Source of the DNA: a virus
Taxonomy: Duplodnaviria > Heunggongvirae > Uroviricota > Caudoviricetes
Length of the DNA stretch: 64,000 bases
Reading direction: 5' to 3' (one strand)
Virus record (IMG/VR): IMGVR_UViG_3300028914_000001
Location: 349,489-413,488 of that record
Shown: piece by piece, positions 1-64,000 of the stretch
How positions within the stretch are numbered: position 1 is the first letter of the stretch
How the letters are laid out: every line of letters starts with the position of its first letter
The notes under the pieces: generated by a model
Databases searched by the model: none
What the model was told of the DNA's origin: nothing
Seen by the model: the letters and a program-made list of their open reading frames with translations, nothing else
Made by a program: the position numbers and the translations under genes

Positions 1-52
1 AGACCACTTCAAGATTGACTGGTATATCGAAGTAGGGTTCAAAGACGGTAAA

Positions 53-520
53 GTGGTTGACGACGTTGATAAAGTGTATTACGAGAAGTATGTACACGGA
101 AAGCTGACTTTCGAGGACTTGACTGTTGGCGAAAAACGGTATGGAATGCAAAAGGGGTTCCCGTTGCGGGAATGGGCTAGGAATACCCATAAGACCATCG
201 GAGAGAACTTCGCTCAGGAGTATGTCGCAGCCCTTTCAAGACCGGGATATGAGTTGATTGGCAAAGATGACGCCAAGAAAGCGTGGAAGTCTCGGAACGA
301 AGGTGAACATGACTTCTATGTCATCAAGCGGTGGCTGACCCATCTGGGCAAGTTCGACGAGGTTGTTAAGCTTATGGACGAACGAAAGTCGGAACCGAAG
401 CAGAAACCCAAGCCGACAAAGAAAGCCGTCAAGAAACAAAAGGATTCAAGCATTGACGACATCATGGAAAAACTGAAATCCGACCCGAAGCTGCTCGCCA
501 AGGTCAAGAAAATGCTTTAA
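53..520 (+). CDS. Hypothetical phage protein (true start may lie upstream of the window)
   Basis: 155-aa ORF followed by GGAGG RBS of the next gene; Lys-rich C-terminus. Confidence 0.6.
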   Translation: MVDDVDKVYYEKYVHGKLTFEDLTVGEKRYGMQKGFPLREWARNTHKTIGENFAQEYVAALSRPGYELIGKDDAKKAWKSRNEGEHDFYVIKRWLTHLGKFDEVVKLMDERKSEPKQKPKPTKKAVKKQKDSSIDDIMEKLKSDPKLLAKVKKML

Positions 521-531
521 GGAGGCATCGT

Positions 532-957
532 ATGGAAGAACAGGAAGAAAAAGAAGAAAAGGAAGTGTACAGGGACAGACCAGACTTGGTAGAAGCCCTG
601 AAGGGAACGTATATCCGTCCGTTCATAAAGATTGATGATTGGAATGGGCAAGAATCCGATGCTTTCGCCGAAATACGGTCGATTTCAGAAGTTGTAGGCC
701 AGACATCCGTGAAATTGATTCTTAGAAAGGTATCTTTTGCTAGGAGTCAGAACCATACCGTAATCACCTCGGAAGACGAAACTCCATGGTGGATGTTCAA
801 GAAGAATGCAGATGATGAACTGACTGTCGAGATGATACTTGCCCACAGGATTCAGGTGTCCCGTGAAGAACTGGTCGAATTTGCCAGGAAGACACTACAA
901 CAGTCTTTACAGGTGATGGAAGACATGGGGATAACCAAGGCGGAACTGCTGAGGTAA
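532..957 (+). CDS. Hypothetical protein
   Basis: GGAGG RBS then ATG; 141 aa. Confidence 0.7.
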   Translation: MEEQEEKEEKEVYRDRPDLVEALKGTYIRPFIKIDDWNGQESDAFAEIRSISEVVGQTSVKLILRKVSFARSQNHTVITSEDETPWWMFKKNADDELTVEMILAHRIQVSREELVEFARKTLQQSLQVMEDMGITKAELLR

Positions 958-1260
958 GCGATGACCGACATGACAATCAGACTGTATATCGAAGGCAATT
1001 ACCTGTGCGGCAGACTCTCTATCAATGAGTGGAATGCCCTGTTTGCTCGTTATGAAAATGACCCGAACTCGAAAATCATCGACCACCTTGAGGATTCCGA
1101 GAACGACCGAGACTACGCCGTTATCGAAACCACGTTGCAAACCGTGCTTGACAAGGGTGCCGTTATGGACTTGCAGTTCCTTAGGGCCGTAAAAGAGGGC
1201 GACAAGTGGCAAACCAAATGCTTGCACTAGAGTGTTTACAAGCCCTGAGGTAAGCGATGA
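949..1260 (+). repeat. 16-bp direct repeat CTGAGGTAAGCGATGA (949-964 and 1245-1260) flanking ORF 961-1230
   Basis: Exact match read in the sequence; each copy contains GAGG RBS + ATG. Confidence 0.85.
961..1230 (+). CDS. Hypothetical protein
   Basis: GAGG RBS, 89 aa. Confidence 0.65.
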   Translation: MTDMTIRLYIEGNYLCGRLSINEWNALFARYENDPNSKIIDHLEDSENDRDYAVIETTLQTVLDKGAVMDLQFLRAVKEGDKWQTKCLH

Positions 1261-1262
1261 AG

Positions 1263-1293
1263 AAACCCGCTTGCGAATTGAGCAGGCGGGCTT
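1263..1293. terminator. Probable bidirectional intrinsic terminator
   Basis: AAACCCGCTTGC...GCAGGCGGGCTTT hairpin between convergent genes. Confidence 0.6.
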
Positions 1294-1297
1294 TGGT

Positions 1298-1936
1298 TCA
1301 GTGTGCTCTTATGAAGTTTAAAATCTGGGCTTGATGGGTTTTACAAAAATACTCGGGATTTGGGTTAAAACTATTTTGTATCTTACCTCGTTCGGTGTCA
1401 TCAAAGATTATTAAATGGGTGTCATCGGTATATTTTAAAAACTCCTTATATTTGGTTATTAAAACAATTTTATATTTAGTATTCAAGTTTAAAATTTTCT
1501 GCTCCTTTTCAAAAGTATAATCAAATAAGCTCGGTTCATTTCGTTCATACTCCCCAAGAATAACAAAACTAGGGGGCTCGTTCATTCTTTGTAATCTGCT
1601 TGTATATTTGTCAACTACATATTCCCATATTTTATCATACCATACATCAAATCCTCTTACCATAGGAGTTGTTATGTCTTTATCGAAATAATAATGTGTA
1701 TAATGAACGTCTACTTTATTGTCAATTACCAACTTAAATGTATTTAATGGATTCGGCGACTCGTTAAATTCGGACTTTTCTATTTCAAAGTTATTGAAAT
1801 TTATATTATCCCAATCCTTTATCATATTGTACATACTATCAGCTAATATAGCACACCAAATAAAAGGGTTAGTAAACTGTAATCCATTAAACTTATAGAG
1901 AAATCCGCCAAGGCAATTATTTGACACCACATTCAT
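1298..1936 (-). CDS. DUF1919-family protein (polysaccharide-locus associated)
   Basis: N-terminal VVSNNCLGGFLY...FTNPF matches the family signature; later VHYTHY. Confidence 0.75.
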   Translation of the reverse strand: MNVVSNNCLGGFLYKFNGLQFTNPFIWCAILADSMYNMIKDWDNINFNNFEIEKSEFNESPNPLNTFKLVIDNKVDVHYTHYYFDKDITTPMVRGFDVWYDKIWEYVVDKYTSRLQRMNEPPSFVILGEYERNEPSLFDYTFEKEQKILNLNTKYKIVLITKYKEFLKYTDDTHLIIFDDTERGKIQNSFNPNPEYFCKTHQAQILNFIRAH

Positions 1937-2378
1937 TTTGACCTATCAATGCCTCCCTAAATTTACTTGAACTATAATCATGTTCCCTTTTGTTGTAATA
2001 AATTTTTATTTCTGGAATATCATGTCCCGTATGCGGGGTTCCTTTATATTCTTCCCCAACAAACCTAATAGTTGGCTTGATTATCTTTAACATATTTTCC
2101 AAATCACGCTCAGTATCAAATGGAATAACCATATCGACATACTTATTGGAAGTAACTTGAATCCAGCGTTCAAATGTTGTTTGACATGGTTTGTTCTTGT
2201 TTTTACGTGAAATTGTTGGGTCGGTTAAAAGACCCACTATTAAAAAATCACAATTATGTTTTGCCTCCATGAGCATAAGGTCATGGCCACAGTGGGGTCC
2301 CAACTCAAATGTGCTACACGTAAAGCCGATTACTTTACCTTCCTGCTTTAATTCAATAATTTTATCTAAGCAATCCAT
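1917..2378 (-). CDS. HxGH cytidylyltransferase (TagD/glycerol-3-phosphate cytidylyltransferase-like)
   Basis: IGFTCSTFELGPHCGH, CDFLIVGL, KNKPCQTTFER, REHDYSSS motifs. Confidence 0.85.
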   Translation of the reverse strand: MDCLDKIIELKQEGKVIGFTCSTFELGPHCGHDLMLMEAKHNCDFLIVGLLTDPTISRKNKNKPCQTTFERWIQVTSNKYVDMVIPFDTERDLENMLKIIKPTIRFVGEEYKGTPHTGHDIPEIKIYYNKREHDYSSSKFREALIGQNECGVK

Positions 2379-3393
2379 ATAATTCGATAATCCTCTCAAC
2401 GGTTTTTCCTTTTAATTGTTTATCAGCGTATTTATAAATACGAATCCAATGCGATAGTTCAGAAAGTAAACATAGAGTTTTCATTTGCGAATAGTTATTG
2501 AGTAAGGTATCGTATTCTAGTCTTCTATCATAACGGTTAAACGAATGTAATAACTTCCCAATATCTAAGATGTATGATGAAAACAAGTTATCATCAAAAT
2601 TTGGGTCAATAAGATATACGTTGCCACATACGAAAAGTATGTTATCTACGGTTAAGTCACCATGAGAAAAACTCCGCTTCGATTCGAACTCCTTAGCGTG
2701 TGTCTTGAACAAGCTTAATATACCATCTTTATCCTCTGATGCTATGTCTACTATATTCTCTAGGTGTACTTTGCATCGCTCGATATAGCTATCAAATGAG
2801 GCGTTTGATATACTGGGTATAGTTTTCTCTCTGTTTATAACCTTATCAATTACGTCAAATACGTTGAAGCCATCATCATCCTCGTTGAGATATTCCATGC
2901 ATATAGTTTTCCCAATAACACTATAAATTTTAGGTACCTTGAAGAATGTTTTTGCGACTGAATACCATTTAACCGTTTGTGCGGTATTTTCGGCTGTTTT
3001 ATATACTTTATTGTCACGTAGTTCAGTCACCGCTCCACTCAAACCGCCTTTAAATTGTTCGAAAGTCAAGTTTAAAAATTCTTCGGGTTTATATGCTTTA
3101 TCATCTATATAATATGATGCTAATTTTTTATCGAAACTTAATTCCGTGTATTTGCAGTTATGCTTTTTAAGCCATTCCTCTATTTGGCTGTAGTACTTTA
3201 GCTTGGCCTCTTCTCGTGTTGTGCAAGACAGACTTCCTCTGGCTGTGATGTAATAAACATCCCAGCCTAAATCATATAACTCATTTAGTTTTTGTATCAA
3301 TGCCTCGTTCGCCCGAGCATTTTCAAAATCACGATTTATGGTAAATGAAACACAATCGTCTATATCTACGACAATGCTATGCGGATATGACAT
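2362..3393 (-). CDS. Fusion of HAD-family phosphatase (capsule-biosynthesis type) and APH/choline-kinase-like phosphotransferase
   Basis: IVVDIDD, YITARG, YYIDDKA (HAD); SHGDLTVDNILF...YLIDPN (Brenner motif of APH/ChoK). Confidence 0.8.
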   Translation of the reverse strand: MSYPHSIVVDIDDCVSFTINRDFENARANEALIQKLNELYDLGWDVYYITARGSLSCTTREEAKLKYYSQIEEWLKKHNCKYTELSFDKKLASYYIDDKAYKPEEFLNLTFEQFKGGLSGAVTELRDNKVYKTAENTAQTVKWYSVAKTFFKVPKIYSVIGKTICMEYLNEDDDGFNVFDVIDKVINREKTIPSISNASFDSYIERCKVHLENIVDIASEDKDGILSLFKTHAKEFESKRSFSHGDLTVDNILFVCGNVYLIDPNFDDNLFSSYILDIGKLLHSFNRYDRRLEYDTLLNNYSQMKTLCLLSELSHWIRIYKYADKQLKGKTVERIIELYGLLR

Positions 3394-3394
3394 A

Positions 3395-4030
3395 TCAACC
3401 TCCTATTATTATCGGTGCGTTATACGCATTCAACTTGTAATGGTCTATAAATGTATCGAGCCCAGTAAGTTCGATAATATGGCCAATACAACGGCGTGGA
3501 GCTTTATAAATATTGTACACCTCTGTGTATTCGTTTAAAATAGAAAATAACCATGAGCAATAGAGGTTAAATATCTCTGCTTTACCAACGAACATATTGT
3601 GCTGGCAACTTTGTTTAGCATTAAGTGCTTTCATATATGATTTTACACAACTTGGGCATATATATCGTAATGCGCAATACACATGAAAGACTTCATTTTT
3701 AAGACCCCCAAATCCAAACCCCCGGTCCAAATGCCATAGGCGTGTATTGGGTTCTAGTCCAGTGCGGTGGACTATGATGTCATATTTATTCAATTTTTCG
3801 TTCATCTCGGATTCGTTTATATCGAACGCTTTCCTGTATTGGTCTAGCCCAAATACTTCTGAATTGGTAACATTTTTGTATAGATAATATAGTCCAGTCA
3901 GCTCACAGTACCATGGGTTTAATGAGTCAATGTTTTCCTCAGTATGGGGCTTATCAACATAGTAATGCTCAGTTTTATACTTTCGGCTGATGAATTTTTT
4001 ATTGCTTGGTCCTGAGGTAAAAATTATCAT
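3395..4030 (-). CDS. DUF4422 (GT111-like) glycosyltransferase
   Basis: ENIDSLNPWYCELTGLYY, GLDQYRK, NMFVGK...YCSWLFSIL, RRCIGHIIE. Confidence 0.8.
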   Translation of the reverse strand: MIIFTSGPSNKKFISRKYKTEHYYVDKPHTEENIDSLNPWYCELTGLYYLYKNVTNSEVFGLDQYRKAFDINESEMNEKLNKYDIIVHRTGLEPNTRLWHLDRGFGFGGLKNEVFHVYCALRYICPSCVKSYMKALNAKQSCQHNMFVGKAEIFNLYCSWLFSILNEYTEVYNIYKAPRRCIGHIIELTGLDTFIDHYKLNAYNAPIIIGG

Positions 4031-4038
4031 ATTTCCTC

Positions 4039-5082
4039 CTAAACTCTAACGGCACCATTATTGGAATACGGCGCCCAATATATTTTGTAATTTTTCATTG
4101 TTAGCCAAGCGCCAAAGAAAAACTCGCTAATATAGCCGTTTATTCTTCTGTTATTTTCAGTAAGAATTACCTTTTTATTGTATTCGGCGAATGTATTGAA
4201 AAGCCAATTAAAGTACTCATCAATAACCTGTCTCTTACCAATCATCAAATTTCCTTGACAATGCCATTGCCCATATAAAAACTCATTGAAAAAATTAGCA
4301 ACATCATTTCCGTACATTTCACGCACAGTGCCGATGAACGCAAAGAAGTCATCTTTTTTGCCGTTTCGTATCGGCCAGGTGAAAATATGCGAACCATTTC
4401 CATTTGGATAATGTTCTTTGGCACAAATCACGTCGAAGTCAGTAAGTATAGAGGAGATTTCTGCTTCGCCCAATAAATTATGCTTGGTTGAATCAAGGAA
4501 AAAACGACGATATTGTTCTAGTCCGACGATATTTGCATCGCAGTGTTTCAATAAGTAGTATAATCCGCTCAGCTCACAATACCACGGATTTAATGTATCT
4601 ATATTGTCTCCGTCATGGTGTTCATCTATCAAATACTTCTCACGGATAGTGTCTAATGGACGAAATTCATTCTTGCTACTACCGACTACATATATTTTAA
4701 TGTTTGAGTGCTTGTCTGAATCATGATTTGCAACAGTGGTGGTATCCATTTGTTTATTCTTAGAATGAATCTTTAATTTAAACTCCTGGAATTGTCGTTC
4801 ATGCCAACTAAGTTCATCGTCACTTAACTGTATATAACTATTATGAAAGCTTGGGTCAGCGTAAGTTGGTGAGGCATGAGGTGCATCCTTCATGCGGTTA
4901 ATGATGTTATCTAGCTGAGACCCAGTGCCAAAATGGAACTTCGGCATCTCTCTTTGTCTTGCCTCAAATGCAGCAGCATCCTGTTCAACCTTGGTCGGTA
5001 GTTTAGGGTTTGTCACGGCGGGTACGCCAACATGAGGTGCATTACGCATCCTGTTCAGGATGTCTTCAAAAGACGTTCCCAT
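4039..5082 (-). CDS. DUF4422 (GT111-like) glycosyltransferase with ~125-aa N-terminal extension
   Basis: DNIDTLNPWYCELSGLYY, VGLEQYRRFF, RRINGYISE. Confidence 0.8.
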   Translation of the reverse strand: MGTSFEDILNRMRNAPHVGVPAVTNPKLPTKVEQDAAAFEARQREMPKFHFGTGSQLDNIINRMKDAPHASPTYADPSFHNSYIQLSDDELSWHERQFQEFKLKIHSKNKQMDTTTVANHDSDKHSNIKIYVVGSSKNEFRPLDTIREKYLIDEHHDGDNIDTLNPWYCELSGLYYLLKHCDANIVGLEQYRRFFLDSTKHNLLGEAEISSILTDFDVICAKEHYPNGNGSHIFTWPIRNGKKDDFFAFIGTVREMYGNDVANFFNEFLYGQWHCQGNLMIGKRQVIDEYFNWLFNTFAEYNKKVILTENNRRINGYISEFFFGAWLTMKNYKIYWAPYSNNGAVRV

Positions 5083-5114
5083 CTTTACGCTCTCCTTAAA
5101 ATTTTCTATATTCT

Positions 5115-5126
5115 AGTTTATAAACT
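5115..5126. promoter_or_regulatory. Palindromic AGTTTATAAACT = TATAAACT putative late promoter on both strands
   Basis: Perfect 12-bp palindrome, 33 nt from the DUF4422 start (-) and 29 nt from the PQ-loop start (+). Confidence 0.65.
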
Positions 5127-5154
5127 GATATCGTAACAAGGATTTTTACCACCT

Positions 5155-5514
5155 ATGATAGAGACGCTTTGCTGGCTTTCCGGCATCCTCGGGGCATTCT
5201 TCTTCGCCATCAACCTTGCACCTCAGATAGCCAAGTGCTACCGTACCAAGTCCTGCGGGGGAATCAGCCGCATGTTCCTGGTATTCGCCTTCTGCGGCAA
5301 CATTTTCAGTGCGATTTTCGTGCTGTACACGAACCTGAAGACGGGGCTGTGGCAGTATCCAATCTATTTCAATTACGGCGTGGCCACGTTCCTGACGGCG
5401 GTGCTCACGGTGATGAAGGTCCGTTACAGCCTCCGTTCCGCCCATGTAAGGAACACGATACCCATAATGGGTTACGACGGCTCGTTGGAATACCTTTACG
5501 ACGAAGCGGCTTGA
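5155..5514 (+). CDS. PQ-loop (SemiSWEET-like) three-TM membrane protein
   Basis: LAPQIAKCYRTKSCGGIS PQ-loop motif; three hydrophobic helices. Confidence 0.8.
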   Translation: MIETLCWLSGILGAFFFAINLAPQIAKCYRTKSCGGISRMFLVFAFCGNIFSAIFVLYTNLKTGLWQYPIYFNYGVATFLTAVLTVMKVRYSLRSAHVRNTIPIMGYDGSLEYLYDEAA

Positions 5515-5539
5515 CAACATCCATTGAATTGTGTATATT
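5511..5539 (+). promoter_or_regulatory. Sigma70-like promoter TTGACA-N17-TATATT
   Basis: Exact motif and spacing. Confidence 0.8.
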
Positions 5540-5547
5540 TAACTGGC

Positions 5548-5823
5548 ATGAAGAAGCTGAAGAAATACCTTTCATTGATGGATGTCCCGTACACCGAGAA
5601 GGACAGCGGTGGCAAGCCGATGGTCCAGTTCGAGTACATGGGCGTCGTTTACGCCATCCTGCGGTCCGCATCTGGCAAGGACATGTACTGTGTCCTCATG
5701 GGTTACAACACGAAGGCTCCGAGCGGGCTCGTGATGGGGTTCGATAACTTGAAGGAATGGGTACACCGCCTGAGGTATCCAGAAGATTTTGAACCGGGAT
5801 TGGTCGACCCCCTTGACATGTAG
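5548..5823 (+). CDS. Hypothetical protein (probably leaderless transcript)
   Basis: ATG 8 nt after the -10 box, no SD. Confidence 0.65.
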   Translation: MKKLKKYLSLMDVPYTEKDSGGKPMVQFEYMGVVYAILRSASGKDMYCVLMGYNTKAPSGLVMGFDNLKEWVHRLRYPEDFEPGLVDPLDM

Positions 5824-5841
5824 CTGTGAATTGCGTATATT
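5813..5841 (+). promoter_or_regulatory. Sigma70-like promoter TTGACA-N17-TATATT
   Basis: Exact motif; shares GAATTGYGTATATTTA with the 5511 promoter. Confidence 0.8.
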
Positions 5842-5870
5842 TAGGCTATGTCCACCAAATGGAGATAGCT

Positions 5871-6302
5871 ATGGATAAAACAGAAGATGAACAGCCGTGG
5901 TATGCTGGCCACCGTCTTCCCCCAGAAGTTTTCGGGAAGGTTGCGGACGAATTTTCTGCCGCCCATCCCGAGCTGAAGTGCGAGATACCTGGGCCTAAAT
6001 GGAAGTTCTGCGAGCGTGACGAGATGTCGTTTCGCATTGACGGCGATGCATGGGTGCATGTGACGACTAAACGGTTCCACCCAGGCAACGACATGCATAG
6101 TAACGATTGGGTAGACCGCATAGCTATCCGTGACACCCGAAAACGGCTGCTTGAAGGCCAGCTGACATATCATAACGCACTGACTGCCGAAGATTTCAGA
6201 AAACTTCTTGATGGCCTGTTAGAGGGCCCGTATCCTGGCAAGCATCATCGGCTTGCCGACAAATATCCACCACACGGAGATATACCATGGCCGAACAGAT
6301 AA
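5871..6302 (+). CDS. Hypothetical protein
   Basis: GGAG RBS before ATG. Confidence 0.65.
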   Translation: MDKTEDEQPWYAGHRLPPEVFGKVADEFSAAHPELKCEIPGPKWKFCERDEMSFRIDGDAWVHVTTKRFHPGNDMHSNDWVDRIAIRDTRKRLLEGQLTYHNALTAEDFRKLLDGLLEGPYPGKHHRLADKYPPHGDIPWPNR

Positions 6303-6556
6303 AAGCCCGTTGCGACAGCAACCAATTCAACCATTGGGGCGCCACCGACGACCCCAAGGACCTTACGGTCGGCAAGGAATACGATGTCGACTTCGTAGTA
6401 ATCCACGACAGTTACACCCAGGTCTACCTCGCAGGTGACTGCCATGCCTACAACTCGTGCAACTTCTCCTTCTTCGACAAGTTCGGGGATGAAATCGACA
6501 TTGTCGATTACTTCAACCACCAGCTCGGCATACACAAGTGTTGGCCAAAGAAGTAG
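6287..6556 (+). CDS. Hypothetical protein
   Basis: GGAG RBS; overlaps the previous gene. Confidence 0.65.
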   Translation: MAEQIKARCDSNQFNHWGATDDPKDLTVGKEYDVDFVVIHDSYTQVYLAGDCHAYNSCNFSFFDKFGDEIDIVDYFNHQLGIHKCWPKK

Positions 6557-6559
6557 AGC

Positions 6560-6766
6560 ATGAGCGTAAAATGCAAGAAATTCCAGTGCTGGACGTGGAG
6601 TCCGTTCATGCTTGTCGGGATTTCCCCGAAGATTGAATACTATTGCGGGGAATGCGGCAAGTACAACAAGGGCCGTTTCAACACCAATAGCTATGACAGG
6701 GCGGGCGGCCACCTTAAATGCGCCCATTGCGGGACGGAAAACATAATTCCCGTCTCGGTTGTCTGA
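6560..6766 (+). CDS. Small zinc-ribbon protein
   Basis: CGEC...CAHC pairs. Confidence 0.6.
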   Translation: MSVKCKKFQCWTWSPFMLVGISPKIEYYCGECGKYNKGRFNTNSYDRAGGHLKCAHCGTENIIPVSVV

Positions 6767-6777
6767 CGAGGTGCCCG

Positions 6778-7014
6778 ATGCCAAGACACAAGTACGGAGT
6801 AGACCTGTCTGAACGCTTCAAGGAGTATAAGCCATACTACCGTTACATGAAGCGTTGCAAGGGTTTCCGTGAAGCTCTCATGCATGGCGGAGCCGTAGTG
6901 CATGACTATGACTTGAATACGACCATGCATCTTAGGCTGCGAAAGGACGGCAAGACCATCTACGACGATGCCGCATGGTATTTCTTCGAACACACGCACG
7001 ATGTGCTAACATAA
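6778..7014 (+). CDS. Hypothetical protein
   Basis: GAGGTG RBS before ATG. Confidence 0.55.
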   Translation: MPRHKYGVDLSERFKEYKPYYRYMKRCKGFREALMHGGAVVHDYDLNTTMHLRLRKDGKTIYDDAAWYFFEHTHDVLT

Positions 7015-7038
7015 CAGGTAATTCAAAGGAGATTGACT

Positions 7039-7554
7039 ATGTTCTATATCGAACGAAGCGTACAGGGCCCTCCCCTGTGCAGCGACATCCACGACTGCTA
7101 CGGCATGAAGGAAGACGGCGAGCTTGGCTGGATTCGTGACGGCCTCCGTGCCATCGGGTTCGAGACCAAGATTGAAGCGGAAGATTTCGCAATGACCCAC
7201 GGTTTCAACCTCTGGGTTCCAGCCAGCGAGTACGACCCACGCTACCTCATCGTCGAGGAACTCCGTGTTCCCGAGATTGGCGACATCGTCAAGAAGTACA
7301 ACGCAAGGCTCTCCGTAGGCATGTTCGGTGGCGGCCCCGTCATCTCGTGGGGCAACGAGAAGTACTTCATCAAGGTCGTGACCAACACCGACGTGGACAG
7401 CTCCCCGTCGAGGAATCGGCCCGAGTACGTCTATGTCGTAGGCGCCCGTCTCATGGACACCGAAAGCAATACGGTAGTCGACGAGGTTTTCAACCCGACC
7501 TACAAACAGATGGAAGAGTTCGTCAACAAGTGCGTCACGGAACACGGGGTGTAA
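7039..7554 (+). CDS. Hypothetical protein
   Basis: AAGGAG RBS; phage codon bias. Confidence 0.7.
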   Translation: MFYIERSVQGPPLCSDIHDCYGMKEDGELGWIRDGLRAIGFETKIEAEDFAMTHGFNLWVPASEYDPRYLIVEELRVPEIGDIVKKYNARLSVGMFGGGPVISWGNEKYFIKVVTNTDVDSSPSRNRPEYVYVVGARLMDTESNTVVDEVFNPTYKQMEEFVNKCVTEHGV

Positions 7555-7556
7555 CC

Positions 7557-7820
7557 ATGGCGAAGAAACCCATCGAAGAACTGGTCGATATCCTGAAAGG
7601 CCATATCGACGATAAGAACCTGAGCGGTGGCAGCGACCGTCTCCACATCACCGTCACGACAGAGGTGGACATCATCATCGAGATGTTCGGACCCCTGTAT
7701 GAAGTGTGGATTCAGAACCATGAGGAAGGCGAGGGCTGTACCGTGGCAAGGAACGAAGACCGATTCCGGGTGGCATCATTCATCCTGTCGGTATTTTCAT
7801 TGAACGGGGTGAAGAAATGA
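7557..7820 (+). CDS. Hypothetical protein
   Basis: Start MAKKPIEEL just after previous stop. Confidence 0.6.
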   Translation: MAKKPIEELVDILKGHIDDKNLSGGSDRLHITVTTEVDIIIEMFGPLYEVWIQNHEEGEGCTVARNEDRFRVASFILSVFSLNGVKK

Positions 7821-8170
7821 TGAACTTCATCCGATTCGAGTATCTGCTTGCTGCGGGAATGGTAGTCGAGAATGTCGAGCGAATCACGATGTCCGAATTA
7901 AACGAGTTCAGGCTGAAGGTGCAGCAGGAGTTCGACAGGCGCCATATCGAGGCGATGTTCCTGTTCAGCAGCAAGTATGCCGAGGAGGCGATGCTCGACT
8001 ACCCCGGCCTGTTCCAGTTCGAGGACAGCGCATGTACGGCAATCATCAGGAAGCCTGGGGTTGACAACCAGAAGCTTATAGAGAAGTTCTTCGCCTACCT
8101 GTCCACTGACGACCTGGGAGCAATCATCGCCGTCGCCAAGGAACACTACACGACCGAGGGATTTGAATAA
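7817..8170 (+). CDS. Hypothetical protein
   Basis: ATGA overlap with previous gene. Confidence 0.65.
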   Translation: MMNFIRFEYLLAAGMVVENVERITMSELNEFRLKVQQEFDRRHIEAMFLFSSKYAEEAMLDYPGLFQFEDSACTAIIRKPGVDNQKLIEKFFAYLSTDDLGAIIAVAKEHYTTEGFE

Positions 8171-8532
8171 TGACCACGAACGCACCGAACAAGTACAGGC
8201 TCAATCCGTTGAAGATGCCTCCTGATGCGTTCCCAGCAGCGCCTCCCCCGAAGAACCGTGTTCCGTTCTTGGACATATTTGCACTGCAGGAGGAAGTCAA
8301 AAGGCTTCGCAAGGAAAACGAGAATATCAAGAAGGGATTGCCAGTATGGCATAAGGCGTCTGGTCTCGACAATGTCGGCGACAACACATGGTGCATCCTG
8401 TACAGCAAGCTACATGGCATTGGAATCGGGTATTGGAGTCCGTACTACGGATGGATGTTCTACAAGGAGAACCTCATCCAGACGGACAGTGTGACCCACT
8501 GGATGCCATTCCCAGATGCACCAAAGGATTGA
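8170..8532 (+). CDS. DUF551-like phage protein
   Basis: C-terminal VTHWMPFPDAPK signature. Confidence 0.65.
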   Translation: MTTNAPNKYRLNPLKMPPDAFPAAPPPKNRVPFLDIFALQEEVKRLRKENENIKKGLPVWHKASGLDNVGDNTWCILYSKLHGIGIGYWSPYYGWMFYKENLIQTDSVTHWMPFPDAPKD

Positions 8533-8534
8533 TT

Positions 8535-8780
8535 ATGCAATTCAGAATTATCAAGGAAACGATTGAAAAGGACGACGGTTCAACCCAAGTCTTTTTCTAC
8601 CCGCAGAAGAAGGGATGGTTCTTCTGGAACTACTTCTACTACTATAACGGAACCTGCCCGTTTGAATACCGTTTCGTGACCGCTGATGAAGCCGAGCGTT
8701 TCATCGAAAGGGAAGTCAAGAACAGCAGTTCTTCGGCTACCATAGTCGTGAAGGAATTTACAATCAAAAACAGTAGGTAA
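8535..8780 (+). CDS. Hypothetical protein
   Basis: MQFRIIKE...FYPQKKGWFFWNY; AAGGA RBS. Confidence 0.6.
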   Translation: MQFRIIKETIEKDDGSTQVFFYPQKKGWFFWNYFYYYNGTCPFEYRFVTADEAERFIEREVKNSSSSATIVVKEFTIKNSR

Positions 8781-8783
8781 AAC

Positions 8784-9305
8784 ATGGAACTTACCGAAGA
8801 ACAGAAGAAATTCAAGGAGGAGTCGCTCGAACTCCTCAAACAGTCCAACGATGCCGACTACAAGGCGTTCCTGAAGAAGGTTGACGAAATTTCCAAGCGC
8901 AATCTCCCCCTCGATACGAAAATCGAGTATGTTACTGGCCGTTGCTGCGGCTTTGAAGGAATCGGCATCATCCTCAGCGGCGTCATCAGGTGGAAAGACC
9001 AGGTCATACTCGCCCGTTTCGACCGTCCGATGCGTACCAAGCGTGAAGGCGGGGAATGCCACGCATGTGTAGACGTTTTCTCGCTTGGCCGTGCGACGCT
9101 CGAACTTGAACCTAATCAGGGCGAGTATGTCATCTTCGAGACAACAATCGGCGACAAGGATGCGTTCTGCAAGATTGTCAACAGCATGTGGGACTACACA
9201 GACCACCGTGGATACCTCGTCGAAGACCCGCATAAGATGTTCGGCGTGAAATCAAAGGCGGATGTACCCGATTTCGTTGAAACCAGTAACGTGCGAGAGG
9301 ACTAA
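8784..9305 (+). CDS. Hypothetical protein
   Basis: 173 aa, in operon. Confidence 0.7.
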   Translation: MELTEEQKKFKEESLELLKQSNDADYKAFLKKVDEISKRNLPLDTKIEYVTGRCCGFEGIGIILSGVIRWKDQVILARFDRPMRTKREGGECHACVDVFSLGRATLELEPNQGEYVIFETTIGDKDAFCKIVNSMWDYTDHRGYLVEDPHKMFGVKSKADVPDFVETSNVRED

Positions 9306-9306
9306 T

Positions 9307-10131
9307 ATGACACTTGAAGAACTGTATCGGTGCTTGGGAAGTTATGTAGAAAACGGCTATGGTAAACTGACAGTTTACGCCGAGAACGGCTTTGGCGAAG
9401 GCGGTGAGCTTAATGCCATAACTTTATTGAAAGACGGGGAGACCATAGTTTTAAGGGAAGATTTTGGTGGCCCATTCTTTGAAGGGGGTTTGTATGATGT
9501 GGACGGCAAGTCGCCATTTACTGCTAAGAGGGCTACTGGTGACGAGGGCCCAGGAGTGCATCCAAATCAGTATATTCTTGAACGAGAAGAAGGAAACGGG
9601 ATGATGCATACCATTGCTGACATTCCGAAAAATGCTCGTTTCACGGGAAATGTGGTGCCTATAACAAAGATTCAGAAAGATGAAAACCTACAAGGGGTTC
9701 ATTGTATGAAATCAAATGAATCATCAGTAAATGATGTCAGCTGGGACACTATCTTCGCTGAGGTTGTAAAAAAGCATAAGGATTATCTCGCAACAGATTT
9801 ATCTCCTTGGCTGACCGAAACATATAGCAAGGCGGAAAAGAAAGAGTATGTGAGATTGAAGTCCCAGGCCGTAAGTATGCCCCAGGATGAAATCTATAAG
9901 CATCTCGCCGACAGCAAGATTTGGCAGCGAGTTTCAAGAGAAGAAATGAATCGCCGTAACGACAAAAAATATAGAGCCCCTAAACATCCGGGACACGAGT
10001 ATTATGAACCTGAGGCATGCCCGTGGTGTGGCCGGGAAAGTCTTGAAAAGCAAGAAGACGGCAACTACCACTGCACATGGTGCGGTTATGACCATCTGAA
10101 AGAACGAAATTCATATAACTGGGACGATTGA
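9307..10131 (+). CDS. Hypothetical protein with C-terminal Zn ribbon (possible multi-gene fusion)
   Basis: CPWCG...CTWCG; internal RBS-like sites before in-frame ATGs. Confidence 0.6.
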   Translation: MTLEELYRCLGSYVENGYGKLTVYAENGFGEGGELNAITLLKDGETIVLREDFGGPFFEGGLYDVDGKSPFTAKRATGDEGPGVHPNQYILEREEGNGMMHTIADIPKNARFTGNVVPITKIQKDENLQGVHCMKSNESSVNDVSWDTIFAEVVKKHKDYLATDLSPWLTETYSKAEKKEYVRLKSQAVSMPQDEIYKHLADSKIWQRVSREEMNRRNDKKYRAPKHPGHEYYEPEACPWCGRESLEKQEDGNYHCTWCGYDHLKERNSYNWDD

Positions 10132-10141
10132 TTCTCTGTAT

Positions 10142-10181
10142 AAAAAATTAGGGCGGTCATGCTATGATGAACGCCCTTTTT
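10142..10181. terminator. Bidirectional intrinsic terminator
   Basis: A-run, AGGGCG...CGCCCT hairpin, T-run between convergent genes. Confidence 0.75.
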
Positions 10182-10192
10182 CGTAACATTTT

Positions 10193-11974
10193 TTAGAATT
10201 CTATCTCGTCGTCTTCACTTGTGTACGGGTCCCTTTCATTCTCGTGCTCGGTGTAGTAATCTTCCTCGCTCGGGTCGCCTGGGTTGTCGGGGTCATATTC
10301 TTCTTCAGATGTGCGTACACGGCCTCCGTAGGTCGGTGCTTCGTCTGGATACAATGCGGAGTATATATCTTCCTCGGACGGGGTGTCATCTGCGGTTTCG
10401 GCTGTACTTGCTGGCAGCCATAGTATCTTGGTTACAACCTGGAATGGATGCCCTGGCCTATGATATTCTTCAAAACCTAATATATTACCGTTTTCGTCTG
10501 GCTTGATGCTATCGAAACTCATGTGATGAATTTTTACACTTAACGGATTAAACGGTGGAGTCGAATATCTGGTAAGTTTCGACACCTTGTACTCATTCGG
10601 CTCCCTAGCGGCAAAAGCCCTGGCTTTCTTGTACATAAGCATGAAATCATCGTACGTTTGGTCACGTCGTATTCCCAATATGTTTTCAAGGGAATTAGAG
10701 CGCATCTCACCAATACATCCTACATTGGACCCTTCTTTTTGGAGGGGGACGGAAGTATCAAAGGCATCTCTCGGTACCCAGATGTACTTGGACGAGCTGT
10801 AGTTAAACCCGTCGTGACAACCAAAGCTGAATCCCCATGAGTTTCCATTTTTGTCTTCAGGGATGCTGTCATAATTTACGGATTGCACCTCGTTGGTATC
10901 AGTATCAATGAGGGGCATCTTATATTTTTTAATTGGACCTACATCGCCATAAGCTTCCATATCGTCATGCATTTTCAGGAAATCGGCGTAGCTCACATTA
11001 CTGCGTTTGCCTAAAGTTGAGCTTTTATAGTGTGATGTATAAACGTCACCCCTTTCATCGACATCTGGTTCTTGCAGTTTTCCAAACGAACCTTCGAGGC
11101 AAACCTTTGTTATATTCCCGACCGCTTCAAACTGATTCTTGCTAAGGCCAAGCTTGGCTACGTTTTCCATGAAAATATTGAATCTCTTATCCATTGTGTT
11201 ACCATTGGTACTTTCACCCAATAGTTTATAACCTGTCGGTTCCGATGGAGTAAGGAAGTTCTTGATGGTGACTCGGTCGCCCATGATTTCTTTAAGACGG
11301 TTCAAGTCTGGGTTCATACCCATCTTTGCAATCTGGTTCCTTGCCCACATGTTGTACAGGTCTTCATATACGACGAAGCTTAAACCTTTGTCGAACCGGG
11401 GCCACCTCTCAAAATTCCCGTAGAAGCTCGGGTCGATAATATGGCGTACGGTATTACTGCTTGGACGGTGGATTTCTCCCCACATGAGCTGCTCGATGTT
11501 GATGTCCTCGGGAGAAATACTCTCATGCGCCATGACTACATCGGCATTGTTCCGCACATCAAAGTCGTCTATGCGGTATTTTCTCAGGTTTTCTGGGGAA
11601 CAGTCGAGGGAAACTATCAACGGGCGAAAGGCATCGTATCCTCCGTTGCCGAATGGCTTGTTCATCGAAAACCATATACAATTAGATTCCCCGTTGTCGT
11701 TAATACGGAGTCCGTTAGTCAGTATGTCCCTGATGTCATCATTGTCCAATCCCGTCATGTAGCCGCAAATGTGGTACATCTTCGGGTAGCTTGCTCCGTC
11801 TACCGACTCCTTGAAAATGTGCATCTGTTGCAGATGTTCCTTCGCTTTCTTCTCGGACTTGTGCGAAGACAGGATTTTGCCCGTTTCGTGGCTCTTTATG
11901 ACCCACTCGGCGAGTTCACCCTTGGAGTTGCGATGCCCTTTAATATGGCAGACGTATTCGTATAGAGGTTGCAT
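10193..11974 (-). CDS. Putative virion-internal multi-module protein with ADP-ribosyltransferase (Tpt1/KptA-like) fold domain
   Basis: MYH...DILTNGL...IWFS...LIVSLD...HESISPEDI follows the YHxT..I...GL..V.LS..E.IPP..I pattern; upstream TATAAACT; acidic tail. Confidence 0.5.
   Translation of the reverse strand: MQPLYEYVCHIKGHRNSKGELAEWVIKSHETGKILSSHKSEKKAKEHLQQMHIFKESVDGASYPKMYHICGYMTGLDNDDIRDILTNGLRINDNGESNCIWFSMNKPFGNGGYDAFRPLIVSLDCSPENLRKYRIDDFDVRNNADVVMAHESISPEDINIEQLMWGEIHRPSSNTVRHIIDPSFYGNFERWPRFDKGLSFVVYEDLYNMWARNQIAKMGMNPDLNRLKEIMGDRVTIKNFLTPSEPTGYKLLGESTNGNTMDKRFNIFMENVAKLGLSKNQFEAVGNITKVCLEGSFGKLQEPDVDERGDVYTSHYKSSTLGKRSNVSYADFLKMHDDMEAYGDVGPIKKYKMPLIDTDTNEVQSVNYDSIPEDKNGNSWGFSFGCHDGFNYSSSKYIWVPRDAFDTSVPLQKEGSNVGCIGEMRSNSLENILGIRRDQTYDDFMLMYKKARAFAAREPNEYKVSKLTRYSTPPFNPLSVKIHHMSFDSIKPDENGNILGFEEYHRPGHPFQVVTKILWLPASTAETADDTPSEEDIYSALYPDEAPTYGGRVRTSEEEYDPDNPGDPSEEDYYTEHENERDPYTSEDDEIEF
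11223..11230 (-). promoter_or_regulatory. Intragenic TATAAACT motif 29 nt upstream of in-frame ATG 11194
   Basis: Same motif and spacing as the intergenic copies. Confidence 0.55.
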
Positions 11975-12001
11975 AGGGGAAACCAGATAGTTTTCCCCTA
12001 C

Positions 12002-12009
12002 AGTTTATA
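12002..12009 (-). promoter_or_regulatory. Putative late promoter TATAAACT
   Basis: 28 nt upstream of ATG 11974. Confidence 0.65.
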
Positions 12010-12011
12010 TC

Positions 12012-12191
12012 TCAGGATAACGCCTTGCTGATGATATCCTGTGCGACTTCAATGCATGCATCGCCAAATCGCCATCCGTTGTTGATGCGGTCTTCAAACC
12101 TGTCGGCAATGTCCAATGCGTTGTTGCAGTTAGAGAGTTGCTTAATATGGTACGAGACCACGTTCTTGTATTCCTGATAATCCAAAGCCAT
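12012..12191 (-). CDS. Small hypothetical protein
   Basis: MALDYQEY start after GGGGA RBS. Confidence 0.5.
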   Translation of the reverse strand: MALDYQEYKNVVSYHIKQLSNCNNALDIADRFEDRINNGWRFGDACIEVAQDIISKALS

Positions 12192-12202
12192 TGTAATTTC
12201 CC

Positions 12203-12502
12203 CTAAAACTGGCATGCCTTGCGTTCGACACGATATTGGCCGTCGTTTGCATACTGGTATTTCTCCCTCGTAAGTCGGGAGCCGTACTCACTGGTGATAC
12301 TTTCGACAATGACATTCTCCGTGTTCATTTCGAATTTAAGGTCGAAATCGCAGTTGGTCTTGGCGATTAGGATACCCTCATGGTAGATTAACCCCTGGAT
12401 GCCTTCTGCCTTGCATTCGCATCCTCCGAACATTCCAAGGATGCTTACTAACAGGCAGAGTGCCCCCAGAAAATACATGACTCGTTTTGATTCCTTGCTC
12501 AT
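12203..12502 (-). CDS. Putative exported/lipoprotein
   Basis: Hydrophobic N-terminus ending FGGC. Confidence 0.55.
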   Translation of the reverse strand: MSKESKRVMYFLGALCLLVSILGMFGGCECKAEGIQGLIYHEGILIAKTNCDFDLKFEMNTENVIVESITSEYGSRLTREKYQYANDGQYRVERKACQF

Positions 12503-13032
12503 ACTTTATCTCCTTTTATTTCAGTTACGTCCAGTTCATACCATTTGCTGTCTTTTTTATTTACTACCTTAATCTGCAATGTCTTGTCGCTATCGTCAGA
12601 TATGTCATACTTGCGTTCGTCGAGGATTTCGGCGGATTCGCCATTATCATAGCAATGTAAAAGCTGTACATAGACATGGTTCTTTTCACGAGCACATTCG
12701 AACAGGATGAAGTTATTCTTGTCGATATGTTCGTTATTCCATGTATAGCAAAGACCGTTGATATTTTTGAAGTCAGAAAGTGAGAACTGGCATTCAATAT
12801 CGGTAGGCGTTTTTGCCTCGATAGTACGCAAGTTATAGTCCGTATATACTACGTTCTTCATCTTTCTAAGTTCATCGGCAATTTTGCTGGGAACAATCGT
12901 CCTGTTGAAACATACCGTGGCAGAATTATCGTGGACTGAGATAACTCCATTGGATATGACATCGAACTTGACATCGTATCGGTCCTGAAGCTCTTTCAGG
13001 TTAATGAGAAATGTTTTAAGATTATTGGTCAT
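12499..13032 (-). CDS. Hypothetical protein
   Basis: Start MTNNLKTF avoids overlap with the upstream gene. Confidence 0.6.
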   Translation of the reverse strand: MTNNLKTFLINLKELQDRYDVKFDVISNGVISVHDNSATVCFNRTIVPSKIADELRKMKNVVYTDYNLRTIEAKTPTDIECQFSLSDFKNINGLCYTWNNEHIDKNNFILFECAREKNHVYVQLLHCYDNGESAEILDERKYDISDDSDKTLQIKVVNKKDSKWYELDVTEIKGDKV

Positions 13033-13049
13033 TGGTTGAATCTTTTTTG

Positions 13050-13406
13050 TTAGAATGGTAGCGTATCGTCCTTGTTGACAAGTAAAAGTTCCGTTAGCTC
13101 TGACTGGCTTAACGTGAACGGTGGGTAATACTTTCCCTTCACGTATTGCCTCGGCCTGTTCCACTTCTCGTACAGAAGGAACGGCATGAGAACCCGTGAG
13201 ACGAAACGGTAGGCCCGAATCATCTTGGTTACGAACGGGCTGTGGAAATCTTCTGGGTACAATTCGTTGAGCACTCGGTACGCTTCTTCGTCGCTAACCT
13301 GTTCTCCGTAGTAGTCTCCCGTGATGCTTCCATAGATTTCGCTAAAATACACACAGTTTCTGCAACAGGAAGTCGCATATCGTCGGCAGCGGTCACATAC
13401 AATCAT
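13050..13406 (-). CDS. Cys-rich hypothetical protein
   Basis: CDRC...CCRNC N-terminus; ATGA overlap. Confidence 0.6.
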   Translation of the reverse strand: MIVCDRCRRYATSCCRNCVYFSEIYGSITGDYYGEQVSDEEAYRVLNELYPEDFHSPFVTKMIRAYRFVSRVLMPFLLYEKWNRPRQYVKGKYYPPFTLSQSELTELLLVNKDDTLPF

Positions 13407-13702
13407 TTTGTTTCCTTGTTGAAAGCGATGTTTTCTACCTGTTCGGCACCGAATTCTACGATTGTCGGGATGTAGTCGTCATCGTCGAGGTCACGGCAAG
13501 CACGTTCGGCCTGTCCCAGTGATGAGTAGTGATGCCCAGTCGCCGGGTTGTCACTACACTCACAGAATCGAACCTTCTGTAGCCAACCTCGGTTTAAAAT
13601 CTTGCCTTTTATCTTCCACTGTACGAATACCATCCAGAAATGGAATGAGACATCCTTCGTAGGGAACTGGCGCTTTTCGAATGGAAGTGCTGTTCTACCC
13701 AT
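13403..13702 (-). CDS. Hypothetical protein
   Basis: Operon position, RBS. Confidence 0.6.
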   Translation of the reverse strand: MGRTALPFEKRQFPTKDVSFHFWMVFVQWKIKGKILNRGWLQKVRFCECSDNPATGHHYSSLGQAERACRDLDDDDYIPTIVEFGAEQVENIAFNKETK

Positions 13703-13704
13703 TG

Positions 13705-14076
13705 CTATACCCCCATGTCTGGCGTACGGCAGCCAAGATGGTTTGACTTCGGCTTTGCCTTGCCGTCATTCCAGCACTTGAACCGACATTCGGGACAGAA
13801 CGTGTAGTAGTCAACAATCACCTCGGGTGTCCATATGTCGGTGCCGCTGATGTTGTGCTCGCTCTGGACTTCCCGTGTCTTGCATTCGGTGATTTTCGTC
13901 TTGAACTCGCATCCGCATCTCGGGCACTTGAAGTCGAAGTACGGATTGCCGTGCTTGGTAATCTCGGACGATTCTGCAACGGGCCTGTCGTCTTGCTTGT
14001 CGTCGATATCGTCGACCGATTCAAACCAGCCCCAGAATGTTTTCCACGATTTTTTAATCAGTTCTTTGATATCCAT
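13705..14076 (-). CDS. Zn-ribbon hypothetical protein
   Basis: CPRCGCEF...CPEC. Confidence 0.6.
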   Translation of the reverse strand: MDIKELIKKSWKTFWGWFESVDDIDDKQDDRPVAESSEITKHGNPYFDFKCPRCGCEFKTKITECKTREVQSEHNISGTDIWTPEVIVDYYTFCPECRFKCWNDGKAKPKSNHLGCRTPDMGV

Positions 14077-14077
14077 G

Positions 14078-14317
14078 TTATCCCTTCTTTTCTTCACGGT
14101 CATCGACAGTCAATGACAGGATAATCTTTTTGCCAGTAGGGAGCTTCCAGGTGATTTCATAGGTATCGCTCCCCTTTTCAATCTTTCCCTTCATGTACTC
14201 GGCGACGGCACAGAGGGCCTCGTTGGTTACATCGTTCTTGACTTTCCAGACACCGGGCTTGCTTACGGTGCCTGCGTAGATTGCTGCCATCCCGCAGCCG
14301 ACGTGGTATTCTGCCAT
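14078..14317 (-). CDS. Hypothetical phage protein
   Basis: AAGGAG RBS; YHVGCG...IYAG...KNDVTNEA motif recalled from other phages. Confidence 0.65.
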   Translation of the reverse strand: MAEYHVGCGMAAIYAGTVSKPGVWKVKNDVTNEALCAVAEYMKGKIEKGSDTYEITWKLPTGKKIILSLTVDDREEKKG

Positions 14318-14472
14318 GTTAACTCCTTATAAGGGGGAACCCTTTATTGTCATTTTCTTGTGGCACTTTGTGCATTCAAACTTGTACGGCCACTTCTCTA
14401 CGCCGTATCCGTCTCTGGACAGCCTTTCCTTGAACGCAGTGGGTTCCCATCTGTGCCAACAGAAAAACTGTT

Positions 14473-14895
14473 TTAGCTTTGATTTGAACATGATTGCTCC
14501 ATTATTTTGTCAACATATTCGCACAACTCTTCAAGGTCTTTGTCGTACTCGACATCCATAGCGGCTACACTATCCATGTCCAATGCTAACACTTCTTTGA
14601 ACTTGTCATCTTCCTTTACATACCGCTTTGGCAAGCAGTCGGAATAGATGAATTTGCTGCTGTCCGACGGGTCTACCCTGCAGTCTACTCCATAGAACAT
14701 CTTTCCGCATTGGAACAGGGCGATATACCATTTACCAATGTCCGACGGTTCGACAACGAGGTCCGATTCACGGTTGTAAATCAGTTCCTTGACGATATCC
14801 TTCTTAATCCACTGGCAGAACATGTAAGCTTCTTTAAGCTGTTTGCCCCAATTCTTGGTCAGGTCAAAATCGTAGTAACTTTCTTCGTCCAACAT
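14473..14895 (-). CDS. Hypothetical protein
   Basis: 140 aa, operon. Confidence 0.65.
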   Translation of the reverse strand: MLDEESYYDFDLTKNWGKQLKEAYMFCQWIKKDIVKELIYNRESDLVVEPSDIGKWYIALFQCGKMFYGVDCRVDPSDSSKFIYSDCLPKRYVKEDDKFKEVLALDMDSVAAMDVEYDKDLEELCEYVDKIMEQSCSNQS

Positions 14896-14906
14896 ATTAG
14901 TAACCT

Positions 14907-15188
14907 TTAAGCAATCACTTCCTTGACTATGTTGCCATGTAGATATTTCTGGACATCTTCATCAAGCTTTTTCTTTTCTTCCACTACATAATCGAGGGAC
15001 TTCGAGCGGATTTCAACATACTTGTTGAGACGGACAGCTTTGTTCTGCCAATGGTGGATAATTCCTAGCGGTTCGGTGTCCCAAATCTGGACGAGGTACT
15101 CGTCAGTTTCCATCTTGACGATACGGGTGGCCAGGTGATGGTGATGTTCGATGTGGAGGATGTCTTTGATTTTGTTAATGATGCTCAT
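14907..15188 (-). CDS. Hypothetical protein
   Basis: AAGGAG RBS; HIEHHHH tract. Confidence 0.6.
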   Translation of the reverse strand: MSIINKIKDILHIEHHHHLATRIVKMETDEYLVQIWDTEPLGIIHHWQNKAVRLNKYVEIRSKSLDYVVEEKKKLDEDVQKYLHGNIVKEVIA

Positions 15189-15191
15189 GGT

Positions 15192-15518
15192 TTACTCCTT
15201 GTTTAAAATTTTAGAAACCAGTTCAGGTGGGTTCGGCTCCCAGGGGAGTGCATTCACGTCGAACTTTTCTGGATGAAGCATGACGTGGAGCGGTATGCCG
15301 TAATGAATCGGTTTTTCTTTCTGTTCTTCACGGGCCGCTTTCAACAATGTGATGATTTCGCCCTCGGTCGCACACCCGCAGTCCTGCTCGTCGATAAGCA
15401 GGGTGGTTTCTTCTTCCGAATGGTGCTTGCGGTATTCTCCAAGAAGGATGTCGAACACCTCCTTGGAAACAAGGACGCACTTGTCGAGCGTTTCGATGGC
15501 GTTTTCTAGTGAACACAT
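15192..15518 (-). CDS. Hypothetical protein
   Basis: First gene after the 15540-15568 promoter; GAGG RBS. Confidence 0.65.
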   Translation of the reverse strand: MCSLENAIETLDKCVLVSKEVFDILLGEYRKHHSEEETTLLIDEQDCGCATEGEIITLLKAAREEQKEKPIHYGIPLHVMLHPEKFDVNALPWEPNPPELVSKILNKE

Positions 15519-15539
15519 GTAATTTTACCTCGTGGTATA

Positions 15540-15568
15540 AATATATTTTAAATATGGAATTTTGTCAA
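15540..15568 (-). promoter_or_regulatory. Sigma70-like promoter TTGACA-N17-TATATT
   Basis: Exact motif on the - strand. Confidence 0.75.
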
Positions 15569-15578
15569 GAGGACACCC

Positions 15579-15776
15579 ATGCTCCCATACGAGAATAATG
15601 AACCTAATCTAGTCCACTTGTATCAGGCCGAATGCCACAACCCTGATATTCAAGCCGAGTGTCATAACCCGGACATCCAGGCAGAGGCTTCCGACCTCGT
15701 GCGTGAGAACTGTGCTGGATTTCGCCGTATAAATTACGATGCAAACGGATTTCCCGTCCCTAACGAAACTTGGTAA
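15579..15776 (+). CDS. Small protein with tandem QAECHNPDI repeats
   Basis: GAGGA RBS; two identical 9-aa repeats encoded by synonymously diverged codons. Confidence 0.6.
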   Translation: MLPYENNEPNLVHLYQAECHNPDIQAECHNPDIQAEASDLVRENCAGFRRINYDANGFPVPNETW

Positions 15777-15784
15777 ATGATGCC

Positions 15785-15813
15785 TTGCCAAAATCGTGGG
15801 CGTTGTCTATATT
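15785..15813 (+). promoter_or_regulatory. Sigma70-like promoter TTGCCA-N17-TATATT
   Basis: Motif and spacing. Confidence 0.7.
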
Positions 15814-15850
15814 TTAGTTGATTGCGTACTTTTCAAAATGGATTTGATTT

Positions 15851-16627
15851 ATGATTATTATTGACCCTCACCCGTTCGTTTTCAAGCAGGTCAAGACGAT
15901 GCTTAGGGAACTGTGCGACAAGCCCAAGTACGAAAAGACCATGGTCGTGCTCGGGTACAACGTGATGAACTGTTCCGAGGCAAGGCGGCTTAAAGCGAAG
16001 CATCCCGACCACAAGCTGGTTATCTACAACATGGAGCAACTCTACCGTGGGAGCCCATGGATTAACTCGAATACGAGAGTATGGTTCGAACAGGCTGACG
16101 AAATCTGGGATTACAACTTGGAGAACATCCAGTTCTTCTCCGATGTTCTCGGTTACAGGGCGAGCTACCATCCAGTAAAGTGGGTCGAATCCCTGAAGAC
16201 TATCGAGCAGGTGAAGCCTGAGGACATGCTGTATGACGTGCTTTTCTACGGGGAGGAAACCCCTAGAAGGACCAAGCTGATAGGGGCGATGCGTTCCGCA
16301 CACCGTGACTGGGCGGTAATCACGGCCACTGGCGTAACGGGCAAGGCTCTCGACTACCTCATTGCACATTCCAAGATTATCCTGAACATACATGCCTTTC
16401 CGCAGTACCAGTGTCAGGAAATCGTCCGCATGTTCTACCCGCTAATCAACGGGAAGTGCATCGTCAGCGAGCCGTCCAAGAACGACAACTATGCGGGCGA
16501 CTCCATCGTCTATTCCTCCTACGACAACATGATTGAAACAGTTAACGGGCTTCTTACTGATGGTAAATGGATTAAAGTCGCTTCTGAGGCTTCTGACAGG
16601 TTCCGCAGACACACAACAGCCAAGTGA
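15851..16627 (+). CDS. GT-B-type glycosyltransferase-like protein
   Basis: IYNMEQL, IWDYNLEN, YDVLFYG...RR, SKIILNIH...EIVR...CIVSE. Confidence 0.65.
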   Translation: MIIIDPHPFVFKQVKTMLRELCDKPKYEKTMVVLGYNVMNCSEARRLKAKHPDHKLVIYNMEQLYRGSPWINSNTRVWFEQADEIWDYNLENIQFFSDVLGYRASYHPVKWVESLKTIEQVKPEDMLYDVLFYGEETPRRTKLIGAMRSAHRDWAVITATGVTGKALDYLIAHSKIILNIHAFPQYQCQEIVRMFYPLINGKCIVSEPSKNDNYAGDSIVYSSYDNMIETVNGLLTDGKWIKVASEASDRFRRHTTAK

Positions 16628-17456
16628 GCCTGTACAGGAGAAAAAGCCTCCTCGTAAAGTGTACAAGTACACTGTAATCGAGTGTGTCCTCGGCGGGTAT
16701 GACTTGGTCAGGGAAGTGAAGAATGCCAGCAGCGATGTCCATTACCTGATGATAACGGACAGCAAGAAGGTGAAAAGCAAGACATGGGATATCCACCACG
16801 TTTCGGAATACCCGTGCCTTGCGAACATCGACGATGCGATAGGTGTCCTTAACTACATCCGCTACCATACGTTCGAGTTTGCCGATACCGACGTGTCCAT
16901 CTACATGGATGCAAGCATGCAGATAAACAAGCCCCTGACGAAGCTGTATGAAGACTTTGTCAATTCCAAGTCCGATATCGGCCTGTCCATACACCCTTAC
17001 AGGACGAATGTTTACGACGAGCTTCACGCATGGCAGTCGGCCCGTGGCCTTTCATCAGAAGAGGTTGCCAGCCAACGGAAGCTGTTCGCCAAGACCTCGT
17101 TCAACAAGTCCGTATTGTTCCAGTCTGGAGTAATCATCCGCCGGAATGTAAAGGTGGTCAACATAATTGACGACATCACATGGGCCATGCTGAGGCTTAC
17201 CGGGGTGACTTCCTATACGGCGAGGGTTGACCAGACAATCCTCAGCTATGTCCTCGCCACATATTTCAGCGGGGTCAAGTTCCTCCTGTTCACGCAGCAT
17301 CTGATTCAATCGAGTTACATAACATGGTTCAAGCACGGTTCAAACGAAAAGATTCTCATCGACAAGAGATATTATGTACGGCCCTCCGTTTTTGGCGTGT
17401 ATGTGACCCCTTATATGATTGAACCTGTCGAAAAGCCTGAAAATAAGGTATTTTAA
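16560..17456 (+). CDS. DUF616-family glycosyltransferase-like protein (start uncertain, 16533 or 16560)
   Basis: LGGYD, YLMITD, SIYMDAS, HPYRTNVYDE, DQTILSYV. Confidence 0.7.
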   Translation: MVNGLKSLLRLLTGSADTQQPSEPVQEKKPPRKVYKYTVIECVLGGYDLVREVKNASSDVHYLMITDSKKVKSKTWDIHHVSEYPCLANIDDAIGVLNYIRYHTFEFADTDVSIYMDASMQINKPLTKLYEDFVNSKSDIGLSIHPYRTNVYDELHAWQSARGLSSEEVASQRKLFAKTSFNKSVLFQSGVIIRRNVKVVNIIDDITWAMLRLTGVTSYTARVDQTILSYVLATYFSGVKFLLFTQHLIQSSYITWFKHGSNEKILIDKRYYVRPSVFGVYVTPYMIEPVEKPENKVF

Positions 17457-17492
17457 TAACGACGGTGTGAACATGCCGTCAAGGATATTTGA

Positions 17493-18629
17493 ATGCAGTT
17501 TGGCGTTATTGAGAAGAGAATTACTCGTTTATGGTGCAAGACCCCGGCATTGCTCATAGGTCCTCCCGGAATAGGAAAGACCCAGTTCTGCCGCAGCCTT
17601 GCGGGAAAGCTTGGATTGAAACTTGTCTGCCTCGACTGTTCTCAGTCTGGCGACTCTGGCGACCTTATCGGGTTGCTCGAAATCGAGAACCATGTTCACC
17701 ACCACACCAAACCAGAATGGATGGACACAAAGGAAGCGACCCTAGTCTTTATCGACGAAATCAACCGTGCCAAGGGCGAAATCATCGCCGCCCTGATGAA
17801 GCTGTGTTCCCCCGAACAGTCGTTCAACGGTTTCACGCTCCCGGAAGGTTCCCGTGTCGTGGTCGCAATCAACCCGTCCAACGTGGATTCCAACCAGGTG
17901 CTTCCAATCAACAGGGCCCTGTTCACCCGTTTCGCCCGATACCATGTCGAGGTGGACGCCAAGTACTGGTGCAGGTGGGCGGCAAACGCCGGAATCAACC
18001 AGACGGTCATACGCTTCATAGACGGCCACAACAGCGCCCTCTATGTTGACGATACCGAGCTTGATTCGGAAGACGAAAACACGGCCAACCCCCGTTCATG
18101 GGAGAATTTCGCACGTCTTTTCGACAACGCATACAAGGCTGGCGACTATGTGGACGAGAACGGCCTGCCAAGACCGGGCGGGATGGAAACCCTGCTTGTG
18201 GACGCAACTTCGACCCTCGGCCCCGACATGGCGAAGACTTTCACCGAATGGTTCAAGAAGAACGGGAATACTCTCGATGCAGAGGAGGTTCTTCATGCGA
18301 ACGAATGGGACTGGGTGAAATTCAAGAGTATCATCGACGGGATGAGCGCAATGCAGCTTACAAAGCTGAGCGATGCCATTGTCGGCAAGATGGCGAACTC
18401 CTACGAGAATTCAAGGCAGACGAGGACGATGTCCCTGAACTTCTGGTACTACTACTTCGCAGTCAAGCCGGAGATAAAGGCCCAGATGTACAACATGCAC
18501 CTGATAGACCTTGTCCTGCAGATTTCCGAGGGAAAGGACAACTGGCTATCTCGCCTTAGGGAACATGTCGGCGAAGACAAGAAGGATATGCTCAAATCCA
18601 GTTTCAGCGAGTTCAACCAGGTTAACTGA
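17493..18629 (+). CDS. MoxR-type AAA+ ATPase
   Basis: Walker A GPPGIGKT, Walker B FIDEINRA, ALFTRF, NPRSWE. Confidence 0.9.
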   Translation: MQFGVIEKRITRLWCKTPALLIGPPGIGKTQFCRSLAGKLGLKLVCLDCSQSGDSGDLIGLLEIENHVHHHTKPEWMDTKEATLVFIDEINRAKGEIIAALMKLCSPEQSFNGFTLPEGSRVVVAINPSNVDSNQVLPINRALFTRFARYHVEVDAKYWCRWAANAGINQTVIRFIDGHNSALYVDDTELDSEDENTANPRSWENFARLFDNAYKAGDYVDENGLPRPGGMETLLVDATSTLGPDMAKTFTEWFKKNGNTLDAEEVLHANEWDWVKFKSIIDGMSAMQLTKLSDAIVGKMANSYENSRQTRTMSLNFWYYYFAVKPEIKAQMYNMHLIDLVLQISEGKDNWLSRLREHVGEDKKDMLKSSFSEFNQVN

Positions 18630-19945
18630 TGTCCGCACTCAGCAAGATAGAACAGGCCAAGGTGATTCTCGGCTCCGTGAATCCAGCCGCCATGTGCTAC
18701 ATAAACATGGCGCACCCTATCGTCGAGGACGACAGGACGGATACGCTCATGCTCGATGCGCACCTTCCTGGGGAACTATACCTTGTCGCAAACAGCAGGT
18801 GGGTCGAGAGGATGGACATGAGCGACCTCGCCAAGATTCTCTACATAGAGGCTTCACGAATTGCGTTGCAGCATGTGACCAAGCGTGCTGTCGACAACAA
18901 ATTCAACCTGCTTTCGAGCGACATCATTTGCTACTCGATGGCTAGGGGTTGCCTGACCCTGAACGGAACGTCCTTCCCGGACTCTCTGGACAGGAGCAAG
19001 GCGAGCACCTACTATGAGCAGGGCAAGGTGCTGTACCAGAACGAGACGGGAAAGGAATGGACCGACGAATGCGATTTCCACGAGAGGGTGGCGATGTGGA
19101 TGGAACGGGCCGCCAACAATTCCGGCGACGGGGATGCGGACCCGGATTCCGACGGACAGCATGACGAACCGTCTGGATGCGACGGCGATGGAAGCCCGCA
19201 GGAAGCCCTCGACGAATACTTCTGTGATGGAACCCGTTCCGACAACTGGTCGCCTAACGAGACGGTTTCAAGCGACATTGCGATGGAGACGAAGCACCTG
19301 GAAGAGAATGGCGGATTCGACGGGACAAGCTGGGGACTCAGCGCTGGAGACCTCATGTTGAAGATTCTTGCCGCACAGAGACCGCCCGTGGACTACCGAC
19401 GTATAATCCGCTCGTTCGTAGGCACTGTCGTCTCGCAGAGGACTGAATCCACCAGGCTGAGGCAGAACAGGCGGTACAACCTGCTGTTCCCCGGACAGCG
19501 TTCCGTATACGACTGCAAGCTGCTCCTTGCAGCAGACTCGTCTGGTTCCATGGACGAGGACGACCTGTCTGCCGCCGGATGCCTGATAGCGAAGATAGCG
19601 ACGGGAAGCCAGATAGACTACTGCTGGTGGGACTGCCACTGCACCCTTCCGAAGACATTCAAGAGGGGATTTTCCAAGAGCGGGTTCGAGGTCGAGGGCC
19701 GTGGCGGGACGAATCCCCAGTGCGTGTTCGACATGCTCAGGGATAATAAACTGATGGGTAAATATTCGGGAATCATCATCTTTTCCGACATGATTTTCGA
19801 CTACATACCGAAACCGAAGGGCATACCCGTGGACAACATGCTGTGGATATGCACTGCCGACGGCAAGGAGCCCCCTAGATGGGTTCCCCGACGAAGGATT
19901 ATGCGTTGCAAGGAAATTATGAGCTGCATCAAAAAAGACCCTTGA
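18629..19945 (+). CDS. DUF2201-like vWA domain protein, partner of the MoxR ATPase
   Basis: MIDAS ADSSGSM, GRGGTN, IIFSD; acidic linker; start overlaps ATPase stop. Confidence 0.85.
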   Translation: MSALSKIEQAKVILGSVNPAAMCYINMAHPIVEDDRTDTLMLDAHLPGELYLVANSRWVERMDMSDLAKILYIEASRIALQHVTKRAVDNKFNLLSSDIICYSMARGCLTLNGTSFPDSLDRSKASTYYEQGKVLYQNETGKEWTDECDFHERVAMWMERAANNSGDGDADPDSDGQHDEPSGCDGDGSPQEALDEYFCDGTRSDNWSPNETVSSDIAMETKHLEENGGFDGTSWGLSAGDLMLKILAAQRPPVDYRRIIRSFVGTVVSQRTESTRLRQNRRYNLLFPGQRSVYDCKLLLAADSSGSMDEDDLSAAGCLIAKIATGSQIDYCWWDCHCTLPKTFKRGFSKSGFEVEGRGGTNPQCVFDMLRDNKLMGKYSGIIIFSDMIFDYIPKPKGIPVDNMLWICTADGKEPPRWVPRRRIMRCKEIMSCIKKDP

Positions 19946-19970
19946 TTTTGTTTCTGACTGTATTTATATT
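19942..19970 (+). promoter_or_regulatory. Sigma70-like promoter TTGATT-N17-TATATT upstream of DNA polymerase
   Basis: Motif and spacing. Confidence 0.55.
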
Positions 19971-20035
19971 TGGATAGATACAGTTAGCTTGTTCATAATA
20001 TAGTTAATTAAATTGAGCTATTATGAGGTTTTTAC

Positions 20036-22978
20036 ATGAGCGATAAGCAAGAAGAGCTGCCTAAGAAGAAGATGTGGTCCACCATCTACCACGACACGGC
20101 AAACGACCAGATGTACATGTGGTATATCGACGGGACCAGCGAGGTTCTTCCAGTAAGGCACCGTTCCTATACGAACCGTCTTGGTGAATACGGTGCTGTC
20201 GAGTGCGGGATGAAGGACATCTTCGGAAACGATGTGTACGAGTTCTACCTGTCCCACAACGAGGAAAAGGAAATCAAGCGGAACTATCAGGGTTCGCAAA
20301 ACCATTTCAACGAGATTGATATCGACCCACGATGCCGATTCCTGCAACAGCAGTATGAAGGATACGACATCGAGCCGCCGAAAATCAAGGACATGAACCT
20401 TTGCTTCCTTGATATCGAAGTCTCGACCGAGGGTAGGTTTCCTGTCCCTTGGTTGGCTGAATACCCGATTAACCTCATCATCCTCAACTTTGCAGAATAC
20501 TCAGTCCAGTTCGGAACCCTCGAAGTTGATGATGCGACCCTTGAAAAGTACAAGGCTTTGAACTGCCAGTACATCAAGTGCGCAACCGAAGCGGAACTCC
20601 TGACGGGCACTTTCAACTACATCAGGGAGCATAACGTAGATATCCTCTCTGGTTGGAACTTCGCATACGATACCGAGTTCATTTACCGCCGTGCAAAGAA
20701 GCTTGGCATCCCTCTCAAACTCATGTCGAGAATGCCAGCCGGAACCGAAAGAGCTTACTTCGACGAGAAGAAGAAAGAGCTTCATATCGCTGGTACGGAA
20801 GTCATGGACTTCTACCTCCTCTACAAGAAGTACACTTTCTCCGAAGAGCCGAGCTACAAACTCGATTACATCGCAGAAAAGGAAGTTGGCGAGAACAAGG
20901 CTCCGCTTCCTGATGGATACCTTTCGTGGAAAACATATCCCTCAGAGTTCTCATACTATAACGTGATAGACGGTGTCCTGTGTAGAAAAATCCAGAACAA
21001 GAAAAAGATGTTCGACCTTGCGCTTATGTCCTCTGCTGAGGCACGAGTGCCGATTACATCCGTGTTCGAATCCAAGAAGATGATGGTGGGCTTCGTTCTG
21101 AACCACCTTCACAAGCAGCACATGGTGTTCCCTGTTTACAGGCCTACTGCAAAGGAGGAATACCCCGGCGCATTCGTGTATTCCGTCCCTGGGTTCTACA
21201 AGATAGAGGTTTCGTACGACTACCGAAGCCTTTATCCGTCAATCATGATGACATTCAACATCAGCCCTGAAACCAAGGTTATCAAGCCGATTGACTATGT
21301 GCTTACCGAGGAGGAAAAGAAGGTCCTCATCAGGTCGCCGTGGACTCATAACGGCCAATACCAGGTGTTCTACCGCAAGGATGTGGAAGGTATCGTTCCT
21401 CAGGTTACTAGAAAGCTGTTCAACGGTCGTGCCGAACTGAAGATTAAGAAGAAGCAGGCCGAAAAGGACGGTAACGAAGAACTGATGGAAATATACGACA
21501 TGATGCAGAAGGTGTACAAGGTGCTCGGTAACTCCCTGTACGGCTTGCTCGGTACTCCGTTCTTCGCTTTCTACGATATCGACAATGCTGCATCAATTAC
21601 GGCTTACGGCCAAAAGCTCATCAAGTATACCTGCAAGAACCTTGCCGAGTACATCAACAACGACTTGTCCAAGGACCAGAGGTTTATCAACACGTTCGGC
21701 TACTCCCCGAAAATCAACCCTGACTACTGCGGTGAAATCTTCTGGAACGAAGCGAACGTGGACTTCGACGATGTTGAAAAGGCGACTGAATGGGGTTACG
21801 ACATCACGAGTGACATCCTGCAACGAAGAATGTCCCACGGTGATACCGACTCCTTCTACGCCAAGTTCGATGACATCTACGAGGAGTTCAGCAAGAACCA
21901 GGGCAAGAAAGTTCAGGTTGTCGTGTATGACGGACACCAGATTATTCAGAAGAACGACTTCAATGCACTGGACGAGATGGCCTACAAGAAGAACTTCGCC
22001 CTTATGGCCCATACATATTGCCCGGATGTCTACCATAACCCGAAGAACATGGAACCTCAGGAAGTCAAGGGCAGCAAGTTCAAGTTCACCAAGTTGCAGA
22101 TTATGTACAAGGACGGCATGATTTCGAACAAGCGTTACCGGGTCATTCTCAACCGTTACCGCCTGACCGACTTCTGCCGTATGTTGGATGCTTCCATTCT
22201 TGAAGAGAAGCTGGATGAGTACATGCTTGGTTACGCATCGTCTTGGGGCTTCCGTACGAACGAACTGTTCCTGAAACGTGAAAAGTGCATCTACAAGACC
22301 ATCGTGACCGCCAAGAAGAAATACATCTGCGTGGCCGAATCCAACGAAGACATCGTGTACCTTGACATGAAGAAGGAAGACCTCCCGATTCATCCGCACT
22401 ACGCAATCACTGGTCTCGAAATCGTGCGTTCATCGACTACCATGTTCTCTCGTGAACGTATGATGGACACCGTGGAGCTCATGATGGATACCATGGACAG
22501 GGAAACCCTCCGTAAGCGTGTCGTGGAAATCAAGGACGAGTACACCCAGAAGATTATGGACCAGTCGTACCTTGATATTTCCTGTCCGTCAGGTGTCAAG
22601 GAAGAACCTCCTGAATACACAGAGATGATTAACTTCCCTAAGGAAGAACTGAAGAAAATCGACTGGCGTAGAAAGGCGGCCTCCGTTTGGAACTACCTTA
22701 TCCTCAATGACCGTGAACTCATGAAGAAGCCGTACGAACCTATCCATGCTGGCGACAAGATGAAGTACATCAAGGTGTGCGACAACCCGTTCGGTATCAC
22801 GGCTATCGGTTACACTGGCGATGTAGTCCCGCCTCGCTTGCTCCAACTGTTCCAGCCGGACTGGGAAGGCCACTGGAAGGTCACCGTGTCCAACATCCTT
22901 GGGCGTTTGTTCAAGGCGGTAGGATGGGGTGAGAACATCGAGGAAGACCAGACTGAAATGATGTGCGACCTGTTCTAA
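20036..22978 (+). CDS. Family B DNA polymerase (T4 gp43/RB69-like) with 3'-5' exonuclease
   Basis: ExoI FLDIE, ExoII GWNFAYD, ExoIII YNVID; YDYRSLYPS, KVLGNSLYG, GDTDS, KKKY, GLEIVRSST; C-terminal MMCDLF clamp-binding-like motif. Confidence 0.95.
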   Translation: MSDKQEELPKKKMWSTIYHDTANDQMYMWYIDGTSEVLPVRHRSYTNRLGEYGAVECGMKDIFGNDVYEFYLSHNEEKEIKRNYQGSQNHFNEIDIDPRCRFLQQQYEGYDIEPPKIKDMNLCFLDIEVSTEGRFPVPWLAEYPINLIILNFAEYSVQFGTLEVDDATLEKYKALNCQYIKCATEAELLTGTFNYIREHNVDILSGWNFAYDTEFIYRRAKKLGIPLKLMSRMPAGTERAYFDEKKKELHIAGTEVMDFYLLYKKYTFSEEPSYKLDYIAEKEVGENKAPLPDGYLSWKTYPSEFSYYNVIDGVLCRKIQNKKKMFDLALMSSAEARVPITSVFESKKMMVGFVLNHLHKQHMVFPVYRPTAKEEYPGAFVYSVPGFYKIEVSYDYRSLYPSIMMTFNISPETKVIKPIDYVLTEEEKKVLIRSPWTHNGQYQVFYRKDVEGIVPQVTRKLFNGRAELKIKKKQAEKDGNEELMEIYDMMQKVYKVLGNSLYGLLGTPFFAFYDIDNAASITAYGQKLIKYTCKNLAEYINNDLSKDQRFINTFGYSPKINPDYCGEIFWNEANVDFDDVEKATEWGYDITSDILQRRMSHGDTDSFYAKFDDIYEEFSKNQGKKVQVVVYDGHQIIQKNDFNALDEMAYKKNFALMAHTYCPDVYHNPKNMEPQEVKGSKFKFTKLQIMYKDGMISNKRYRVILNRYRLTDFCRMLDASILEEKLDEYMLGYASSWGFRTNELFLKREKCIYKTIVTAKKKYICVAESNEDIVYLDMKKEDLPIHPHYAITGLEIVRSSTTMFSRERMMDTVELMMDTMDRETLRKRVVEIKDEYTQKIMDQSYLDISCPSGVKEEPPEYTEMINFPKEELKKIDWRRKAASVWNYLILNDRELMKKPYEPIHAGDKMKYIKVCDNPFGITAIGYTGDVVPPRLLQLFQPDWEGHWKVTVSNILGRLFKAVGWGENIEEDQTEMMCDLF

Positions 22979-22980
22979 TC

Positions 22981-23015
22981 AAAAAGCGGCCCGAAATTCG
23001 GACCGCTTCTTTTTT
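22981..23015. terminator. Bidirectional intrinsic terminator
   Basis: AAGCGGCCCGAA-A-TTCGGACCGCTT with A/T tails between convergent genes. Confidence 0.8.
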
Positions 23016-23033
23016 GCATTGAGTAAAATTTGT

Positions 23034-24596
23034 CTATGCACCCCCGAAGGCTTTCTTTGCCTCGGCGGTTTTTTTCTTGACATTTTCGATGACGGTGCAT
23101 ATCGTCTGCACATCGGCCAAGAGCTTTTTATCATCACCCTGCTTGACAGCAGCGAGCATGTTGTCTGCATTGTCGAGAAGTTTTTCTAGCTCAGATACAC
23201 AACTATCTACATCTTCTGCGCTCATGTCGTTTGAATGGCCTTTCTTGTACAGGTCGATGTTCTTTTCCATAGTTTTCTTGTAGTTCTCTAACAGAGTGCT
23301 CCAATTCTGCTTGTACTCAGTCTCGTCGAGTCGTTTAATGCCTGACACGAACTGGTTCATCACTTCTTGCTTGGTGATTCCCATGAAGTCGAAGAAGATT
23401 TTAAGGGATTTCTTTACCTGACGGCGAGCGGCGGAGACAAGCCCGTTGATTTGCGTCTGTGCTTCTTTCTGTGTCATTTTGCCGCTGCTGAACTTTTTCT
23501 GTATATTGTTAACTTCCGCCTGGTCCTTCTCGTCAAGAATCTTAGTTTGCTTCAGGTTAAGATAGTCGTTAATGTCGTCGCTTAATCTGGTGTTCTTAGA
23601 TTCGTTTTCTTCTGGATTCATCCAGCTCATCGTACTATTTGGGTCAGATGCATTCAACTTGATTCTGCCAAGATGGTACTTCTTGACAGCGATGTTCATG
23701 ATGTAATCGGACAGCGCCTTACCAGAAGGATTTCCTTGGCAGAACTGATTGAATTCTTCATTTTCTGACGCCACAGTTTTGGCCAGTTTTGTCTTAGGGG
23801 CTCCATCGGCATTGGTAGACTGTGAACTGAACGTACTCTGCGCTGCAGCACTGTTTTCATCCAACGCCTGTATGCCGTACAACAGGTTTTGGATTTCTTC
23901 ATCGAAATCCTTTACTTCGTCATAGAATTCCTCTCGTACACTCGATTTGCCGTCGCTTTCGAAATATTTTTTTAGCTCATCCAACATTTGCGGTACGATA
24001 TCCGTCATGTCTGTTTTGATGGTGTCAAATGCGTGTTCTGTCTGCGTAAAGCTAAACCAAGCATTTCCTTGTTTGAGGAATCCACTAAGGGCAGGAGGGA
24101 AATTCTCTGTACAGTATTTATCGAAGTTGATGAAGTTGTTGTACAGGTAAAGTACATGTATAGCGTTTTTCTGTAGAGACACTATACCCTTATCAGGGTT
24201 TTTAATTTCTAGGTATTTTTTATAATCCTTAACCTTGCTTGCTATTTCTGGCGGAAGACTGTCCAACTGACCGAGTATTGCATTCCATCCCTTAGCATCG
24301 TCATTGATGGTTGCTTCTTCCCTGTCGTCGTTCGAGACGGTGTAGTCGCTATCGTGAGCTTCCTTTGAGACGAACTCATCGTTCGGCTTCTCGGGTTGTC
24401 CAACCGTCTGTGTCTCCGTGGACGCACCGTCGTCCGAGACTTCCTGATAGTCGTAAGTTGCGTTGATAGCGTCTTCGTCCAAGCCAGCATTCTGCATGAT
24501 TTCGTTGAGCTTCGCAAGAAGTTCTTTCTTAGTGCGAAGCACATCGTCTACACGCTTTCCAGTTTTCTTGTACAACAAATAAGATTTCGTTGCCAT
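23034..24596 (-). CDS. Large helical hypothetical protein, probable late/virion protein
   Basis: AAGGAG RBS before MATKSY; third gene of a TATAAACT-headed operon. Confidence 0.7.
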   Translation of the reverse strand: MATKSYLLYKKTGKRVDDVLRTKKELLAKLNEIMQNAGLDEDAINATYDYQEVSDDGASTETQTVGQPEKPNDEFVSKEAHDSDYTVSNDDREEATINDDAKGWNAILGQLDSLPPEIASKVKDYKKYLEIKNPDKGIVSLQKNAIHVLYLYNNFINFDKYCTENFPPALSGFLKQGNAWFSFTQTEHAFDTIKTDMTDIVPQMLDELKKYFESDGKSSVREEFYDEVKDFDEEIQNLLYGIQALDENSAAAQSTFSSQSTNADGAPKTKLAKTVASENEEFNQFCQGNPSGKALSDYIMNIAVKKYHLGRIKLNASDPNSTMSWMNPEENESKNTRLSDDINDYLNLKQTKILDEKDQAEVNNIQKKFSSGKMTQKEAQTQINGLVSAARRQVKKSLKIFFDFMGITKQEVMNQFVSGIKRLDETEYKQNWSTLLENYKKTMEKNIDLYKKGHSNDMSAEDVDSCVSELEKLLDNADNMLAAVKQGDDKKLLADVQTICTVIENVKKKTAEAKKAFGGA

Positions 24597-24606
24597 ACTC
24601 ATCTCC

Positions 24607-25797
24607 TTATTCTTCCTTGGCATAGTCCAAGATGTTCTTGTGTTCAGTTTCCTTTGCATTGCCCTGTTGAGCCTTGTTATCTTCCGTCGGTTTCTGCGGC
24701 GTATTTACCGTTTTCTGCTCCGTAGGTTTCTGGGAAGAGCTTTCGTCAATGCAGTCGCTGTCCTTGATGTTTTCGGCAAGCTGGAACGTATTAGGTTTCA
24801 TCTTGTCTCCACTTGCGTTCTCTGCGTCGCATCTTGCAATCCACCACTTGAACTGGTCACGGTCCTTCACATGCTTGATGACATATGTCCTAGCGGCTGC
24901 CCTAGACTTGAAGAATCCGATACGGACACGCCATACATCCTTGCGGCTAGAGTTATGCGCTTGACCATCGTACTGATAAATATACACGCCTTTCACGCCT
25001 TCGTCAAATTCGTGCTTTGCCTGGTATGCGGCGGTCTTTTTGTTATTGCTGCTGTATGACACGAGGTTAACAACGTATGGGTATTTAGGGTTGCATTGCT
25101 CGCCTCTGATTTCTTGGAAATCACTGTCCTTCCATTTGTACTGCGGGGCCGGGGCCTTCTTCTCTGGTTTTTGTAGTTCCTGTGTCTTGACAGGCGCTTC
25201 GGTAACCTTCTTTGGTTCCGGGCATACTGGCGGGCATTCGACCTTCGGCGGTTCAACCTTCGGCGGTTCAACCTTCGGTTCTGGTTGCCTTACGGGAGTA
25301 GGAGGTTCTACCTGCGGAGGAGGTGGAGGAACATTGTCCCAAGCATCGTTGGCATGCATGTTGACACGAGCTTCATATCCTCTCGGGTCAATCTTTTGTC
25401 GTGAGCGGTTCATTTCGATTTGTTCGTAATGCTTGTCGGCTGCGTTTCCTCTGGGGTTAAACTTCTGCCAAGCGATTACGTTTGCCCCTGTGGGAGGTTG
25501 CAGGCTTGCATTTCGGGCGACAGCGTCGTTTCCGTTGAAGCGTGTCTTTTCACTCCATCTGTTCGTTTTACGAGGGTCGGTTGCGCCAAGTCCAGTCCTG
25601 AAACGAACCCCCTCCCTGGTTACACCCTCACGGTACTCGAACAAGGCTCTGTGTGCGTTAGCTACTGCCTCGACAAGTTCACGGGGAGCGATTTCGCTTA
25701 CTGCCTCGACGAAGGCACGAAAGCGCTTCTTTGCAATCCTTTTTGGACTAAGTGTGCCTTCCATCAAGGCTACATCGTATTTTTCCCTATTATTCAT
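24607..25797 (-). CDS. SPOR-domain protein with Pro-rich linker
   Basis: YVVNLVSYSS...WRVRIGFFKSRAAA SPOR-like pattern; PPPPP and KVEPP repeats. Confidence 0.6.
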   Translation of the reverse strand: MNNREKYDVALMEGTLSPKRIAKKRFRAFVEAVSEIAPRELVEAVANAHRALFEYREGVTREGVRFRTGLGATDPRKTNRWSEKTRFNGNDAVARNASLQPPTGANVIAWQKFNPRGNAADKHYEQIEMNRSRQKIDPRGYEARVNMHANDAWDNVPPPPPQVEPPTPVRQPEPKVEPPKVEPPKVECPPVCPEPKKVTEAPVKTQELQKPEKKAPAPQYKWKDSDFQEIRGEQCNPKYPYVVNLVSYSSNNKKTAAYQAKHEFDEGVKGVYIYQYDGQAHNSSRKDVWRVRIGFFKSRAAARTYVIKHVKDRDQFKWWIARCDAENASGDKMKPNTFQLAENIKDSDCIDESSSQKPTEQKTVNTPQKPTEDNKAQQGNAKETEHKNILDYAKEE

Positions 25798-25815
25798 AGC
25801 ATTCTCCTTAAACCG

Positions 25816-27375
25816 TTATTGTGCATCGCCTGCATCGAACATTTCGTGCAGGGCTTCGCTAAGACCGTCTATTTTCAAAGCCTCGTTAATTGCTTCCTGG
25901 TCAGTCTCGTTTGCAGATGAATATTCTTTAAGCATCTCTTTCGCCTTGCTTTCGTCACCGTCGTTCAGGAACATGAAGTATGCGGTGAGCAAGGAACCGA
26001 CGAGCGCACCGACAGTTTTTCCTGTCGTACTGTCAAATCCGAGCAACTGCGCTCCGTATTTACCAGCGATGCCTCCACCAATCACGGCGATTGCCTTGGC
26101 TACCGTCTTGGCTGTATCCATCTTGCTTCCGTCAATGTCAATCCATTCGAGGTTGATATCTTCCGGGTTAGTGATGATATCGTACAGCTTGTAGCCGCCA
26201 TAAGTCAGTCCGGCAAGGGCACCAAGTTTGAGCGCTCCCTTGAATGCTTTCCATGCCCCAATCCTTACTTGGTTCACCGTTCCGATTACAGGAATCCTGT
26301 TGATGAGTGAGTTGAGCAAACCGGGTTTACCGAATCTTGCATAGAACGGGATTCCGTACTGGTCAACATACATTCCTGCATTAGGGTTGCCGTTGAATCT
26401 CCTGTTTCTCTCGCTGAACGGGTTACGATTGGCTTGTGCGTTACCGAAGTACCGGGAGCTTGGCTGCGACAACCTGGCTTCTCTATTGACCATGTTGATT
26501 CGTTGGTCGATTTCATTTAATTGCGGTTGGTACCTCTGGATTACCTCATCACGGGCCTTATAATGGTCATTAACGAGCTTGTTTAGTCGTTTTTTGTGGT
26601 TTACAGGCAGGATTGGTGCTATCTTCTGCTGCTCTTCGAGCTTTCTGAGATTTTCTTTGAACGAGTTCTCTAGTTGTTCTATCTCTTGGTTTCGGGCGAA
26701 CTCTATCTGTTCCTTTGAGTTTGCCAGTTCATTGACATTGAAGTTCCTCGAACCTTTGTTGAATCCGATGTCCATCATTTCGTTGTACTCGGTTCCTGCT
26801 TTGCCGGATGCCTTGAACCTCAGGTCGTTCATCTTTTGACGAACCTTTTGTCTGCTGTCAAATAGCTTTTCAGCCTTCTTTGCGTTTCTGCCGCTGAGAT
26901 TGTATGGGTCGAGGCCCATTATCCTGTCAAGACGCTCGGACAGTTTAGCATCCTTGGTTGCGAGCTTGCCAAACTTCTCCAATCGGTTGGCTTTTCTGCC
27001 AGCGGTCGAAAACAGGTTCTTTACCCAAGTCATCGGGCCTTCCATAAGAATCTGTATCTGCTGGTCGTCAAGGCTTTCAAGGAAGTTCACCTTTTCATTA
27101 TCGCTCATGCTATCGACCAACGCCGTCAAATTCTGCTGGTCTTCAAGGCTCATGATGCTAGGCGAAGCTTCGGCAACATCCGTTATGACCTGCTCGTCGG
27201 CTGCCGTATCTACTACGTCATCTACGGCGTCCTTTACGGCAGTTGCCACGGTATCGGCAACTTGTTCGGCATCCTGTGCCCCAAACAGTGCGTTATGGAG
27301 CTGCATGACGCTTTCAAGCTGGTTCTTCGAGAGAATCTTTCTCGCCGATTGCTCAAATAGCTGCTTATTGTTCAT
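25816..27375 (-). CDS. Coiled-coil protein with C-terminal glycine-zipper/TM segments, probable virion protein
   Basis: LGALAGLTYGGY, AVIGGGIAGKYGA, VGALVGSLLTAYF; upstream TATAAACT. Confidence 0.65.
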   Translation of the reverse strand: MNNKQLFEQSARKILSKNQLESVMQLHNALFGAQDAEQVADTVATAVKDAVDDVVDTAADEQVITDVAEASPSIMSLEDQQNLTALVDSMSDNEKVNFLESLDDQQIQILMEGPMTWVKNLFSTAGRKANRLEKFGKLATKDAKLSERLDRIMGLDPYNLSGRNAKKAEKLFDSRQKVRQKMNDLRFKASGKAGTEYNEMMDIGFNKGSRNFNVNELANSKEQIEFARNQEIEQLENSFKENLRKLEEQQKIAPILPVNHKKRLNKLVNDHYKARDEVIQRYQPQLNEIDQRINMVNREARLSQPSSRYFGNAQANRNPFSERNRRFNGNPNAGMYVDQYGIPFYARFGKPGLLNSLINRIPVIGTVNQVRIGAWKAFKGALKLGALAGLTYGGYKLYDIITNPEDINLEWIDIDGSKMDTAKTVAKAIAVIGGGIAGKYGAQLLGFDSTTGKTVGALVGSLLTAYFMFLNDGDESKAKEMLKEYSSANETDQEAINEALKIDGLSEALHEMFDAGDAQ

Positions 27376-27402
27376 ATTTTAACTCAATGCTTAACTGCAA
27401 AT

Positions 27403-27410
27403 AGTTTATA
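27403..27410 (-). promoter_or_regulatory. Putative late promoter TATAAACT
   Basis: 28 nt upstream of ATG 27375. Confidence 0.65.
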
Positions 27411-27428
27411 ACCTTTTCTGAAGCCCTG

Positions 27429-27457
27429 TTGACAATATCTGGTGTTTTTTCTATTTT
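27429..27457 (+). promoter_or_regulatory. Sigma70-like promoter TTGACA-N17-TATTTT
   Basis: Motif and spacing. Confidence 0.65.
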
Positions 27458-27477
27458 TACATGAAAAGGAAAAAGAT

Positions 27478-28275
27478 ATGGAAGAAAAAGTTCCTAACCT
27501 ATATGAGTTGAGCGAAATCCTGTGGAGCGCCTTCCGAGACATATATTTCGAGGAGGAAGGCCACCGTTATACCGATTCCGAGGGTAACGTGTACAAGTCT
27601 GTATCTACGGTCATCGAGGAGCATCATGACGAGTTCAATGAAAAAGAAGTCGCTCCCCACACGGCAGCGAAAATGACTAGGGAACTCAAGCGGGTCGTGA
27701 CTACGAAAGAAGTGCTGGACATGTGGCACGACAAGAACAACTACGGGAAGGATATCGGGCACGAGGTTCACAGCGTAATGGAAAACCTGTGGGCGAGAAA
27801 GTCCTATTTCCATAAGTTTAAAAAACGTTACAAGTACGACGATATCCAGGCTGATTTTGAAAGGCGTATACCAAAATGTAAAACTTTATTTTCAAAACTG
27901 GCTGAAAGGTATGTTCCCATCAGGACTGAGCTTCCTGTTTACGACAAGAAGCACCTCATTTGTGGAACCATGGATATCCTCTTATATGACAAGCAGACGG
28001 GAAAGCTTGTAATAGGTGACTGGAAAACGAATTCACACCTTGATTTTGAACCGAAGCCGTATACAACCCCGATGTATTCTCCGTTCGAAAACTTCTATGA
28101 CATAAACTATCATCACTACTGCATACAGCTTAGCATGTACAAGGCGATACTTGAACTGAATACACCCCTGAAAGTCGGGGCAATGTGGATATGCCACATT
28201 CCTGCCGAGGGGGAAGCCAAGCCGTATGGAATCATAGATGTGTCAGATGTAATCAAGAGGACTATACTCGCATGA
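27478..28275 (+). CDS. PD-(D/E)XK exonuclease (RecB/lambda-exonuclease-like)
   Basis: SVSTVI, GHEVH, CGTMDIL, IGDWKT, QLSMY. Confidence 0.85.
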   Translation: MEEKVPNLYELSEILWSAFRDIYFEEEGHRYTDSEGNVYKSVSTVIEEHHDEFNEKEVAPHTAAKMTRELKRVVTTKEVLDMWHDKNNYGKDIGHEVHSVMENLWARKSYFHKFKKRYKYDDIQADFERRIPKCKTLFSKLAERYVPIRTELPVYDKKHLICGTMDILLYDKQTGKLVIGDWKTNSHLDFEPKPYTTPMYSPFENFYDINYHHYCIQLSMYKAILELNTPLKVGAMWICHIPAEGEAKPYGIIDVSDVIKRTILA

Positions 28276-28757
28276 CTTTCGACGAAATAGACAGGATGCT
28301 GCTAGGATGCGGATTATCGAAAAACGTTGTAAAGACTTGGAAAGACTCCAAATCCAGCGCTTTCTATATCCCGTCCGCATGTAAATACGATGACGCAGCT
28401 TTCCTTGCTAAGATGTCGCAGACTTGTGTCGCCATGCTTACTGACACGACGCTTCGCCTATACCCGTTCTACTCTCCAGAGGAAATCAACAAGCTGTCGT
28501 TCACCGACAGTAGTTCCTTCCTCAGCAATATCAATTTTGACAAGCTTGATGATACCCCTCAGGCAAAAATTGTAGTTGAATTTTATGAAAAATATGCAAA
28601 TAACCCCATGTTGAACCGTGTAGACAACAAGGTAACGGTCAACTCAGTGTCAATCAACGACGTAAAGGCGGGTTTTAAAGTATTCGTTGTTGACATGCTT
28701 ACTATGCAGCGTAAACTTAGGCAAATGAAGGCTGACAGGATACTTGCGGACTTTTAA
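28272..28757 (+). CDS. Hypothetical protein
   Basis: ATGA overlap. Confidence 0.65.
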   Translation: MTFDEIDRMLLGCGLSKNVVKTWKDSKSSAFYIPSACKYDDAAFLAKMSQTCVAMLTDTTLRLYPFYSPEEINKLSFTDSSSFLSNINFDKLDDTPQAKIVVEFYEKYANNPMLNRVDNKVTVNSVSINDVKAGFKVFVVDMLTMQRKLRQMKADRILADF

Positions 28758-28774
28758 TTTTAGCCATTAGTTAT

Positions 28775-29158
28775 ATGAGTAAAAACGAAACAGAAAAACA
28801 ATATTCACCAATCGTAAAGGAAGAACCCTGGTTTCTTCAAGAGGCTCTAACCATAGGTCTTAAACTTCTTCATAAAAAGACAGAAGACTGTGCCCCCAAT
28901 GAGGTCGTGTATGTATTCATACACCGATTCGTAATAGTACGGATAAGGGTAAAGTTTGATAAGGCCAGCGGAATATTGAGCACTGGACATGTCGAACAGA
29001 TTGGCCGTTTGCATTACAAGGAAGGCGAATTTTCTTTCGATGCCCGTCCAAAGGATGGGTTGCTATTCGCCGTTCAAGACGAAAGGAATACAATCGACAG
29101 TTTTCTTTCTATTTTGAATGTGAAGTTGCTCGAACCCGAGGTAAATAATGTATTTTAA
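28775..29158 (+). CDS. Hypothetical protein
   Basis: 127 aa, operon. Confidence 0.6.
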   Translation: MSKNETEKQYSPIVKEEPWFLQEALTIGLKLLHKKTEDCAPNEVVYVFIHRFVIVRIRVKFDKASGILSTGHVEQIGRLHYKEGEFSFDARPKDGLLFAVQDERNTIDSFLSILNVKLLEPEVNNVF

Positions 29159-29191
29159 CTACGCTACGGCGTAACAACCCAGAGGTATTTT

Positions 29192-29746
29192 ATGCAGGAC
29201 CCGATTCTTGAATTTCTTAGTCAACTTCCAGGTGTAACCAAGGTGACCCCTATGGATTACCGCCAATACCGCCGCATGAACGCTGATTTGGCACAAAGGC
29301 GTGTAAACCCGGAAACCCCCAATGCCGCCACATCCAATCAGGAAATGGCGAATAAAATCAACGAGCTGTACAACGAACTCAACCAGAAGGAGAGGGACTT
29401 GGGTGAAACCCGCAAGGCGCTCAGAAGCTTGCAGGAAACCCTCCTTGATTTTCGTCGTCGTGCAGAACATGCTGAACAGGATGCTGCAACCGCCCGTAAA
29501 AGTTACAATGAGCTTTCCGCCGAGTATAACAAACTGCTCGATAGCCACCGTGCAGTGAAGGCCGCCCTCAGAGCCGCAAAGAACCAGACAGTCTACACGG
29601 CTTCCAACCATCCCCCTGTCGCAAGTGTCGACTTCGCCTTCCCTGGCACCAAGGATAAAACTGCGGTGTCCACCCCAGAGGTCGATGCAATCGACCTCCC
29701 GCTGTCAGCAGCAGAAAATATCATCGACACATTGCTGAGGGGATAA
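29192..29746 (+). CDS. Coiled-coil hypothetical protein
   Basis: GAGG RBS; heptad-like region. Confidence 0.7.
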   Translation: MQDPILEFLSQLPGVTKVTPMDYRQYRRMNADLAQRRVNPETPNAATSNQEMANKINELYNELNQKERDLGETRKALRSLQETLLDFRRRAEHAEQDAATARKSYNELSAEYNKLLDSHRAVKAALRAAKNQTVYTASNHPPVASVDFAFPGTKDKTAVSTPEVDAIDLPLSAAENIIDTLLRG

Positions 29747-30237
29747 TGGATATATCCAAGTTTCGTAACGAGGAAGGGATAATCACCACGGAGACCTACA
29801 ACAGGCTCTACAACGAGTACAAGGAAAAGTGCGACAAGATTATACCCCTTGGTGAAAAGTATGTCCTGAACAAGGCTGGGACCATCGGGGATGTAACACT
29901 CGCCGAAGGCGCCACCTTCGTAATCGAGCTTGCATACACTGTTGCATACACCCCGCAAATCAACAGGATTGACCTCGTGGTTTCGTTCGAAAATGGGGAG
30001 TGCGCCGTGTTCGATGACATCGACGAACTGCTCTCCGTTCTCAAGACGCTTGATTTTTCGGTTTACAAGAAGGAGCTTGTCGAAAAGCTCGACTTCCTCA
30101 GGGAAGAGACAATCAAGCTGTTCCGCATGATGCAGGCTAACGATGTCGAACTCCTTCTCGAACTGAAAGGGGTATTCCGCAAAATCGAAAAATATGCAGT
30201 TGACGCAGATTATTCAGTCAAGATAAAAGATAGGTAA
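29746..30237 (+). CDS. Hypothetical protein
   Basis: TAATG overlap. Confidence 0.7.
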   Translation: MDISKFRNEEGIITTETYNRLYNEYKEKCDKIIPLGEKYVLNKAGTIGDVTLAEGATFVIELAYTVAYTPQINRIDLVVSFENGECAVFDDIDELLSVLKTLDFSVYKKELVEKLDFLREETIKLFRMMQANDVELLLELKGVFRKIEKYAVDADYSVKIKDR

Positions 30238-30241
30238 CGCT

Positions 30242-30748
30242 ATGCTAGTTAATAAAATTTTGAAGCTTTGCAAGGATTGCGGGCTTGAGAATGACCCGGT
30301 GAAAGCCGCTGCTGACATGGGCACTTCCATGCCGATTAAGAACGGAAAGTGGAGTGAGAAGGTATTCTTCGACGGTGAATCCGGGTATGCCATGTGCCTT
30401 ACGGAGAAACATGTTCCAGCCAAGTATTATGACCGTGGCGGAAACGAAATACTCTACATGGACACGTTCACATCGGACAAGGAGGGTACATTCGTCAAGA
30501 ACCTGACGCTGTTCCTCCCGATGCTGAATCGAAGCGGAAAACTTGTGTTCGTGAAACGGGCCGTCGCATCTGAAATCTATCAAAAAGAATTGATTTTGAA
30601 TGGGCTCGAAGAATCGTTCATTCTCGGCGAGGACTCGTACGAATCTTTCGTTCCTGAAATTCAGGTTCCCGAATGCGAGGACGCCGTCGTCGATATCATC
30701 AAGAAATACATCACCAATGTCGCTGCCGTATGCCGCACTTTGGTATAA
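30242..30748 (+). CDS. Hypothetical protein
   Basis: 168 aa, operon. Confidence 0.7.
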   Translation: MLVNKILKLCKDCGLENDPVKAAADMGTSMPIKNGKWSEKVFFDGESGYAMCLTEKHVPAKYYDRGGNEILYMDTFTSDKEGTFVKNLTLFLPMLNRSGKLVFVKRAVASEIYQKELILNGLEESFILGEDSYESFVPEIQVPECEDAVVDIIKKYITNVAAVCRTLV

Positions 30749-30751
30749 ACT
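30744..30751 (+). promoter_or_regulatory. Putative late promoter TATAAACT
   Basis: 26 nt upstream of ATG 30777. Confidence 0.6.
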
Positions 30752-30776
30752 GTAGAAGAATTAACGAGGTCTATAT

Positions 30777-33704
30777 ATGAGAATGTATACCAAGCAAGAA
30801 ATGGCAGAAATCGAGGCCGAACTCGCCCACATGAAAACTGCTGCGTCAGACTCAAAATCACCCGTCGCTGTATTTATGCCGATTATAAATAGTTTCGACT
30901 GGGTACCAGTTCGTGAAGGCGAGACTAACACAATAGTTCTCGCATCAAATTACGGCGATGATATTGACAACGGTTGTATCATCTACAATCCTGAATTTAT
31001 TCACCAGTTGGCTATGGACGACGATACTGTTACGTTCTTTGCTATCATCGCAACGATGGGGCTTGGCGTAAAGTGCGGATACTATGATTATCGTAACGGC
31101 GATGGCGAAGCCCATACGAAGGCCGTGCAAATCATGATGGCCAATTCAGGCATTTTCAACACGCTAATGACTGGTAGTTCGGTCTTCAAGGAGAGGGTTG
31201 CTGCATTGCAGGCGTTGTATTCCAACCCGGCGACTATGCAGAAAGTCGAGGAAGTGTGCGAAAGCCTCGATAAAGAGCTTACTGACGATGACATGAACTT
31301 GGAAACAATCCGAAGATATATCATGCTGTACCAGCAGAATATCTCCGAACAGCTTCCTCCGGCATTTGGAGGAATGACTGCGCAAGATAATAAGCCGCAA
31401 CAAGGTCAGCAAGGACAGGGCCAAGGTCAGCAACAGCAGGGCCAAGGTCAGCAAGGGCAGTCTCAGGACCAACAAGGTCAAAACCAGCCAGGTCAGAGCA
31501 GTTCTAAAACGAAAAGCCAGTTAGGTGCGGCTCTTCAAAAGTATAAGCAATCCCAAGGTCAGCAAGGGCAGGGTCAAGGTCAGCAACAGCAGGGCCAAGG
31601 TCAGCAAGGACAGTCTCAGGGCCAGCAAGGTCAAAACCAGCAAGGTCAAGGCCAGTCGGGTGGACAACAGGATAACCCACAAGATATTGCAAACCAGGGT
31701 AAAACCGACAGTAAGAATGCAAATTCTGCTGCTAGAAAGTGTTCAAGGGTATGTGGAAACTCTGCTGAGGCTCAGGAGGCTGCATCTGAAATGCAAAGTG
31801 CGGCCAAGGAAATGAAGAGTGCGTCTGAAGAGTATGAACGGGCTGCCAATGAAGGAAAGCAGCAAGAAATGCAGAATGCTGCAAATAAGATGCAAGAGGC
31901 TTCAAGTAAAATGCAGCAGGCTGCACAGAAGATGAAGCAAGCAATGGAAAATGCTGGAGTGGACCCGTCCGACGATGACGATGCACAGGACATGCAGGAT
32001 GCTGTATCATCTGCACAGCAATCTGCACAGAAGGCAAGTGAAAATGCTAAACAGGGTTCCAACGGGCAACAGGGTTCTGATTCATCCGACGGTTCTGATG
32101 GTTCTGATGGTTCTGATGGTTCCGACGATTCTGACGATTTTGGTGGTTCTGACGGTTCTGATGGTTCCGACGATTCTGACGATTTTGGTGGTTCCGACGG
32201 TTCTGACGGTTCTGACGGTTCCGACGGTTCTGACGGTTCGGAGGGTTCCGATGGTTCCGACGGTTCTGACGGCTCTGAGGGTTATGGTGGTTCTGAGGGT
32301 TTTGGTGGTTCCGAGGGTTTTGGTGGTTCCGGCGGTTTTGGCAAATCGGGTGGTAAGCAAGGTCCAACAGTTGACCCTGGTCCTGGAACATCTGGCGGCA
32401 AGCAAGGCACAACAGTTGAGGTTGGCTATGGTAAAGGCAGTAACCAAGATTCAACAGGTGAGCAGGGTTTCGATGGTTCTGATGAAGACGGCGAAGACGA
32501 TAATAACTTCGTTGAACCGGGCCGTTCAGGCAATAAAGTTGACGTTGATAACATCCCCGAGGACAGCCAGAGTTCCAATTCAGGTGAGCTTGGCTCCCCA
32601 GAGATTGGTAGACTTGCAGGACAAGTCATCAATCTTTCTGGATTCAATAAAAACATCGCACAGTTCGCTAACGATACCAAGACATTCTCCCAGGTGAAGG
32701 AAACTGCTAATATGGCTAATTCCAAGGAAGAGTCTTCATTTATGTACAACCTGCAGAAAGTCCAGAACCTGATAAATTCAAACATCGAGCTCAAACGGAA
32801 AGATGGTAGCGAGGCTGAAAAAGAACAGATGGAAATCCTTAATAAGCTCAGTGATGACCTTAATCAAGGAGCAATCCAGTTCGATAAGGGCACGACGTAT
32901 AAAATTGCAGGTACACTTGTGCATCTTGCTAACAGCGCAAGTAGGGAAACTGACCAGGCTGGTGATGCTAGAAACCTTCGTGATGTATCTCATAGCGACC
33001 TTTTACCGACAAGATTTAACACGTATAACAAAACAATTCCAAGAGTCCTTGTCGCTATTGACGCATCATACTCTATGTGGAATAAGAAAAGCATTATTGT
33101 TGGTGCAACAGGCCTTCTTTCAAACATTGCCAACCACCTTCCGGGTAAAGCGATGATGTACTCATTCTGGGATGAAGCATGCGATATACCGTCGTTTTTC
33201 AATGCTAAGACGGCAGATAACATGAAGAAGAATCCGGGCAGTATTCAGGTTCAAGGAGTTCCTAGTCAGCAACTTGTATTGCATACATCTGTTGGTGGTG
33301 GCGGAACTAACGTATATAGCGTCGTTGACCGCTTGAGCCCGTATGTTTACCCAAATGAAACTGACAGTAACGGGGTTATGCTTCCTCCATCTCAGAGAAC
33401 TAAAAAGTATTCCCCGGATATGAAGAGCAAATATAAGTTGACATATGAAAATGACTACGACTTAATTATCATTTACAGCGACTTTGAGTTCTATGGAGAC
33501 GGTAGAATACCTTCGGATTTGGATTCGATAAAGCGTAGATTCGCTCCAATTAACTTGAAAAAACTGTGCTGTATATGCTGCTCTCAACGGGGAGAAAGCG
33601 ATACCCCAGTTATATTCAAAAAAAGTATAAGATATTGGGTTCCATTCACTATGTGGCAAAAAGAAATTGAAGCCTACGCAATGAGAGACTTGTATGGACA
33701 TTAG
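30777..33704 (+). CDS. Large DUF2201-like vWA protein with Q/G-rich, coiled-coil and GSD-repeat linker
   Basis: IIYNPEF N-domain; MIDAS AIDASYSM, GGGGTN, IIYSDF; FWDEACDIP parallels WWDCHCTLP of 18629-19945. Confidence 0.8.
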   Translation: MRMYTKQEMAEIEAELAHMKTAASDSKSPVAVFMPIINSFDWVPVREGETNTIVLASNYGDDIDNGCIIYNPEFIHQLAMDDDTVTFFAIIATMGLGVKCGYYDYRNGDGEAHTKAVQIMMANSGIFNTLMTGSSVFKERVAALQALYSNPATMQKVEEVCESLDKELTDDDMNLETIRRYIMLYQQNISEQLPPAFGGMTAQDNKPQQGQQGQGQGQQQQGQGQQGQSQDQQGQNQPGQSSSKTKSQLGAALQKYKQSQGQQGQGQGQQQQGQGQQGQSQGQQGQNQQGQGQSGGQQDNPQDIANQGKTDSKNANSAARKCSRVCGNSAEAQEAASEMQSAAKEMKSASEEYERAANEGKQQEMQNAANKMQEASSKMQQAAQKMKQAMENAGVDPSDDDDAQDMQDAVSSAQQSAQKASENAKQGSNGQQGSDSSDGSDGSDGSDGSDDSDDFGGSDGSDGSDDSDDFGGSDGSDGSDGSDGSDGSEGSDGSDGSDGSEGYGGSEGFGGSEGFGGSGGFGKSGGKQGPTVDPGPGTSGGKQGTTVEVGYGKGSNQDSTGEQGFDGSDEDGEDDNNFVEPGRSGNKVDVDNIPEDSQSSNSGELGSPEIGRLAGQVINLSGFNKNIAQFANDTKTFSQVKETANMANSKEESSFMYNLQKVQNLINSNIELKRKDGSEAEKEQMEILNKLSDDLNQGAIQFDKGTTYKIAGTLVHLANSASRETDQAGDARNLRDVSHSDLLPTRFNTYNKTIPRVLVAIDASYSMWNKKSIIVGATGLLSNIANHLPGKAMMYSFWDEACDIPSFFNAKTADNMKKNPGSIQVQGVPSQQLVLHTSVGGGGTNVYSVVDRLSPYVYPNETDSNGVMLPPSQRTKKYSPDMKSKYKLTYENDYDLIIIYSDFEFYGDGRIPSDLDSIKRRFAPINLKKLCCICCSQRGESDTPVIFKKSIRYWVPFTMWQKEIEAYAMRDLYGH
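31401..31650 (+). repeat. Duplicated ~88-bp block encoding QGQQGQGQGQQQQ repeats (starts 31401 and 31554)
   Basis: Near-identical direct repeats. Confidence 0.85.
32073..32340 (+). repeat. 9-bp-unit tandem repeat GGTTCYGAY encoding (GSD)n / GSEGF
   Basis: Visible tandem array. Confidence 0.9.
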
Positions 33705-33727
33705 TAATCGATAAATTCATATGAAAA

Positions 33728-33759
33728 TAAATCCCGCCCTCAATGAGGACGGGATTTTT
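33728..33759. terminator. Bidirectional intrinsic terminator
   Basis: AAATCCCG-CCCTC-AAT-GAGG-ACGGGATTTTT. Confidence 0.75.
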
Positions 33760-33782
33760 GTATGGAGTCAATATTATTCCAC

Positions 33783-35204
33783 TTACGCTTCACGATTCTG
33801 TATTCGAATCTGCTTGGCAAACTGATTCCGTGTAAGTCTGATTGCAGTCTCGCATGGAGTGTTCTTTAAGTGCAACTTGTGGGACATATCCAGCATTTCA
33901 CCAAGAAGTGGAGACGGCTTTACACCAAGCTTCATGAAATCGGATGCTGTTGCCTCTGGACGCTTCATGAGTTCACGGTACTTGTTCAACCTGTCGGCAA
34001 GGACTTCATCGTACTTGGAGTAGTCTAGCTTAACACCTCGACCGAAGTGGTCTGCCTTGGCAAGCAACAACAGGTCTTCCGCATGTTTCGTCTGGTCGAA
34101 CATGTGGTTGAATGCGTAGTCCGTCGCATCGTTCCCGACATACATGTTCGGACGCATATGCAGAAGTACGAGGTTCTGAACATACGAACGAATCTCGTTG
34201 GAAAGTCTGAGACGGTCCATGAACGCATCGACAAGGGGTTTCGCCGCCTGGTCGTGACCGTATGCTACGAGTTTCTGCTTCGCTTCGTTGAAGAACGTCG
34301 TAGTTGCCTTCCCGTAGTCATGACAAAGAGCTGCCAACATGAATGCGTAAGGATTTTCAGCACGGTCTCTCAACTTTGCTGCTTCATCAATTACGAGCAT
34401 GGTGTGTTCAAATGCGTTGCCTTCTGGATGGTGAGCTGGCCATTGCGGGGTCTCGATGAGTGCCGCAAGTTCCGGGAACCAGAAATGGAGGGCGTCCATT
34501 TCAAGAAGCTTCCTGAAAAACACCGACGGCTTGTCTGATTTCATCAGGGCCTTGTGCATTTCGGATTCAACTCGTTCACCAGACAGGTCCATAAGCTTCT
34601 CGGAGATTGAGCGGGAGAGGGCGATTGTCTCGGGTGCGATGTCAAAATCGAATCTTGCTGCGAACTGTGCGGCACGGAAAACACGGAGTGCATCCTCGAC
34701 ATAAGTCTCGTCGCAAACATGACGGATAACCTTGTTTGCAAGGTCGTCACAACCGTGGTGGCAATCCACGATTTCGTCAGCTTCCACATCGTACATGAGG
34801 GAGTTGATGGTGAAGTCCCTTCGACGGCTTGCCTCGTCTACACCCATGAACGGGTCGACTGATACGGCAAAGTCGGTGTGCTTGCTACCGATGCAGTGTT
34901 CCTTGCGGGGCATTGCGATATCGAAGTCGTAACCCTTGATACCGTACACGCCGAAAGAGGAGCCCTTCTTCAATGCGGGGCTACCGCTTACCACTAAAAG
35001 GATTTTCTCGATTGTTGCGGCATCGAGGCCGTGAATCTCGAAGTCGATGTCCTTGTTTTCCTTCCCGATGATTGCGTCACGGACAAAACCGCCGACGATA
35101 TACGTCTTTCCGCCAGCAGATGAAACCGCACTGACAAGTTTCATCATGCAGGAGACGTTTCTATCATCATTGTTTTGGTCAAAGTATTTCTTTATGGATG
35201 TCAT
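33783..35204 (-). CDS. cca: Class II CCA-adding tRNA nucleotidyltransferase with HD phosphohydrolase domain
   Basis: VGGFVRD...KDIDFE, RRDFTINSL, EDALR; HHPEG...EHT, LCHDYGK, GHD. Confidence 0.9.
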   Translation of the reverse strand: MTSIKKYFDQNNDDRNVSCMMKLVSAVSSAGGKTYIVGGFVRDAIIGKENKDIDFEIHGLDAATIEKILLVVSGSPALKKGSSFGVYGIKGYDFDIAMPRKEHCIGSKHTDFAVSVDPFMGVDEASRRRDFTINSLMYDVEADEIVDCHHGCDDLANKVIRHVCDETYVEDALRVFRAAQFAARFDFDIAPETIALSRSISEKLMDLSGERVESEMHKALMKSDKPSVFFRKLLEMDALHFWFPELAALIETPQWPAHHPEGNAFEHTMLVIDEAAKLRDRAENPYAFMLAALCHDYGKATTTFFNEAKQKLVAYGHDQAAKPLVDAFMDRLRLSNEIRSYVQNLVLLHMRPNMYVGNDATDYAFNHMFDQTKHAEDLLLLAKADHFGRGVKLDYSKYDEVLADRLNKYRELMKRPEATASDFMKLGVKPSPLLGEMLDMSHKLHLKNTPCETAIRLTRNQFAKQIRIQNREA

Positions 35205-35890
35205 TTTTCTAATCCTGTAAGTTGTGCGATTTCAGGTTCGTTTCCGTTTTGGTCGGCATTCCCCATGAGGCACTTGATTCCGAGGTCACGGAGACGGGAT
35301 TCTGCGTAGGCGTTGACCTCGGTCTTGGCCTTTACCACGATTTTGCCCATTTCCTCCATGAAGCGGGTACGGAGGAATTCCAGGTTCGCTACGCTGTTTT
35401 GACGGAACCACTTCATGTTTTGGAGGAGTTCCTTCATCTGTGTCTTGGACATGGGCTTCCCGCTGTCGATTGCGTCGGACAGCTGCTTCTCGAAGCGCTT
35501 TATGCCGTCGGAGAACTCGTCGAAGTGTTCGTTCGTCGCTTCGAGATAGCTGTCGGCTACGCTTTCCTCTTCGGGTCTGGACATGCTCTTGCCGCCCACC
35601 CTGGTGATGGTGCAGGGCACGCCTTCCGACTGGCCTCCGCAAGTGAGGAACTCTGCCCACTGCAACGGTGTCATTTCGACCTCGATGTACGGACGGTTGT
35701 CTGGCAAGATGCTGGTGTCTGCAGCATCGCCGTGACGAATCACATGTGCCCTGTCGATTCGGATGCAGACCGAGTGGCTTGTCTTGATGGCCGAACCGAA
35801 CATTGGCTGCGGGGCCCCGAAATACGGGCGGCTCCACGATATGGTTCCCATGTAGTCCTTCTGGGGCAATTCTTCAAAGTTTTTGCTCAT
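35201..35890 (-). CDS. Conserved phage hypothetical protein
   Basis: MFGSAI...YIEVEMTPLQWAEFLT...GVPCTI; first gene after promoter. Confidence 0.7.
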   Translation of the reverse strand: MSKNFEELPQKDYMGTISWSRPYFGAPQPMFGSAIKTSHSVCIRIDRAHVIRHGDAADTSILPDNRPYIEVEMTPLQWAEFLTCGGQSEGVPCTITRVGGKSMSRPEEESVADSYLEATNEHFDEFSDGIKRFEKQLSDAIDSGKPMSKTQMKELLQNMKWFRQNSVANLEFLRTRFMEEMGKIVVKAKTEVNAYAESRLRDLGIKCLMGNADQNGNEPEIAQLTGLEK

Positions 35891-35916
35891 GATTGATTCC
35901 TTATCTTTATGTGTAT

Positions 35917-35945
35917 AATATAAATAATTAAATCATTGTTGTCAA
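35917..35945 (-). promoter_or_regulatory. Sigma70-like promoter TTGACA-N17-TATATT
   Basis: Exact motif on the - strand. Confidence 0.8.
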
Positions 35946-35966
35946 GGCATTTTTTTGATAAATATG

Positions 35967-35990
35967 AAAAAAGCCCCAAATTTGGGGCTT
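35967..35990 (-). terminator. Intrinsic terminator
   Basis: AAGCCCCAAATTTGGGGCTT palindrome with T-tail on the - strand. Confidence 0.75.
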
Positions 35991-36011
35991 AAATTAAATT
36001 GATTTGTATAT

Positions 36012-37706
36012 TTATTCGAAATCGTCCGGGAAATCTTCAATTCCATTCAAGATGTCGTCCCTTCTTTCACGTTCCTCGTCGGTCAATACATGTCCGTCTG
36101 CCGTTCTTCCGTTCAGTGCGAGGTGGAGATTGTTGAACGCATTGCTCACATCTTCCTTTGTGTACACACTTCCCTTCATTTTCGGAGCAACCGTGCTTGC
36201 ACGGGCATTCAATTCGGCCATTCTGTTCTTGTAGTGCTCCGTGTTGTCGTTTGTTGGGTCATCTGGATTGGCAAGCAGATTGTATATTTTGTTACGTGAG
36301 TATTCGGCATCAAGGTCATCGAAGTTGCCTTCTCCCACCGTTCGACGAGCGTCTGCTAATGCGTTTGATTCAATCATGAATGCTGATGCCGAGTTCTGCC
36401 AATCGGATACCGCATTGTATGCGACTTGGGGAAGTTCCGAACCTTTCACTTCGGGTATAGTGTATTCACCGTAATCTCCTGGGTTTATCCCACGGCCATG
36501 CAGAAGATAGGTGTAATCTACAAGTGCTTCTATTTCAGAACGGTCATCATATAACGGGTTGTCTGATGAAATTGGCAATGGTGCAACATTGACATCACAA
36601 CGCAAACTGTCGAGAGGTCCCTCGATGCCATCGTAACCTATGCTTGGGGTGATGGTAAGAACTTCCTTCATGGATGCGGTGTGTATGCACGAAACCTTCT
36701 CTTCCTTTTCGTTATAGGTTACAGAAAAGACTGCGTCTGTTTTCTTGCTTTTGAACTTTTCTTTGAGTTTTGTCCTAAGGAATACAGTCAATGCCTTGAA
36801 CAAGTCATTATAGGTATGGTTATTAAGTGCATTGCGTACGGCATTATTATCGTTCATGTCATCTTTAATAGTATTGTCGGTTTTTTCAGATGCTTGACCG
36901 AGAATATTGCTGATATCGTCGATAGATACATCCCGTATCTCATCTTCGGTAAATATTGGTTGCTCATCGCCGTTCTTGTCTTTATACTTTGTGTTGCAAA
37001 TCTTTAATTTTAGTTTCTCTTTTAGAATATTTGTTGCGTCGGTTTGGTTCGTCGGAAGGTTGCAAATGTTTGATATGATGGTCTTCTCTAGAGAAGTGTT
37101 TCCCGTAAGTCTTGATTCAAGAGTGCTGCAAAGAGTTTCGATGCTATCGTTGTCAGCTTGTGCCTTTGGGAAAAGCTTGTACACCTTACCGCCAAGCTTA
37201 TATCTTGTTTTGCAAATTTCATCCCTGAGCATGTCGGCCAGTGTTGCGGCGTCCTCATTGCACATATCTAATACTTCAGTACGCATTTCGTCTTCGGTAT
37301 CGCACATTGCCAGGTCATCACTGAACACCCGTATTGCTATATCAACTAGCGGGTCTATAGATTCCCATCCGCCTGTCGGTTCGATTAGCTTGCTGAGGTC
37401 GGACAGTGCCTGTTGCCATATTCTCTTTGTATTCGAGCGTTCATCTTTTGTAAAGTCGAAATATGGCCTGTAATACTTGTAAGCAATGGTCCAAAGGCTG
37501 TTCGGCATTGGGTCTTTGAGCTGTTTAAGTTCGGAAAGTGCCTGTTGCCATACTCGGAAAAGACCGTAATCGACATCCGGGGTAGAAATATGTTTTGCAC
37601 CCAGTTGGTCGAGCGGGATGCTACGCTTACGTGAAATGTCATTAAGACTGTCTTTTGTAGTCTTGATGAACGATGCAAACTGTTCATTGAGGTCTTGATT
37701 TTCCAT
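36012..37706 (-). CDS. Large acidic hypothetical protein, probable late/virion protein
   Basis: TATAAACT 28 nt upstream; internal WQQALS repeat. Confidence 0.7.
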   Translation of the reverse strand: MENQDLNEQFASFIKTTKDSLNDISRKRSIPLDQLGAKHISTPDVDYGLFRVWQQALSELKQLKDPMPNSLWTIAYKYYRPYFDFTKDERSNTKRIWQQALSDLSKLIEPTGGWESIDPLVDIAIRVFSDDLAMCDTEDEMRTEVLDMCNEDAATLADMLRDEICKTRYKLGGKVYKLFPKAQADNDSIETLCSTLESRLTGNTSLEKTIISNICNLPTNQTDATNILKEKLKLKICNTKYKDKNGDEQPIFTEDEIRDVSIDDISNILGQASEKTDNTIKDDMNDNNAVRNALNNHTYNDLFKALTVFLRTKLKEKFKSKKTDAVFSVTYNEKEEKVSCIHTASMKEVLTITPSIGYDGIEGPLDSLRCDVNVAPLPISSDNPLYDDRSEIEALVDYTYLLHGRGINPGDYGEYTIPEVKGSELPQVAYNAVSDWQNSASAFMIESNALADARRTVGEGNFDDLDAEYSRNKIYNLLANPDDPTNDNTEHYKNRMAELNARASTVAPKMKGSVYTKEDVSNAFNNLHLALNGRTADGHVLTDEERERRDDILNGIEDFPDDFE

Positions 37707-37733
37707 GATTAAACCTGTCCTTCTTTCTAGTAT

Positions 37734-37741
37734 AGTTTATA
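37734..37741 (-). promoter_or_regulatory. Putative late promoter TATAAACT
   Basis: 28 nt upstream of ATG 37706. Confidence 0.65.
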
Positions 37742-38576
37742 ATTGCTCCTGGGGTTCGTCCGTTGGCTTGGCGTCCAGATTGTTAAACACGTCATCCTTG
37801 GGAGGCTTTAGGCGTGTTGGGTCCAACTCATTGATGTCATACATGTTGGCCCAGAGATTGTCATCATCCATATGTTCACGCAGCACATCCGCCTGATGCT
37901 CGTTTCCGAGGTATTCATAATGGGCTGCGACTAAGTTCTTGTTGTTTTCTGCCTTTATTGCCCTTACGGCTGCGGCATCCATATTGTACTTAACCGCATC
38001 GCAACAGCTGAGCCAGTAAGTTTCCATCTCATTCGCCTTCTTTTCAACCATACCTTTACCGTAGTTGAAATTGGTCTGCAAATTGCGGCTCATGATTCCC
38101 TTTCGTACATCCTGGCTGACCGCACCTACAAGTTCGCTGGATTTAGGGTGCAAATACTTACCATTGTTTACGAACCTGTGAATTGCGTGATTGACTTCAT
38201 GAAGGAATGTGGCTGCTTCGTTCAACCCCATGGTAATCTTGATGACACTCATATCACTTTTATATGAAATTTTTCCTGACCTTGATGGTGGAATCTGGAT
38301 ATGTGGTTTTCCTTGGTCAAAGTCACCTGTGCCGATGCCGAGCATTCCTCCGGCATCATCTGGAACGGTCGGGTCGTTCAACGTAAGCTTAGGTTTACCG
38401 AATATGCTTTTTATATTAGTAGCCAAACGCACGAGGTTGTCTGCGATGGCTTTACCTAGCCTTCCTTCGGTATCAGGGGTTGCTACAATAATTTTACCCA
38501 TGCTCTCGCCATTGACGACAATCTTAGGGAATTTACCCGTTTTTGCACTTTTTACAACATTTACCCATTCTGCCAT
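37737..38576 (-). CDS. Putative zincin metallopeptidase (HEXXH)
   Basis: ATFLHEVNHAIH with distal NEMETY. Confidence 0.55.
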   Translation of the reverse strand: MAEWVNVVKSAKTGKFPKIVVNGESMGKIIVATPDTEGRLGKAIADNLVRLATNIKSIFGKPKLTLNDPTVPDDAGGMLGIGTGDFDQGKPHIQIPPSRSGKISYKSDMSVIKITMGLNEAATFLHEVNHAIHRFVNNGKYLHPKSSELVGAVSQDVRKGIMSRNLQTNFNYGKGMVEKKANEMETYWLSCCDAVKYNMDAAAVRAIKAENNKNLVAAHYEYLGNEHQADVLREHMDDDNLWANMYDINELDPTRLKPPKDDVFNNLDAKPTDEPQEQL

Positions 38577-38603
38577 ATTAAACTCATTGGTTTATTCAAA
38601 TCT

Positions 38604-38611
38604 AGTTTATA
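38604..38611 (-). promoter_or_regulatory. Putative late promoter TATAAACT
   Basis: 28 nt upstream of ATG 38576. Confidence 0.65.
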
Positions 38612-39305
38612 ACCTTAGTCCCGGTATTTCTATCACGGAGTCGATGTCCCGTTCAAAAATATACGACATTATTCCGTTTATTATAGAGTACCTGCCTACT
38701 GCAAGGTTCATGTAGGTTTCCTTTTGCAGGAGTAGGTTTACTGGAACCTCGTGCAGGAAACGGCTGATTGAGAACTTGAGACCATGTTGTTCAAAGTTAC
38801 CCAGTTCCGTCTTTCCCGTACCAGTCCGTATGCACCTTTCCTTTGTCGCCAGCTTCTGTGGTGTCCACCCCAACGATGCGAGATAGTTCATGATGTCCAG
38901 TTTACGAACGATAGCTATGTCGCACTGGATGATGTCATAGGGGGACTGGATGTCTGGACGGGTGGCCTGCGGTATCCACACGAACGAGAAAAGGTCGTTA
39001 GTGTGCTTCGGGTCGATAAGCCATCCCAGGTGGTGCTGCTGGTTAATATGGTTGTCCATGAAGCCGATTTCCAGCGCAAATGTCGATAGCGGCTTGCCTA
39101 TGTACTTGACTGCGGCCTTTTCGTCGCAAGTCAGGTTCATGCCGTCGATATGGACTATTATGTCGCTACCCGCCTGTTGCTGGTCGGCGTCCACCACACG
39201 GCTTATATCCTTCATGTGGGTTGTCTGCGGGTAAGCGATGTGGTCGAGATACTTGTTTACCACTTCTACTAATCTGTTGTCTTCCTTCCTTGTGCTAGCT
39301 GGCAT
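38607..39305 (-). CDS. Putative PD-(D/E)XK nuclease
   Basis: QQAGSDIIV...CDEKAA...TFALEI. Confidence 0.55.
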   Translation of the reverse strand: MPASTRKEDNRLVEVVNKYLDHIAYPQTTHMKDISRVVDADQQQAGSDIIVHIDGMNLTCDEKAAVKYIGKPLSTFALEIGFMDNHINQQHHLGWLIDPKHTNDLFSFVWIPQATRPDIQSPYDIIQCDIAIVRKLDIMNYLASLGWTPQKLATKERCIRTGTGKTELGNFEQHGLKFSISRFLHEVPVNLLLQKETYMNLAVGRYSIINGIMSYIFERDIDSVIEIPGLRL

Positions 39306-39320
39306 GTATGTCTCACCTCA

Positions 39321-39614
39321 TTATTCATGGTAACGAGTCCAGTCGGAAACGGTAATGACATAGGAGCCGTGCGGGTAGTCCCCGGCGCTTTCCCTCGACG
39401 TTACGCACTCGGACGGGAAATGCGACTTCACTACTTGGAGTACGGCCTCTATCACGGTGTCCCTCGGAGCAGTGCGGCGTCCAGGTGCAGGGTTGATGAC
39501 AAGCTTGAACGAGTTCCCGCTTTCGGGAAAGTCGATGAAACCCTCGTATTCGTAGTGGCCTGTCTTGTCGTTAAGGTCGTCAATAAACTTGGAAATGATT
39601 TCGTCACGCTTCAT
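39321..39614 (-). CDS. Hypothetical protein
   Basis: GAGG RBS, downstream of promoter. Confidence 0.6.
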   Translation of the reverse strand: MKRDEIISKFIDDLNDKTGHYEYEGFIDFPESGNSFKLVINPAPGRRTAPRDTVIEAVLQVVKSHFPSECVTSRESAGDYPHGSYVITVSDWTRYHE

Positions 39615-39642
39615 TGTGATACCTCTCGGGTTGTTTTACTGA

Positions 39643-39719
39643 AAAATAAATAACTAACGGGCCGCTGGCAAGAGTTTTTCTTAAATACTCTTGCCAAATC
39701 CCATATATTGTTTTATATT
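39643..39719. promoter_or_regulatory. Back-to-back divergent promoters: TTGCCA-N17-TATTTT (-, 39643-39671) and TTGCCA-N17-TATATT (+, 39691-39719)
   Basis: Motifs and spacing. Confidence 0.7.
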
Positions 39720-39759
39720 TGTCTATGTCTACCACGAGAAATTAAAACCGAGGTTCAAA

Positions 39760-40050
39760 ATGCAATATGAAGACCTGATGAAACTGGGGAAAACAGAAGT
39801 AGAGCGCCTTAGCAAGCTCTACGACGAACAAGTAATTTCGGTCGGTTGCACCCGAAACTACCAGACAGGCGAGGTTCACTATACCGAACCTGTGCCAGAC
39901 GGCGCAGTCCCTGTTAACAGTTTTTCAAACGCCGTGCATTTTCTCCGCATGACGCCGGAGTTTGAAAAGTTGACTGAAAAACAGTTGGAACAACTGGGTT
40001 CATACACCAACGACAAGTATCGCCCGTCGTTCTTGGCATACCGTGATTAG
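39760..40050 (+). CDS. Hypothetical protein
   Basis: GAGG RBS before MQYEDL. Confidence 0.65.
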   Translation: MQYEDLMKLGKTEVERLSKLYDEQVISVGCTRNYQTGEVHYTEPVPDGAVPVNSFSNAVHFLRMTPEFEKLTEKQLEQLGSYTNDKYRPSFLAYRD

Positions 40051-40506
40051 ATGGGTAACGAGGATTCCATGAACAACAAGATAACTACATTCGAACAGCT
40101 TGACAAGGCCCTTTCCGATAACGGCATAGTCGCTATCAAGAAGGGTCAATTCGACGATGAAGACCGTTGCTGCACTAAGGTATCGTACGAATACCATTTG
40201 GCAGCGGACGGCAGGCAGGAAGTTCCCTTAATCACGGTGGAATACTGTGTTTCTGGAAAAGGGGATATCTTCATGGTGTTGAGCGCCGAGATGTTCGACG
40301 TAACGCTTGACGAAGATGGTTCCATTATTGGCAGGGCCGATGAGGGCGTGTCCTTATTGGATGCCATCAACAAGGAATGCAATCTTCCCCGTTGCATGTC
40401 GAAGACTTTTAACGCCGCCTACCAGAATGACGAGGTAGAGGCTAAACTTGCAGAAATTATAGAAACAAACCTTGTCACTAAGCTTTTCGATAACATCATC
40501 GAGTAA
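40051..40506 (+). CDS. Hypothetical protein
   Basis: Operon; may start at MNNKI. Confidence 0.65.
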   Translation: MGNEDSMNNKITTFEQLDKALSDNGIVAIKKGQFDDEDRCCTKVSYEYHLAADGRQEVPLITVEYCVSGKGDIFMVLSAEMFDVTLDEDGSIIGRADEGVSLLDAINKECNLPRCMSKTFNAAYQNDEVEAKLAEIIETNLVTKLFDNIIE

Positions 40507-40534
40507 CTATCGAAAAAACACTAAAGAGGAAAAA

Positions 40535-41578
40535 ATGTCATATTCTAACCTTGATATCTTCATGAAAGAATACGAGTCCATCGAGGCGAAGAGAACTCTC
40601 TTGCCGGGACTTCCAGTGTGCATCCGTCTTGACGGGCGTGCTTTCCACAATGTTACCAAGAACTGCTTGCGTCCGTTCGATGCAGACCTTCGTGAGGTCA
40701 TGTGCCGTGTAACGACAGCGCTCATTGAGGAATGCAATGCAGTAATCGGATATACACAGTCCGATGAAATCACCCTTGTGTTGAAACCGATGGCGCATAT
40801 CGGCGATTACTACTTCGGTGGCCGTGTCCAGAAGATTTGCAGCATGCTCTCCGCTGTTGCAAGCGTAGAGTTCAACACCCTTGTACACAGCGGTGACTTC
40901 AAGGAACTCGAAAAGAGAATCAACCGCAAGGCTTACTTCGATTGCCGTGCATGGAATGTTCCGCACATGGAATTTGCCGCCCTCGTTCTCAGTTGGCGAC
41001 AGGCTGATTCCATCAAGAACGCCATCAGCATGATTGCACAGACCCTTTATCCGCACAAGGAACTTCTCAACAAGAACAGCGATGTCAAGCTTGAAATGAT
41101 TAAGAAGGCTGGCTACAAGATGAACTGGAGCCCGACTGAATGGAATGGCGACCTGTTCTTCGACAAGGAAGCGATGAACATGCAGGGAACCTTCATCGTC
41201 CGCAAGACTATTCTCCGCACGCTCACTAAGGAAGAACTGGAAAATCTTCCCCCGAAGCACACGGCAAGGCAGAATCCTGACATGACGTTCCTCCGTCACG
41301 CATATATCCGTTTCGCTGGTGTCATCCTTAGAAACATCACGAACCAGGCTGGATATCTGTTCAACGGCGAAATCCCCAAGTACCGCACTGGTGCTCTTCC
41401 TGTAGAATGCGAAGAAGCAAATACGATGAGCAAGGTGATTGAGTTCTTCAAGACGGCATCCCCAGAGAAACGCAAGGAAGCAGAAAAAAGAATGAAGGAA
41501 TCCGAAATCTGGGACAGGCTCCATTTGGATGATTTCACCGCTCTTTTCGCACCCAATGACACCAAGGAGAAGAAGTAA
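40535..41578 (+). CDS. thg1: Thg1-like tRNA(His) guanylyltransferase / 3'-5' polymerase
   Basis: IRLDGRAFH, YTQSDEITL, FGGRVQKICS, FDCR, WRQAD...KNAI. Confidence 0.9.
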   Translation: MSYSNLDIFMKEYESIEAKRTLLPGLPVCIRLDGRAFHNVTKNCLRPFDADLREVMCRVTTALIEECNAVIGYTQSDEITLVLKPMAHIGDYYFGGRVQKICSMLSAVASVEFNTLVHSGDFKELEKRINRKAYFDCRAWNVPHMEFAALVLSWRQADSIKNAISMIAQTLYPHKELLNKNSDVKLEMIKKAGYKMNWSPTEWNGDLFFDKEAMNMQGTFIVRKTILRTLTKEELENLPPKHTARQNPDMTFLRHAYIRFAGVILRNITNQAGYLFNGEIPKYRTGALPVECEEANTMSKVIEFFKTASPEKRKEAEKRMKESEIWDRLHLDDFTALFAPNDTKEKK

Positions 41579-42111
41579 TGCCAGAACAATACGATTCTAC
41601 CGCCGATACCAACAAGCATCGTGACTTCGTTCGCAATCTCATGTACCTTGTCGCAAAGGACATCATGAACCATGCGGATGACCTTCGCATTCAGATGTAC
41701 ACTATGGCAAAGGACATCATGAACAGGGCTGACCATCATGATGACTCCAAGTTGCTTCCTCCCGAGAAGGAACTGTTTGACGAGTACACGCCGAAGCTCA
41801 AAGGATGCACCTACGGTTCTCCTGAATATCACGAGTTCCTGTCAGGTCTGAGAAAGGCTCTTGAACATCACTATGCAGAAAACAGGCATCACCCCGAGCA
41901 TTTCGCCAACGGAGTTAACGGGATGAACCTTGTCGATATGATTGAGTTGATTTGCGACTGGTTCGCAGCGACGATGAGACACGACGATGGAAACATTGAC
42001 AAGTCTCTTGACATCAACAAGGGTCGTTTCCACATGGATGAACAGACGGTTGCACTCCTCAAAAATACTGTCGATACGTATTTCCGCCAGTTCAAACACG
42101 AGGACTATTAG
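41578..42111 (+). CDS. HD-like phosphohydrolase (DUF5662-like)
   Basis: HDDSKL, HHYAENRHHPEHF, ELICDW. Confidence 0.7.
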   Translation: MPEQYDSTADTNKHRDFVRNLMYLVAKDIMNHADDLRIQMYTMAKDIMNRADHHDDSKLLPPEKELFDEYTPKLKGCTYGSPEYHEFLSGLRKALEHHYAENRHHPEHFANGVNGMNLVDMIELICDWFAATMRHDDGNIDKSLDINKGRFHMDEQTVALLKNTVDTYFRQFKHEDY

Positions 42112-42519
42112 GTGTTCACGTCGTACTTTGCACAGGTGCCTAATATAGAGTACCCCGTGTCTATCGCCAGGATTAACCCCGAGTGGTACGACCGGGCGTG
42201 TTACCCTAAGCTGGCGCCTTCAAAGGGACTACTTTACGATTTCAAATACGGACAGCACAAGGGTGACACCGAGTTCTACACATCCGTGTTTGAAACCTAC
42301 CTCGAAAGCCTAGATTTCAACCAGGTGATGCGTGAACTTTCTGAGATATACGGCCCGGATGTTCTCGACCGTCTCACGCTCGTTTGCTACGAGAAGCCAT
42401 CGGATTTTTGCCATAGGCATCTGGTCGCAAACTGGCTGAGGAAGCATGGGGCCGAAATTTCCGAACGGAAGTTTAACGAACGTCCGAGCCTGATTGACAG
42501 CGTTCTTGACTTCATGTAG
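42112..42519 (+). CDS. DUF488-family protein
   Basis: TSYF, SIAR, LAPS, LVCYEKPSDFCHRHLVANWL. Confidence 0.7.
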   Translation: MFTSYFAQVPNIEYPVSIARINPEWYDRACYPKLAPSKGLLYDFKYGQHKGDTEFYTSVFETYLESLDFNQVMRELSEIYGPDVLDRLTLVCYEKPSDFCHRHLVANWLRKHGAEISERKFNERPSLIDSVLDFM

Positions 42520-42531
42520 AGGATAACTTGT

Positions 42532-42570
42532 AAAAAGAAACCCACGGTTAAATCCGTGGGCTTTTTATTT
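42532..42570. terminator. Bidirectional intrinsic terminator
   Basis: CCCACGG-TTAAAT-CCGTGGG with A/T tails. Confidence 0.8.
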
Positions 42571-42574
42571 AGTT

Positions 42575-43354
42575 CTATAATATGCATCGATTAATTCTAT
42601 CATTCTCAGCTAACACCTGGGCAACCGCACAATGTTTTAGTGCCCACTCCCTTTCCTTCTTGGTCATCCTTTCTTTAGGACGGTAGCACATTGTCGTTTC
42701 GTTTAAACCTAATGCTTTCGCCGCATCGCTATATAGGTGCTTGTAGGCATAGCGTGAGATGTATATGCGCCAGTTCGTCGTGACAGGCAGTTCGGTCATA
42801 TTTGTGACATGCTTGTTAATCTTGACTACTGTACTGGCTACATCATTATCTTTTTTCCCGTCGATGTAAGTTTTGACTCTTTTCTGGGATACAGTGTATT
42901 CATAATGCCCGCTCATGTTGCCGCCTTGGCCCCAGTAGTCGATTGCCTTCAAGTCACCGTTTGGGTGGTAAGTGAACCCGAAAAACTCGTACCAGTCGCC
43001 ATCATAGGCTTCACCAAGACGGTTCCATACGTACTTAGGACGGTTGCTATTACCATCATACTCTATGATGAACAGCCTATTTCCGTTTATTCCTTTCTTG
43101 ACTCGGCATCCTCCATGTAAATCATACAGGTATGTGTCGGAATAACGGTCTGGTTTAATCTTATCATGCCATTGCCACTCGTTGACTTTCCTGTGGTAAG
43201 CGCTTGTACAGCGTCCAAGTGAATCCTTTTCGATGAACAGGTCGCTATATACCGCTCCTAGAATGCCACGCATACCATCACCGTAGTATTCCCCGTGATG
43301 GTTATGCGAGAAATCAGGCGGATTTAGTTCAGGACAGCGGATTTCTTTGCTCAT
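42575..43354 (-). CDS. Hypothetical protein with YD/MORN-like beta repeats
   Basis: DSLGR, YDLHG, YDGNSN, YHPNG spaced motifs. Confidence 0.5.
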   Translation of the reverse strand: MSKEIRCPELNPPDFSHNHHGEYYGDGMRGILGAVYSDLFIEKDSLGRCTSAYHRKVNEWQWHDKIKPDRYSDTYLYDLHGGCRVKKGINGNRLFIIEYDGNSNRPKYVWNRLGEAYDGDWYEFFGFTYHPNGDLKAIDYWGQGGNMSGHYEYTVSQKRVKTYIDGKKDNDVASTVVKINKHVTNMTELPVTTNWRIYISRYAYKHLYSDAAKALGLNETTMCYRPKERMTKKEREWALKHCAVAQVLAENDRINRCIL

Positions 43355-43363
43355 GGTAGGTCC

Positions 43364-43729
43364 TCACCGCTTTGCTTGTTTTACACGATTCAAAAGGCCG
43401 GAAAGACCGCCAGAAACAGGGATTCCCGTCTCGCCCTGGCCGATGTAGACATAGTTCATTCTGCCACTGAAATCCTTGCGAATCAATGCGATGGCATGGA
43501 GTCCCTGCGGGTTGCAATAGAACACTCTTGCATACTGGACGGAACCGTTCATTACCATCGTGTTCGCAAACTTGATTGCGTCGCATGCACTGTGGAATAA
43601 CAGTGCCTTGTATCCTTCCATTACATACTGCGTTTTTCCTTCTGCCGTGTCCTTCCCGACAAATCCATTCTTCGTGTTGATGTAGTAGCTACGCAGCTTG
43701 TCCAAATCTGTCTTGTTGCCCTGGTTCAT
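43364..43729 (-). CDS. Hypothetical protein
   Basis: Operon. Confidence 0.6.
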   Translation of the reverse strand: MNQGNKTDLDKLRSYYINTKNGFVGKDTAEGKTQYVMEGYKALLFHSACDAIKFANTMVMNGSVQYARVFYCNPQGLHAIALIRKDFSGRMNYVYIGQGETGIPVSGGLSGLLNRVKQAKR

Positions 43730-43731
43730 AC

Positions 43732-43992
43732 TTAGCCCTCGTAATTCATACAGAGATATTCTTGCAGGTCCTTGAATGACCAGTATAACACGGTTTCCTT
43801 TTCCTTGGCGTTATTGTCGTGCTTCACTACCTGGTAGCTATCATTGCTGTACGGGAATACGTCAATCCACAAATCATTGTATAGGATTACCTTAATGAAA
43901 GCGCCGTCCTTCGAATTAGAGTGGTATTCGAAGGTCATATCGGTAGGGTAAAGGTAATCGAATAACTTTTTAAGTGTGCATTCATCTTTCAT
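43732..43992 (-). CDS. Hypothetical protein
   Basis: GAGG RBS. Confidence 0.6.
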   Translation of the reverse strand: MKDECTLKKLFDYLYPTDMTFEYHSNSKDGAFIKVILYNDLWIDVFPYSNDSYQVVKHDNNAKEKETVLYWSFKDLQEYLCMNYEG

Positions 43993-44008
43993 GGGTTACC
44001 TCTTTATG

Positions 44009-44359
44009 TTAAGAATTCATTTCTTCGACAAACTTGTCAAAATGCGATTTATCGTTGATATGGTAGTCGAAACTGCTTAGCCCGCCATTTCCGTTGACAA
44101 TGGTGATAGGGACGGTGCTTTTCTTAATGTGAACAGAATTTATCGTAGTGTCGATTAAACGGAAAATGACGACAGATGACTTCCGCACGAATATGGGACC
44201 GTCGGCGGTTTGAAGACATGCGAATGCCGGGGATGGCTTAGGCGGCTGAGGTTCCTGTTCCTGTTTCTGTTCTTCGGGAGCAGCCTTTTCTGGCGTTTCC
44301 TGTGCATTGTTGTCGATGGCTTCACTATCTGGAGGGCACCACTTTACTGTTTTCTCCAT
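44009..44359 (-). CDS. Hypothetical protein
   Basis: AGGAGG RBS before MEKTVKW. Confidence 0.6.
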   Translation of the reverse strand: MEKTVKWCPPDSEAIDNNAQETPEKAAPEEQKQEQEPQPPKPSPAFACLQTADGPIFVRKSSVVIFRLIDTTINSVHIKKSTVPITIVNGNGGLSSFDYHINDKSHFDKFVEEMNS

Positions 44360-44369
44360 GTTAATCCTC

Positions 44370-44660
44370 CTACTTTTCGCAACGGACTGGCTGTCCTTTT
44401 TCGTCAAGATAGACGCTCATCCCGCTCGTATGGTATTGATGGTATCGGAAATATACAATGCCCGTTGAGTGGTCGCATATCAATTCACCATCGGTAAAAT
44501 TCCTTATTTCCTCGAATGGCCAGTGCATTGCTTTATTCATGGCCTTGCGCTTTTCGATTATCCTTCGTTCCTCTTCCGAGTCGTGGCATGCTGTCATGAT
44601 GCTTACGACGAAGAGCATGGATAAAAACAATATCTTTTTCATTTTTTCGAAACCCATCAT
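44370..44660 (-). CDS. Putative lipoprotein, DUF6440-like
   Basis: Signal KKILFLSMLFVVSIMTAC; DHSTGIVY...GMSVYLDEKGQP. Confidence 0.6.
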   Translation of the reverse strand: MMGFEKMKKILFLSMLFVVSIMTACHDSEEERRIIEKRKAMNKAMHWPFEEIRNFTDGELICDHSTGIVYFRYHQYHTSGMSVYLDEKGQPVRCEK

Positions 44661-44684
44661 TGCATAATGCTCCTTTCAAAGGGG

Positions 44685-44773
44685 AATATAGTAAATTCAT
44701 GGCCTGCTGTCAAGTCGATTCCAATAAAACCCTGAATAAATCCCTTGACAGGTCGGGTAATATTAGTTATATT
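44685..44773. promoter_or_regulatory. Divergent promoter pair TTGACA-N17-TATATT (-, 44685-44713; +, 44745-44773)
   Basis: Two exact motifs back-to-back. Confidence 0.8.
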
Positions 44774-44906
44774 GTTGATACAAACCATTATAGGAAAATC
44801 CCATGAAGAAGAAAATCATCCACGGTCTCATCTACATTCTTGTAGTAATCGCAGTCGGCATCTTCGAACGCAAGTGCAAGGAACGCTCAAAGGCAGAGAA
44901 GTAACG

Positions 44907-45137
44907 ATGTCCAACAAGAACAAAATCACGTTCCATACCGAGAAGGCGCCGCACGAGAAGCTGACAACCCTTGACCTCTTCGTTTCCGCCATGGCTATCG
45001 TCGTCACGTTCGTGTTTCTTACCGCAGCGCTTGGCACCATTGTCCAACCGTTGTGCGTTATACTCGGCTTCGAATATAGTTGGATTATACCAGCAATCAT
45101 CGCAGTCGTAATCATCATAGTGTTGTGTACCCGATAG
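44907..45137 (+). CDS. Small two-TM membrane protein
   Basis: MSNKNK start, two hydrophobic segments. Confidence 0.55.
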   Translation: MSNKNKITFHTEKAPHEKLTTLDLFVSAMAIVVTFVFLTAALGTIVQPLCVILGFEYSWIIPAIIAVVIIIVLCTR

Positions 45138-45146
45138 GAGGATACC

Positions 45147-45638
45147 ATGGCCCAGAGTATCGAAGAACAAATTGCAATCATGAAGGCGTATGTCGAGGGA
45201 AAGCCTATATACATGAGGCATATAGACAGCGGTAACCCCATCGGAACACAGGTCGAACCTACTGGCCACCAATTCAACTTTGAAGGTTGTGAATATTCGC
45301 TAATCCCCATGGACTGGTGTACGGGGAAGGATGCGGACGCTGCCTATTCCACTCTACTTCGTTACGGCACTGGACATGATGATGTACCGCAGACCTATTC
45401 GATTACCCGCTCGGCACCGCACCCGTATAAAGAAGGGGAGAAGCTGACCTATGATATGTCCGCCATAGACGTTGTCGATGTATATCCCATATTCATAGCT
45501 GGAGCAGAATGGGTTCTCAAAAACATGGATAACGGTATTGACTTTCAGAAATCGCTTGAAGAGTTCCGCAAGGAACGACAGGAAATGCAAGCTAATGAGT
45601 ATAATGCATGTCACCGTGCATTACACGCATGGAGATAA
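45147..45638 (+). CDS. Hypothetical phage protein
   Basis: AGGAGG RBS. Confidence 0.7.
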   Translation: MAQSIEEQIAIMKAYVEGKPIYMRHIDSGNPIGTQVEPTGHQFNFEGCEYSLIPMDWCTGKDADAAYSTLLRYGTGHDDVPQTYSITRSAPHPYKEGEKLTYDMSAIDVVDVYPIFIAGAEWVLKNMDNGIDFQKSLEEFRKERQEMQANEYNACHRALHAWR

Positions 45639-45642
45639 CCGA

Positions 45643-45843
45643 ATGAACGAAGACAACTACTACGACTTTCTAACTAAAATGACTTTCAAGGCGCCCCACG
45701 AGGTCACCCAAGCAATCTACGAACACTGGATGAACACCCCGAAGGACAACATCCTTGTCAACCTGTCCGCTTCCGTGGATTCCCTCCATAAGGCGAATAT
45801 CGAGAAATCAAAGAAGATTTGGAAACTTTTCCTTTCCCTGTAA
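45643..45843 (+). CDS. Hypothetical protein
   Basis: GGAG RBS. Confidence 0.55.
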   Translation: MNEDNYYDFLTKMTFKAPHEVTQAIYEHWMNTPKDNILVNLSASVDSLHKANIEKSKKIWKLFLSL

Positions 45844-45857
45844 CCGAGGTACGAACA

Positions 45858-46310
45858 ATGGTAAGAAACATTATTTCAAACCAGGATGTTGACGACATCA
45901 TTTCCCACACGGTTGGCATCATCGACTCATTCCTCAGGAAATACGGAGCGCCGCATATCGACCCCGTATTCGTTGAGGAACACGTCAGTAAGGTATCGGG
46001 TTCGGAACCCCTGCAGTATCAGGACGAGCTTATATACGAGATTGTGTATAAGGACGGCGTAAAGTTGAACGACACTGCTACTATCCAGAAGGTGTCCATC
46101 ATCATTGAAGGAACTAGCGACAATGAGCCTTCCCGCTACATCAAGGCCGAGGTCGTGAGGAAGCCGACGTGCAAGGATAAATTCCTCGGTACGTGGAAAC
46201 TCAACAACATGGCTGAGTTTAGAACGATGCTCAAGGAAATGATGGACGGTTCTGTATCAGAACCATCGTATTCCCTTCCTCATCTTCTGTTCTTCCGTAG
46301 GATTGACTAG
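45858..46310 (+). CDS. Hypothetical protein
   Basis: GAGG RBS. Confidence 0.65.
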   Translation: MVRNIISNQDVDDIISHTVGIIDSFLRKYGAPHIDPVFVEEHVSKVSGSEPLQYQDELIYEIVYKDGVKLNDTATIQKVSIIIEGTSDNEPSRYIKAEVVRKPTCKDKFLGTWKLNNMAEFRTMLKEMMDGSVSEPSYSLPHLLFFRRID

Positions 46311-46313
46311 CCT

Positions 46314-46499
46314 ATGACCGACTCCGAAATACCAAGAATATGCCGTGACTGCAAGTATTGCCGACGCTACCAACATATATCCGACTGGATGCCGCAATGG
46401 TTGCCATGGAAATACAAATGCGAAAACTCTGACCCATCTCCCAAGGAGTGGTCATACGAAAAGAATGACTATGTATGCAACAAAAAAGAAAAGATTTAA
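46314..46499 (+). CDS. Small Cys-rich protein
   Basis: CRDCKYC...C...C. Confidence 0.5.
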   Translation: MTDSEIPRICRDCKYCRRYQHISDWMPQWLPWKYKCENSDPSPKEWSYEKNDYVCNKKEKI

Positions 46500-46518
46500 T
46501 AAATATGGGTTTGTCTCC

Positions 46519-46547
46519 TTGACAAACCTTTATTTATTGTGTATATT
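46519..46547 (+). promoter_or_regulatory. Sigma70-like promoter TTGACA-N17-TATATT
   Basis: Exact motif. Confidence 0.8.
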
Positions 46548-46553
46548 TTGGAC

Positions 46554-47246
46554 ATGCGTATATTTTCAAAATTCAGAGACTATTATGACAGTGCGTTGAG
46601 CGTGTTCAACGACCCGACCATCGTGTATGAAAGGCATACCCGCATGGAAACCGTAACCACCAGCAAGGAATTGCCTACCCACATCTGCTTGGGCAAGAAC
46701 GATGGGTTTGACGTATTTAACCATAATGAAACCCTGTTCCACATCGGCTTTTGCGGAAAGTGGTTCCATTGCTGCGGCCATCAAGACAGGAATACGCTCA
46801 AGACAACGTATATCTATGTGGACCAGGCGGAAATCCCGCATTTGCTCCCTTGGTACAGTCAGGGCAATGCTGTCTTAGACATGAATGCCGACCCGTTCTG
46901 GAACCGGGACGTCTTCGTCAAGTTCAACTCCCCGATTCTCGCCGTCGGATATTCCCCGAGGAAGTCCACCCCGACCAGTGACAAATATGCCTACAACGTG
47001 ATTGTGAACCCTCAGCTCACCTGCGTCGACATGACAGAGCTCGTGCCGAACAGCTATCAAGAGGAGGACATCAGGTTCGTGACCAGGCTCGACCCGTTCA
47101 CGGCGATGCAGGAACTTGAAATGTTCATTGGCAACGTACTCACAAACAACACCTCGCCCACGATGCCTGTCGGCACTGACGACCAGATTAGGGACTCCAA
47201 GGGTTTCGACAAGTGGAGTTTCCGAAAGATGAAGGAAAAGAAATGA
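46554..47246 (+). CDS. Conserved large-phage hypothetical protein (leaderless start)
   Basis: MRIFSKFRDYYD...DPFTAMQELEMF...KGFDKWSFRK; ATG 6 nt after the -10 box. Confidence 0.7.
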   Translation: MRIFSKFRDYYDSALSVFNDPTIVYERHTRMETVTTSKELPTHICLGKNDGFDVFNHNETLFHIGFCGKWFHCCGHQDRNTLKTTYIYVDQAEIPHLLPWYSQGNAVLDMNADPFWNRDVFVKFNSPILAVGYSPRKSTPTSDKYAYNVIVNPQLTCVDMTELVPNSYQEEDIRFVTRLDPFTAMQELEMFIGNVLTNNTSPTMPVGTDDQIRDSKGFDKWSFRKMKEKK

Positions 47247-47383
47247 AACTTATCGTAGCTGCGACAATGGCGTTTTTGTTCATGGCCTGTTCCGTAACCG
47301 AGAGCAAGCCTGTCAAAGAACTTGAAATTTTCCATCCGCAGCGAACTGTTGCGGACACCACTAGAATCATGGAGGAACTATGA
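47243..47383 (+). CDS. Small putative lipoprotein (46 aa, below ORF-track cutoff)
   Basis: MKLIVAATMAFLFMAC lipobox; ATGA overlaps at both ends. Confidence 0.6.
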   Translation: MKLIVAATMAFLFMACSVTESKPVKELEIFHPQRTVADTTRIMEEL

Positions 47384-47829
47384 GCTGGTTTTCCAGAAAG
47401 CGCAAGAACCACTATATTGCCGTCATAACGAAGTATAATGAAAGGGAGCCGTTGAAAAACACGATATGCTTGTGTATCGAGCTTGACAACCTCGTCAAAG
47501 CAAAGAATCTTATCCTAAACCAAATCAGGGTAAATATCTTAATCGACCATGCGCCAGCTATGGAGGATGACCCCGATGGCCAGAAAACGAAACGTTGCAT
47601 AAAGGCGCTGCACTTCGAAGCAAACGGGGAAACCCTTCACGGGGAAAATGCGCTGCAGGCGATAGGGGAAGCTCTCATCCCTTCATCAAGCTTCGAGACG
47701 GCTAAGGAGCGTGACGAATACTACGAGAACTTTGCCTCTACATCGCTTAGTTTCTGCACCATCGACGACCACATGATGAGAAGCGTATACGGTGTATTCC
47801 TTAGGTTAAGACGAGACGGCGAGGCATAA
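47380..47829 (+). CDS. Hypothetical protein
   Basis: GGAGG RBS. Confidence 0.65.
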   Translation: MSWFSRKRKNHYIAVITKYNEREPLKNTICLCIELDNLVKAKNLILNQIRVNILIDHAPAMEDDPDGQKTKRCIKALHFEANGETLHGENALQAIGEALIPSSSFETAKERDEYYENFASTSLSFCTIDDHMMRSVYGVFLRLRRDGEA

Positions 47830-47831
47830 AT

Positions 47832-48056
47832 ATGTCAAATGGCTACTATCTAGTAGAGCATACCACATCCGATTTCAACCGTTTTTGCATCGTCAGGGCG
47901 GCAAACCCGTCGGAAGCTAAGAGGATTGCCAAGAAGCAGAACTACGACCCTCTATGGCGCCCAGGGTTCGAGAAGTTCAAGCTGAGGGAGTTTAAGGCGA
48001 CCCCGATTGAAAAACTCGATATGATGAAATCGGGCTGCTCCTTATGTTTCGGATAA
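47832..48056 (+). CDS. Hypothetical protein
   Basis: GAGG RBS. Confidence 0.55.
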   Translation: MSNGYYLVEHTTSDFNRFCIVRAANPSEAKRIAKKQNYDPLWRPGFEKFKLREFKATPIEKLDMMKSGCSLCFG

Positions 48057-48083
48057 TTTTCTTACATTTTCTCCATATACCTC

Positions 48084-48112
48084 TTGACAGTGCTGTATTA
48101 TTTATGTATATT
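48084..48112 (+). promoter_or_regulatory. Sigma70-like promoter TTGACA-N17-TATATT
   Basis: Exact motif. Confidence 0.8.
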
Positions 48113-48146
48113 ATTTTCAAAATAACACTCAATATGGAGAAACATC

Positions 48147-48614
48147 ATGGACAAGGAACTACTTGAGGCTATCGAGAAGCAGAACAAGCTTACCGCCGAA
48201 GTCATGGAACAGGCTGCCACGCTCCGTCTGTCCGTAGCCGACCTCGAAAACAGAAACCAGCAGATGGCTCAGGAACTCGAATCCCTCCGCAAGATGCATT
48301 ACAACAACGCCAAGCTGATGCAGTCCCGCCTGCTCTCACAGTGGGGGCTCCGTGTCCGTTACGCCCGTGCGATGCATCGCCTGTTCGAATCCAAGTTCCG
48401 TGATGGAAAGGAAAAACTGTATACTTTCGACGGCTGCGGTCCGTACAAGTCCGTATCCGATACTCCGAGGGAACTGCTCTCTGTCGGCGAATGGGTCCTG
48501 ATTTGGTACGAGGTAGAAAAGCGTGTTACGAAACGCTACCAGATGTTCGCAGAAAGCATCAAGCGTATCCGTGAATCTGAAAAGAGGAAAAAAGATGAAA
48601 AAGAAATCAAGTAA
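48147..48614 (+). CDS. Coiled-coil hypothetical protein
   Basis: GGAG RBS. Confidence 0.7.
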   Translation: MDKELLEAIEKQNKLTAEVMEQAATLRLSVADLENRNQQMAQELESLRKMHYNNAKLMQSRLLSQWGLRVRYARAMHRLFESKFRDGKEKLYTFDGCGPYKSVSDTPRELLSVGEWVLIWYEVEKRVTKRYQMFAESIKRIRESEKRKKDEKEIK

Positions 48615-49032
48615 ATCACCGTCGTTCAAGGTGCTCTTACACGAGTTTGACCAAATCAAGTTCGTCAACATTTTTGAACTTCCACAGTTTGCCGCCCTGA
48701 TGAAGGCATTGAAAAAGCTCAAGAAGAAGCTTTACGCATGCTATGGAAAGGATGACGCCAAGTTCCAGAAAATCGTCAGTTCGATTATTTGTAGCGAAGC
48801 AGTCGTCAATTCGATTGTGGGCAAAAAGGGAAAGGCCGCCAAGCTCACTCCCGAGGACCTTATCGAACATGAACTTCGCAATAAGTGCATGTATTTCTTC
48901 TGGGCCAAGTGCGAGTACGAGGTCGTCGTCACGGGATGGCCCAACACCGATATCGAAAAGAAAATCGACGTTTACCTGCAGTTGGCCGCCAACTGGGATG
49001 TTTTCAAACAACTTGTATTCGAGGCAATCTAA
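48595..49032 (+). CDS. Conserved phage hypothetical protein
   Basis: MYFFWAKCEYEVVV...KKIDVY.Q motif. Confidence 0.65.
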   Translation: MKKKSSKSPSFKVLLHEFDQIKFVNIFELPQFAALMKALKKLKKKLYACYGKDDAKFQKIVSSIICSEAVVNSIVGKKGKAAKLTPEDLIEHELRNKCMYFFWAKCEYEVVVTGWPNTDIEKKIDVYLQLAANWDVFKQLVFEAI

Positions 49033-49177
49033 TGAACAACCAACATGAACTCCTGACATATGCCCGTCCCTCAAACATGGAAGTAGCCCAGCGTTTGAAC
49101 AAAATTTTCATCAACTCCTGTTACGACAGGTTTGTAGCCAGTCCCAAATTCCATCTTTATGAAGCGAAGAAATAACT

Positions 49178-49606
49178 ATGTTCGGACCCTTTGGAAGAAA
49201 AGCGAGAAAAGAAGCTAGCGAACGCCTTGGGTTCGAGGTTACGCTGTGGATGGAAATACGGGCTCAAGCAGAAGTGTTTGCCAGGTGGGTATATAACAAA
49301 ATTTTCCCCACAAAACAAATTCTCATCTCCATGTACTACAACATGATTAACCATTTCGCTTCTCCCGAAAAGGCTTACAAGTACATGAATGACAGCGGCA
49401 TCGTCAAGGTAAAGCGTGGCTGGAACAAGATTACCGTATGGGCTAAGCGTCCCGGTATCTTCATCGGCCCTGCTGGCAGGGAAGTCTACTATCTCGAAGA
49501 GAAGCTCTGCAAGAAGATAATCGTGAAGGAACACAGGAACCTGAATGCAGTCGAAAAGGCGTACGAACACATGGCGTTCGTCTGTGCCTATCACGACGAA
49601 TACTAA
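49178..49606 (+). CDS. Type II KH-domain protein resembling the ribosomal protein S3 N-domain
   Basis: ITVWAKRPGIFIGPAGREV vs S3 VTIHTARPGIVIGKKGEDV. Confidence 0.65.
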   Translation: MFGPFGRKARKEASERLGFEVTLWMEIRAQAEVFARWVYNKIFPTKQILISMYYNMINHFASPEKAYKYMNDSGIVKVKRGWNKITVWAKRPGIFIGPAGREVYYLEEKLCKKIIVKEHRNLNAVEKAYEHMAFVCAYHDEY

Positions 49607-49617
49607 CGGAGGTTAAA

Positions 49618-49917
49618 ATGAATTTCATCTCTCTCACATATAGCCTGAATACAGAACACACTACATACGACTGGGTTGAATTTCTTAACGCATTCAAGGC
49701 CCTTGGCGACTGGCACCATCCGATTGAACCCATGTGGCTCCTATGCACGGAGCTTACTGTGGAAGAGGTTTACCAGAAGATAACCAAGGTCGCCGATAAA
49801 TGTTTCGAAATTTATCACATAACTGAATTCAATCCACGAAATATGCACGGTTGCCTGCTGAGCCAGACATGGGCGTGGATAAAGGAAAAGGTGGATAAAG
49901 TCTATGGCCAGTCCTAA
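49618..49917 (+). CDS. Small protein, possibly ferredoxin-like fold (Cas2/VapD-like)
   Basis: LTYSL...FKALGDWHHPIEPMWLLCT.LT.EEVY. Confidence 0.45.
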   Translation: MNFISLTYSLNTEHTTYDWVEFLNAFKALGDWHHPIEPMWLLCTELTVEEVYQKITKVADKCFEIYHITEFNPRNMHGCLLSQTWAWIKEKVDKVYGQS

Positions 49918-50176
49918 CCATGTTCGCATCGTAGGCTCAACTTACCTCGTGTTCACCGAGGCTGGACTGAACGCAGCCTTGTATGAAGTATGCAAGGATG
50001 GCGGCACTACCCGAAAGCAGTGCAGAGAGATGCTGCGATACCGTGACGGAAAATATCCGTCTTTAATCCAGTTCGTCGACCTTTCGTTCGAATTGATGAA
50101 GGTCTTTATGTACCGCCGTGACCTTACCAAGGACGAGGCGGATGTTTTATACAATTCAATCGGTGAAGTAAAATGA
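49904..50176 (+). CDS. Hypothetical protein
   Basis: Operon overlap. Confidence 0.55.
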   Translation: MASPNHVRIVGSTYLVFTEAGLNAALYEVCKDGGTTRKQCREMLRYRDGKYPSLIQFVDLSFELMKVFMYRRDLTKDEADVLYNSIGEVK

Positions 50177-51018
50177 AACTAATTTCTTTGGACACTATAC
50201 TGTACAAATTTGGCAAGGCTCCGGCAAAGGACAACTTCGGATTCATTCCCGACAAGCCGAGAAAGAAGGCTTTGAAGCTCCGTGCGCAGCTTGAAGACAT
50301 CAAGTTCGACTTGAACCCGTACAAGCATGGATATCTCCGTTTTGGAGAACTGTTCGAGCTTACTTGCCGTAACTATACTGCTGAACAGCTTACAAAGCCC
50401 GAGGACCCGCTGTACGCCTGCTATGTACAGGTGAGATTGAAGCCAGAGGAAGGATGCACACATCGTCTGGTGGAAATGTGTCGTAGAATCCTGTCCGTAG
50501 GCGACAAGAACTCGAAAGGGCTGGATTGCTGGTTCCCCTCATGGCAACTTGCATGCACCGACATTTACGAATCCATGGTGGACTATCTCAACAAGTTCCT
50601 CAAACATTTAATTGCTCTCTACGATAGACTATTCGAAGTCCAGGGATTGCCCGATAATATCGGTCTCTCATCTGAGTACTGCAAGGAGACGAATAGGCAC
50701 GAGTTCCGCCTTGAAATCAGGCCGAAGGATGTCAAACCGATTCTCAATTTTTACGCTGCCGACGGATGGTGCGCAGACGCATTGAAGGAATACCGAGAAT
50801 ACCTCGTCGAGTGCCTTGCCAAGGCTGCTGGCCAAACTATCACTCCGTGGGAACCCGTCGCTTTCGTCAGGCCCATCTTTGTCCACGTTGCCGTCCTGGA
50901 TAAAAAGAAAGCAAAAGAGAAGCTGGAAAACGAGTGCAAGGATGTCATCAAGGATATCACGGCAAAGTCCAACGAACTCATGATAACCAACGCCCATAAC
51001 AAGAAGGACAAGAAATGA
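50173..51018 (+). CDS. Hypothetical protein
   Basis: 281 aa, ATGA overlaps. Confidence 0.7.
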   Translation: MKLISLDTILYKFGKAPAKDNFGFIPDKPRKKALKLRAQLEDIKFDLNPYKHGYLRFGELFELTCRNYTAEQLTKPEDPLYACYVQVRLKPEEGCTHRLVEMCRRILSVGDKNSKGLDCWFPSWQLACTDIYESMVDYLNKFLKHLIALYDRLFEVQGLPDNIGLSSEYCKETNRHEFRLEIRPKDVKPILNFYAADGWCADALKEYREYLVECLAKAAGQTITPWEPVAFVRPIFVHVAVLDKKKAKEKLENECKDVIKDITAKSNELMITNAHNKKDKK

Positions 51019-51431
51019 GTTTTCAGCCGAATATTGAGTTCCCTCTCCGTCTTGAAATGGAGGGGAATCCCTACAAGTGGATTCCTTTCCGTGATTCCGA
51101 CGGTATCTACAAGCTTCCGTGCCACAGTGACGGATACGATGCGGACTATCTGGTTACCGACGGGCATTGGCACTACGAGATATACAACATGGGCGGAAAG
51201 CGACAAATGGGCGACATCGCCCATCTGCCGTATTCCTACTGGTTCTCCAAGCCGTTAGACAGGAATAGACGCATGAACAACCACGAGTGCCCTCTCGTGA
51301 TGGAATACGGCGTCGAGTATCTCGTATGTATGAATTGGAGCAAACTTACATTCATTAGTATCGAAGGCCTGATGAAAGACGCCAACCCGATTTCATACTG
51401 GTACGACGACAAAGACCTTTTTCATATTTAG
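51015..51431 (+). CDS. Hypothetical protein
   Basis: Operon. Confidence 0.65.
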   Translation: MSFQPNIEFPLRLEMEGNPYKWIPFRDSDGIYKLPCHSDGYDADYLVTDGHWHYEIYNMGGKRQMGDIAHLPYSYWFSKPLDRNRRMNNHECPLVMEYGVEYLVCMNWSKLTFISIEGLMKDANPISYWYDDKDLFHI

Positions 51432-51440
51432 GGGTTACCC

Positions 51441-51815
51441 ATGAAAGAAGAAGAATTTTTACGAATGGCAAAAACATACGGCGTCCGTGTAGGTGCCGAA
51501 AAGACACATCCTGATTTCCCTGAAAGGGATTTTCGGGAACTCGTTCTGGCCGACATCCACATTGGCGTCATCAATTACCAGACGCATTTTGGCGACCCAG
51601 ATAAGTCGGGCCGCTATGTTGTCATCCAACCCGACCCGTACAGGATTCTCCGGGTGGATGACGAATGCAAGGTTGATGACATCACCGAGGAAAAGTTCGT
51701 CGCCATGCTTCGCCGTCATGACATGTTCAGCTCTGAAAAGATTCTCAACATGATGGATAGGCTGGCTGGTTATCTCGATGATGTAATGGCAATGAAACGC
51801 AAGCTGGATGGATGA
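51441..51815 (+). CDS. Hypothetical protein
   Basis: Operon. Confidence 0.65.
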   Translation: MKEEEFLRMAKTYGVRVGAEKTHPDFPERDFRELVLADIHIGVINYQTHFGDPDKSGRYVVIQPDPYRILRVDDECKVDDITEEKFVAMLRRHDMFSSEKILNMMDRLAGYLDDVMAMKRKLDG

Positions 51816-51823
51816 GGTAAGAT

Positions 51824-52216
51824 ATGTACAATTATTTCAAAGGCGGCGAACAGTACCGCTATGCCGACCGTCCAATCATCGTTACAATCCCCGAGGGAAG
51901 CCCGCATTATGGGGAGCACTGTACCGACTACCACTACATTTCCAAGACGAAAATCGAGCTGTCCAAAAGGTTCTATGAACTCTTCGGCATCCATATCGAC
52001 TGGACGACATTCCGTCCGCAATATAAGGGTGAAGAACATGGATTGTACCCGTCATCAGTCAGATTCTGGCTCCCTAACGAGGATATAACGCAGACTCCCT
52101 ACAACACGCTTGGATTCTCCCGCCCATTCCGAAGATACCTGGCAAAAACCAAGAAGATTGAACTGATGCGAGAAGATTCGATGTTCTACGATATTTTCAT
52201 CAACGGGGACTTGTAA
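51824..52216 (+). CDS. Hypothetical protein
   Basis: GAGG RBS. Confidence 0.65.
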   Translation: MYNYFKGGEQYRYADRPIIVTIPEGSPHYGEHCTDYHYISKTKIELSKRFYELFGIHIDWTTFRPQYKGEEHGLYPSSVRFWLPNEDITQTPYNTLGFSRPFRRYLAKTKKIELMREDSMFYDIFINGDL

Positions 52217-52259
52217 TGCCGAGAATCGAAATGATTTTCGGTTTTTTCATATCTATGTC

Positions 52260-52288
52260 TTGCAAAACCCGATTAAATATACTATATT
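52260..52288 (+). promoter_or_regulatory. Sigma70-like promoter TTGCAA-N17-TATATT
   Basis: Motif and spacing. Confidence 0.65.
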
Positions 52289-52325
52289 CTATCGTGGAAT
52301 CATTTTTAAACCTAGGAGAAATTCT

Positions 52326-52718
52326 ATGAATGCAACACTAATTTTAGCTTGGGTGCTCTTTGCAGCTTGGATTGCACTTCAGGTATATATCAGACTGCAA
52401 CCTAAAACTCATATCGTTACGGATTTTAGCAAGCTGCTCTGTTGTAATCAGTACGAACAAGCCGTTTACTTGCTTAAAAACAGCAACAAGAAGCATCTTG
52501 CCTGTGAACTGAAAGGCATTATGAAGGATGCCAAGAAAAAGGACCTCAAAGGCTATTGTAATCCGGCGTGTAGTCAAAAGTGCCGCTACCGTTTCGCATA
52601 CGAGCTGTATCTCATGTTTGTCGGGGAATTGAAAGTCAAGGCAGACTATCTTGACCAATGTGAGCTCGATGAAGGGAGAAGAGACTATATCGAACGACTT
52701 AAAGCTATCGTAGGGTAA
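52326..52718 (+). CDS. Membrane-anchored hypothetical protein
   Basis: AGGAG RBS; N-terminal TM. Confidence 0.65.
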   Translation: MNATLILAWVLFAAWIALQVYIRLQPKTHIVTDFSKLLCCNQYEQAVYLLKNSNKKHLACELKGIMKDAKKKDLKGYCNPACSQKCRYRFAYELYLMFVGELKVKADYLDQCELDEGRRDYIERLKAIVG

Positions 52719-52721
52719 TGT

Positions 52722-53012
52722 ATGGTGAATTACAAAGAACTCAAATCCACAGAAGAAATCGAAGACGTGTTCGGTAAGCGTCGTGGCATCACTTTTCGTT
52801 GCGGGAATTGCCACTGTGCATTCATTCAGGACATGCGTCACATCCGCTTTTATGAATCCGTAAAGGGCGAGTCCAGCCTTTGGGACCGCCGTACATACGT
52901 TGTCAAGACGGAATGCCCTACATGTAAGCAGGAATTGTCCGTGGTTGCCGATAGTGAGTTGGCAATCAATCCCCGTGACTACTGGAAAGACAAACTCAAG
53001 GAGCGTAGATAA
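52722..53012 (+). CDS. Zn-ribbon protein
   Basis: CGNC...CPTC. Confidence 0.6.
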   Translation: MVNYKELKSTEEIEDVFGKRRGITFRCGNCHCAFIQDMRHIRFYESVKGESSLWDRRTYVVKTECPTCKQELSVVADSELAINPRDYWKDKLKERR

Positions 53013-53920
53013 TGCAAGCGTTCATCCTATCAGACATTCACCCCGATGTATGGTTCTCCTGTGCGAACAAGCCGTCCATGCTGCGTGATGACGACCCGAA
53101 GGAAGAAGTCGTAGTCAAGACGATGGAGCATCTGTGGGACAAGTTCGATTATCCTATAATCGACGCTATCATCGTTGCCGGGGACATCGCAAACGACTAC
53201 CTCACCTACACCCGTGCAGTAAAGTGGTTGTCCAGCAAGTACAAGGAAGTCTACCTCTGTCTAGGGAACCACGATATCCTCGTCCGTGGCGCTACACCGT
53301 CCAAGTCGAACCTCCCGTTCAAGACATCCGAAGAAAAGATTGCCGCAATACAGAAGTTCTGTGGCTCTCTCGGGAATGTACATCTGCTCGAAGGCAGGAA
53401 CATGGACAACATCTATGGCTGCATGGGCATGTGCGACTTCCAGGTTGAAGCGGCATCGTTCGGACACAACAAGAAGCTTCTCTGGAAGCGTGAATGGTTT
53501 GACGGAAACTACTGGCGATACTTCAAGCAAGACCCAGATGCCATCTGGGCCCACTACGACAAGATGATGACCGAGCTTGTCGAGAAGCAGCCAGCAGTCA
53601 TGATGACCCACTTCGCCCCATACGAAGTAGGCGTGAACTTCGAGTATCGCAATAGCCCGCTGAACACATTCTTCTACTTCAACGGGAAGAAGTATTTCGA
53701 CATGCTCGACCATGACGCAGTCTGGATTTGCGGCCATGTCCACGACAAGAAGATTTGCGAATACGAGAACGCAAAGGGAAAGATTATCAAGATTCTGTGC
53801 AACCCGAACGGGTATCCGGGGGAACACCGAGACTTCGCCGACACAATGACCATCGTCGGAGATAAATTGAAACGTGGCAGCTGTCGTGTTTCCAACGAAG
53901 ACTTCATAATTACAATCTAA
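53012..53920 (+). CDS. Calcineurin-like metallophosphoesterase
   Basis: SDIH, AGDIAN, LGNHD, THFAP, CGHVH. Confidence 0.9.
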   Translation: MQAFILSDIHPDVWFSCANKPSMLRDDDPKEEVVVKTMEHLWDKFDYPIIDAIIVAGDIANDYLTYTRAVKWLSSKYKEVYLCLGNHDILVRGATPSKSNLPFKTSEEKIAAIQKFCGSLGNVHLLEGRNMDNIYGCMGMCDFQVEAASFGHNKKLLWKREWFDGNYWRYFKQDPDAIWAHYDKMMTELVEKQPAVMMTHFAPYEVGVNFEYRNSPLNTFFYFNGKKYFDMLDHDAVWICGHVHDKKICEYENAKGKIIKILCNPNGYPGEHRDFADTMTIVGDKLKRGSCRVSNEDFIITI

Positions 53921-53931
53921 GGAAAATCAAA

Positions 53932-54270
53932 ATGATTTACACACTAGAAGTTACAAAAGTACTCTTCTCGCTCATTATTATCGTCCTCGTAGGTTTGTTT
54001 ATAAGTTCCTTTATATTCAATAAGGACTATGTATCAAAGGTATCTAAGGTCTGTACCTATATCATTGCCGTGTCAACAATCGCCCTGTTCATTGAAGTAG
54101 GAACAAGATACCATTACTTGGGATACAAACTGGTCAAGGATGATGGTCATGTGTGCCAGCCTCCTACATTCGTAATTGACTCGACAAAATATAATGGAGA
54201 CTTCATTTACGAGAACGACAAGTTCTATATTAAGAGAACAGGCACCAATACAGTAATAATCGCAAGATAA
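53932..54270 (+). CDS. Two-TM membrane protein
   Basis: Hydrophobic segments. Confidence 0.6.
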   Translation: MIYTLEVTKVLFSLIIIVLVGLFISSFIFNKDYVSKVSKVCTYIIAVSTIALFIEVGTRYHYLGYKLVKDDGHVCQPPTFVIDSTKYNGDFIYENDKFYIKRTGTNTVIIAR

Positions 54271-54281
54271 GGAAGGTTAAA

Positions 54282-54668
54282 ATGACCGATATCGAACTCG
54301 CATCGCAGCGTGGCCTTACCCCCGGCGCCTTCGTAAGGCATTTCAAGCGTGAAACACTCAGTAAAGAGGAACTAAAAAAGAATCCTCTTATGTACCTCTA
54401 CCAGATTGTAGGCATCGCTGAGCATACCGAGAGCAAGGAGATGCTCATGGTTTACAGGGCTCTCTACGGAAAGCCCACGTTCTGTGCCCGTCCTCTCTCG
54501 ATGTTCATGAGCGAAGTTGAGAAGGATAAGTACCCGTACATCAAGCAGAAGTATCGTTTTGAAGCAGACCCTTGCCCGTGCTATACCTGCAAGTGCCATT
54601 GCCAGAACGGATGCAAGGAACAGCGTGACTGGAACGAAGTTTACTCACGAGTTGCCGAAGGGCGTTAA
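54282..54668 (+). CDS. DUF1653-family protein with Cys-rich tail
   Basis: RHFK...AEHTES...VYRALYG...ARPLSMFMSEV...QKYRFE. Confidence 0.8.
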   Translation: MTDIELASQRGLTPGAFVRHFKRETLSKEELKKNPLMYLYQIVGIAEHTESKEMLMVYRALYGKPTFCARPLSMFMSEVEKDKYPYIKQKYRFEADPCPCYTCKCHCQNGCKEQRDWNEVYSRVAEGR

Positions 54669-54670
54669 CA

Positions 54671-54937
54671 ATGGAAGTTGAAACCCTTGAAATCCCGTGG
54701 AAGACATTCGCTGAGGAACTTCCTAAACGGAATGTATGGATTTGGGTCACTGGCCCAAAGGATGGGTTCATTGATGCGTCCAAGACGACTCTCATGCCGA
54801 ACTACAACAATAAGGACGAGATGATTCCTGACGGATATAATTTCCACTACGAGCGCCATATCCGCTACCTCAAAAGCAGCATGAATTGGAAATGGTGCCA
54901 TGTCAGCGATATCAAATCAAAGCTAATGAAGGTATAA
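54671..54937 (+). CDS. Hypothetical protein
   Basis: Operon. Confidence 0.55.
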   Translation: MEVETLEIPWKTFAEELPKRNVWIWVTGPKDGFIDASKTTLMPNYNNKDEMIPDGYNFHYERHIRYLKSSMNWKWCHVSDIKSKLMKV

Positions 54938-54939
54938 CC

Positions 54940-55122
54940 ATGCGTTTTATCGTCGACATGATTTCGTTGTTTGTATCGTCGGCATTCATTGTTGTATCCA
55001 TAGCGTTCATAATAATGCCTGGATACTCCCGTGGGCCCGCAATAGTTATCCTTGCCGCCACTCTAATCGAGTTTGCCAGGGCGACGTGCGATTTCGCCCG
55101 CCACTTTAGGAAAAAAGAATAA
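54940..55122 (+). CDS. Small two-TM protein
   Basis: Hydrophobic. Confidence 0.5.
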   Translation: MRFIVDMISLFVSSAFIVVSIAFIIMPGYSRGPAIVILAATLIEFARATCDFARHFRKKE

Positions 55123-55123
55123 A

Positions 55124-55483
55124 ATGAACTATGATGATTTAAAACAAGAAGAAATCCTGTGCTGGTATGACGGCCCCCTGATTGAAACACTCAGGGACAC
55201 TGACGGCAATGCCTATATCGCATACAACGACATCCCTGATGATGAGATTCTTGCCAAAGTCAGCAATGAACTGCTGATTAAGATGATTAAGAACCAGATA
55301 TCAATTTCAGAATGTTTCAGGGCTGGCTCGCAGAAATGGAAATGGGACACCGAAAAGCGAGAATATGTCGAAATCCCGGAGTTCAATCCAGATGACTTGC
55401 TCGACGATAAGGTCCATTTCGAAGATGTCTGTTATTTTGAATACGACAAGAATTATCTGACCACACTAGAAAACAAGGAATAA
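55124..55483 (+). CDS. Hypothetical protein
   Basis: LCWYDGPLI motif; AGGA RBS. Confidence 0.6.
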   Translation: MNYDDLKQEEILCWYDGPLIETLRDTDGNAYIAYNDIPDDEILAKVSNELLIKMIKNQISISECFRAGSQKWKWDTEKREYVEIPEFNPDDLLDDKVHFEDVCYFEYDKNYLTTLENKE

Positions 55484-55487
55484 TACT

Positions 55488-56174
55488 ATGGCAACGAAAC
55501 CCGCAAAAGAATCCTTAAAGGAAACCTTCAATGATGTTCTTATCCAGATTTACTACAAACTGGATATCAAGGGCGGCATCAACCGTGAATGGATTGACCT
55601 TGCAGAAGAAAAGAAGATTCTGCCCGAGTTCCTCGCATGGTACTCTCCCACATGGTTCGCCAAGCGTTTCCCGCACAATGCAGACGACCTCCCGAAGGGC
55701 GTTACACCAGCACAGCATTTCGTCACCTTCGACCCGAAGAAGGGTCTCCTCCTCTGTGTAGGATATTACTTCGACGAAAACCTTCTTGTAGACGACAAGG
55801 AATTTAAGTCCCTCCTGGAAGAAATCGTCGACGATGCCCGAGGGCAGTTCGCCGACGGATGGGGAGAAGGGTTCGAACAGCGTGACTTCAAGATTGGCCG
55901 CAAGACTTATTCCCCAGACCCTACCAGCAACGTGGTCTACATCGTCTCACCTATCGAATCTAGCGAGGCAATGATGATTCGCTGGAAATCCATTGCCGAA
56001 ATCGAAAATGTGGACTGGATGCGTGACTACGACAACGACATCTGGAACATCCTCTACAATCCCAAAAAGCACAAGGAAAATAAGGAAGCCTCCAGTATCC
56101 GTTCATGGGGAGACAAGCTCGAAATGTATGAGTTCGTAGAAAAGAACAAGAACAAATTCTTCTTTGCATACTAA
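55488..56174 (+). CDS. Hypothetical protein with GQFADGWGEGFEQ motif
   Basis: Motif recalled from mobile-element proteins; AAGGA RBS. Confidence 0.65.
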   Translation: MATKPAKESLKETFNDVLIQIYYKLDIKGGINREWIDLAEEKKILPEFLAWYSPTWFAKRFPHNADDLPKGVTPAQHFVTFDPKKGLLLCVGYYFDENLLVDDKEFKSLLEEIVDDARGQFADGWGEGFEQRDFKIGRKTYSPDPTSNVVYIVSPIESSEAMMIRWKSIAEIENVDWMRDYDNDIWNILYNPKKHKENKEASSIRSWGDKLEMYEFVEKNKNKFFFAY

Positions 56175-56185
56175 TGAGGTGATAG

Positions 56186-56407
56186 ATGACTTTGACAAGC
56201 TGCTTGTTCGTCGCCGATATTCTCGTATTTTTCTTCTCCATAGTCGTCGCCTCCGCTATGGACTCTGTATTGCCGAAGTTGAAGGAAACCCCGTCGTTGT
56301 ATGCTGAATGCAAATTCATACGACTCACCATGCGAATAACCCTGGTAATCAGCATCCTCGGCTTTATCGCAACAACCCTATTCATGTATCTAAAGGATGG
56401 AGTATAA
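56186..56407 (+). CDS. Small membrane protein
   Basis: GAGGTG RBS; two TM segments. Confidence 0.55.
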   Translation: MTLTSCLFVADILVFFFSIVVASAMDSVLPKLKETPSLYAECKFIRLTMRITLVISILGFIATTLFMYLKDGV

Positions 56408-56410
56408 CCT

Positions 56411-56689
56411 ATGAAAAAGTTTAATTTTTTCGACCCAAATGATTTCGGGAAAGTAACCCAAAGCACCCAGTACGCCGTGTACAACCGTAACCGACAGGAA
56501 CTGGTTCACCGCAGAGGGGTCTGCTCTGCCGGGTTGCCACAGTTCTGGTACAATACCTATAACCAGGCGGAAGAGCTTCTGAACGAAGCATTGAAATACT
56601 TTCCCGATAACGAAATCCTGACAATCATCAAGAAAGATGCAGTAATTACGTTCACCGATTGCATGTCCGAGGATAAACATGAAGCCTGA
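56411..56689 (+). CDS. Hypothetical protein
   Basis: GGAG RBS. Confidence 0.6.
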   Translation: MKKFNFFDPNDFGKVTQSTQYAVYNRNRQELVHRRGVCSAGLPQFWYNTYNQAEELLNEALKYFPDNEILTIIKKDAVITFTDCMSEDKHEA

Positions 56690-57179
56690 GGAAACCAATA
56701 TCCCGACCCACTGGGAAATGGCACAGTGGCTTGCCCAAGGAAAGGGCGAGATGCTTGATACGAACGACTTCAACCGTGTCATCCACTCGTTCGACTACAG
56801 GCTTGAATATGAAAACGAGCCGCTTCACCCGCTGGAACTCGCACAGTACAAGATTCGCCTGTTCGGCGACCCGTTCTGGCACCAGCCAGATACCGTCTAC
56901 ATGGACATCCCCCGATGGAACCTCCACAAGTTCATCCACCACATCGCAGCAAAGTTCCCCGAGGGCACTTTCCCCGTGCATACAGACGTACTGCATGGCG
57001 CCTTCCATGTCAACGACATGTGTATCGCATGCTCGTTGGGCGTATACACATGTTGCAAGAACGGGAAGCTGGAACTGGAAGATTACAGGACCCATTGGGA
57101 TTCGATTACCGACGATGATGTCATGCGGATTGAAAAGGTCATCAGGAAACTCGTAAAGAAAAAATCCGAGACCACTTGA
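56679..57179 (+). CDS. Hypothetical protein
   Basis: GAGG RBS. Confidence 0.65.
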   Translation: MKPEETNIPTHWEMAQWLAQGKGEMLDTNDFNRVIHSFDYRLEYENEPLHPLELAQYKIRLFGDPFWHQPDTVYMDIPRWNLHKFIHHIAAKFPEGTFPVHTDVLHGAFHVNDMCIACSLGVYTCCKNGKLELEDYRTHWDSITDDDVMRIEKVIRKLVKKKSETT

Positions 57180-57204
57180 CAATCCGACTTTAATTGTCTA
57201 TATT
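57176..57204 (+). promoter_or_regulatory. Sigma70-like promoter TTGACA-N17-TATATT
   Basis: Exact motif. Confidence 0.8.
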
Positions 57205-57233
57205 ACTTCCAGTAACTCAACAGGAGACTGAAC

Positions 57234-57452
57234 ATGGCAGGAAACACTATTGAATCCTCGGGAAATCCGTCGTACACTCCCCGTGACTACGAGAAGGAGA
57301 ACGACCTTGGCGTGTATGTCCACTGCGTAGAACGCATGGGCCAGATTGCCGCAATAATGAACGTGTACCCTAAGACGATGACGCTCGAACAGGTGTACGA
57401 GTCCGTCCAGTACCAACTTGAAAAATACAGAAAGCTCGTCATCGGACGATAA
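57234..57452 (+). CDS. Hypothetical protein
   Basis: AGGAG RBS. Confidence 0.65.
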   Translation: MAGNTIESSGNPSYTPRDYEKENDLGVYVHCVERMGQIAAIMNVYPKTMTLEQVYESVQYQLEKYRKLVIGR

Positions 57453-57463
57453 AGGAGAAACCT

Positions 57464-57877
57464 ATGAACATTGGAGACATTTTATACATAGTTTTGCTTG
57501 TCGCATTCGTCATGACGCTGTTGTCCACCGTCCTCTACAAGCGGATGATGGTAGGCAAGGTCCAGATAATGAAGGTCGGCGATTCCTATGCGGTCAGACA
57601 GTATGCTGGCGCTAGTTCTTTCGATTACATCCGTTTCGATGAACTGCTCGACTATAAATGGAGATGGCTTTACGGAGAAAGTGTTCTGAAGACGTGCGAT
57701 TTTCCAATGACGATGCCGTATGAAGAGTCCGAGCGTGTTGCCAATCTAGCCCATGCCAAGTACCTCGAATATCGAGAAAGCAAAAGACTAGAGAAGCAAA
57801 AGGCCAAGGAAAGACGGTTGGAAAAGAAAAAGAACAAACCTGTCCTCGTCAAGAAAATATCGAGCAAGGCGGACTGA
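57464..57877 (+). CDS. Membrane-anchored hypothetical protein
   Basis: AAGGAG RBS; N-terminal TM. Confidence 0.65.
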   Translation: MNIGDILYIVLLVAFVMTLLSTVLYKRMMVGKVQIMKVGDSYAVRQYAGASSFDYIRFDELLDYKWRWLYGESVLKTCDFPMTMPYEESERVANLAHAKYLEYRESKRLEKQKAKERRLEKKKNKPVLVKKISSKAD

Positions 57878-57894
57878 GCCGAAAGAGAAACAAG

Positions 57895-58920
57895 ATGGTT
57901 AATATAGACGCTAGACAATTTTTGAAAGAAGCCCGTGAACTCCATGAAGCTGACAAAGAGCGATTCAGGGGCGTTAAAGATGTGAGCGATGTAGTCAGGG
58001 GATGGGGTGCCAATGATTTATCGCTTGACACATTCAAGCGCACACTGTGCCGCTATACAGACCACTCGGGCCATGTCACCAATTACCTGTGTGCCCTCCT
58101 GAATTGCAAGCCTATATCGGAACTGATTGTAGATTCCGATGCACTGGAAGGACCATGGATTGAAGAACTAAGGGCTGCCGTAAAACGGGCCAAGGCCGAA
58201 TGCGACTCGTGGTGGAGCTGCCTGGACCTTGATGAAATTTATATACTAGAACTTGTGCTCAAACATTTCGACGAAATCGTCAAGAGGTTCAAACAACGGT
58301 TTGCCGAAGAGGATGCCATCACCGAGCTTAACAGGGCGCTTCGTAAATATCCGAAGGCCAACTGTGACGGGGAAATGGGCGCCAAGGTCAGCGAGAGCAT
58401 CTCCCTGTACAATGAAATCTCCTGTACCGAGTCCGATATCGAAAAATACAAGAAGATGATTGACATTGGCAAGACGCTCGTTACCGACAATGCCGAGCTC
58501 ATGACGATGATGACTGACAATATGAACGCCCGTTCAAACCGAATTAAACAACTCGCCGATGAACACGGTAACGCCGAAGCCAACATACGCCAAGCCCTGC
58601 TCGATGCCATGAAAGGCAAGTTCATATACTGGGACGATAGAGATACACAACACTCACGGTACATGCGTCTCGTTGACGTGAAAATGGATGGTTGGAGCGA
58701 CAAGGATGTCTTCCTGAAAGGACCGTTAATCTACTTCGACTGGGGTGTTAAACCCAAGTTCGAGGCCGATGGTTCCGTGTATTTATCGTACATGAGCAAA
58801 CTCAGCGAGAAAGTCGATTGCCTGCATGTCGTCGAAATAGACGAGCTGCTGAAAGAGGTAGAGAAACATACCCCATTCATGCTCGACTTCATCAAGAAAC
58901 TTACCGAAAACATGGCATGA
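57895..58920 (+). CDS. Hypothetical protein (coiled-coil rich)
   Basis: 341 aa. Confidence 0.7.
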   Translation: MVNIDARQFLKEARELHEADKERFRGVKDVSDVVRGWGANDLSLDTFKRTLCRYTDHSGHVTNYLCALLNCKPISELIVDSDALEGPWIEELRAAVKRAKAECDSWWSCLDLDEIYILELVLKHFDEIVKRFKQRFAEEDAITELNRALRKYPKANCDGEMGAKVSESISLYNEISCTESDIEKYKKMIDIGKTLVTDNAELMTMMTDNMNARSNRIKQLADEHGNAEANIRQALLDAMKGKFIYWDDRDTQHSRYMRLVDVKMDGWSDKDVFLKGPLIYFDWGVKPKFEADGSVYLSYMSKLSEKVDCLHVVEIDELLKEVEKHTPFMLDFIKKLTENMA

Positions 58921-58923
58921 CCT

Positions 58924-59853
58924 ATGAACAAACCATTCGATAAATTGGCTTACAACGAACGGCTGCAAGAATTACGCAATCAGTATGAGTTAGCCCAGGA
59001 ATCCACAAAACAGGCCGAACAGAAACTGAATGAGGCGAAGGATAACGAAAGCAAGTCCCTTGCCGACATGACCGATTTCATAAAAAAGTCGTTCGTCACT
59101 CAGCTCAAGGAATTCTTCGACGGAGCCCCCGTCGCAATCCAGGTTTACAACCACTCTAAGGACAATGTGCTTCCGCCCGAGGATGAACCAGACATGTACG
59201 GCGTTCGCATCCTCCCAACAGTACTGCAAGAAAATGACGTGTACGTTTCCGGGGAATATGCCAGCGTCAATCCCATAAGGATGGATTTCATCGACATACA
59301 TCACGGGCAACAGCCGTGGATTCAGCCTTACGATGCGTATTACCCCAGTTATACCAACATCATCTTCCTCCCGAATGATGGTCGCTGGGTTAAATCACGT
59401 TACATCCCCGTGAAAGACTTCTCGGTAATACAGGACATCATGGAAAGGAACCGCAAACTTTACATGGAACGCCTGGACGAGGAAATCAGCAAACTGAGAG
59501 AGCTTTGTCCGAAATATAAAGCTTATACAGCGTCATGGAAGGATTATACCTACATCTTCCTCGTAGGAAAAGACGTTATTCATATACGGTACACGACAGA
59601 CACGTTTCCACATGTTCTAAAAGGAGACGATGACGACCCGTTATGGTATAGAATGCTGGAGGAGAAGTATGAACGGAAAGAGATTTCAACCGACGATGTA
59701 TGCAAAAGGCTAACCAGCATCGTAAGGGGAAATTTAAAGTATTACAAGGAAACCGTGGCGAAAGCGAAAAAATGGTTCGACGACTGCGTTAAACTGGCCG
59801 AAGAACACAAGACAGAAAATGGGCCTTCATCGAGATTCCAAACTGGAAGATAA
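58924..59853 (+). CDS. Hypothetical protein
   Basis: 309 aa. Confidence 0.7.
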   Translation: MNKPFDKLAYNERLQELRNQYELAQESTKQAEQKLNEAKDNESKSLADMTDFIKKSFVTQLKEFFDGAPVAIQVYNHSKDNVLPPEDEPDMYGVRILPTVLQENDVYVSGEYASVNPIRMDFIDIHHGQQPWIQPYDAYYPSYTNIIFLPNDGRWVKSRYIPVKDFSVIQDIMERNRKLYMERLDEEISKLRELCPKYKAYTASWKDYTYIFLVGKDVIHIRYTTDTFPHVLKGDDDDPLWYRMLEEKYERKEISTDDVCKRLTSIVRGNLKYYKETVAKAKKWFDDCVKLAEEHKTENGPSSRFQTGR

Positions 59854-59902
59854 TCCCAGGAAGCGCCTACTCGAAATCGTAAAAATAAGTTAACATTTCA
59901 CT

Positions 59903-59939
59903 TTTTTGCCGTCTGTCTTATCGCAGGCGGTTTTATTTT
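59903..59939 (+). terminator. Intrinsic terminator
   Basis: GCCGTCTG...CAGGCGGT followed by TTTATTTT. Confidence 0.6.
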
Positions 59940-59970
59940 ACTATATTTATCAGTAAAGAAAGGAACAAAT

Positions 59971-60465
59971 ATGAAAGCCAACACGAAACTCGAAATGGAA
60001 GACTTCAACCGAATCTGCCTGGATTGCGGCCTTGTCCCCAACGAAGCCAAGAACAAGGAATACAACAACGAGGCAAGCTACTTTAACCTCGTCCATCCCA
60101 TTTCCAAGGAACCCATCGAAGCCGCCTACTATGAAGACTTCATCGATGACGACTACAGTACAATCCATGTAGGCGCCCACATTCGCAGCATCCTTGGATA
60201 CCACTTCTCCATCATAGATACGACACGGCTCGGTATCGACGAAGAATACATCCGTCAGTCCATCGATAAGCTCAAACATTTCCTCGACGAAGAACTCGAA
60301 GCCAGAAAGAAGACCAAGGTTCCTCTCAAAGATTTCATCGACTTCATTGCCCCCCAGCGAGAACTGGTCAGGAACGGCCTGGTCGAACTCTCCGTCCCGG
60401 TCAGCGAGTTCATCGCCAAGCTCGGCAAAAACCCCGTACTCAAAATTGACGTAACAAAGGAGTAA
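59971..60465 (+). CDS. Hypothetical protein
   Basis: AAGGA RBS. Confidence 0.7.
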   Translation: MKANTKLEMEDFNRICLDCGLVPNEAKNKEYNNEASYFNLVHPISKEPIEAAYYEDFIDDDYSTIHVGAHIRSILGYHFSIIDTTRLGIDEEYIRQSIDKLKHFLDEELEARKKTKVPLKDFIDFIAPQRELVRNGLVELSVPVSEFIAKLGKNPVLKIDVTKE

Positions 60466-60470
60466 AACCC

Positions 60471-61031
60471 ATGATTGAACTGTTCGGATGGAACGACGCT
60501 TCCAACACTGAAATACCCCTGAATAAGGAAATCTTCGCCCTGCTCCAAGACCTGACGGACCCAGAAAAACTCAGTCCTGCAGTCATCGTCGCCAAGATGA
60601 TGCCAGCACGGCAACTTACATGGGTGGAAAACGACGAAGGCGATGTCCTCTGCTACGATATCCCCGCAGCCCACTTCCATTGCTGCAACGGGGCCCAAAT
60701 CAAGTACTGGAAAGCCGTTGATATCCCACAGAAGCTCGACTCCTGCGTCTGCGGCGTGGTTGAAGCACCCAAGGACTGCTTCGAGGCAGAACTCGCTATT
60801 CCACCAAAACCTAAGCCAAAGCGACCTTCACCAGAAGGATACTGGAAGTTCATCCCCCACTGCTTCGCACCAGACGAATACTATGTACAGTGGAAATGCG
60901 AATGCGGCACAGTAAACCAGTTCAGAAAGACAGTCCCGGACCTCTGCACCTTCCCGGCATTCTCCGTCTACTGCACCCACTGCAACAAGAAACTTGATGT
61001 CACCTTCGATTTATCCAAGATGAACACTTGA
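60471..61031 (+). CDS. Cys-rich protein with C-terminal Zn ribbon
   Basis: CECG...CTHC; AAGGAG RBS. Confidence 0.65.
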   Translation: MIELFGWNDASNTEIPLNKEIFALLQDLTDPEKLSPAVIVAKMMPARQLTWVENDEGDVLCYDIPAAHFHCCNGAQIKYWKAVDIPQKLDSCVCGVVEAPKDCFEAELAIPPKPKPKRPSPEGYWKFIPHCFAPDEYYVQWKCECGTVNQFRKTVPDLCTFPAFSVYCTHCNKKLDVTFDLSKMNT

Positions 61032-61056
61032 CAACCAGAAAATAATTATCTATATT
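61028..61056 (+). promoter_or_regulatory. Sigma70-like promoter TTGACA-N17-TATATT
   Basis: Exact motif. Confidence 0.8.
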
Positions 61057-61102
61057 GTTCATGCAAACAAATACAAACCACACATACAAAAAGGACATCC
61101 CA

Positions 61103-61579
61103 ATGAACAATTCTGCACAAAAACAGGCTATCCTCGACGCTGACAACGCCAAAGGTGACGTACTCGACCTCATCGCCCCGATGGTATGCGACAAGTCCCG
61201 ATTCACCGTCGAAAACAAGTCCGTTCAACTGAACGTGCGAAACCCGATTACCGTCGAAGGCTATGTCTCGACCTATTTCGATGACCTGCGAATCGATTTC
61301 TGCATGCACTACAACGAAGCCCGTGACGACTTCTACGGGACCGTTCTCGTCATGCACTTCGGTGTCCACCGCAACGAAGACGGGGAAATGGACGTAAAAC
61401 CGAATTGGGAACCTCTCGATTACTTCTACACCGAAGACTCGTCATGGGCCCCAATCGAGACGCTGAAGGGAATCGCCAACCATATCCTCTACGCCCTCGA
61501 CATGGCCAAGGTCTATAAACAGACCGCAGAGCAGCTTGCTGACCTCAGAAAAACCTACGGCATCGCCAAAGATGACTAA
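61103..61579 (+). CDS. Hypothetical protein
   Basis: AAGGA RBS before MNNSAQ. Confidence 0.7.
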   Translation: MNNSAQKQAILDADNAKGDVLDLIAPMVCDKSRFTVENKSVQLNVRNPITVEGYVSTYFDDLRIDFCMHYNEARDDFYGTVLVMHFGVHRNEDGEMDVKPNWEPLDYFYTEDSSWAPIETLKGIANHILYALDMAKVYKQTAEQLADLRKTYGIAKDD

Positions 61580-61594
61580 AAAGGAGTAAATCCA

Positions 61595-61960
61595 ATGGAA
61601 GGATACATCACCACAGCCCGTGTCGGTGACACCATCAGCATCCTGGCGACAGCATCGGGCGACCCCTCCTGCAAGGGCAAGGAAGGAACCATCACCCAAC
61701 TCGACTCCGACGGAACCATCCACGGAACATGGGGAGACATCGCCCTCCTCCATGGACGGGACTCCTACGCCATCGTCAAGAGAGCCCCGCTCACCGACAA
61801 GGAACTGCAGACGCTTTCCCCATTCGAACGCCTGGGAATCGGAGTCCCGAACGACATATTCTATGCCGACAGGTGCGACACCCCGACGCAATCTTCCAAC
61901 TTCATCCGAATGGTCGAAGAACTCAACAAGGTAAAGACCCATGGTAGACGTAATAATTGA
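61595..61960 (+). CDS. DUF4314-domain protein
   Basis: VGDTI...GKEGTITQLDSDGTIHGTWG..ALLHGRD. Confidence 0.7.
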   Translation: MEGYITTARVGDTISILATASGDPSCKGKEGTITQLDSDGTIHGTWGDIALLHGRDSYAIVKRAPLTDKELQTLSPFERLGIGVPNDIFYADRCDTPTQSSNFIRMVEELNKVKTHGRRNN

Positions 61961-62192
61961 CGGCGAAGCAGCATACTGCCTCCCAGACTGCACCTGCTGC
62001 ACGGCATGCCACAAGCTCATTACCGAGGTGGATGAATGCCCGTTCCCCGAACCAGACGGCCTGTGGTCAGACAAGTACAAGTGCTCCCCAGACTGCAACT
62101 ACTACCAGGAAATCTGGGACGACGAAGAACTTAAAAAGGAACTCGCCCTCGACGAGGACAAAACCCTGTTGGAACCCTTGGAGGAAACCTGA
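61941..62192 (+). CDS. Cys-rich acidic small protein
   Basis: Multiple CxxC. Confidence 0.55.
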   Translation: MVDVIIDGEAAYCLPDCTCCTACHKLITEVDECPFPEPDGLWSDKYKCSPDCNYYQEIWDDEELKKELALDEDKTLLEPLEET

Positions 62193-62517
62193 TGGACTCC
62201 CCTACGCTCGTCAGCATCGCCGCAGCGAACTCATCCGTAACCAACTCGGGGTTCGGCCCAGATGTCGCCCTAGAATTCGCACTGGTATTCTTCGTGGCGT
62301 TCCCTCTGGCCATCTACGGGTTCGGAAAACTAATCAACTTTATCGAAAAGAAACGAGGCTAACTATGAAGATTCCAAAGTCCGAAATAAAGAAGTTCCGA
62401 AAACTCTTCTATGAAGCAGTGCAGGAAGCCCTGGCTATCCCAACCCCATGGATGGAAAAGGCGTTCCCCGGATGGAAAAACGGCTGATTTCTAACCATAA
62501 ACAAAAAGAGGTACAAA

Positions 62518-62754
62518 ATGAAAGTAAAAGAACTCATCGAAAAACTCCAAAAGCTCAACCCCGAACTCGAAATCGTGGGCTACGAATCCGACATGGAACG
62601 CTCGGGTATCGAACCCGTCAACGTATATCCCCGTGTACAGAAGTTCAAGACCGAAAAACGCTCCACATGGGACCGCTTCGACGGCACGGACTATACCTAC
62701 ACGAGATACGTCGAAGACCCGAACGGCCCTATCGAAGCCGTCAGACTCTGGTAA
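62518..62754 (+). CDS. Hypothetical phage protein
   Basis: MKVKELIEKLQKLNPELEI N-terminus common in phage ORFs; GAGG RBS. Confidence 0.7.
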   Translation: MKVKELIEKLQKLNPELEIVGYESDMERSGIEPVNVYPRVQKFKTEKRSTWDRFDGTDYTYTRYVEDPNGPIEAVRLW

Positions 62755-62760
62755 GGCCCG

Positions 62761-63030
62761 ATGAAACCGAATCCCCTCTACCAAAAGGTCACCAAGAACC
62801 TCAAACTCGACAAGGACACCTGCTCCTGGGCAAAGGACTTCTTCGCCGCTTCCCACAGGAGCAAGGCCGGACTTCTCGACGACGCCATCGAAAGCTACTC
62901 CGACGGCGTCCCCCGCCATATATTCAACAAGCACCTCGAAGACGATGCCGGGAAAATAACCAGCTTCACCACCATGCGTGAACTGCTCCTCTATATCTCC
63001 CAAGTGGCCGACTCCGAAGGCTTCTTCTAA
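62761..63030 (+). CDS. Hypothetical protein
   Basis: Operon. Confidence 0.6.
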   Translation: MKPNPLYQKVTKNLKLDKDTCSWAKDFFAASHRSKAGLLDDAIESYSDGVPRHIFNKHLEDDAGKITSFTTMRELLLYISQVADSEGFF

Positions 63031-63054
63031 CCCCCAAACTGAATCAGGTTAACC

Positions 63055-63723
63055 ATGGAACATCTCACTTACGTCAAAGAAGACTTCCCGGACGGATGGA
63101 AGGAAACCCCGTTCGAACTGCTTTTCAAACGCCTCGAAGAAAACGGGTTCAAAACCACCAATCAAGGGGAATTGTCGGCAAACGAAATGGTCATGGACGC
63201 CAGACCGCACTCCGACCTGTATAAAATCGAAAAGGACGGAAGATGCTTCTCGTTCGTCCTCAATGCCACCACAAACCTCCGCAACGGGGCCGAACTCCTG
63301 GATTCTATCGGAGGCTTCAAAAACATATCCAATAAAATCAACAAGCGGGTCGAGTTCGAAATCCCCCCAGACAGGGACGTGGACGGAAAATGCGCCGCTG
63401 TCGAATACTGGGTCAGAGACCTCGTCAACTACTTCTATGGAAGACCCGTCGAAAAACGAAAGTTCGATACCGAAAAATGGGATAAAATCCGTAGAGAAGA
63501 ATACGCCGAACTCAAAGCGAAATCCGACGCCAGATGGAACGACTACCTCAAACACCCAGACAAGTACTCCGGCCCTCCACCTAGAATCGTCGAACCCCAG
63601 CTCTACCCCAATACCATCGTGGGAGTCATCCCCATATCCAAACCACAAGGCCTCGCCTTCGCCCTCAAATTCCTGGATACAGAACCCCTGTCTAAAACCC
63701 TCCTACGTAAAGGCAAGAAATGA
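63055..63723 (+). CDS. Hypothetical protein with C-terminal T4 gp23 (major capsid) Gol-region-like peptide
   Basis: RIVEPQLYPNTIVGVIPISKPQGLAFALK aligns without gaps to gp23 RRAIPNLIAFDICGVQPMNSPTGQVFALR (recalled). Confidence 0.6.
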   Translation: MEHLTYVKEDFPDGWKETPFELLFKRLEENGFKTTNQGELSANEMVMDARPHSDLYKIEKDGRCFSFVLNATTNLRNGAELLDSIGGFKNISNKINKRVEFEIPPDRDVDGKCAAVEYWVRDLVNYFYGRPVEKRKFDTEKWDKIRREEYAELKAKSDARWNDYLKHPDKYSGPPPRIVEPQLYPNTIVGVIPISKPQGLAFALKFLDTEPLSKTLLRKGKK

Positions 63724-63968
63724 ACAAGGACGAAATCTTCCAGTACCTCCTCTCCCACGGCTTCACCCGGAAAGACAACGAATTCAGGAAGGATATCCTA
63801 GTCGCCAGACATAACGAGGAAAAGAACAGACTCGAAGTCCTCTATGACATCGGTGAAAAACTCCCCGTCTACTGGTACTACGATATCCTCAAAGACTTCA
63901 ACCCAAACGCCATCGACTCCTACTTCAATAACCTATATGACGCCATCAAGACATTTGACGAACAATGA
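63720..63968 (+). CDS. Hypothetical protein
   Basis: ATGA overlap. Confidence 0.6.
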   Translation: MNKDEIFQYLLSHGFTRKDNEFRKDILVARHNEEKNRLEVLYDIGEKLPVYWYYDILKDFNPNAIDSYFNNLYDAIKTFDEQ

Positions 63969-64000
63969 TATCGACCCCCTGCTCCAAGAAAGCAGGAACG

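Follow-up and report, generated by a model that had tools for sequence, protein, structure and literature searches.

A 33-residue leader on otherwise unrelated proteins of a rumen T4-like megaphage as a candidate capsid-targeting propeptide

Introduction

Three proteins encoded in one stretch of an uncultured phage genome carry related leader peptides on otherwise unlike sequences, which raises the question of what such a leader does and where it would direct its bearers. The phage is a 422-kb rumen relative of phage T4, and the window analysed here is a 64,000-nucleotide stretch of its genome. The capsid-targeting sequence (CTS) of T4 reportedly goes back to the work of Mullaney and Black in 1996. 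It is carried by IPI, IPII, IPIII, and Alt, from which the prohead protease gp21 removes it (PMC9026906, PMC3012670), with residues 4 and 7 serving in targeting and residues 8 and 10 in processing (PMC9026906). A first-pass annotation of the window had proposed that the leaders of the three proteins, here called A, B, and C, form an N-terminal propeptide of this type. It had also called the system potentially uncharacterised, a description that falls away because T-even phages are already known to use a modular capsid-targeting tag for diverse cargo (PMC3012670, PMC9026906). Judged by its sequence, the present tag is most likely a longer variant of that one.

Three Leaders and Their Genes

All three leaders lie on the minus strand where the first-pass annotation had placed them (Table 1). 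The peptide of A (MDKRF...VCLE) begins at an ATG that is residue 261 of a 593-aa frame, that of B (MNNKQLF...ALFG) opens its ORF, and that of C (KKRFRAF...ALFE) follows a conserved 22-residue extension; in the strict sense, the proposed N-terminal placement therefore holds for B alone. The likeness among the three exceeds chance, as a 37-position HMM built from them alone and run against the genome's 7301 six-frame ORFs matched six further ORFs (E 2e-7 to 5e-3), almost always at the N-terminus. The cargoes differ as had been claimed, with a repeat module in A, a glycine-zipper part in B, and a SPOR domain in C each borne out. Gene D, the next gene in the B-C-D unit, is a separate ORF in the relatives G006 and G007, and the G004 orthologue of C is part of an open frame of 868 aa, which possibly takes in D as well.

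Table 1. Features of the three leader-bearing proteins, gene D, and their upstream motifs (window positions)
Feature	Position	Strand	Basis
Protein A long ORF, 593 aa: N-domain, middle module, internal leader, duplicated cargo, acidic ...EF tail	10193..11974	-	ORF listing
A N-domain, residues 1-57, MQPLYEYVCHIKGHRNSKGELAEWVIKSHETGKILSSHKSEKKAKEHLQQMHIF...	11804..11974	-	91% identity to G006 copy
A middle module, residues 58-248	11231..11803	-	ADP-ribosyltransferase-fold lead only
Leader of A, residues 261-294, MDKRFNIFMENVAKLGLSKNQFEAVGNITKVCLE, then G	11093..11194	-	HMM 75.6 bits; alignment
A cargo: acidic linker, two ~105-aa repeats, acidic tail ending EF	10196..11092	-	repeat score
Protein B, 519 aa: leader, acidic/coiled region, glycine-zipper C-terminal part	25816..27375	-	ORF listing
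Leader of B, residues 1-32, end ALFG not ALFE	27280..27375	-	HMM 69 bits
B glycine-zipper-like segments, residues 381-470	25966..26235	-	motifs at residues 381, 430, 452
Protein C, 396 aa: 22-aa extension, leader, Pro-rich linker, SPOR domain, tail	24607..25797	-	ORF listing
Leader of C, residues 23-54, KKRFRAFVEAVSEIAPRELVEAVANAHRALFE, then Y	25636..25731	-	HMM 71.3 bits
SPOR peptidoglycan-binding domain of C, residues 240-305	24883..25080	-	Pfam PF05036
Gene D, up to 541 aa, next in B-C-D unit, no leader	23034..24659	-	ORF listing
Promoter-like TATAAACT before long form of A (ATG 11974)	12002..12009	-	motif search
Intragenic TATAAACT(A), starts 36 nt before in-frame ATG 11194 (28 nt between)	11223..11230	-	motif search
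TATAAACT(A), starts 35 nt before B ATG	27403..27410	-	motif search

The motif TATAAACT occurs eight times in the window against 1.7 copies expected, and most tagged genes are preceded by TATAAACT(A), 31-37 nt ahead of the ATG. The extended form TATAAACTA stands ahead of 14 of the 21 tagged genes and of the protease operon; this 9-mer has 53 copies in the genome, with a spacing peak 31-37 nt before the ATG. Of the three genes that had been assigned to TATAAACT-driven units, B has the motif ahead of it and A ahead of both its starts; C has no copy of its own but starts 18 nt beyond the B stop. The intragenic copy in A, whose spacing falls within the genome-wide peak, makes a nested short product of 333 aa possible. 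The motif is not universally kept at this site, where G006 and G007 carry GATAAACTA.

A Large Tag Family

Five HMM iterations included 19 members in this genome, curated to 21, of which 20 carry the tag N-terminally, and a profile search with the 21-row alignment found 24 places. The complete sister genome G006 has 22 members and three partial relatives have 13-15. Among 1.84 billion proteins, 120 cluster representatives matched at E<=1e-3; the iterated leader profile recovers 117 of these at E<0.01, with three repetitive proteins lost, and the match starts within the first 15 residues in 93 of the 117. The scan of the genome and its relatives that the first-pass annotation had called for thus recovered many late genes with varied C-termini, and the cluster members examined have no public name or are named "hypothetical protein." Protein A and some 20 related cluster representatives have the leader internally, 75-550 residues in.

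In the G001 clade (260 kb, capsid protein 66% identical), the leader HMM had no match, with filters switched off included. By eye, several TATAAAC-driven ORFs of G001 open with 30-38 residues ending ...AC..LLE↓A, a suggestive likeness to a diverged tag. No cultured relatives with virion proteomics were found, capsid-protein identity to GenBank phages reaching about 30% at best, and the tagged protein of the head module had no real phage match. Logan contigs of the bovine gut metatranscriptome run X1 contain fragments of all four genes, A to D, at 100% identity; such RNA-library contigs show the presence of DNA or RNA in bovine gut samples, not starts, strand, or level.

Sequence, Predicted Structure, and Selection

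The tag is about 33 residues long (32-34) and follows the consensus M-x(2-5)-[LI]-F-x-E-x-[VI]-x-x-L-G-L-x-x-x-Q-x-E-A-[VI]-x-x-[LI]-x-x-[AV]-[CL]-[LMF]-E, in which M1, F7, and E33 are each retained in at least 90% of the 117 representatives. It is predicted to form a helix-turn-helix hairpin of two helices (residues 75-87 and 93-108 of an AF2 model, pLDDT about 80), with disorder setting in right after the Glu. The tag has neither hydrophobic nor twin-arginine signal character. The turn-like LGLS..Q stretch recalls a helix-turn-helix DNA-binding motif; the 21 leaders matched no HTH or other Pfam family at E<=1, and this candidate was set aside. Mimicry of a scaffold segment, prompted by the similarity by eye of QFKSLVEAVS, was likewise rejected, the HMM giving -1.6 bits against up to 5.1 for shuffled scaffolds.

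Between orthologues the tag is better kept than the sequence behind it. The B tag is 87.5% identical to its G006 counterpart compared with 28-51% for the remainder of B, with dN of 0.06 against 0.62 for the cargo, and the C leader is 78% identical compared with 43% for the linker. Orthologue dS is saturated and leader dN is 0.06-0.19, and therefore selection acts on the peptide. These values argue against the very improbable reading in which the shared stretch is a nucleic-acid-level cassette of promoter, 5' UTR, and start region, serving expression or the shuffling of cargo genes by recombination, whose peptide plays no part in targeting. A promoter-plus-UTR copy translated in frame in the A family (YKLLGE, corresponding to TATAAACTATTGGGTGAA) does look like a recombination scar, and the cargo past the leader is hypervariable between near-identical phages, both of which would suit such a cassette. 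Paralogous leaders within one genome, however, share 13-40% protein identity with DNA that differs freely, and M1, F7, and E33 persist all the same.

The Tag End and the Head Genes

The tag ends in [C/L/I]-[L/M/F]-E followed by S/G/A. A logo built from 49 representatives has C/L/I at P3 in 45, E at P1 in 45, and S/G/A at P1' in 42, with acidic residues next. This end resembles the IAE↓A, ITE↓A, and LTE↓A sites of the T4 record, and the FLTE65↓A site of T4 gp23 aligns with GFLPE↓S of the phage's own capsid protein, which retains the T4 maturation site as FL(T/P)E↓A/S. The genome encodes a gp21-type prohead protease of 241 aa (Peptidase_S77, PF03420, 49.4 bits against a cut-off of 27), which can be aligned with T4 gp21 at its ELNHP and SxRG motifs, as well as a capsid protein of the Gp23 family (218 bits) with portal and scaffold ORFs adjacent. 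One tagged protein is encoded directly upstream of the protease-scaffold operon, and a tagged NUDIX protein directly downstream of the portal and major capsid protein genes.

The tag may instead be a permanent docking or assembly module, never removed, that anchors diverse proteins to the inner shell, portal, or core and uses its Glu for binding, a reading we consider unlikely. Conservation that covers all 33 residues, beyond the last three, would fit a module of this kind, as would a leader that works internally and in an 80-aa protein of G004 consisting of N-domain and leader alone, with neither cargo nor terminal Glu. So would the leader of B, whose terminal Glu is replaced by Gly in this genome and in a separate representative, P0022 (two cluster representatives altogether), orthologues ending in ALFE. 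However, the tag end fits the gp21-type site of the phage's own capsid protein and of the T4 substrates, small P1' residue included, and the disordered acidic linker starts exactly past the Glu. In T4, moreover, a change at P1 stops clipping and not loading (PMC9026906), and therefore B is compatible with the propeptide model. The C-terminal part of B is mildly hydrophobic, with three [GAS]xxxGxxx[GAS] motifs and a top 19-residue Kyte-Doolittle mean of 1.37; with its P1 Glu lost, this membrane-active-looking cargo may be loaded but left unclipped.

Cargo Repertoire

Apart from the tag the cargoes are unrelated and include SPOR, PG_binding_1/3, SLT, NUDIX, WG-repeat, and glycine-zipper proteins. 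PG_binding domains occur in 26 of the 117 representatives and SLT in three, and three peptidoglycan-related tagged genes cluster at 241-247 kb of the genome, beside late structural-looking genes. The SPOR domain of C (PF05036, E 9.2e-5, 23.1 bits against a cut-off of 21) is 80% identical to that of the G006 orthologue, and we propose that C is a SPOR cell-wall binder. These domains, together with the position of the trio, lend something to a distinctly unlikely reading in which the tag directs its bearers elsewhere than the head interior, whether to the tail or baseplate, to the envelope during lysis, or to a phage-built intracellular structure, and in which the many cell-wall-binding cargoes would work outside the head. 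Set against that are the lack of signal-peptide character noted above, the presence of the same tag on cytoplasmic-type enzymes (NUDIX and possibly ADP-ribosyltransferase-like), the position of tagged genes within the head-core module, and a Glu-specific site suited to a head protease that in T4 is active only inside proheads (PMC9026906).

Protein A and the Internal Tag

Although the middle and cargo parts differ there, G006 retains the uninterrupted frame of protein A (493 aa), and so does G007 (762 aa). The dN/dS of the N-domain is 0.035 (G000 vs G006), compared with 0.18 for the middle module. The N-domain homologue P0020 is modelled by AF2 as three strands and a helix (pLDDT about 90), and a Foldseek search of this model against the PDB returned nothing at E<=0.001, the best hit being the YegP-like 3bid at E 0.28. 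Sequence searches of the middle module against Pfam and the PDB gave no match, and AF2 left it unmodelled (pLDDT about 25-30; mean 37.9 for full-length A). Its named ESM-Atlas neighbours are DarT/PARP (0.91), Arr (0.90), and Tpt1 (TM 0.35), which serve as leads for an Alt-like ADP-ribosyltransferase (ART) fold and nothing firmer. The tandem repeat of the cargo scores 99 locally against a shuffle maximum of 48; the cargo is 15% identical to that of G006, and the C-terminal ...EF is kept throughout the A family.

We propose that A resembles a polyprotein, its tag placed in the middle of the chain and every junction marked by a candidate Glu site (IFKE↓S, LLGE↓S, and CLE↓G). More tentatively, and with rather less than an even prospect of being right, the hairpin would be a position-independent packaging domain that loads cargo on both sides of such chains, and the A locus a dedicated hypervariable effector cassette. 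The cassette would be framed by the conserved 57-aa N-domain and leader on one side and the acidic ...EF tail on the other, with ART-like modules, zincin HExxH enzymes, or P-loop enzymes swapped between these frames among near-identical phages.

A Probable Propeptide

The leader is best read as an enlarged T4-type capsid-targeting propeptide, which the sequence evidence makes probable. Of the first-pass proposal, the propeptide part is favoured by the HMM family, the gp21-type protease, and the gp21-type motif at the tag end, whereas the strictly N-terminal address is not. Counting against the propeptide are a leader HMM blind to the T4 CTS, a length three times that of T4's, and the Cys at P3; the internal position in the A family, which is without T4 precedent; the cargo-free G004 protein and the B leader, both lacking the P1 Glu; and a clade with 66% capsid-protein identity in which the HMM detects no copy.

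During late infection, the hairpin would bind tagged proteins to the core of the assembling prohead, and the gp21-family protease would then cut past the near-invariant terminal Glu, where helix 2 gives way to the disordered acidic linker. The freed cargo would stay in the head and be ejected into the next host, where peptidoglycan binders and the lytic transglycosylase may act on the envelope and NUDIX and possibly ART-like enzymes in the cytoplasm. If so, one compact tag serves this clade of rumen megaphages to load each head with some two dozen different proteins, among them cell-wall binders, a NUDIX hydrolase, a transglycosylase, and perhaps an ART. The effectors that uncultured T4-like jumbo phages inject could then be listed from sequence alone, the T4 CTS concept would grow from 10 residues to a folded hairpin, and engineered capsids would gain a second, possibly more specific, protein-packaging handle. 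The internal placement in A would further mean that such tags need not be terminal.

Comparison With Known Systems

Encapsulin cargo-loading peptides and P22 scaffold-fusion loading likewise use a short portable peptide to bring diverse cargo into an HK97-fold shell, but those tags are C-terminal, uncleaved, and unrelated in sequence, so the likeness is an analogy only. Closer in kind are the phiKZ-like SPN3US proteins gp47, gp53, and gp54, ejection or inner-body proteins with long N-terminal propeptides (PMC5694885, PMC7411985, PMC10052503). There too the head propeptides of a giant phage are longer than T4's and probably target the prohead; they stand on diverged paralogues with conserved N-termini and are cut past Glu by a T4-related prohead protease. 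The SPN3US propeptides, however, measure 20-130 residues, are common to paralogues only, and are cut at A/S/G-x-E, whereas here one compact motif with a predicted [C/L/I]-x-E cut is carried by proteins that are non-homologous outside the tag, in a phage with T4-type scaffold and capsid-protein genes.

The T4 CTS itself differs in several respects. It has 10-19 (about 10-20) residues instead of a predicted 33-residue two-helix hairpin and four carriers instead of about 24 per genome; the Cys common at P3 here lies outside the T4 L/I-x-E rule, and the present tag can be internal (A family) or stand behind a 22-aa extension (C). The T4 system is established by experiment, the present one predicted from sequence. 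The leader HMM scored T4 IPI, IPII, and IPIII at or below 0.1 bits, so that no profile-level similarity links the tag to the T4 CTS, and by eye the T4 forms (MKTYQEFIAE and MKTFKEF...ITE) coincide with the tag at no more than M1, F7, and one acidic residue around positions 9-10. Phe7 is thus common to the tag and to IPII and IPIII, both of which start MKTYQEFIAE↓A. In both systems the tag starts otherwise unrelated, fast-evolving, non-essential-looking proteins with a Met1 and a Phe7, ends in hydrophobic-x-Glu before a small residue, and stands in a late-promoter context, in a genome that also encodes a gp21-family protease and gp20/22/23-type head genes.

The phage and its head genes

The phage record (422,150 bp, IMG/VR), of which the window covers positions 349,489-413,488, carries direct terminal repeats, and its completeness is estimated as full. 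It is a distant T4-type myovirus, with a family-B DNA polymerase ~28% identical to T4-like phage counterparts, a gp23-family major capsid protein (218 bits) and a gp21-family prohead protease (Peptidase_S77, 49.4 bits against a cut-off of 27) that aligns with T4 gp21 across the ELNHP and SxRG motifs; portal and scaffold ORFs adjoin the capsid protein and protease genes. Bovine and sheep gut libraries hold near-identical DNA, and no cultured relative exists, as the closest GenBank phage capsid protein is only ~30% identical to the phage's own. One leader-bearing ("tagged") representative contains a Fibrobacter succinogenes major paralogous domain (PF09603, E 9e-12), a hint at Fibrobacter or a related bacterium as possible host.

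Extent of the leader family

The three leader peptides lie exactly where the first-pass annotation placed them, all on the minus strand. An HMM built from these three alone, searched unfiltered against the genome's complete set of 7301 six-frame ORFs, matched six more ORFs (E 2e-7 to 5e-3), with several others just below that, nearly all at the very ORF start after Met. As that annotation had expected, further N-terminal matches with varied cargo behind the leader were found in both the genome and its relatives. Iteration converged on 19-21 members in the genome, while profile search with the 21-row leader alignment gave 24 places in this genome (G000) and 22 in G006, a complete sister genome of 419 kb; three partial relatives had 15, 13 and 13. 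Among 1.84 billion representative proteins there were 120 matches at E<=1e-3; the iterated profile recovered 117 at E<0.01, and the three it dropped, long and repetitive, are taken to be false positives. The match falls within residues 1-15 in 93 of the 117, and Met1, Phe7 and Glu33 are conserved in at least 90%. The leader matches no Pfam family, and none of the public copies of tagged proteins that were sampled carries a name.

The tagged cargoes of this genome include SPOR (protein C), WG repeats, NUDIX, PG_binding_1/3 and SLT. Among the 117 representatives, PG_binding_3 occurs in 14, PG_binding_1 in 12, SLT in three, WG repeats in two, and Fib_succ_major and bactofilin in one each; no domain family was found in the remainder. 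The HMM found no leader in the more distant G001 clade (L101-L113; 66% capsid-protein identity). Several G001 late ORFs start with 30-38 residues ending ...AC..[LV][LF]E↓A/S (↓, cut), possibly a diverged tag.

Coordinates of the features discussed (window positions unless a genome or locus is named)
Feature	Position	Strand	Description
Overlapping TATAAACT pair	5115-5126	both	back to back, AGTTTATAAACT palindrome; divergent ORFs on either side
Protein A	10193-11974	-	593-aa ORF; tag at residue 261
Hairpin GGGGAAA...TTTCCCC	11977-11999	-	between TATAAACTG motif and ATG of A long form
Gene D	23034-24659	-	longest ORF; overlaps C end by 53 nt, different frame
Protein C	24607-25797	-	396-aa ORF
Protein B	25816-27375	-	519-aa ORF
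Tagged protein directly upstream of protease	L001:2340-3077 (G000 155068-155805)	-	245 aa; SWIM-like CxC...CxH zinc motif (CTCPDF...CKHLL)
TATAAACT-driven ORF	G000 ~154788-154964	-	59 aa; between tagged protein and protease; start MAIPGLKDNDARSLISYLLNGDSTNVEKMVNAYME↓S
G007 protein A	L096, G007 69600-72785		762 aa; zinc-ribbon (CSHCG...CPSC), zincin-like HEAGH, P-loop (GMGKTT)
G001 late ORFs (examples)	82798; 97413; 184392; 128826	-; +; +; +	N-termini of 30-38 residues

Putative promoter motif and gene neighbourhood

The genome holds 53 copies of TATAAACTA and 65 of TATAAACT, 61 of the latter with a downstream ATG-ORF at a spacing sharply peaked at 31-37 nt. By analogy with T4 TATAAATA, TATAAACT is probably a late promoter. 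It lies upstream of 14 of 21 tagged genes, and also of the protease-scaffold operon and of numerous genes that look structural. A tagged-protein gene directly precedes the protease gene, and a tagged NUDIX gene lies directly downstream of portal-MCP. A rival, less probable reading has the leader direct its proteins to another destination. The tagged protein upstream of the protease occupies the same place as T4 core genes 67/68, and the start of the neighbouring 59-aa ORF resembles the leader's second helix and cut site only. The overlapping TATAAACT pair has the look of a compact late promoter serving both directions.

Architecture of the tagged proteins

The first-pass annotation gave all three proteins an N-terminal leader in a motif-driven unit, which holds in part. 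Only protein B has a strictly N-terminal leader in the window; in protein C the tag follows a conserved 22-residue extension, and in protein A it is internal. A copy of TATAAACT starts 36 nt before Met261 of protein A (28 nt between motif and ATG). Protein C, starting 18 nt past the B stop, has no motif of its own. The C orthologue in G004 (L122) lies in an 868-aa open frame that may fuse C with a candidate D-like part; C and D are separate ORFs in G006 and G007.

The 260 residues ahead of the protein A tag are coding, with dN/dS of 0.035 in the 57-aa N-domain and 0.18 in the middle module, for which there are only lead-level hints of an ADP-ribosyltransferase fold. No stop codon interrupts the frame at the junction in G006 (493 aa) or G007 (762 aa), even though their middle and cargo parts are dissimilar; in G007 the zinc-ribbon, HEAGH and P-loop sit between N-domain and internal leader, different enzymes in the same frame. 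Some 20 cluster representatives share the layout of N-domain, 0-450 variable residues, [Y/D]KL[LI]GE..MDKR, leader, hypervariable cargo and an acidic ...EF end, and an 80-aa protein in G004 consists of N-domain and leader alone, without cargo. The YKLLGE peptide is encoded by TATAAACTATTGGGTGAA, in other words by the putative late promoter together with its 5' UTR, translated in frame. The intragenic motif makes a nested 333-aa product possible; G006 and G007 read GATAAACTA at its site, which makes the long form the product that is conserved. The hairpin might tune how much of the long product is translated compared with the nested one.

Each protein A junction offers a candidate Glu site, read from the sequence (IFKE↓S, LLGE↓S, CLE↓G). 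The leader of protein B ends ALFG here and ALFE in its orthologues; the Gly ending recurs in a separate cluster representative and is thus not a sequencing slip. That the leader is a docking module retained on the protein is a further rival.

Selection on tag and cargo

Capsid proteins of this genome and G006 are 95% identical, whereas the tagged proteins are far more diverged, and unevenly. The tag of protein B is 87.5% identical and its cargo 28-51% (dN 0.06 versus 0.62; dS saturated); in protein C, tag, linker and SPOR domain are 78%, 43% and 80% identical. A third rival takes the leader for a nucleic-acid cassette; constraint acts on the leader peptide, not the DNA. Genes at window positions 10193-27375 have saturated dS (1-3) against G006 despite the capsid-protein identity, and the tagged-gene regions are hypervariable islands within otherwise close genomes.

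Tag anatomy and comparison with T4

The tag consensus is M-x(2-5)-[LI]-F-x-E-x-[VI]-x-x-L-G-L-x-x-x-Q-x-E-A-[VI]-x-x-[LI]-x-x-[AV]-[CL]-[LMF]-E, followed by S/G/A and an acidic stretch. In the AF2 model of a 204-aa family member, the leader forms two predicted helices with an LGLS turn between them (pLDDT ~80), and predicted disorder begins directly after the terminal Glu. On the best reading, which we hold somewhat more probable than otherwise, the leader is a version of the T4 capsid-targeting propeptide that is long and folded. That T4 sequence targets via residues 4 and 7 and is processed via residues 8 and 10, and substitution at P1 stops clipping while leaving loading intact (PMC9026906). 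In the new tag, Phe7 is the only hydrophobic residue that is invariant. T4 IPII and IPIII start MKTYQEFIAE↓A, IPI starts MKTFKEF...ITE↓A, and gp23 matures at FLTE65↓A (all NC_000866), a site to which GFLPE↓S of the phage capsid protein aligns. The tag end, [C/L/I]-[L/M/F]-E then [S/G/A], belongs to the same class as these T4 cut sites.
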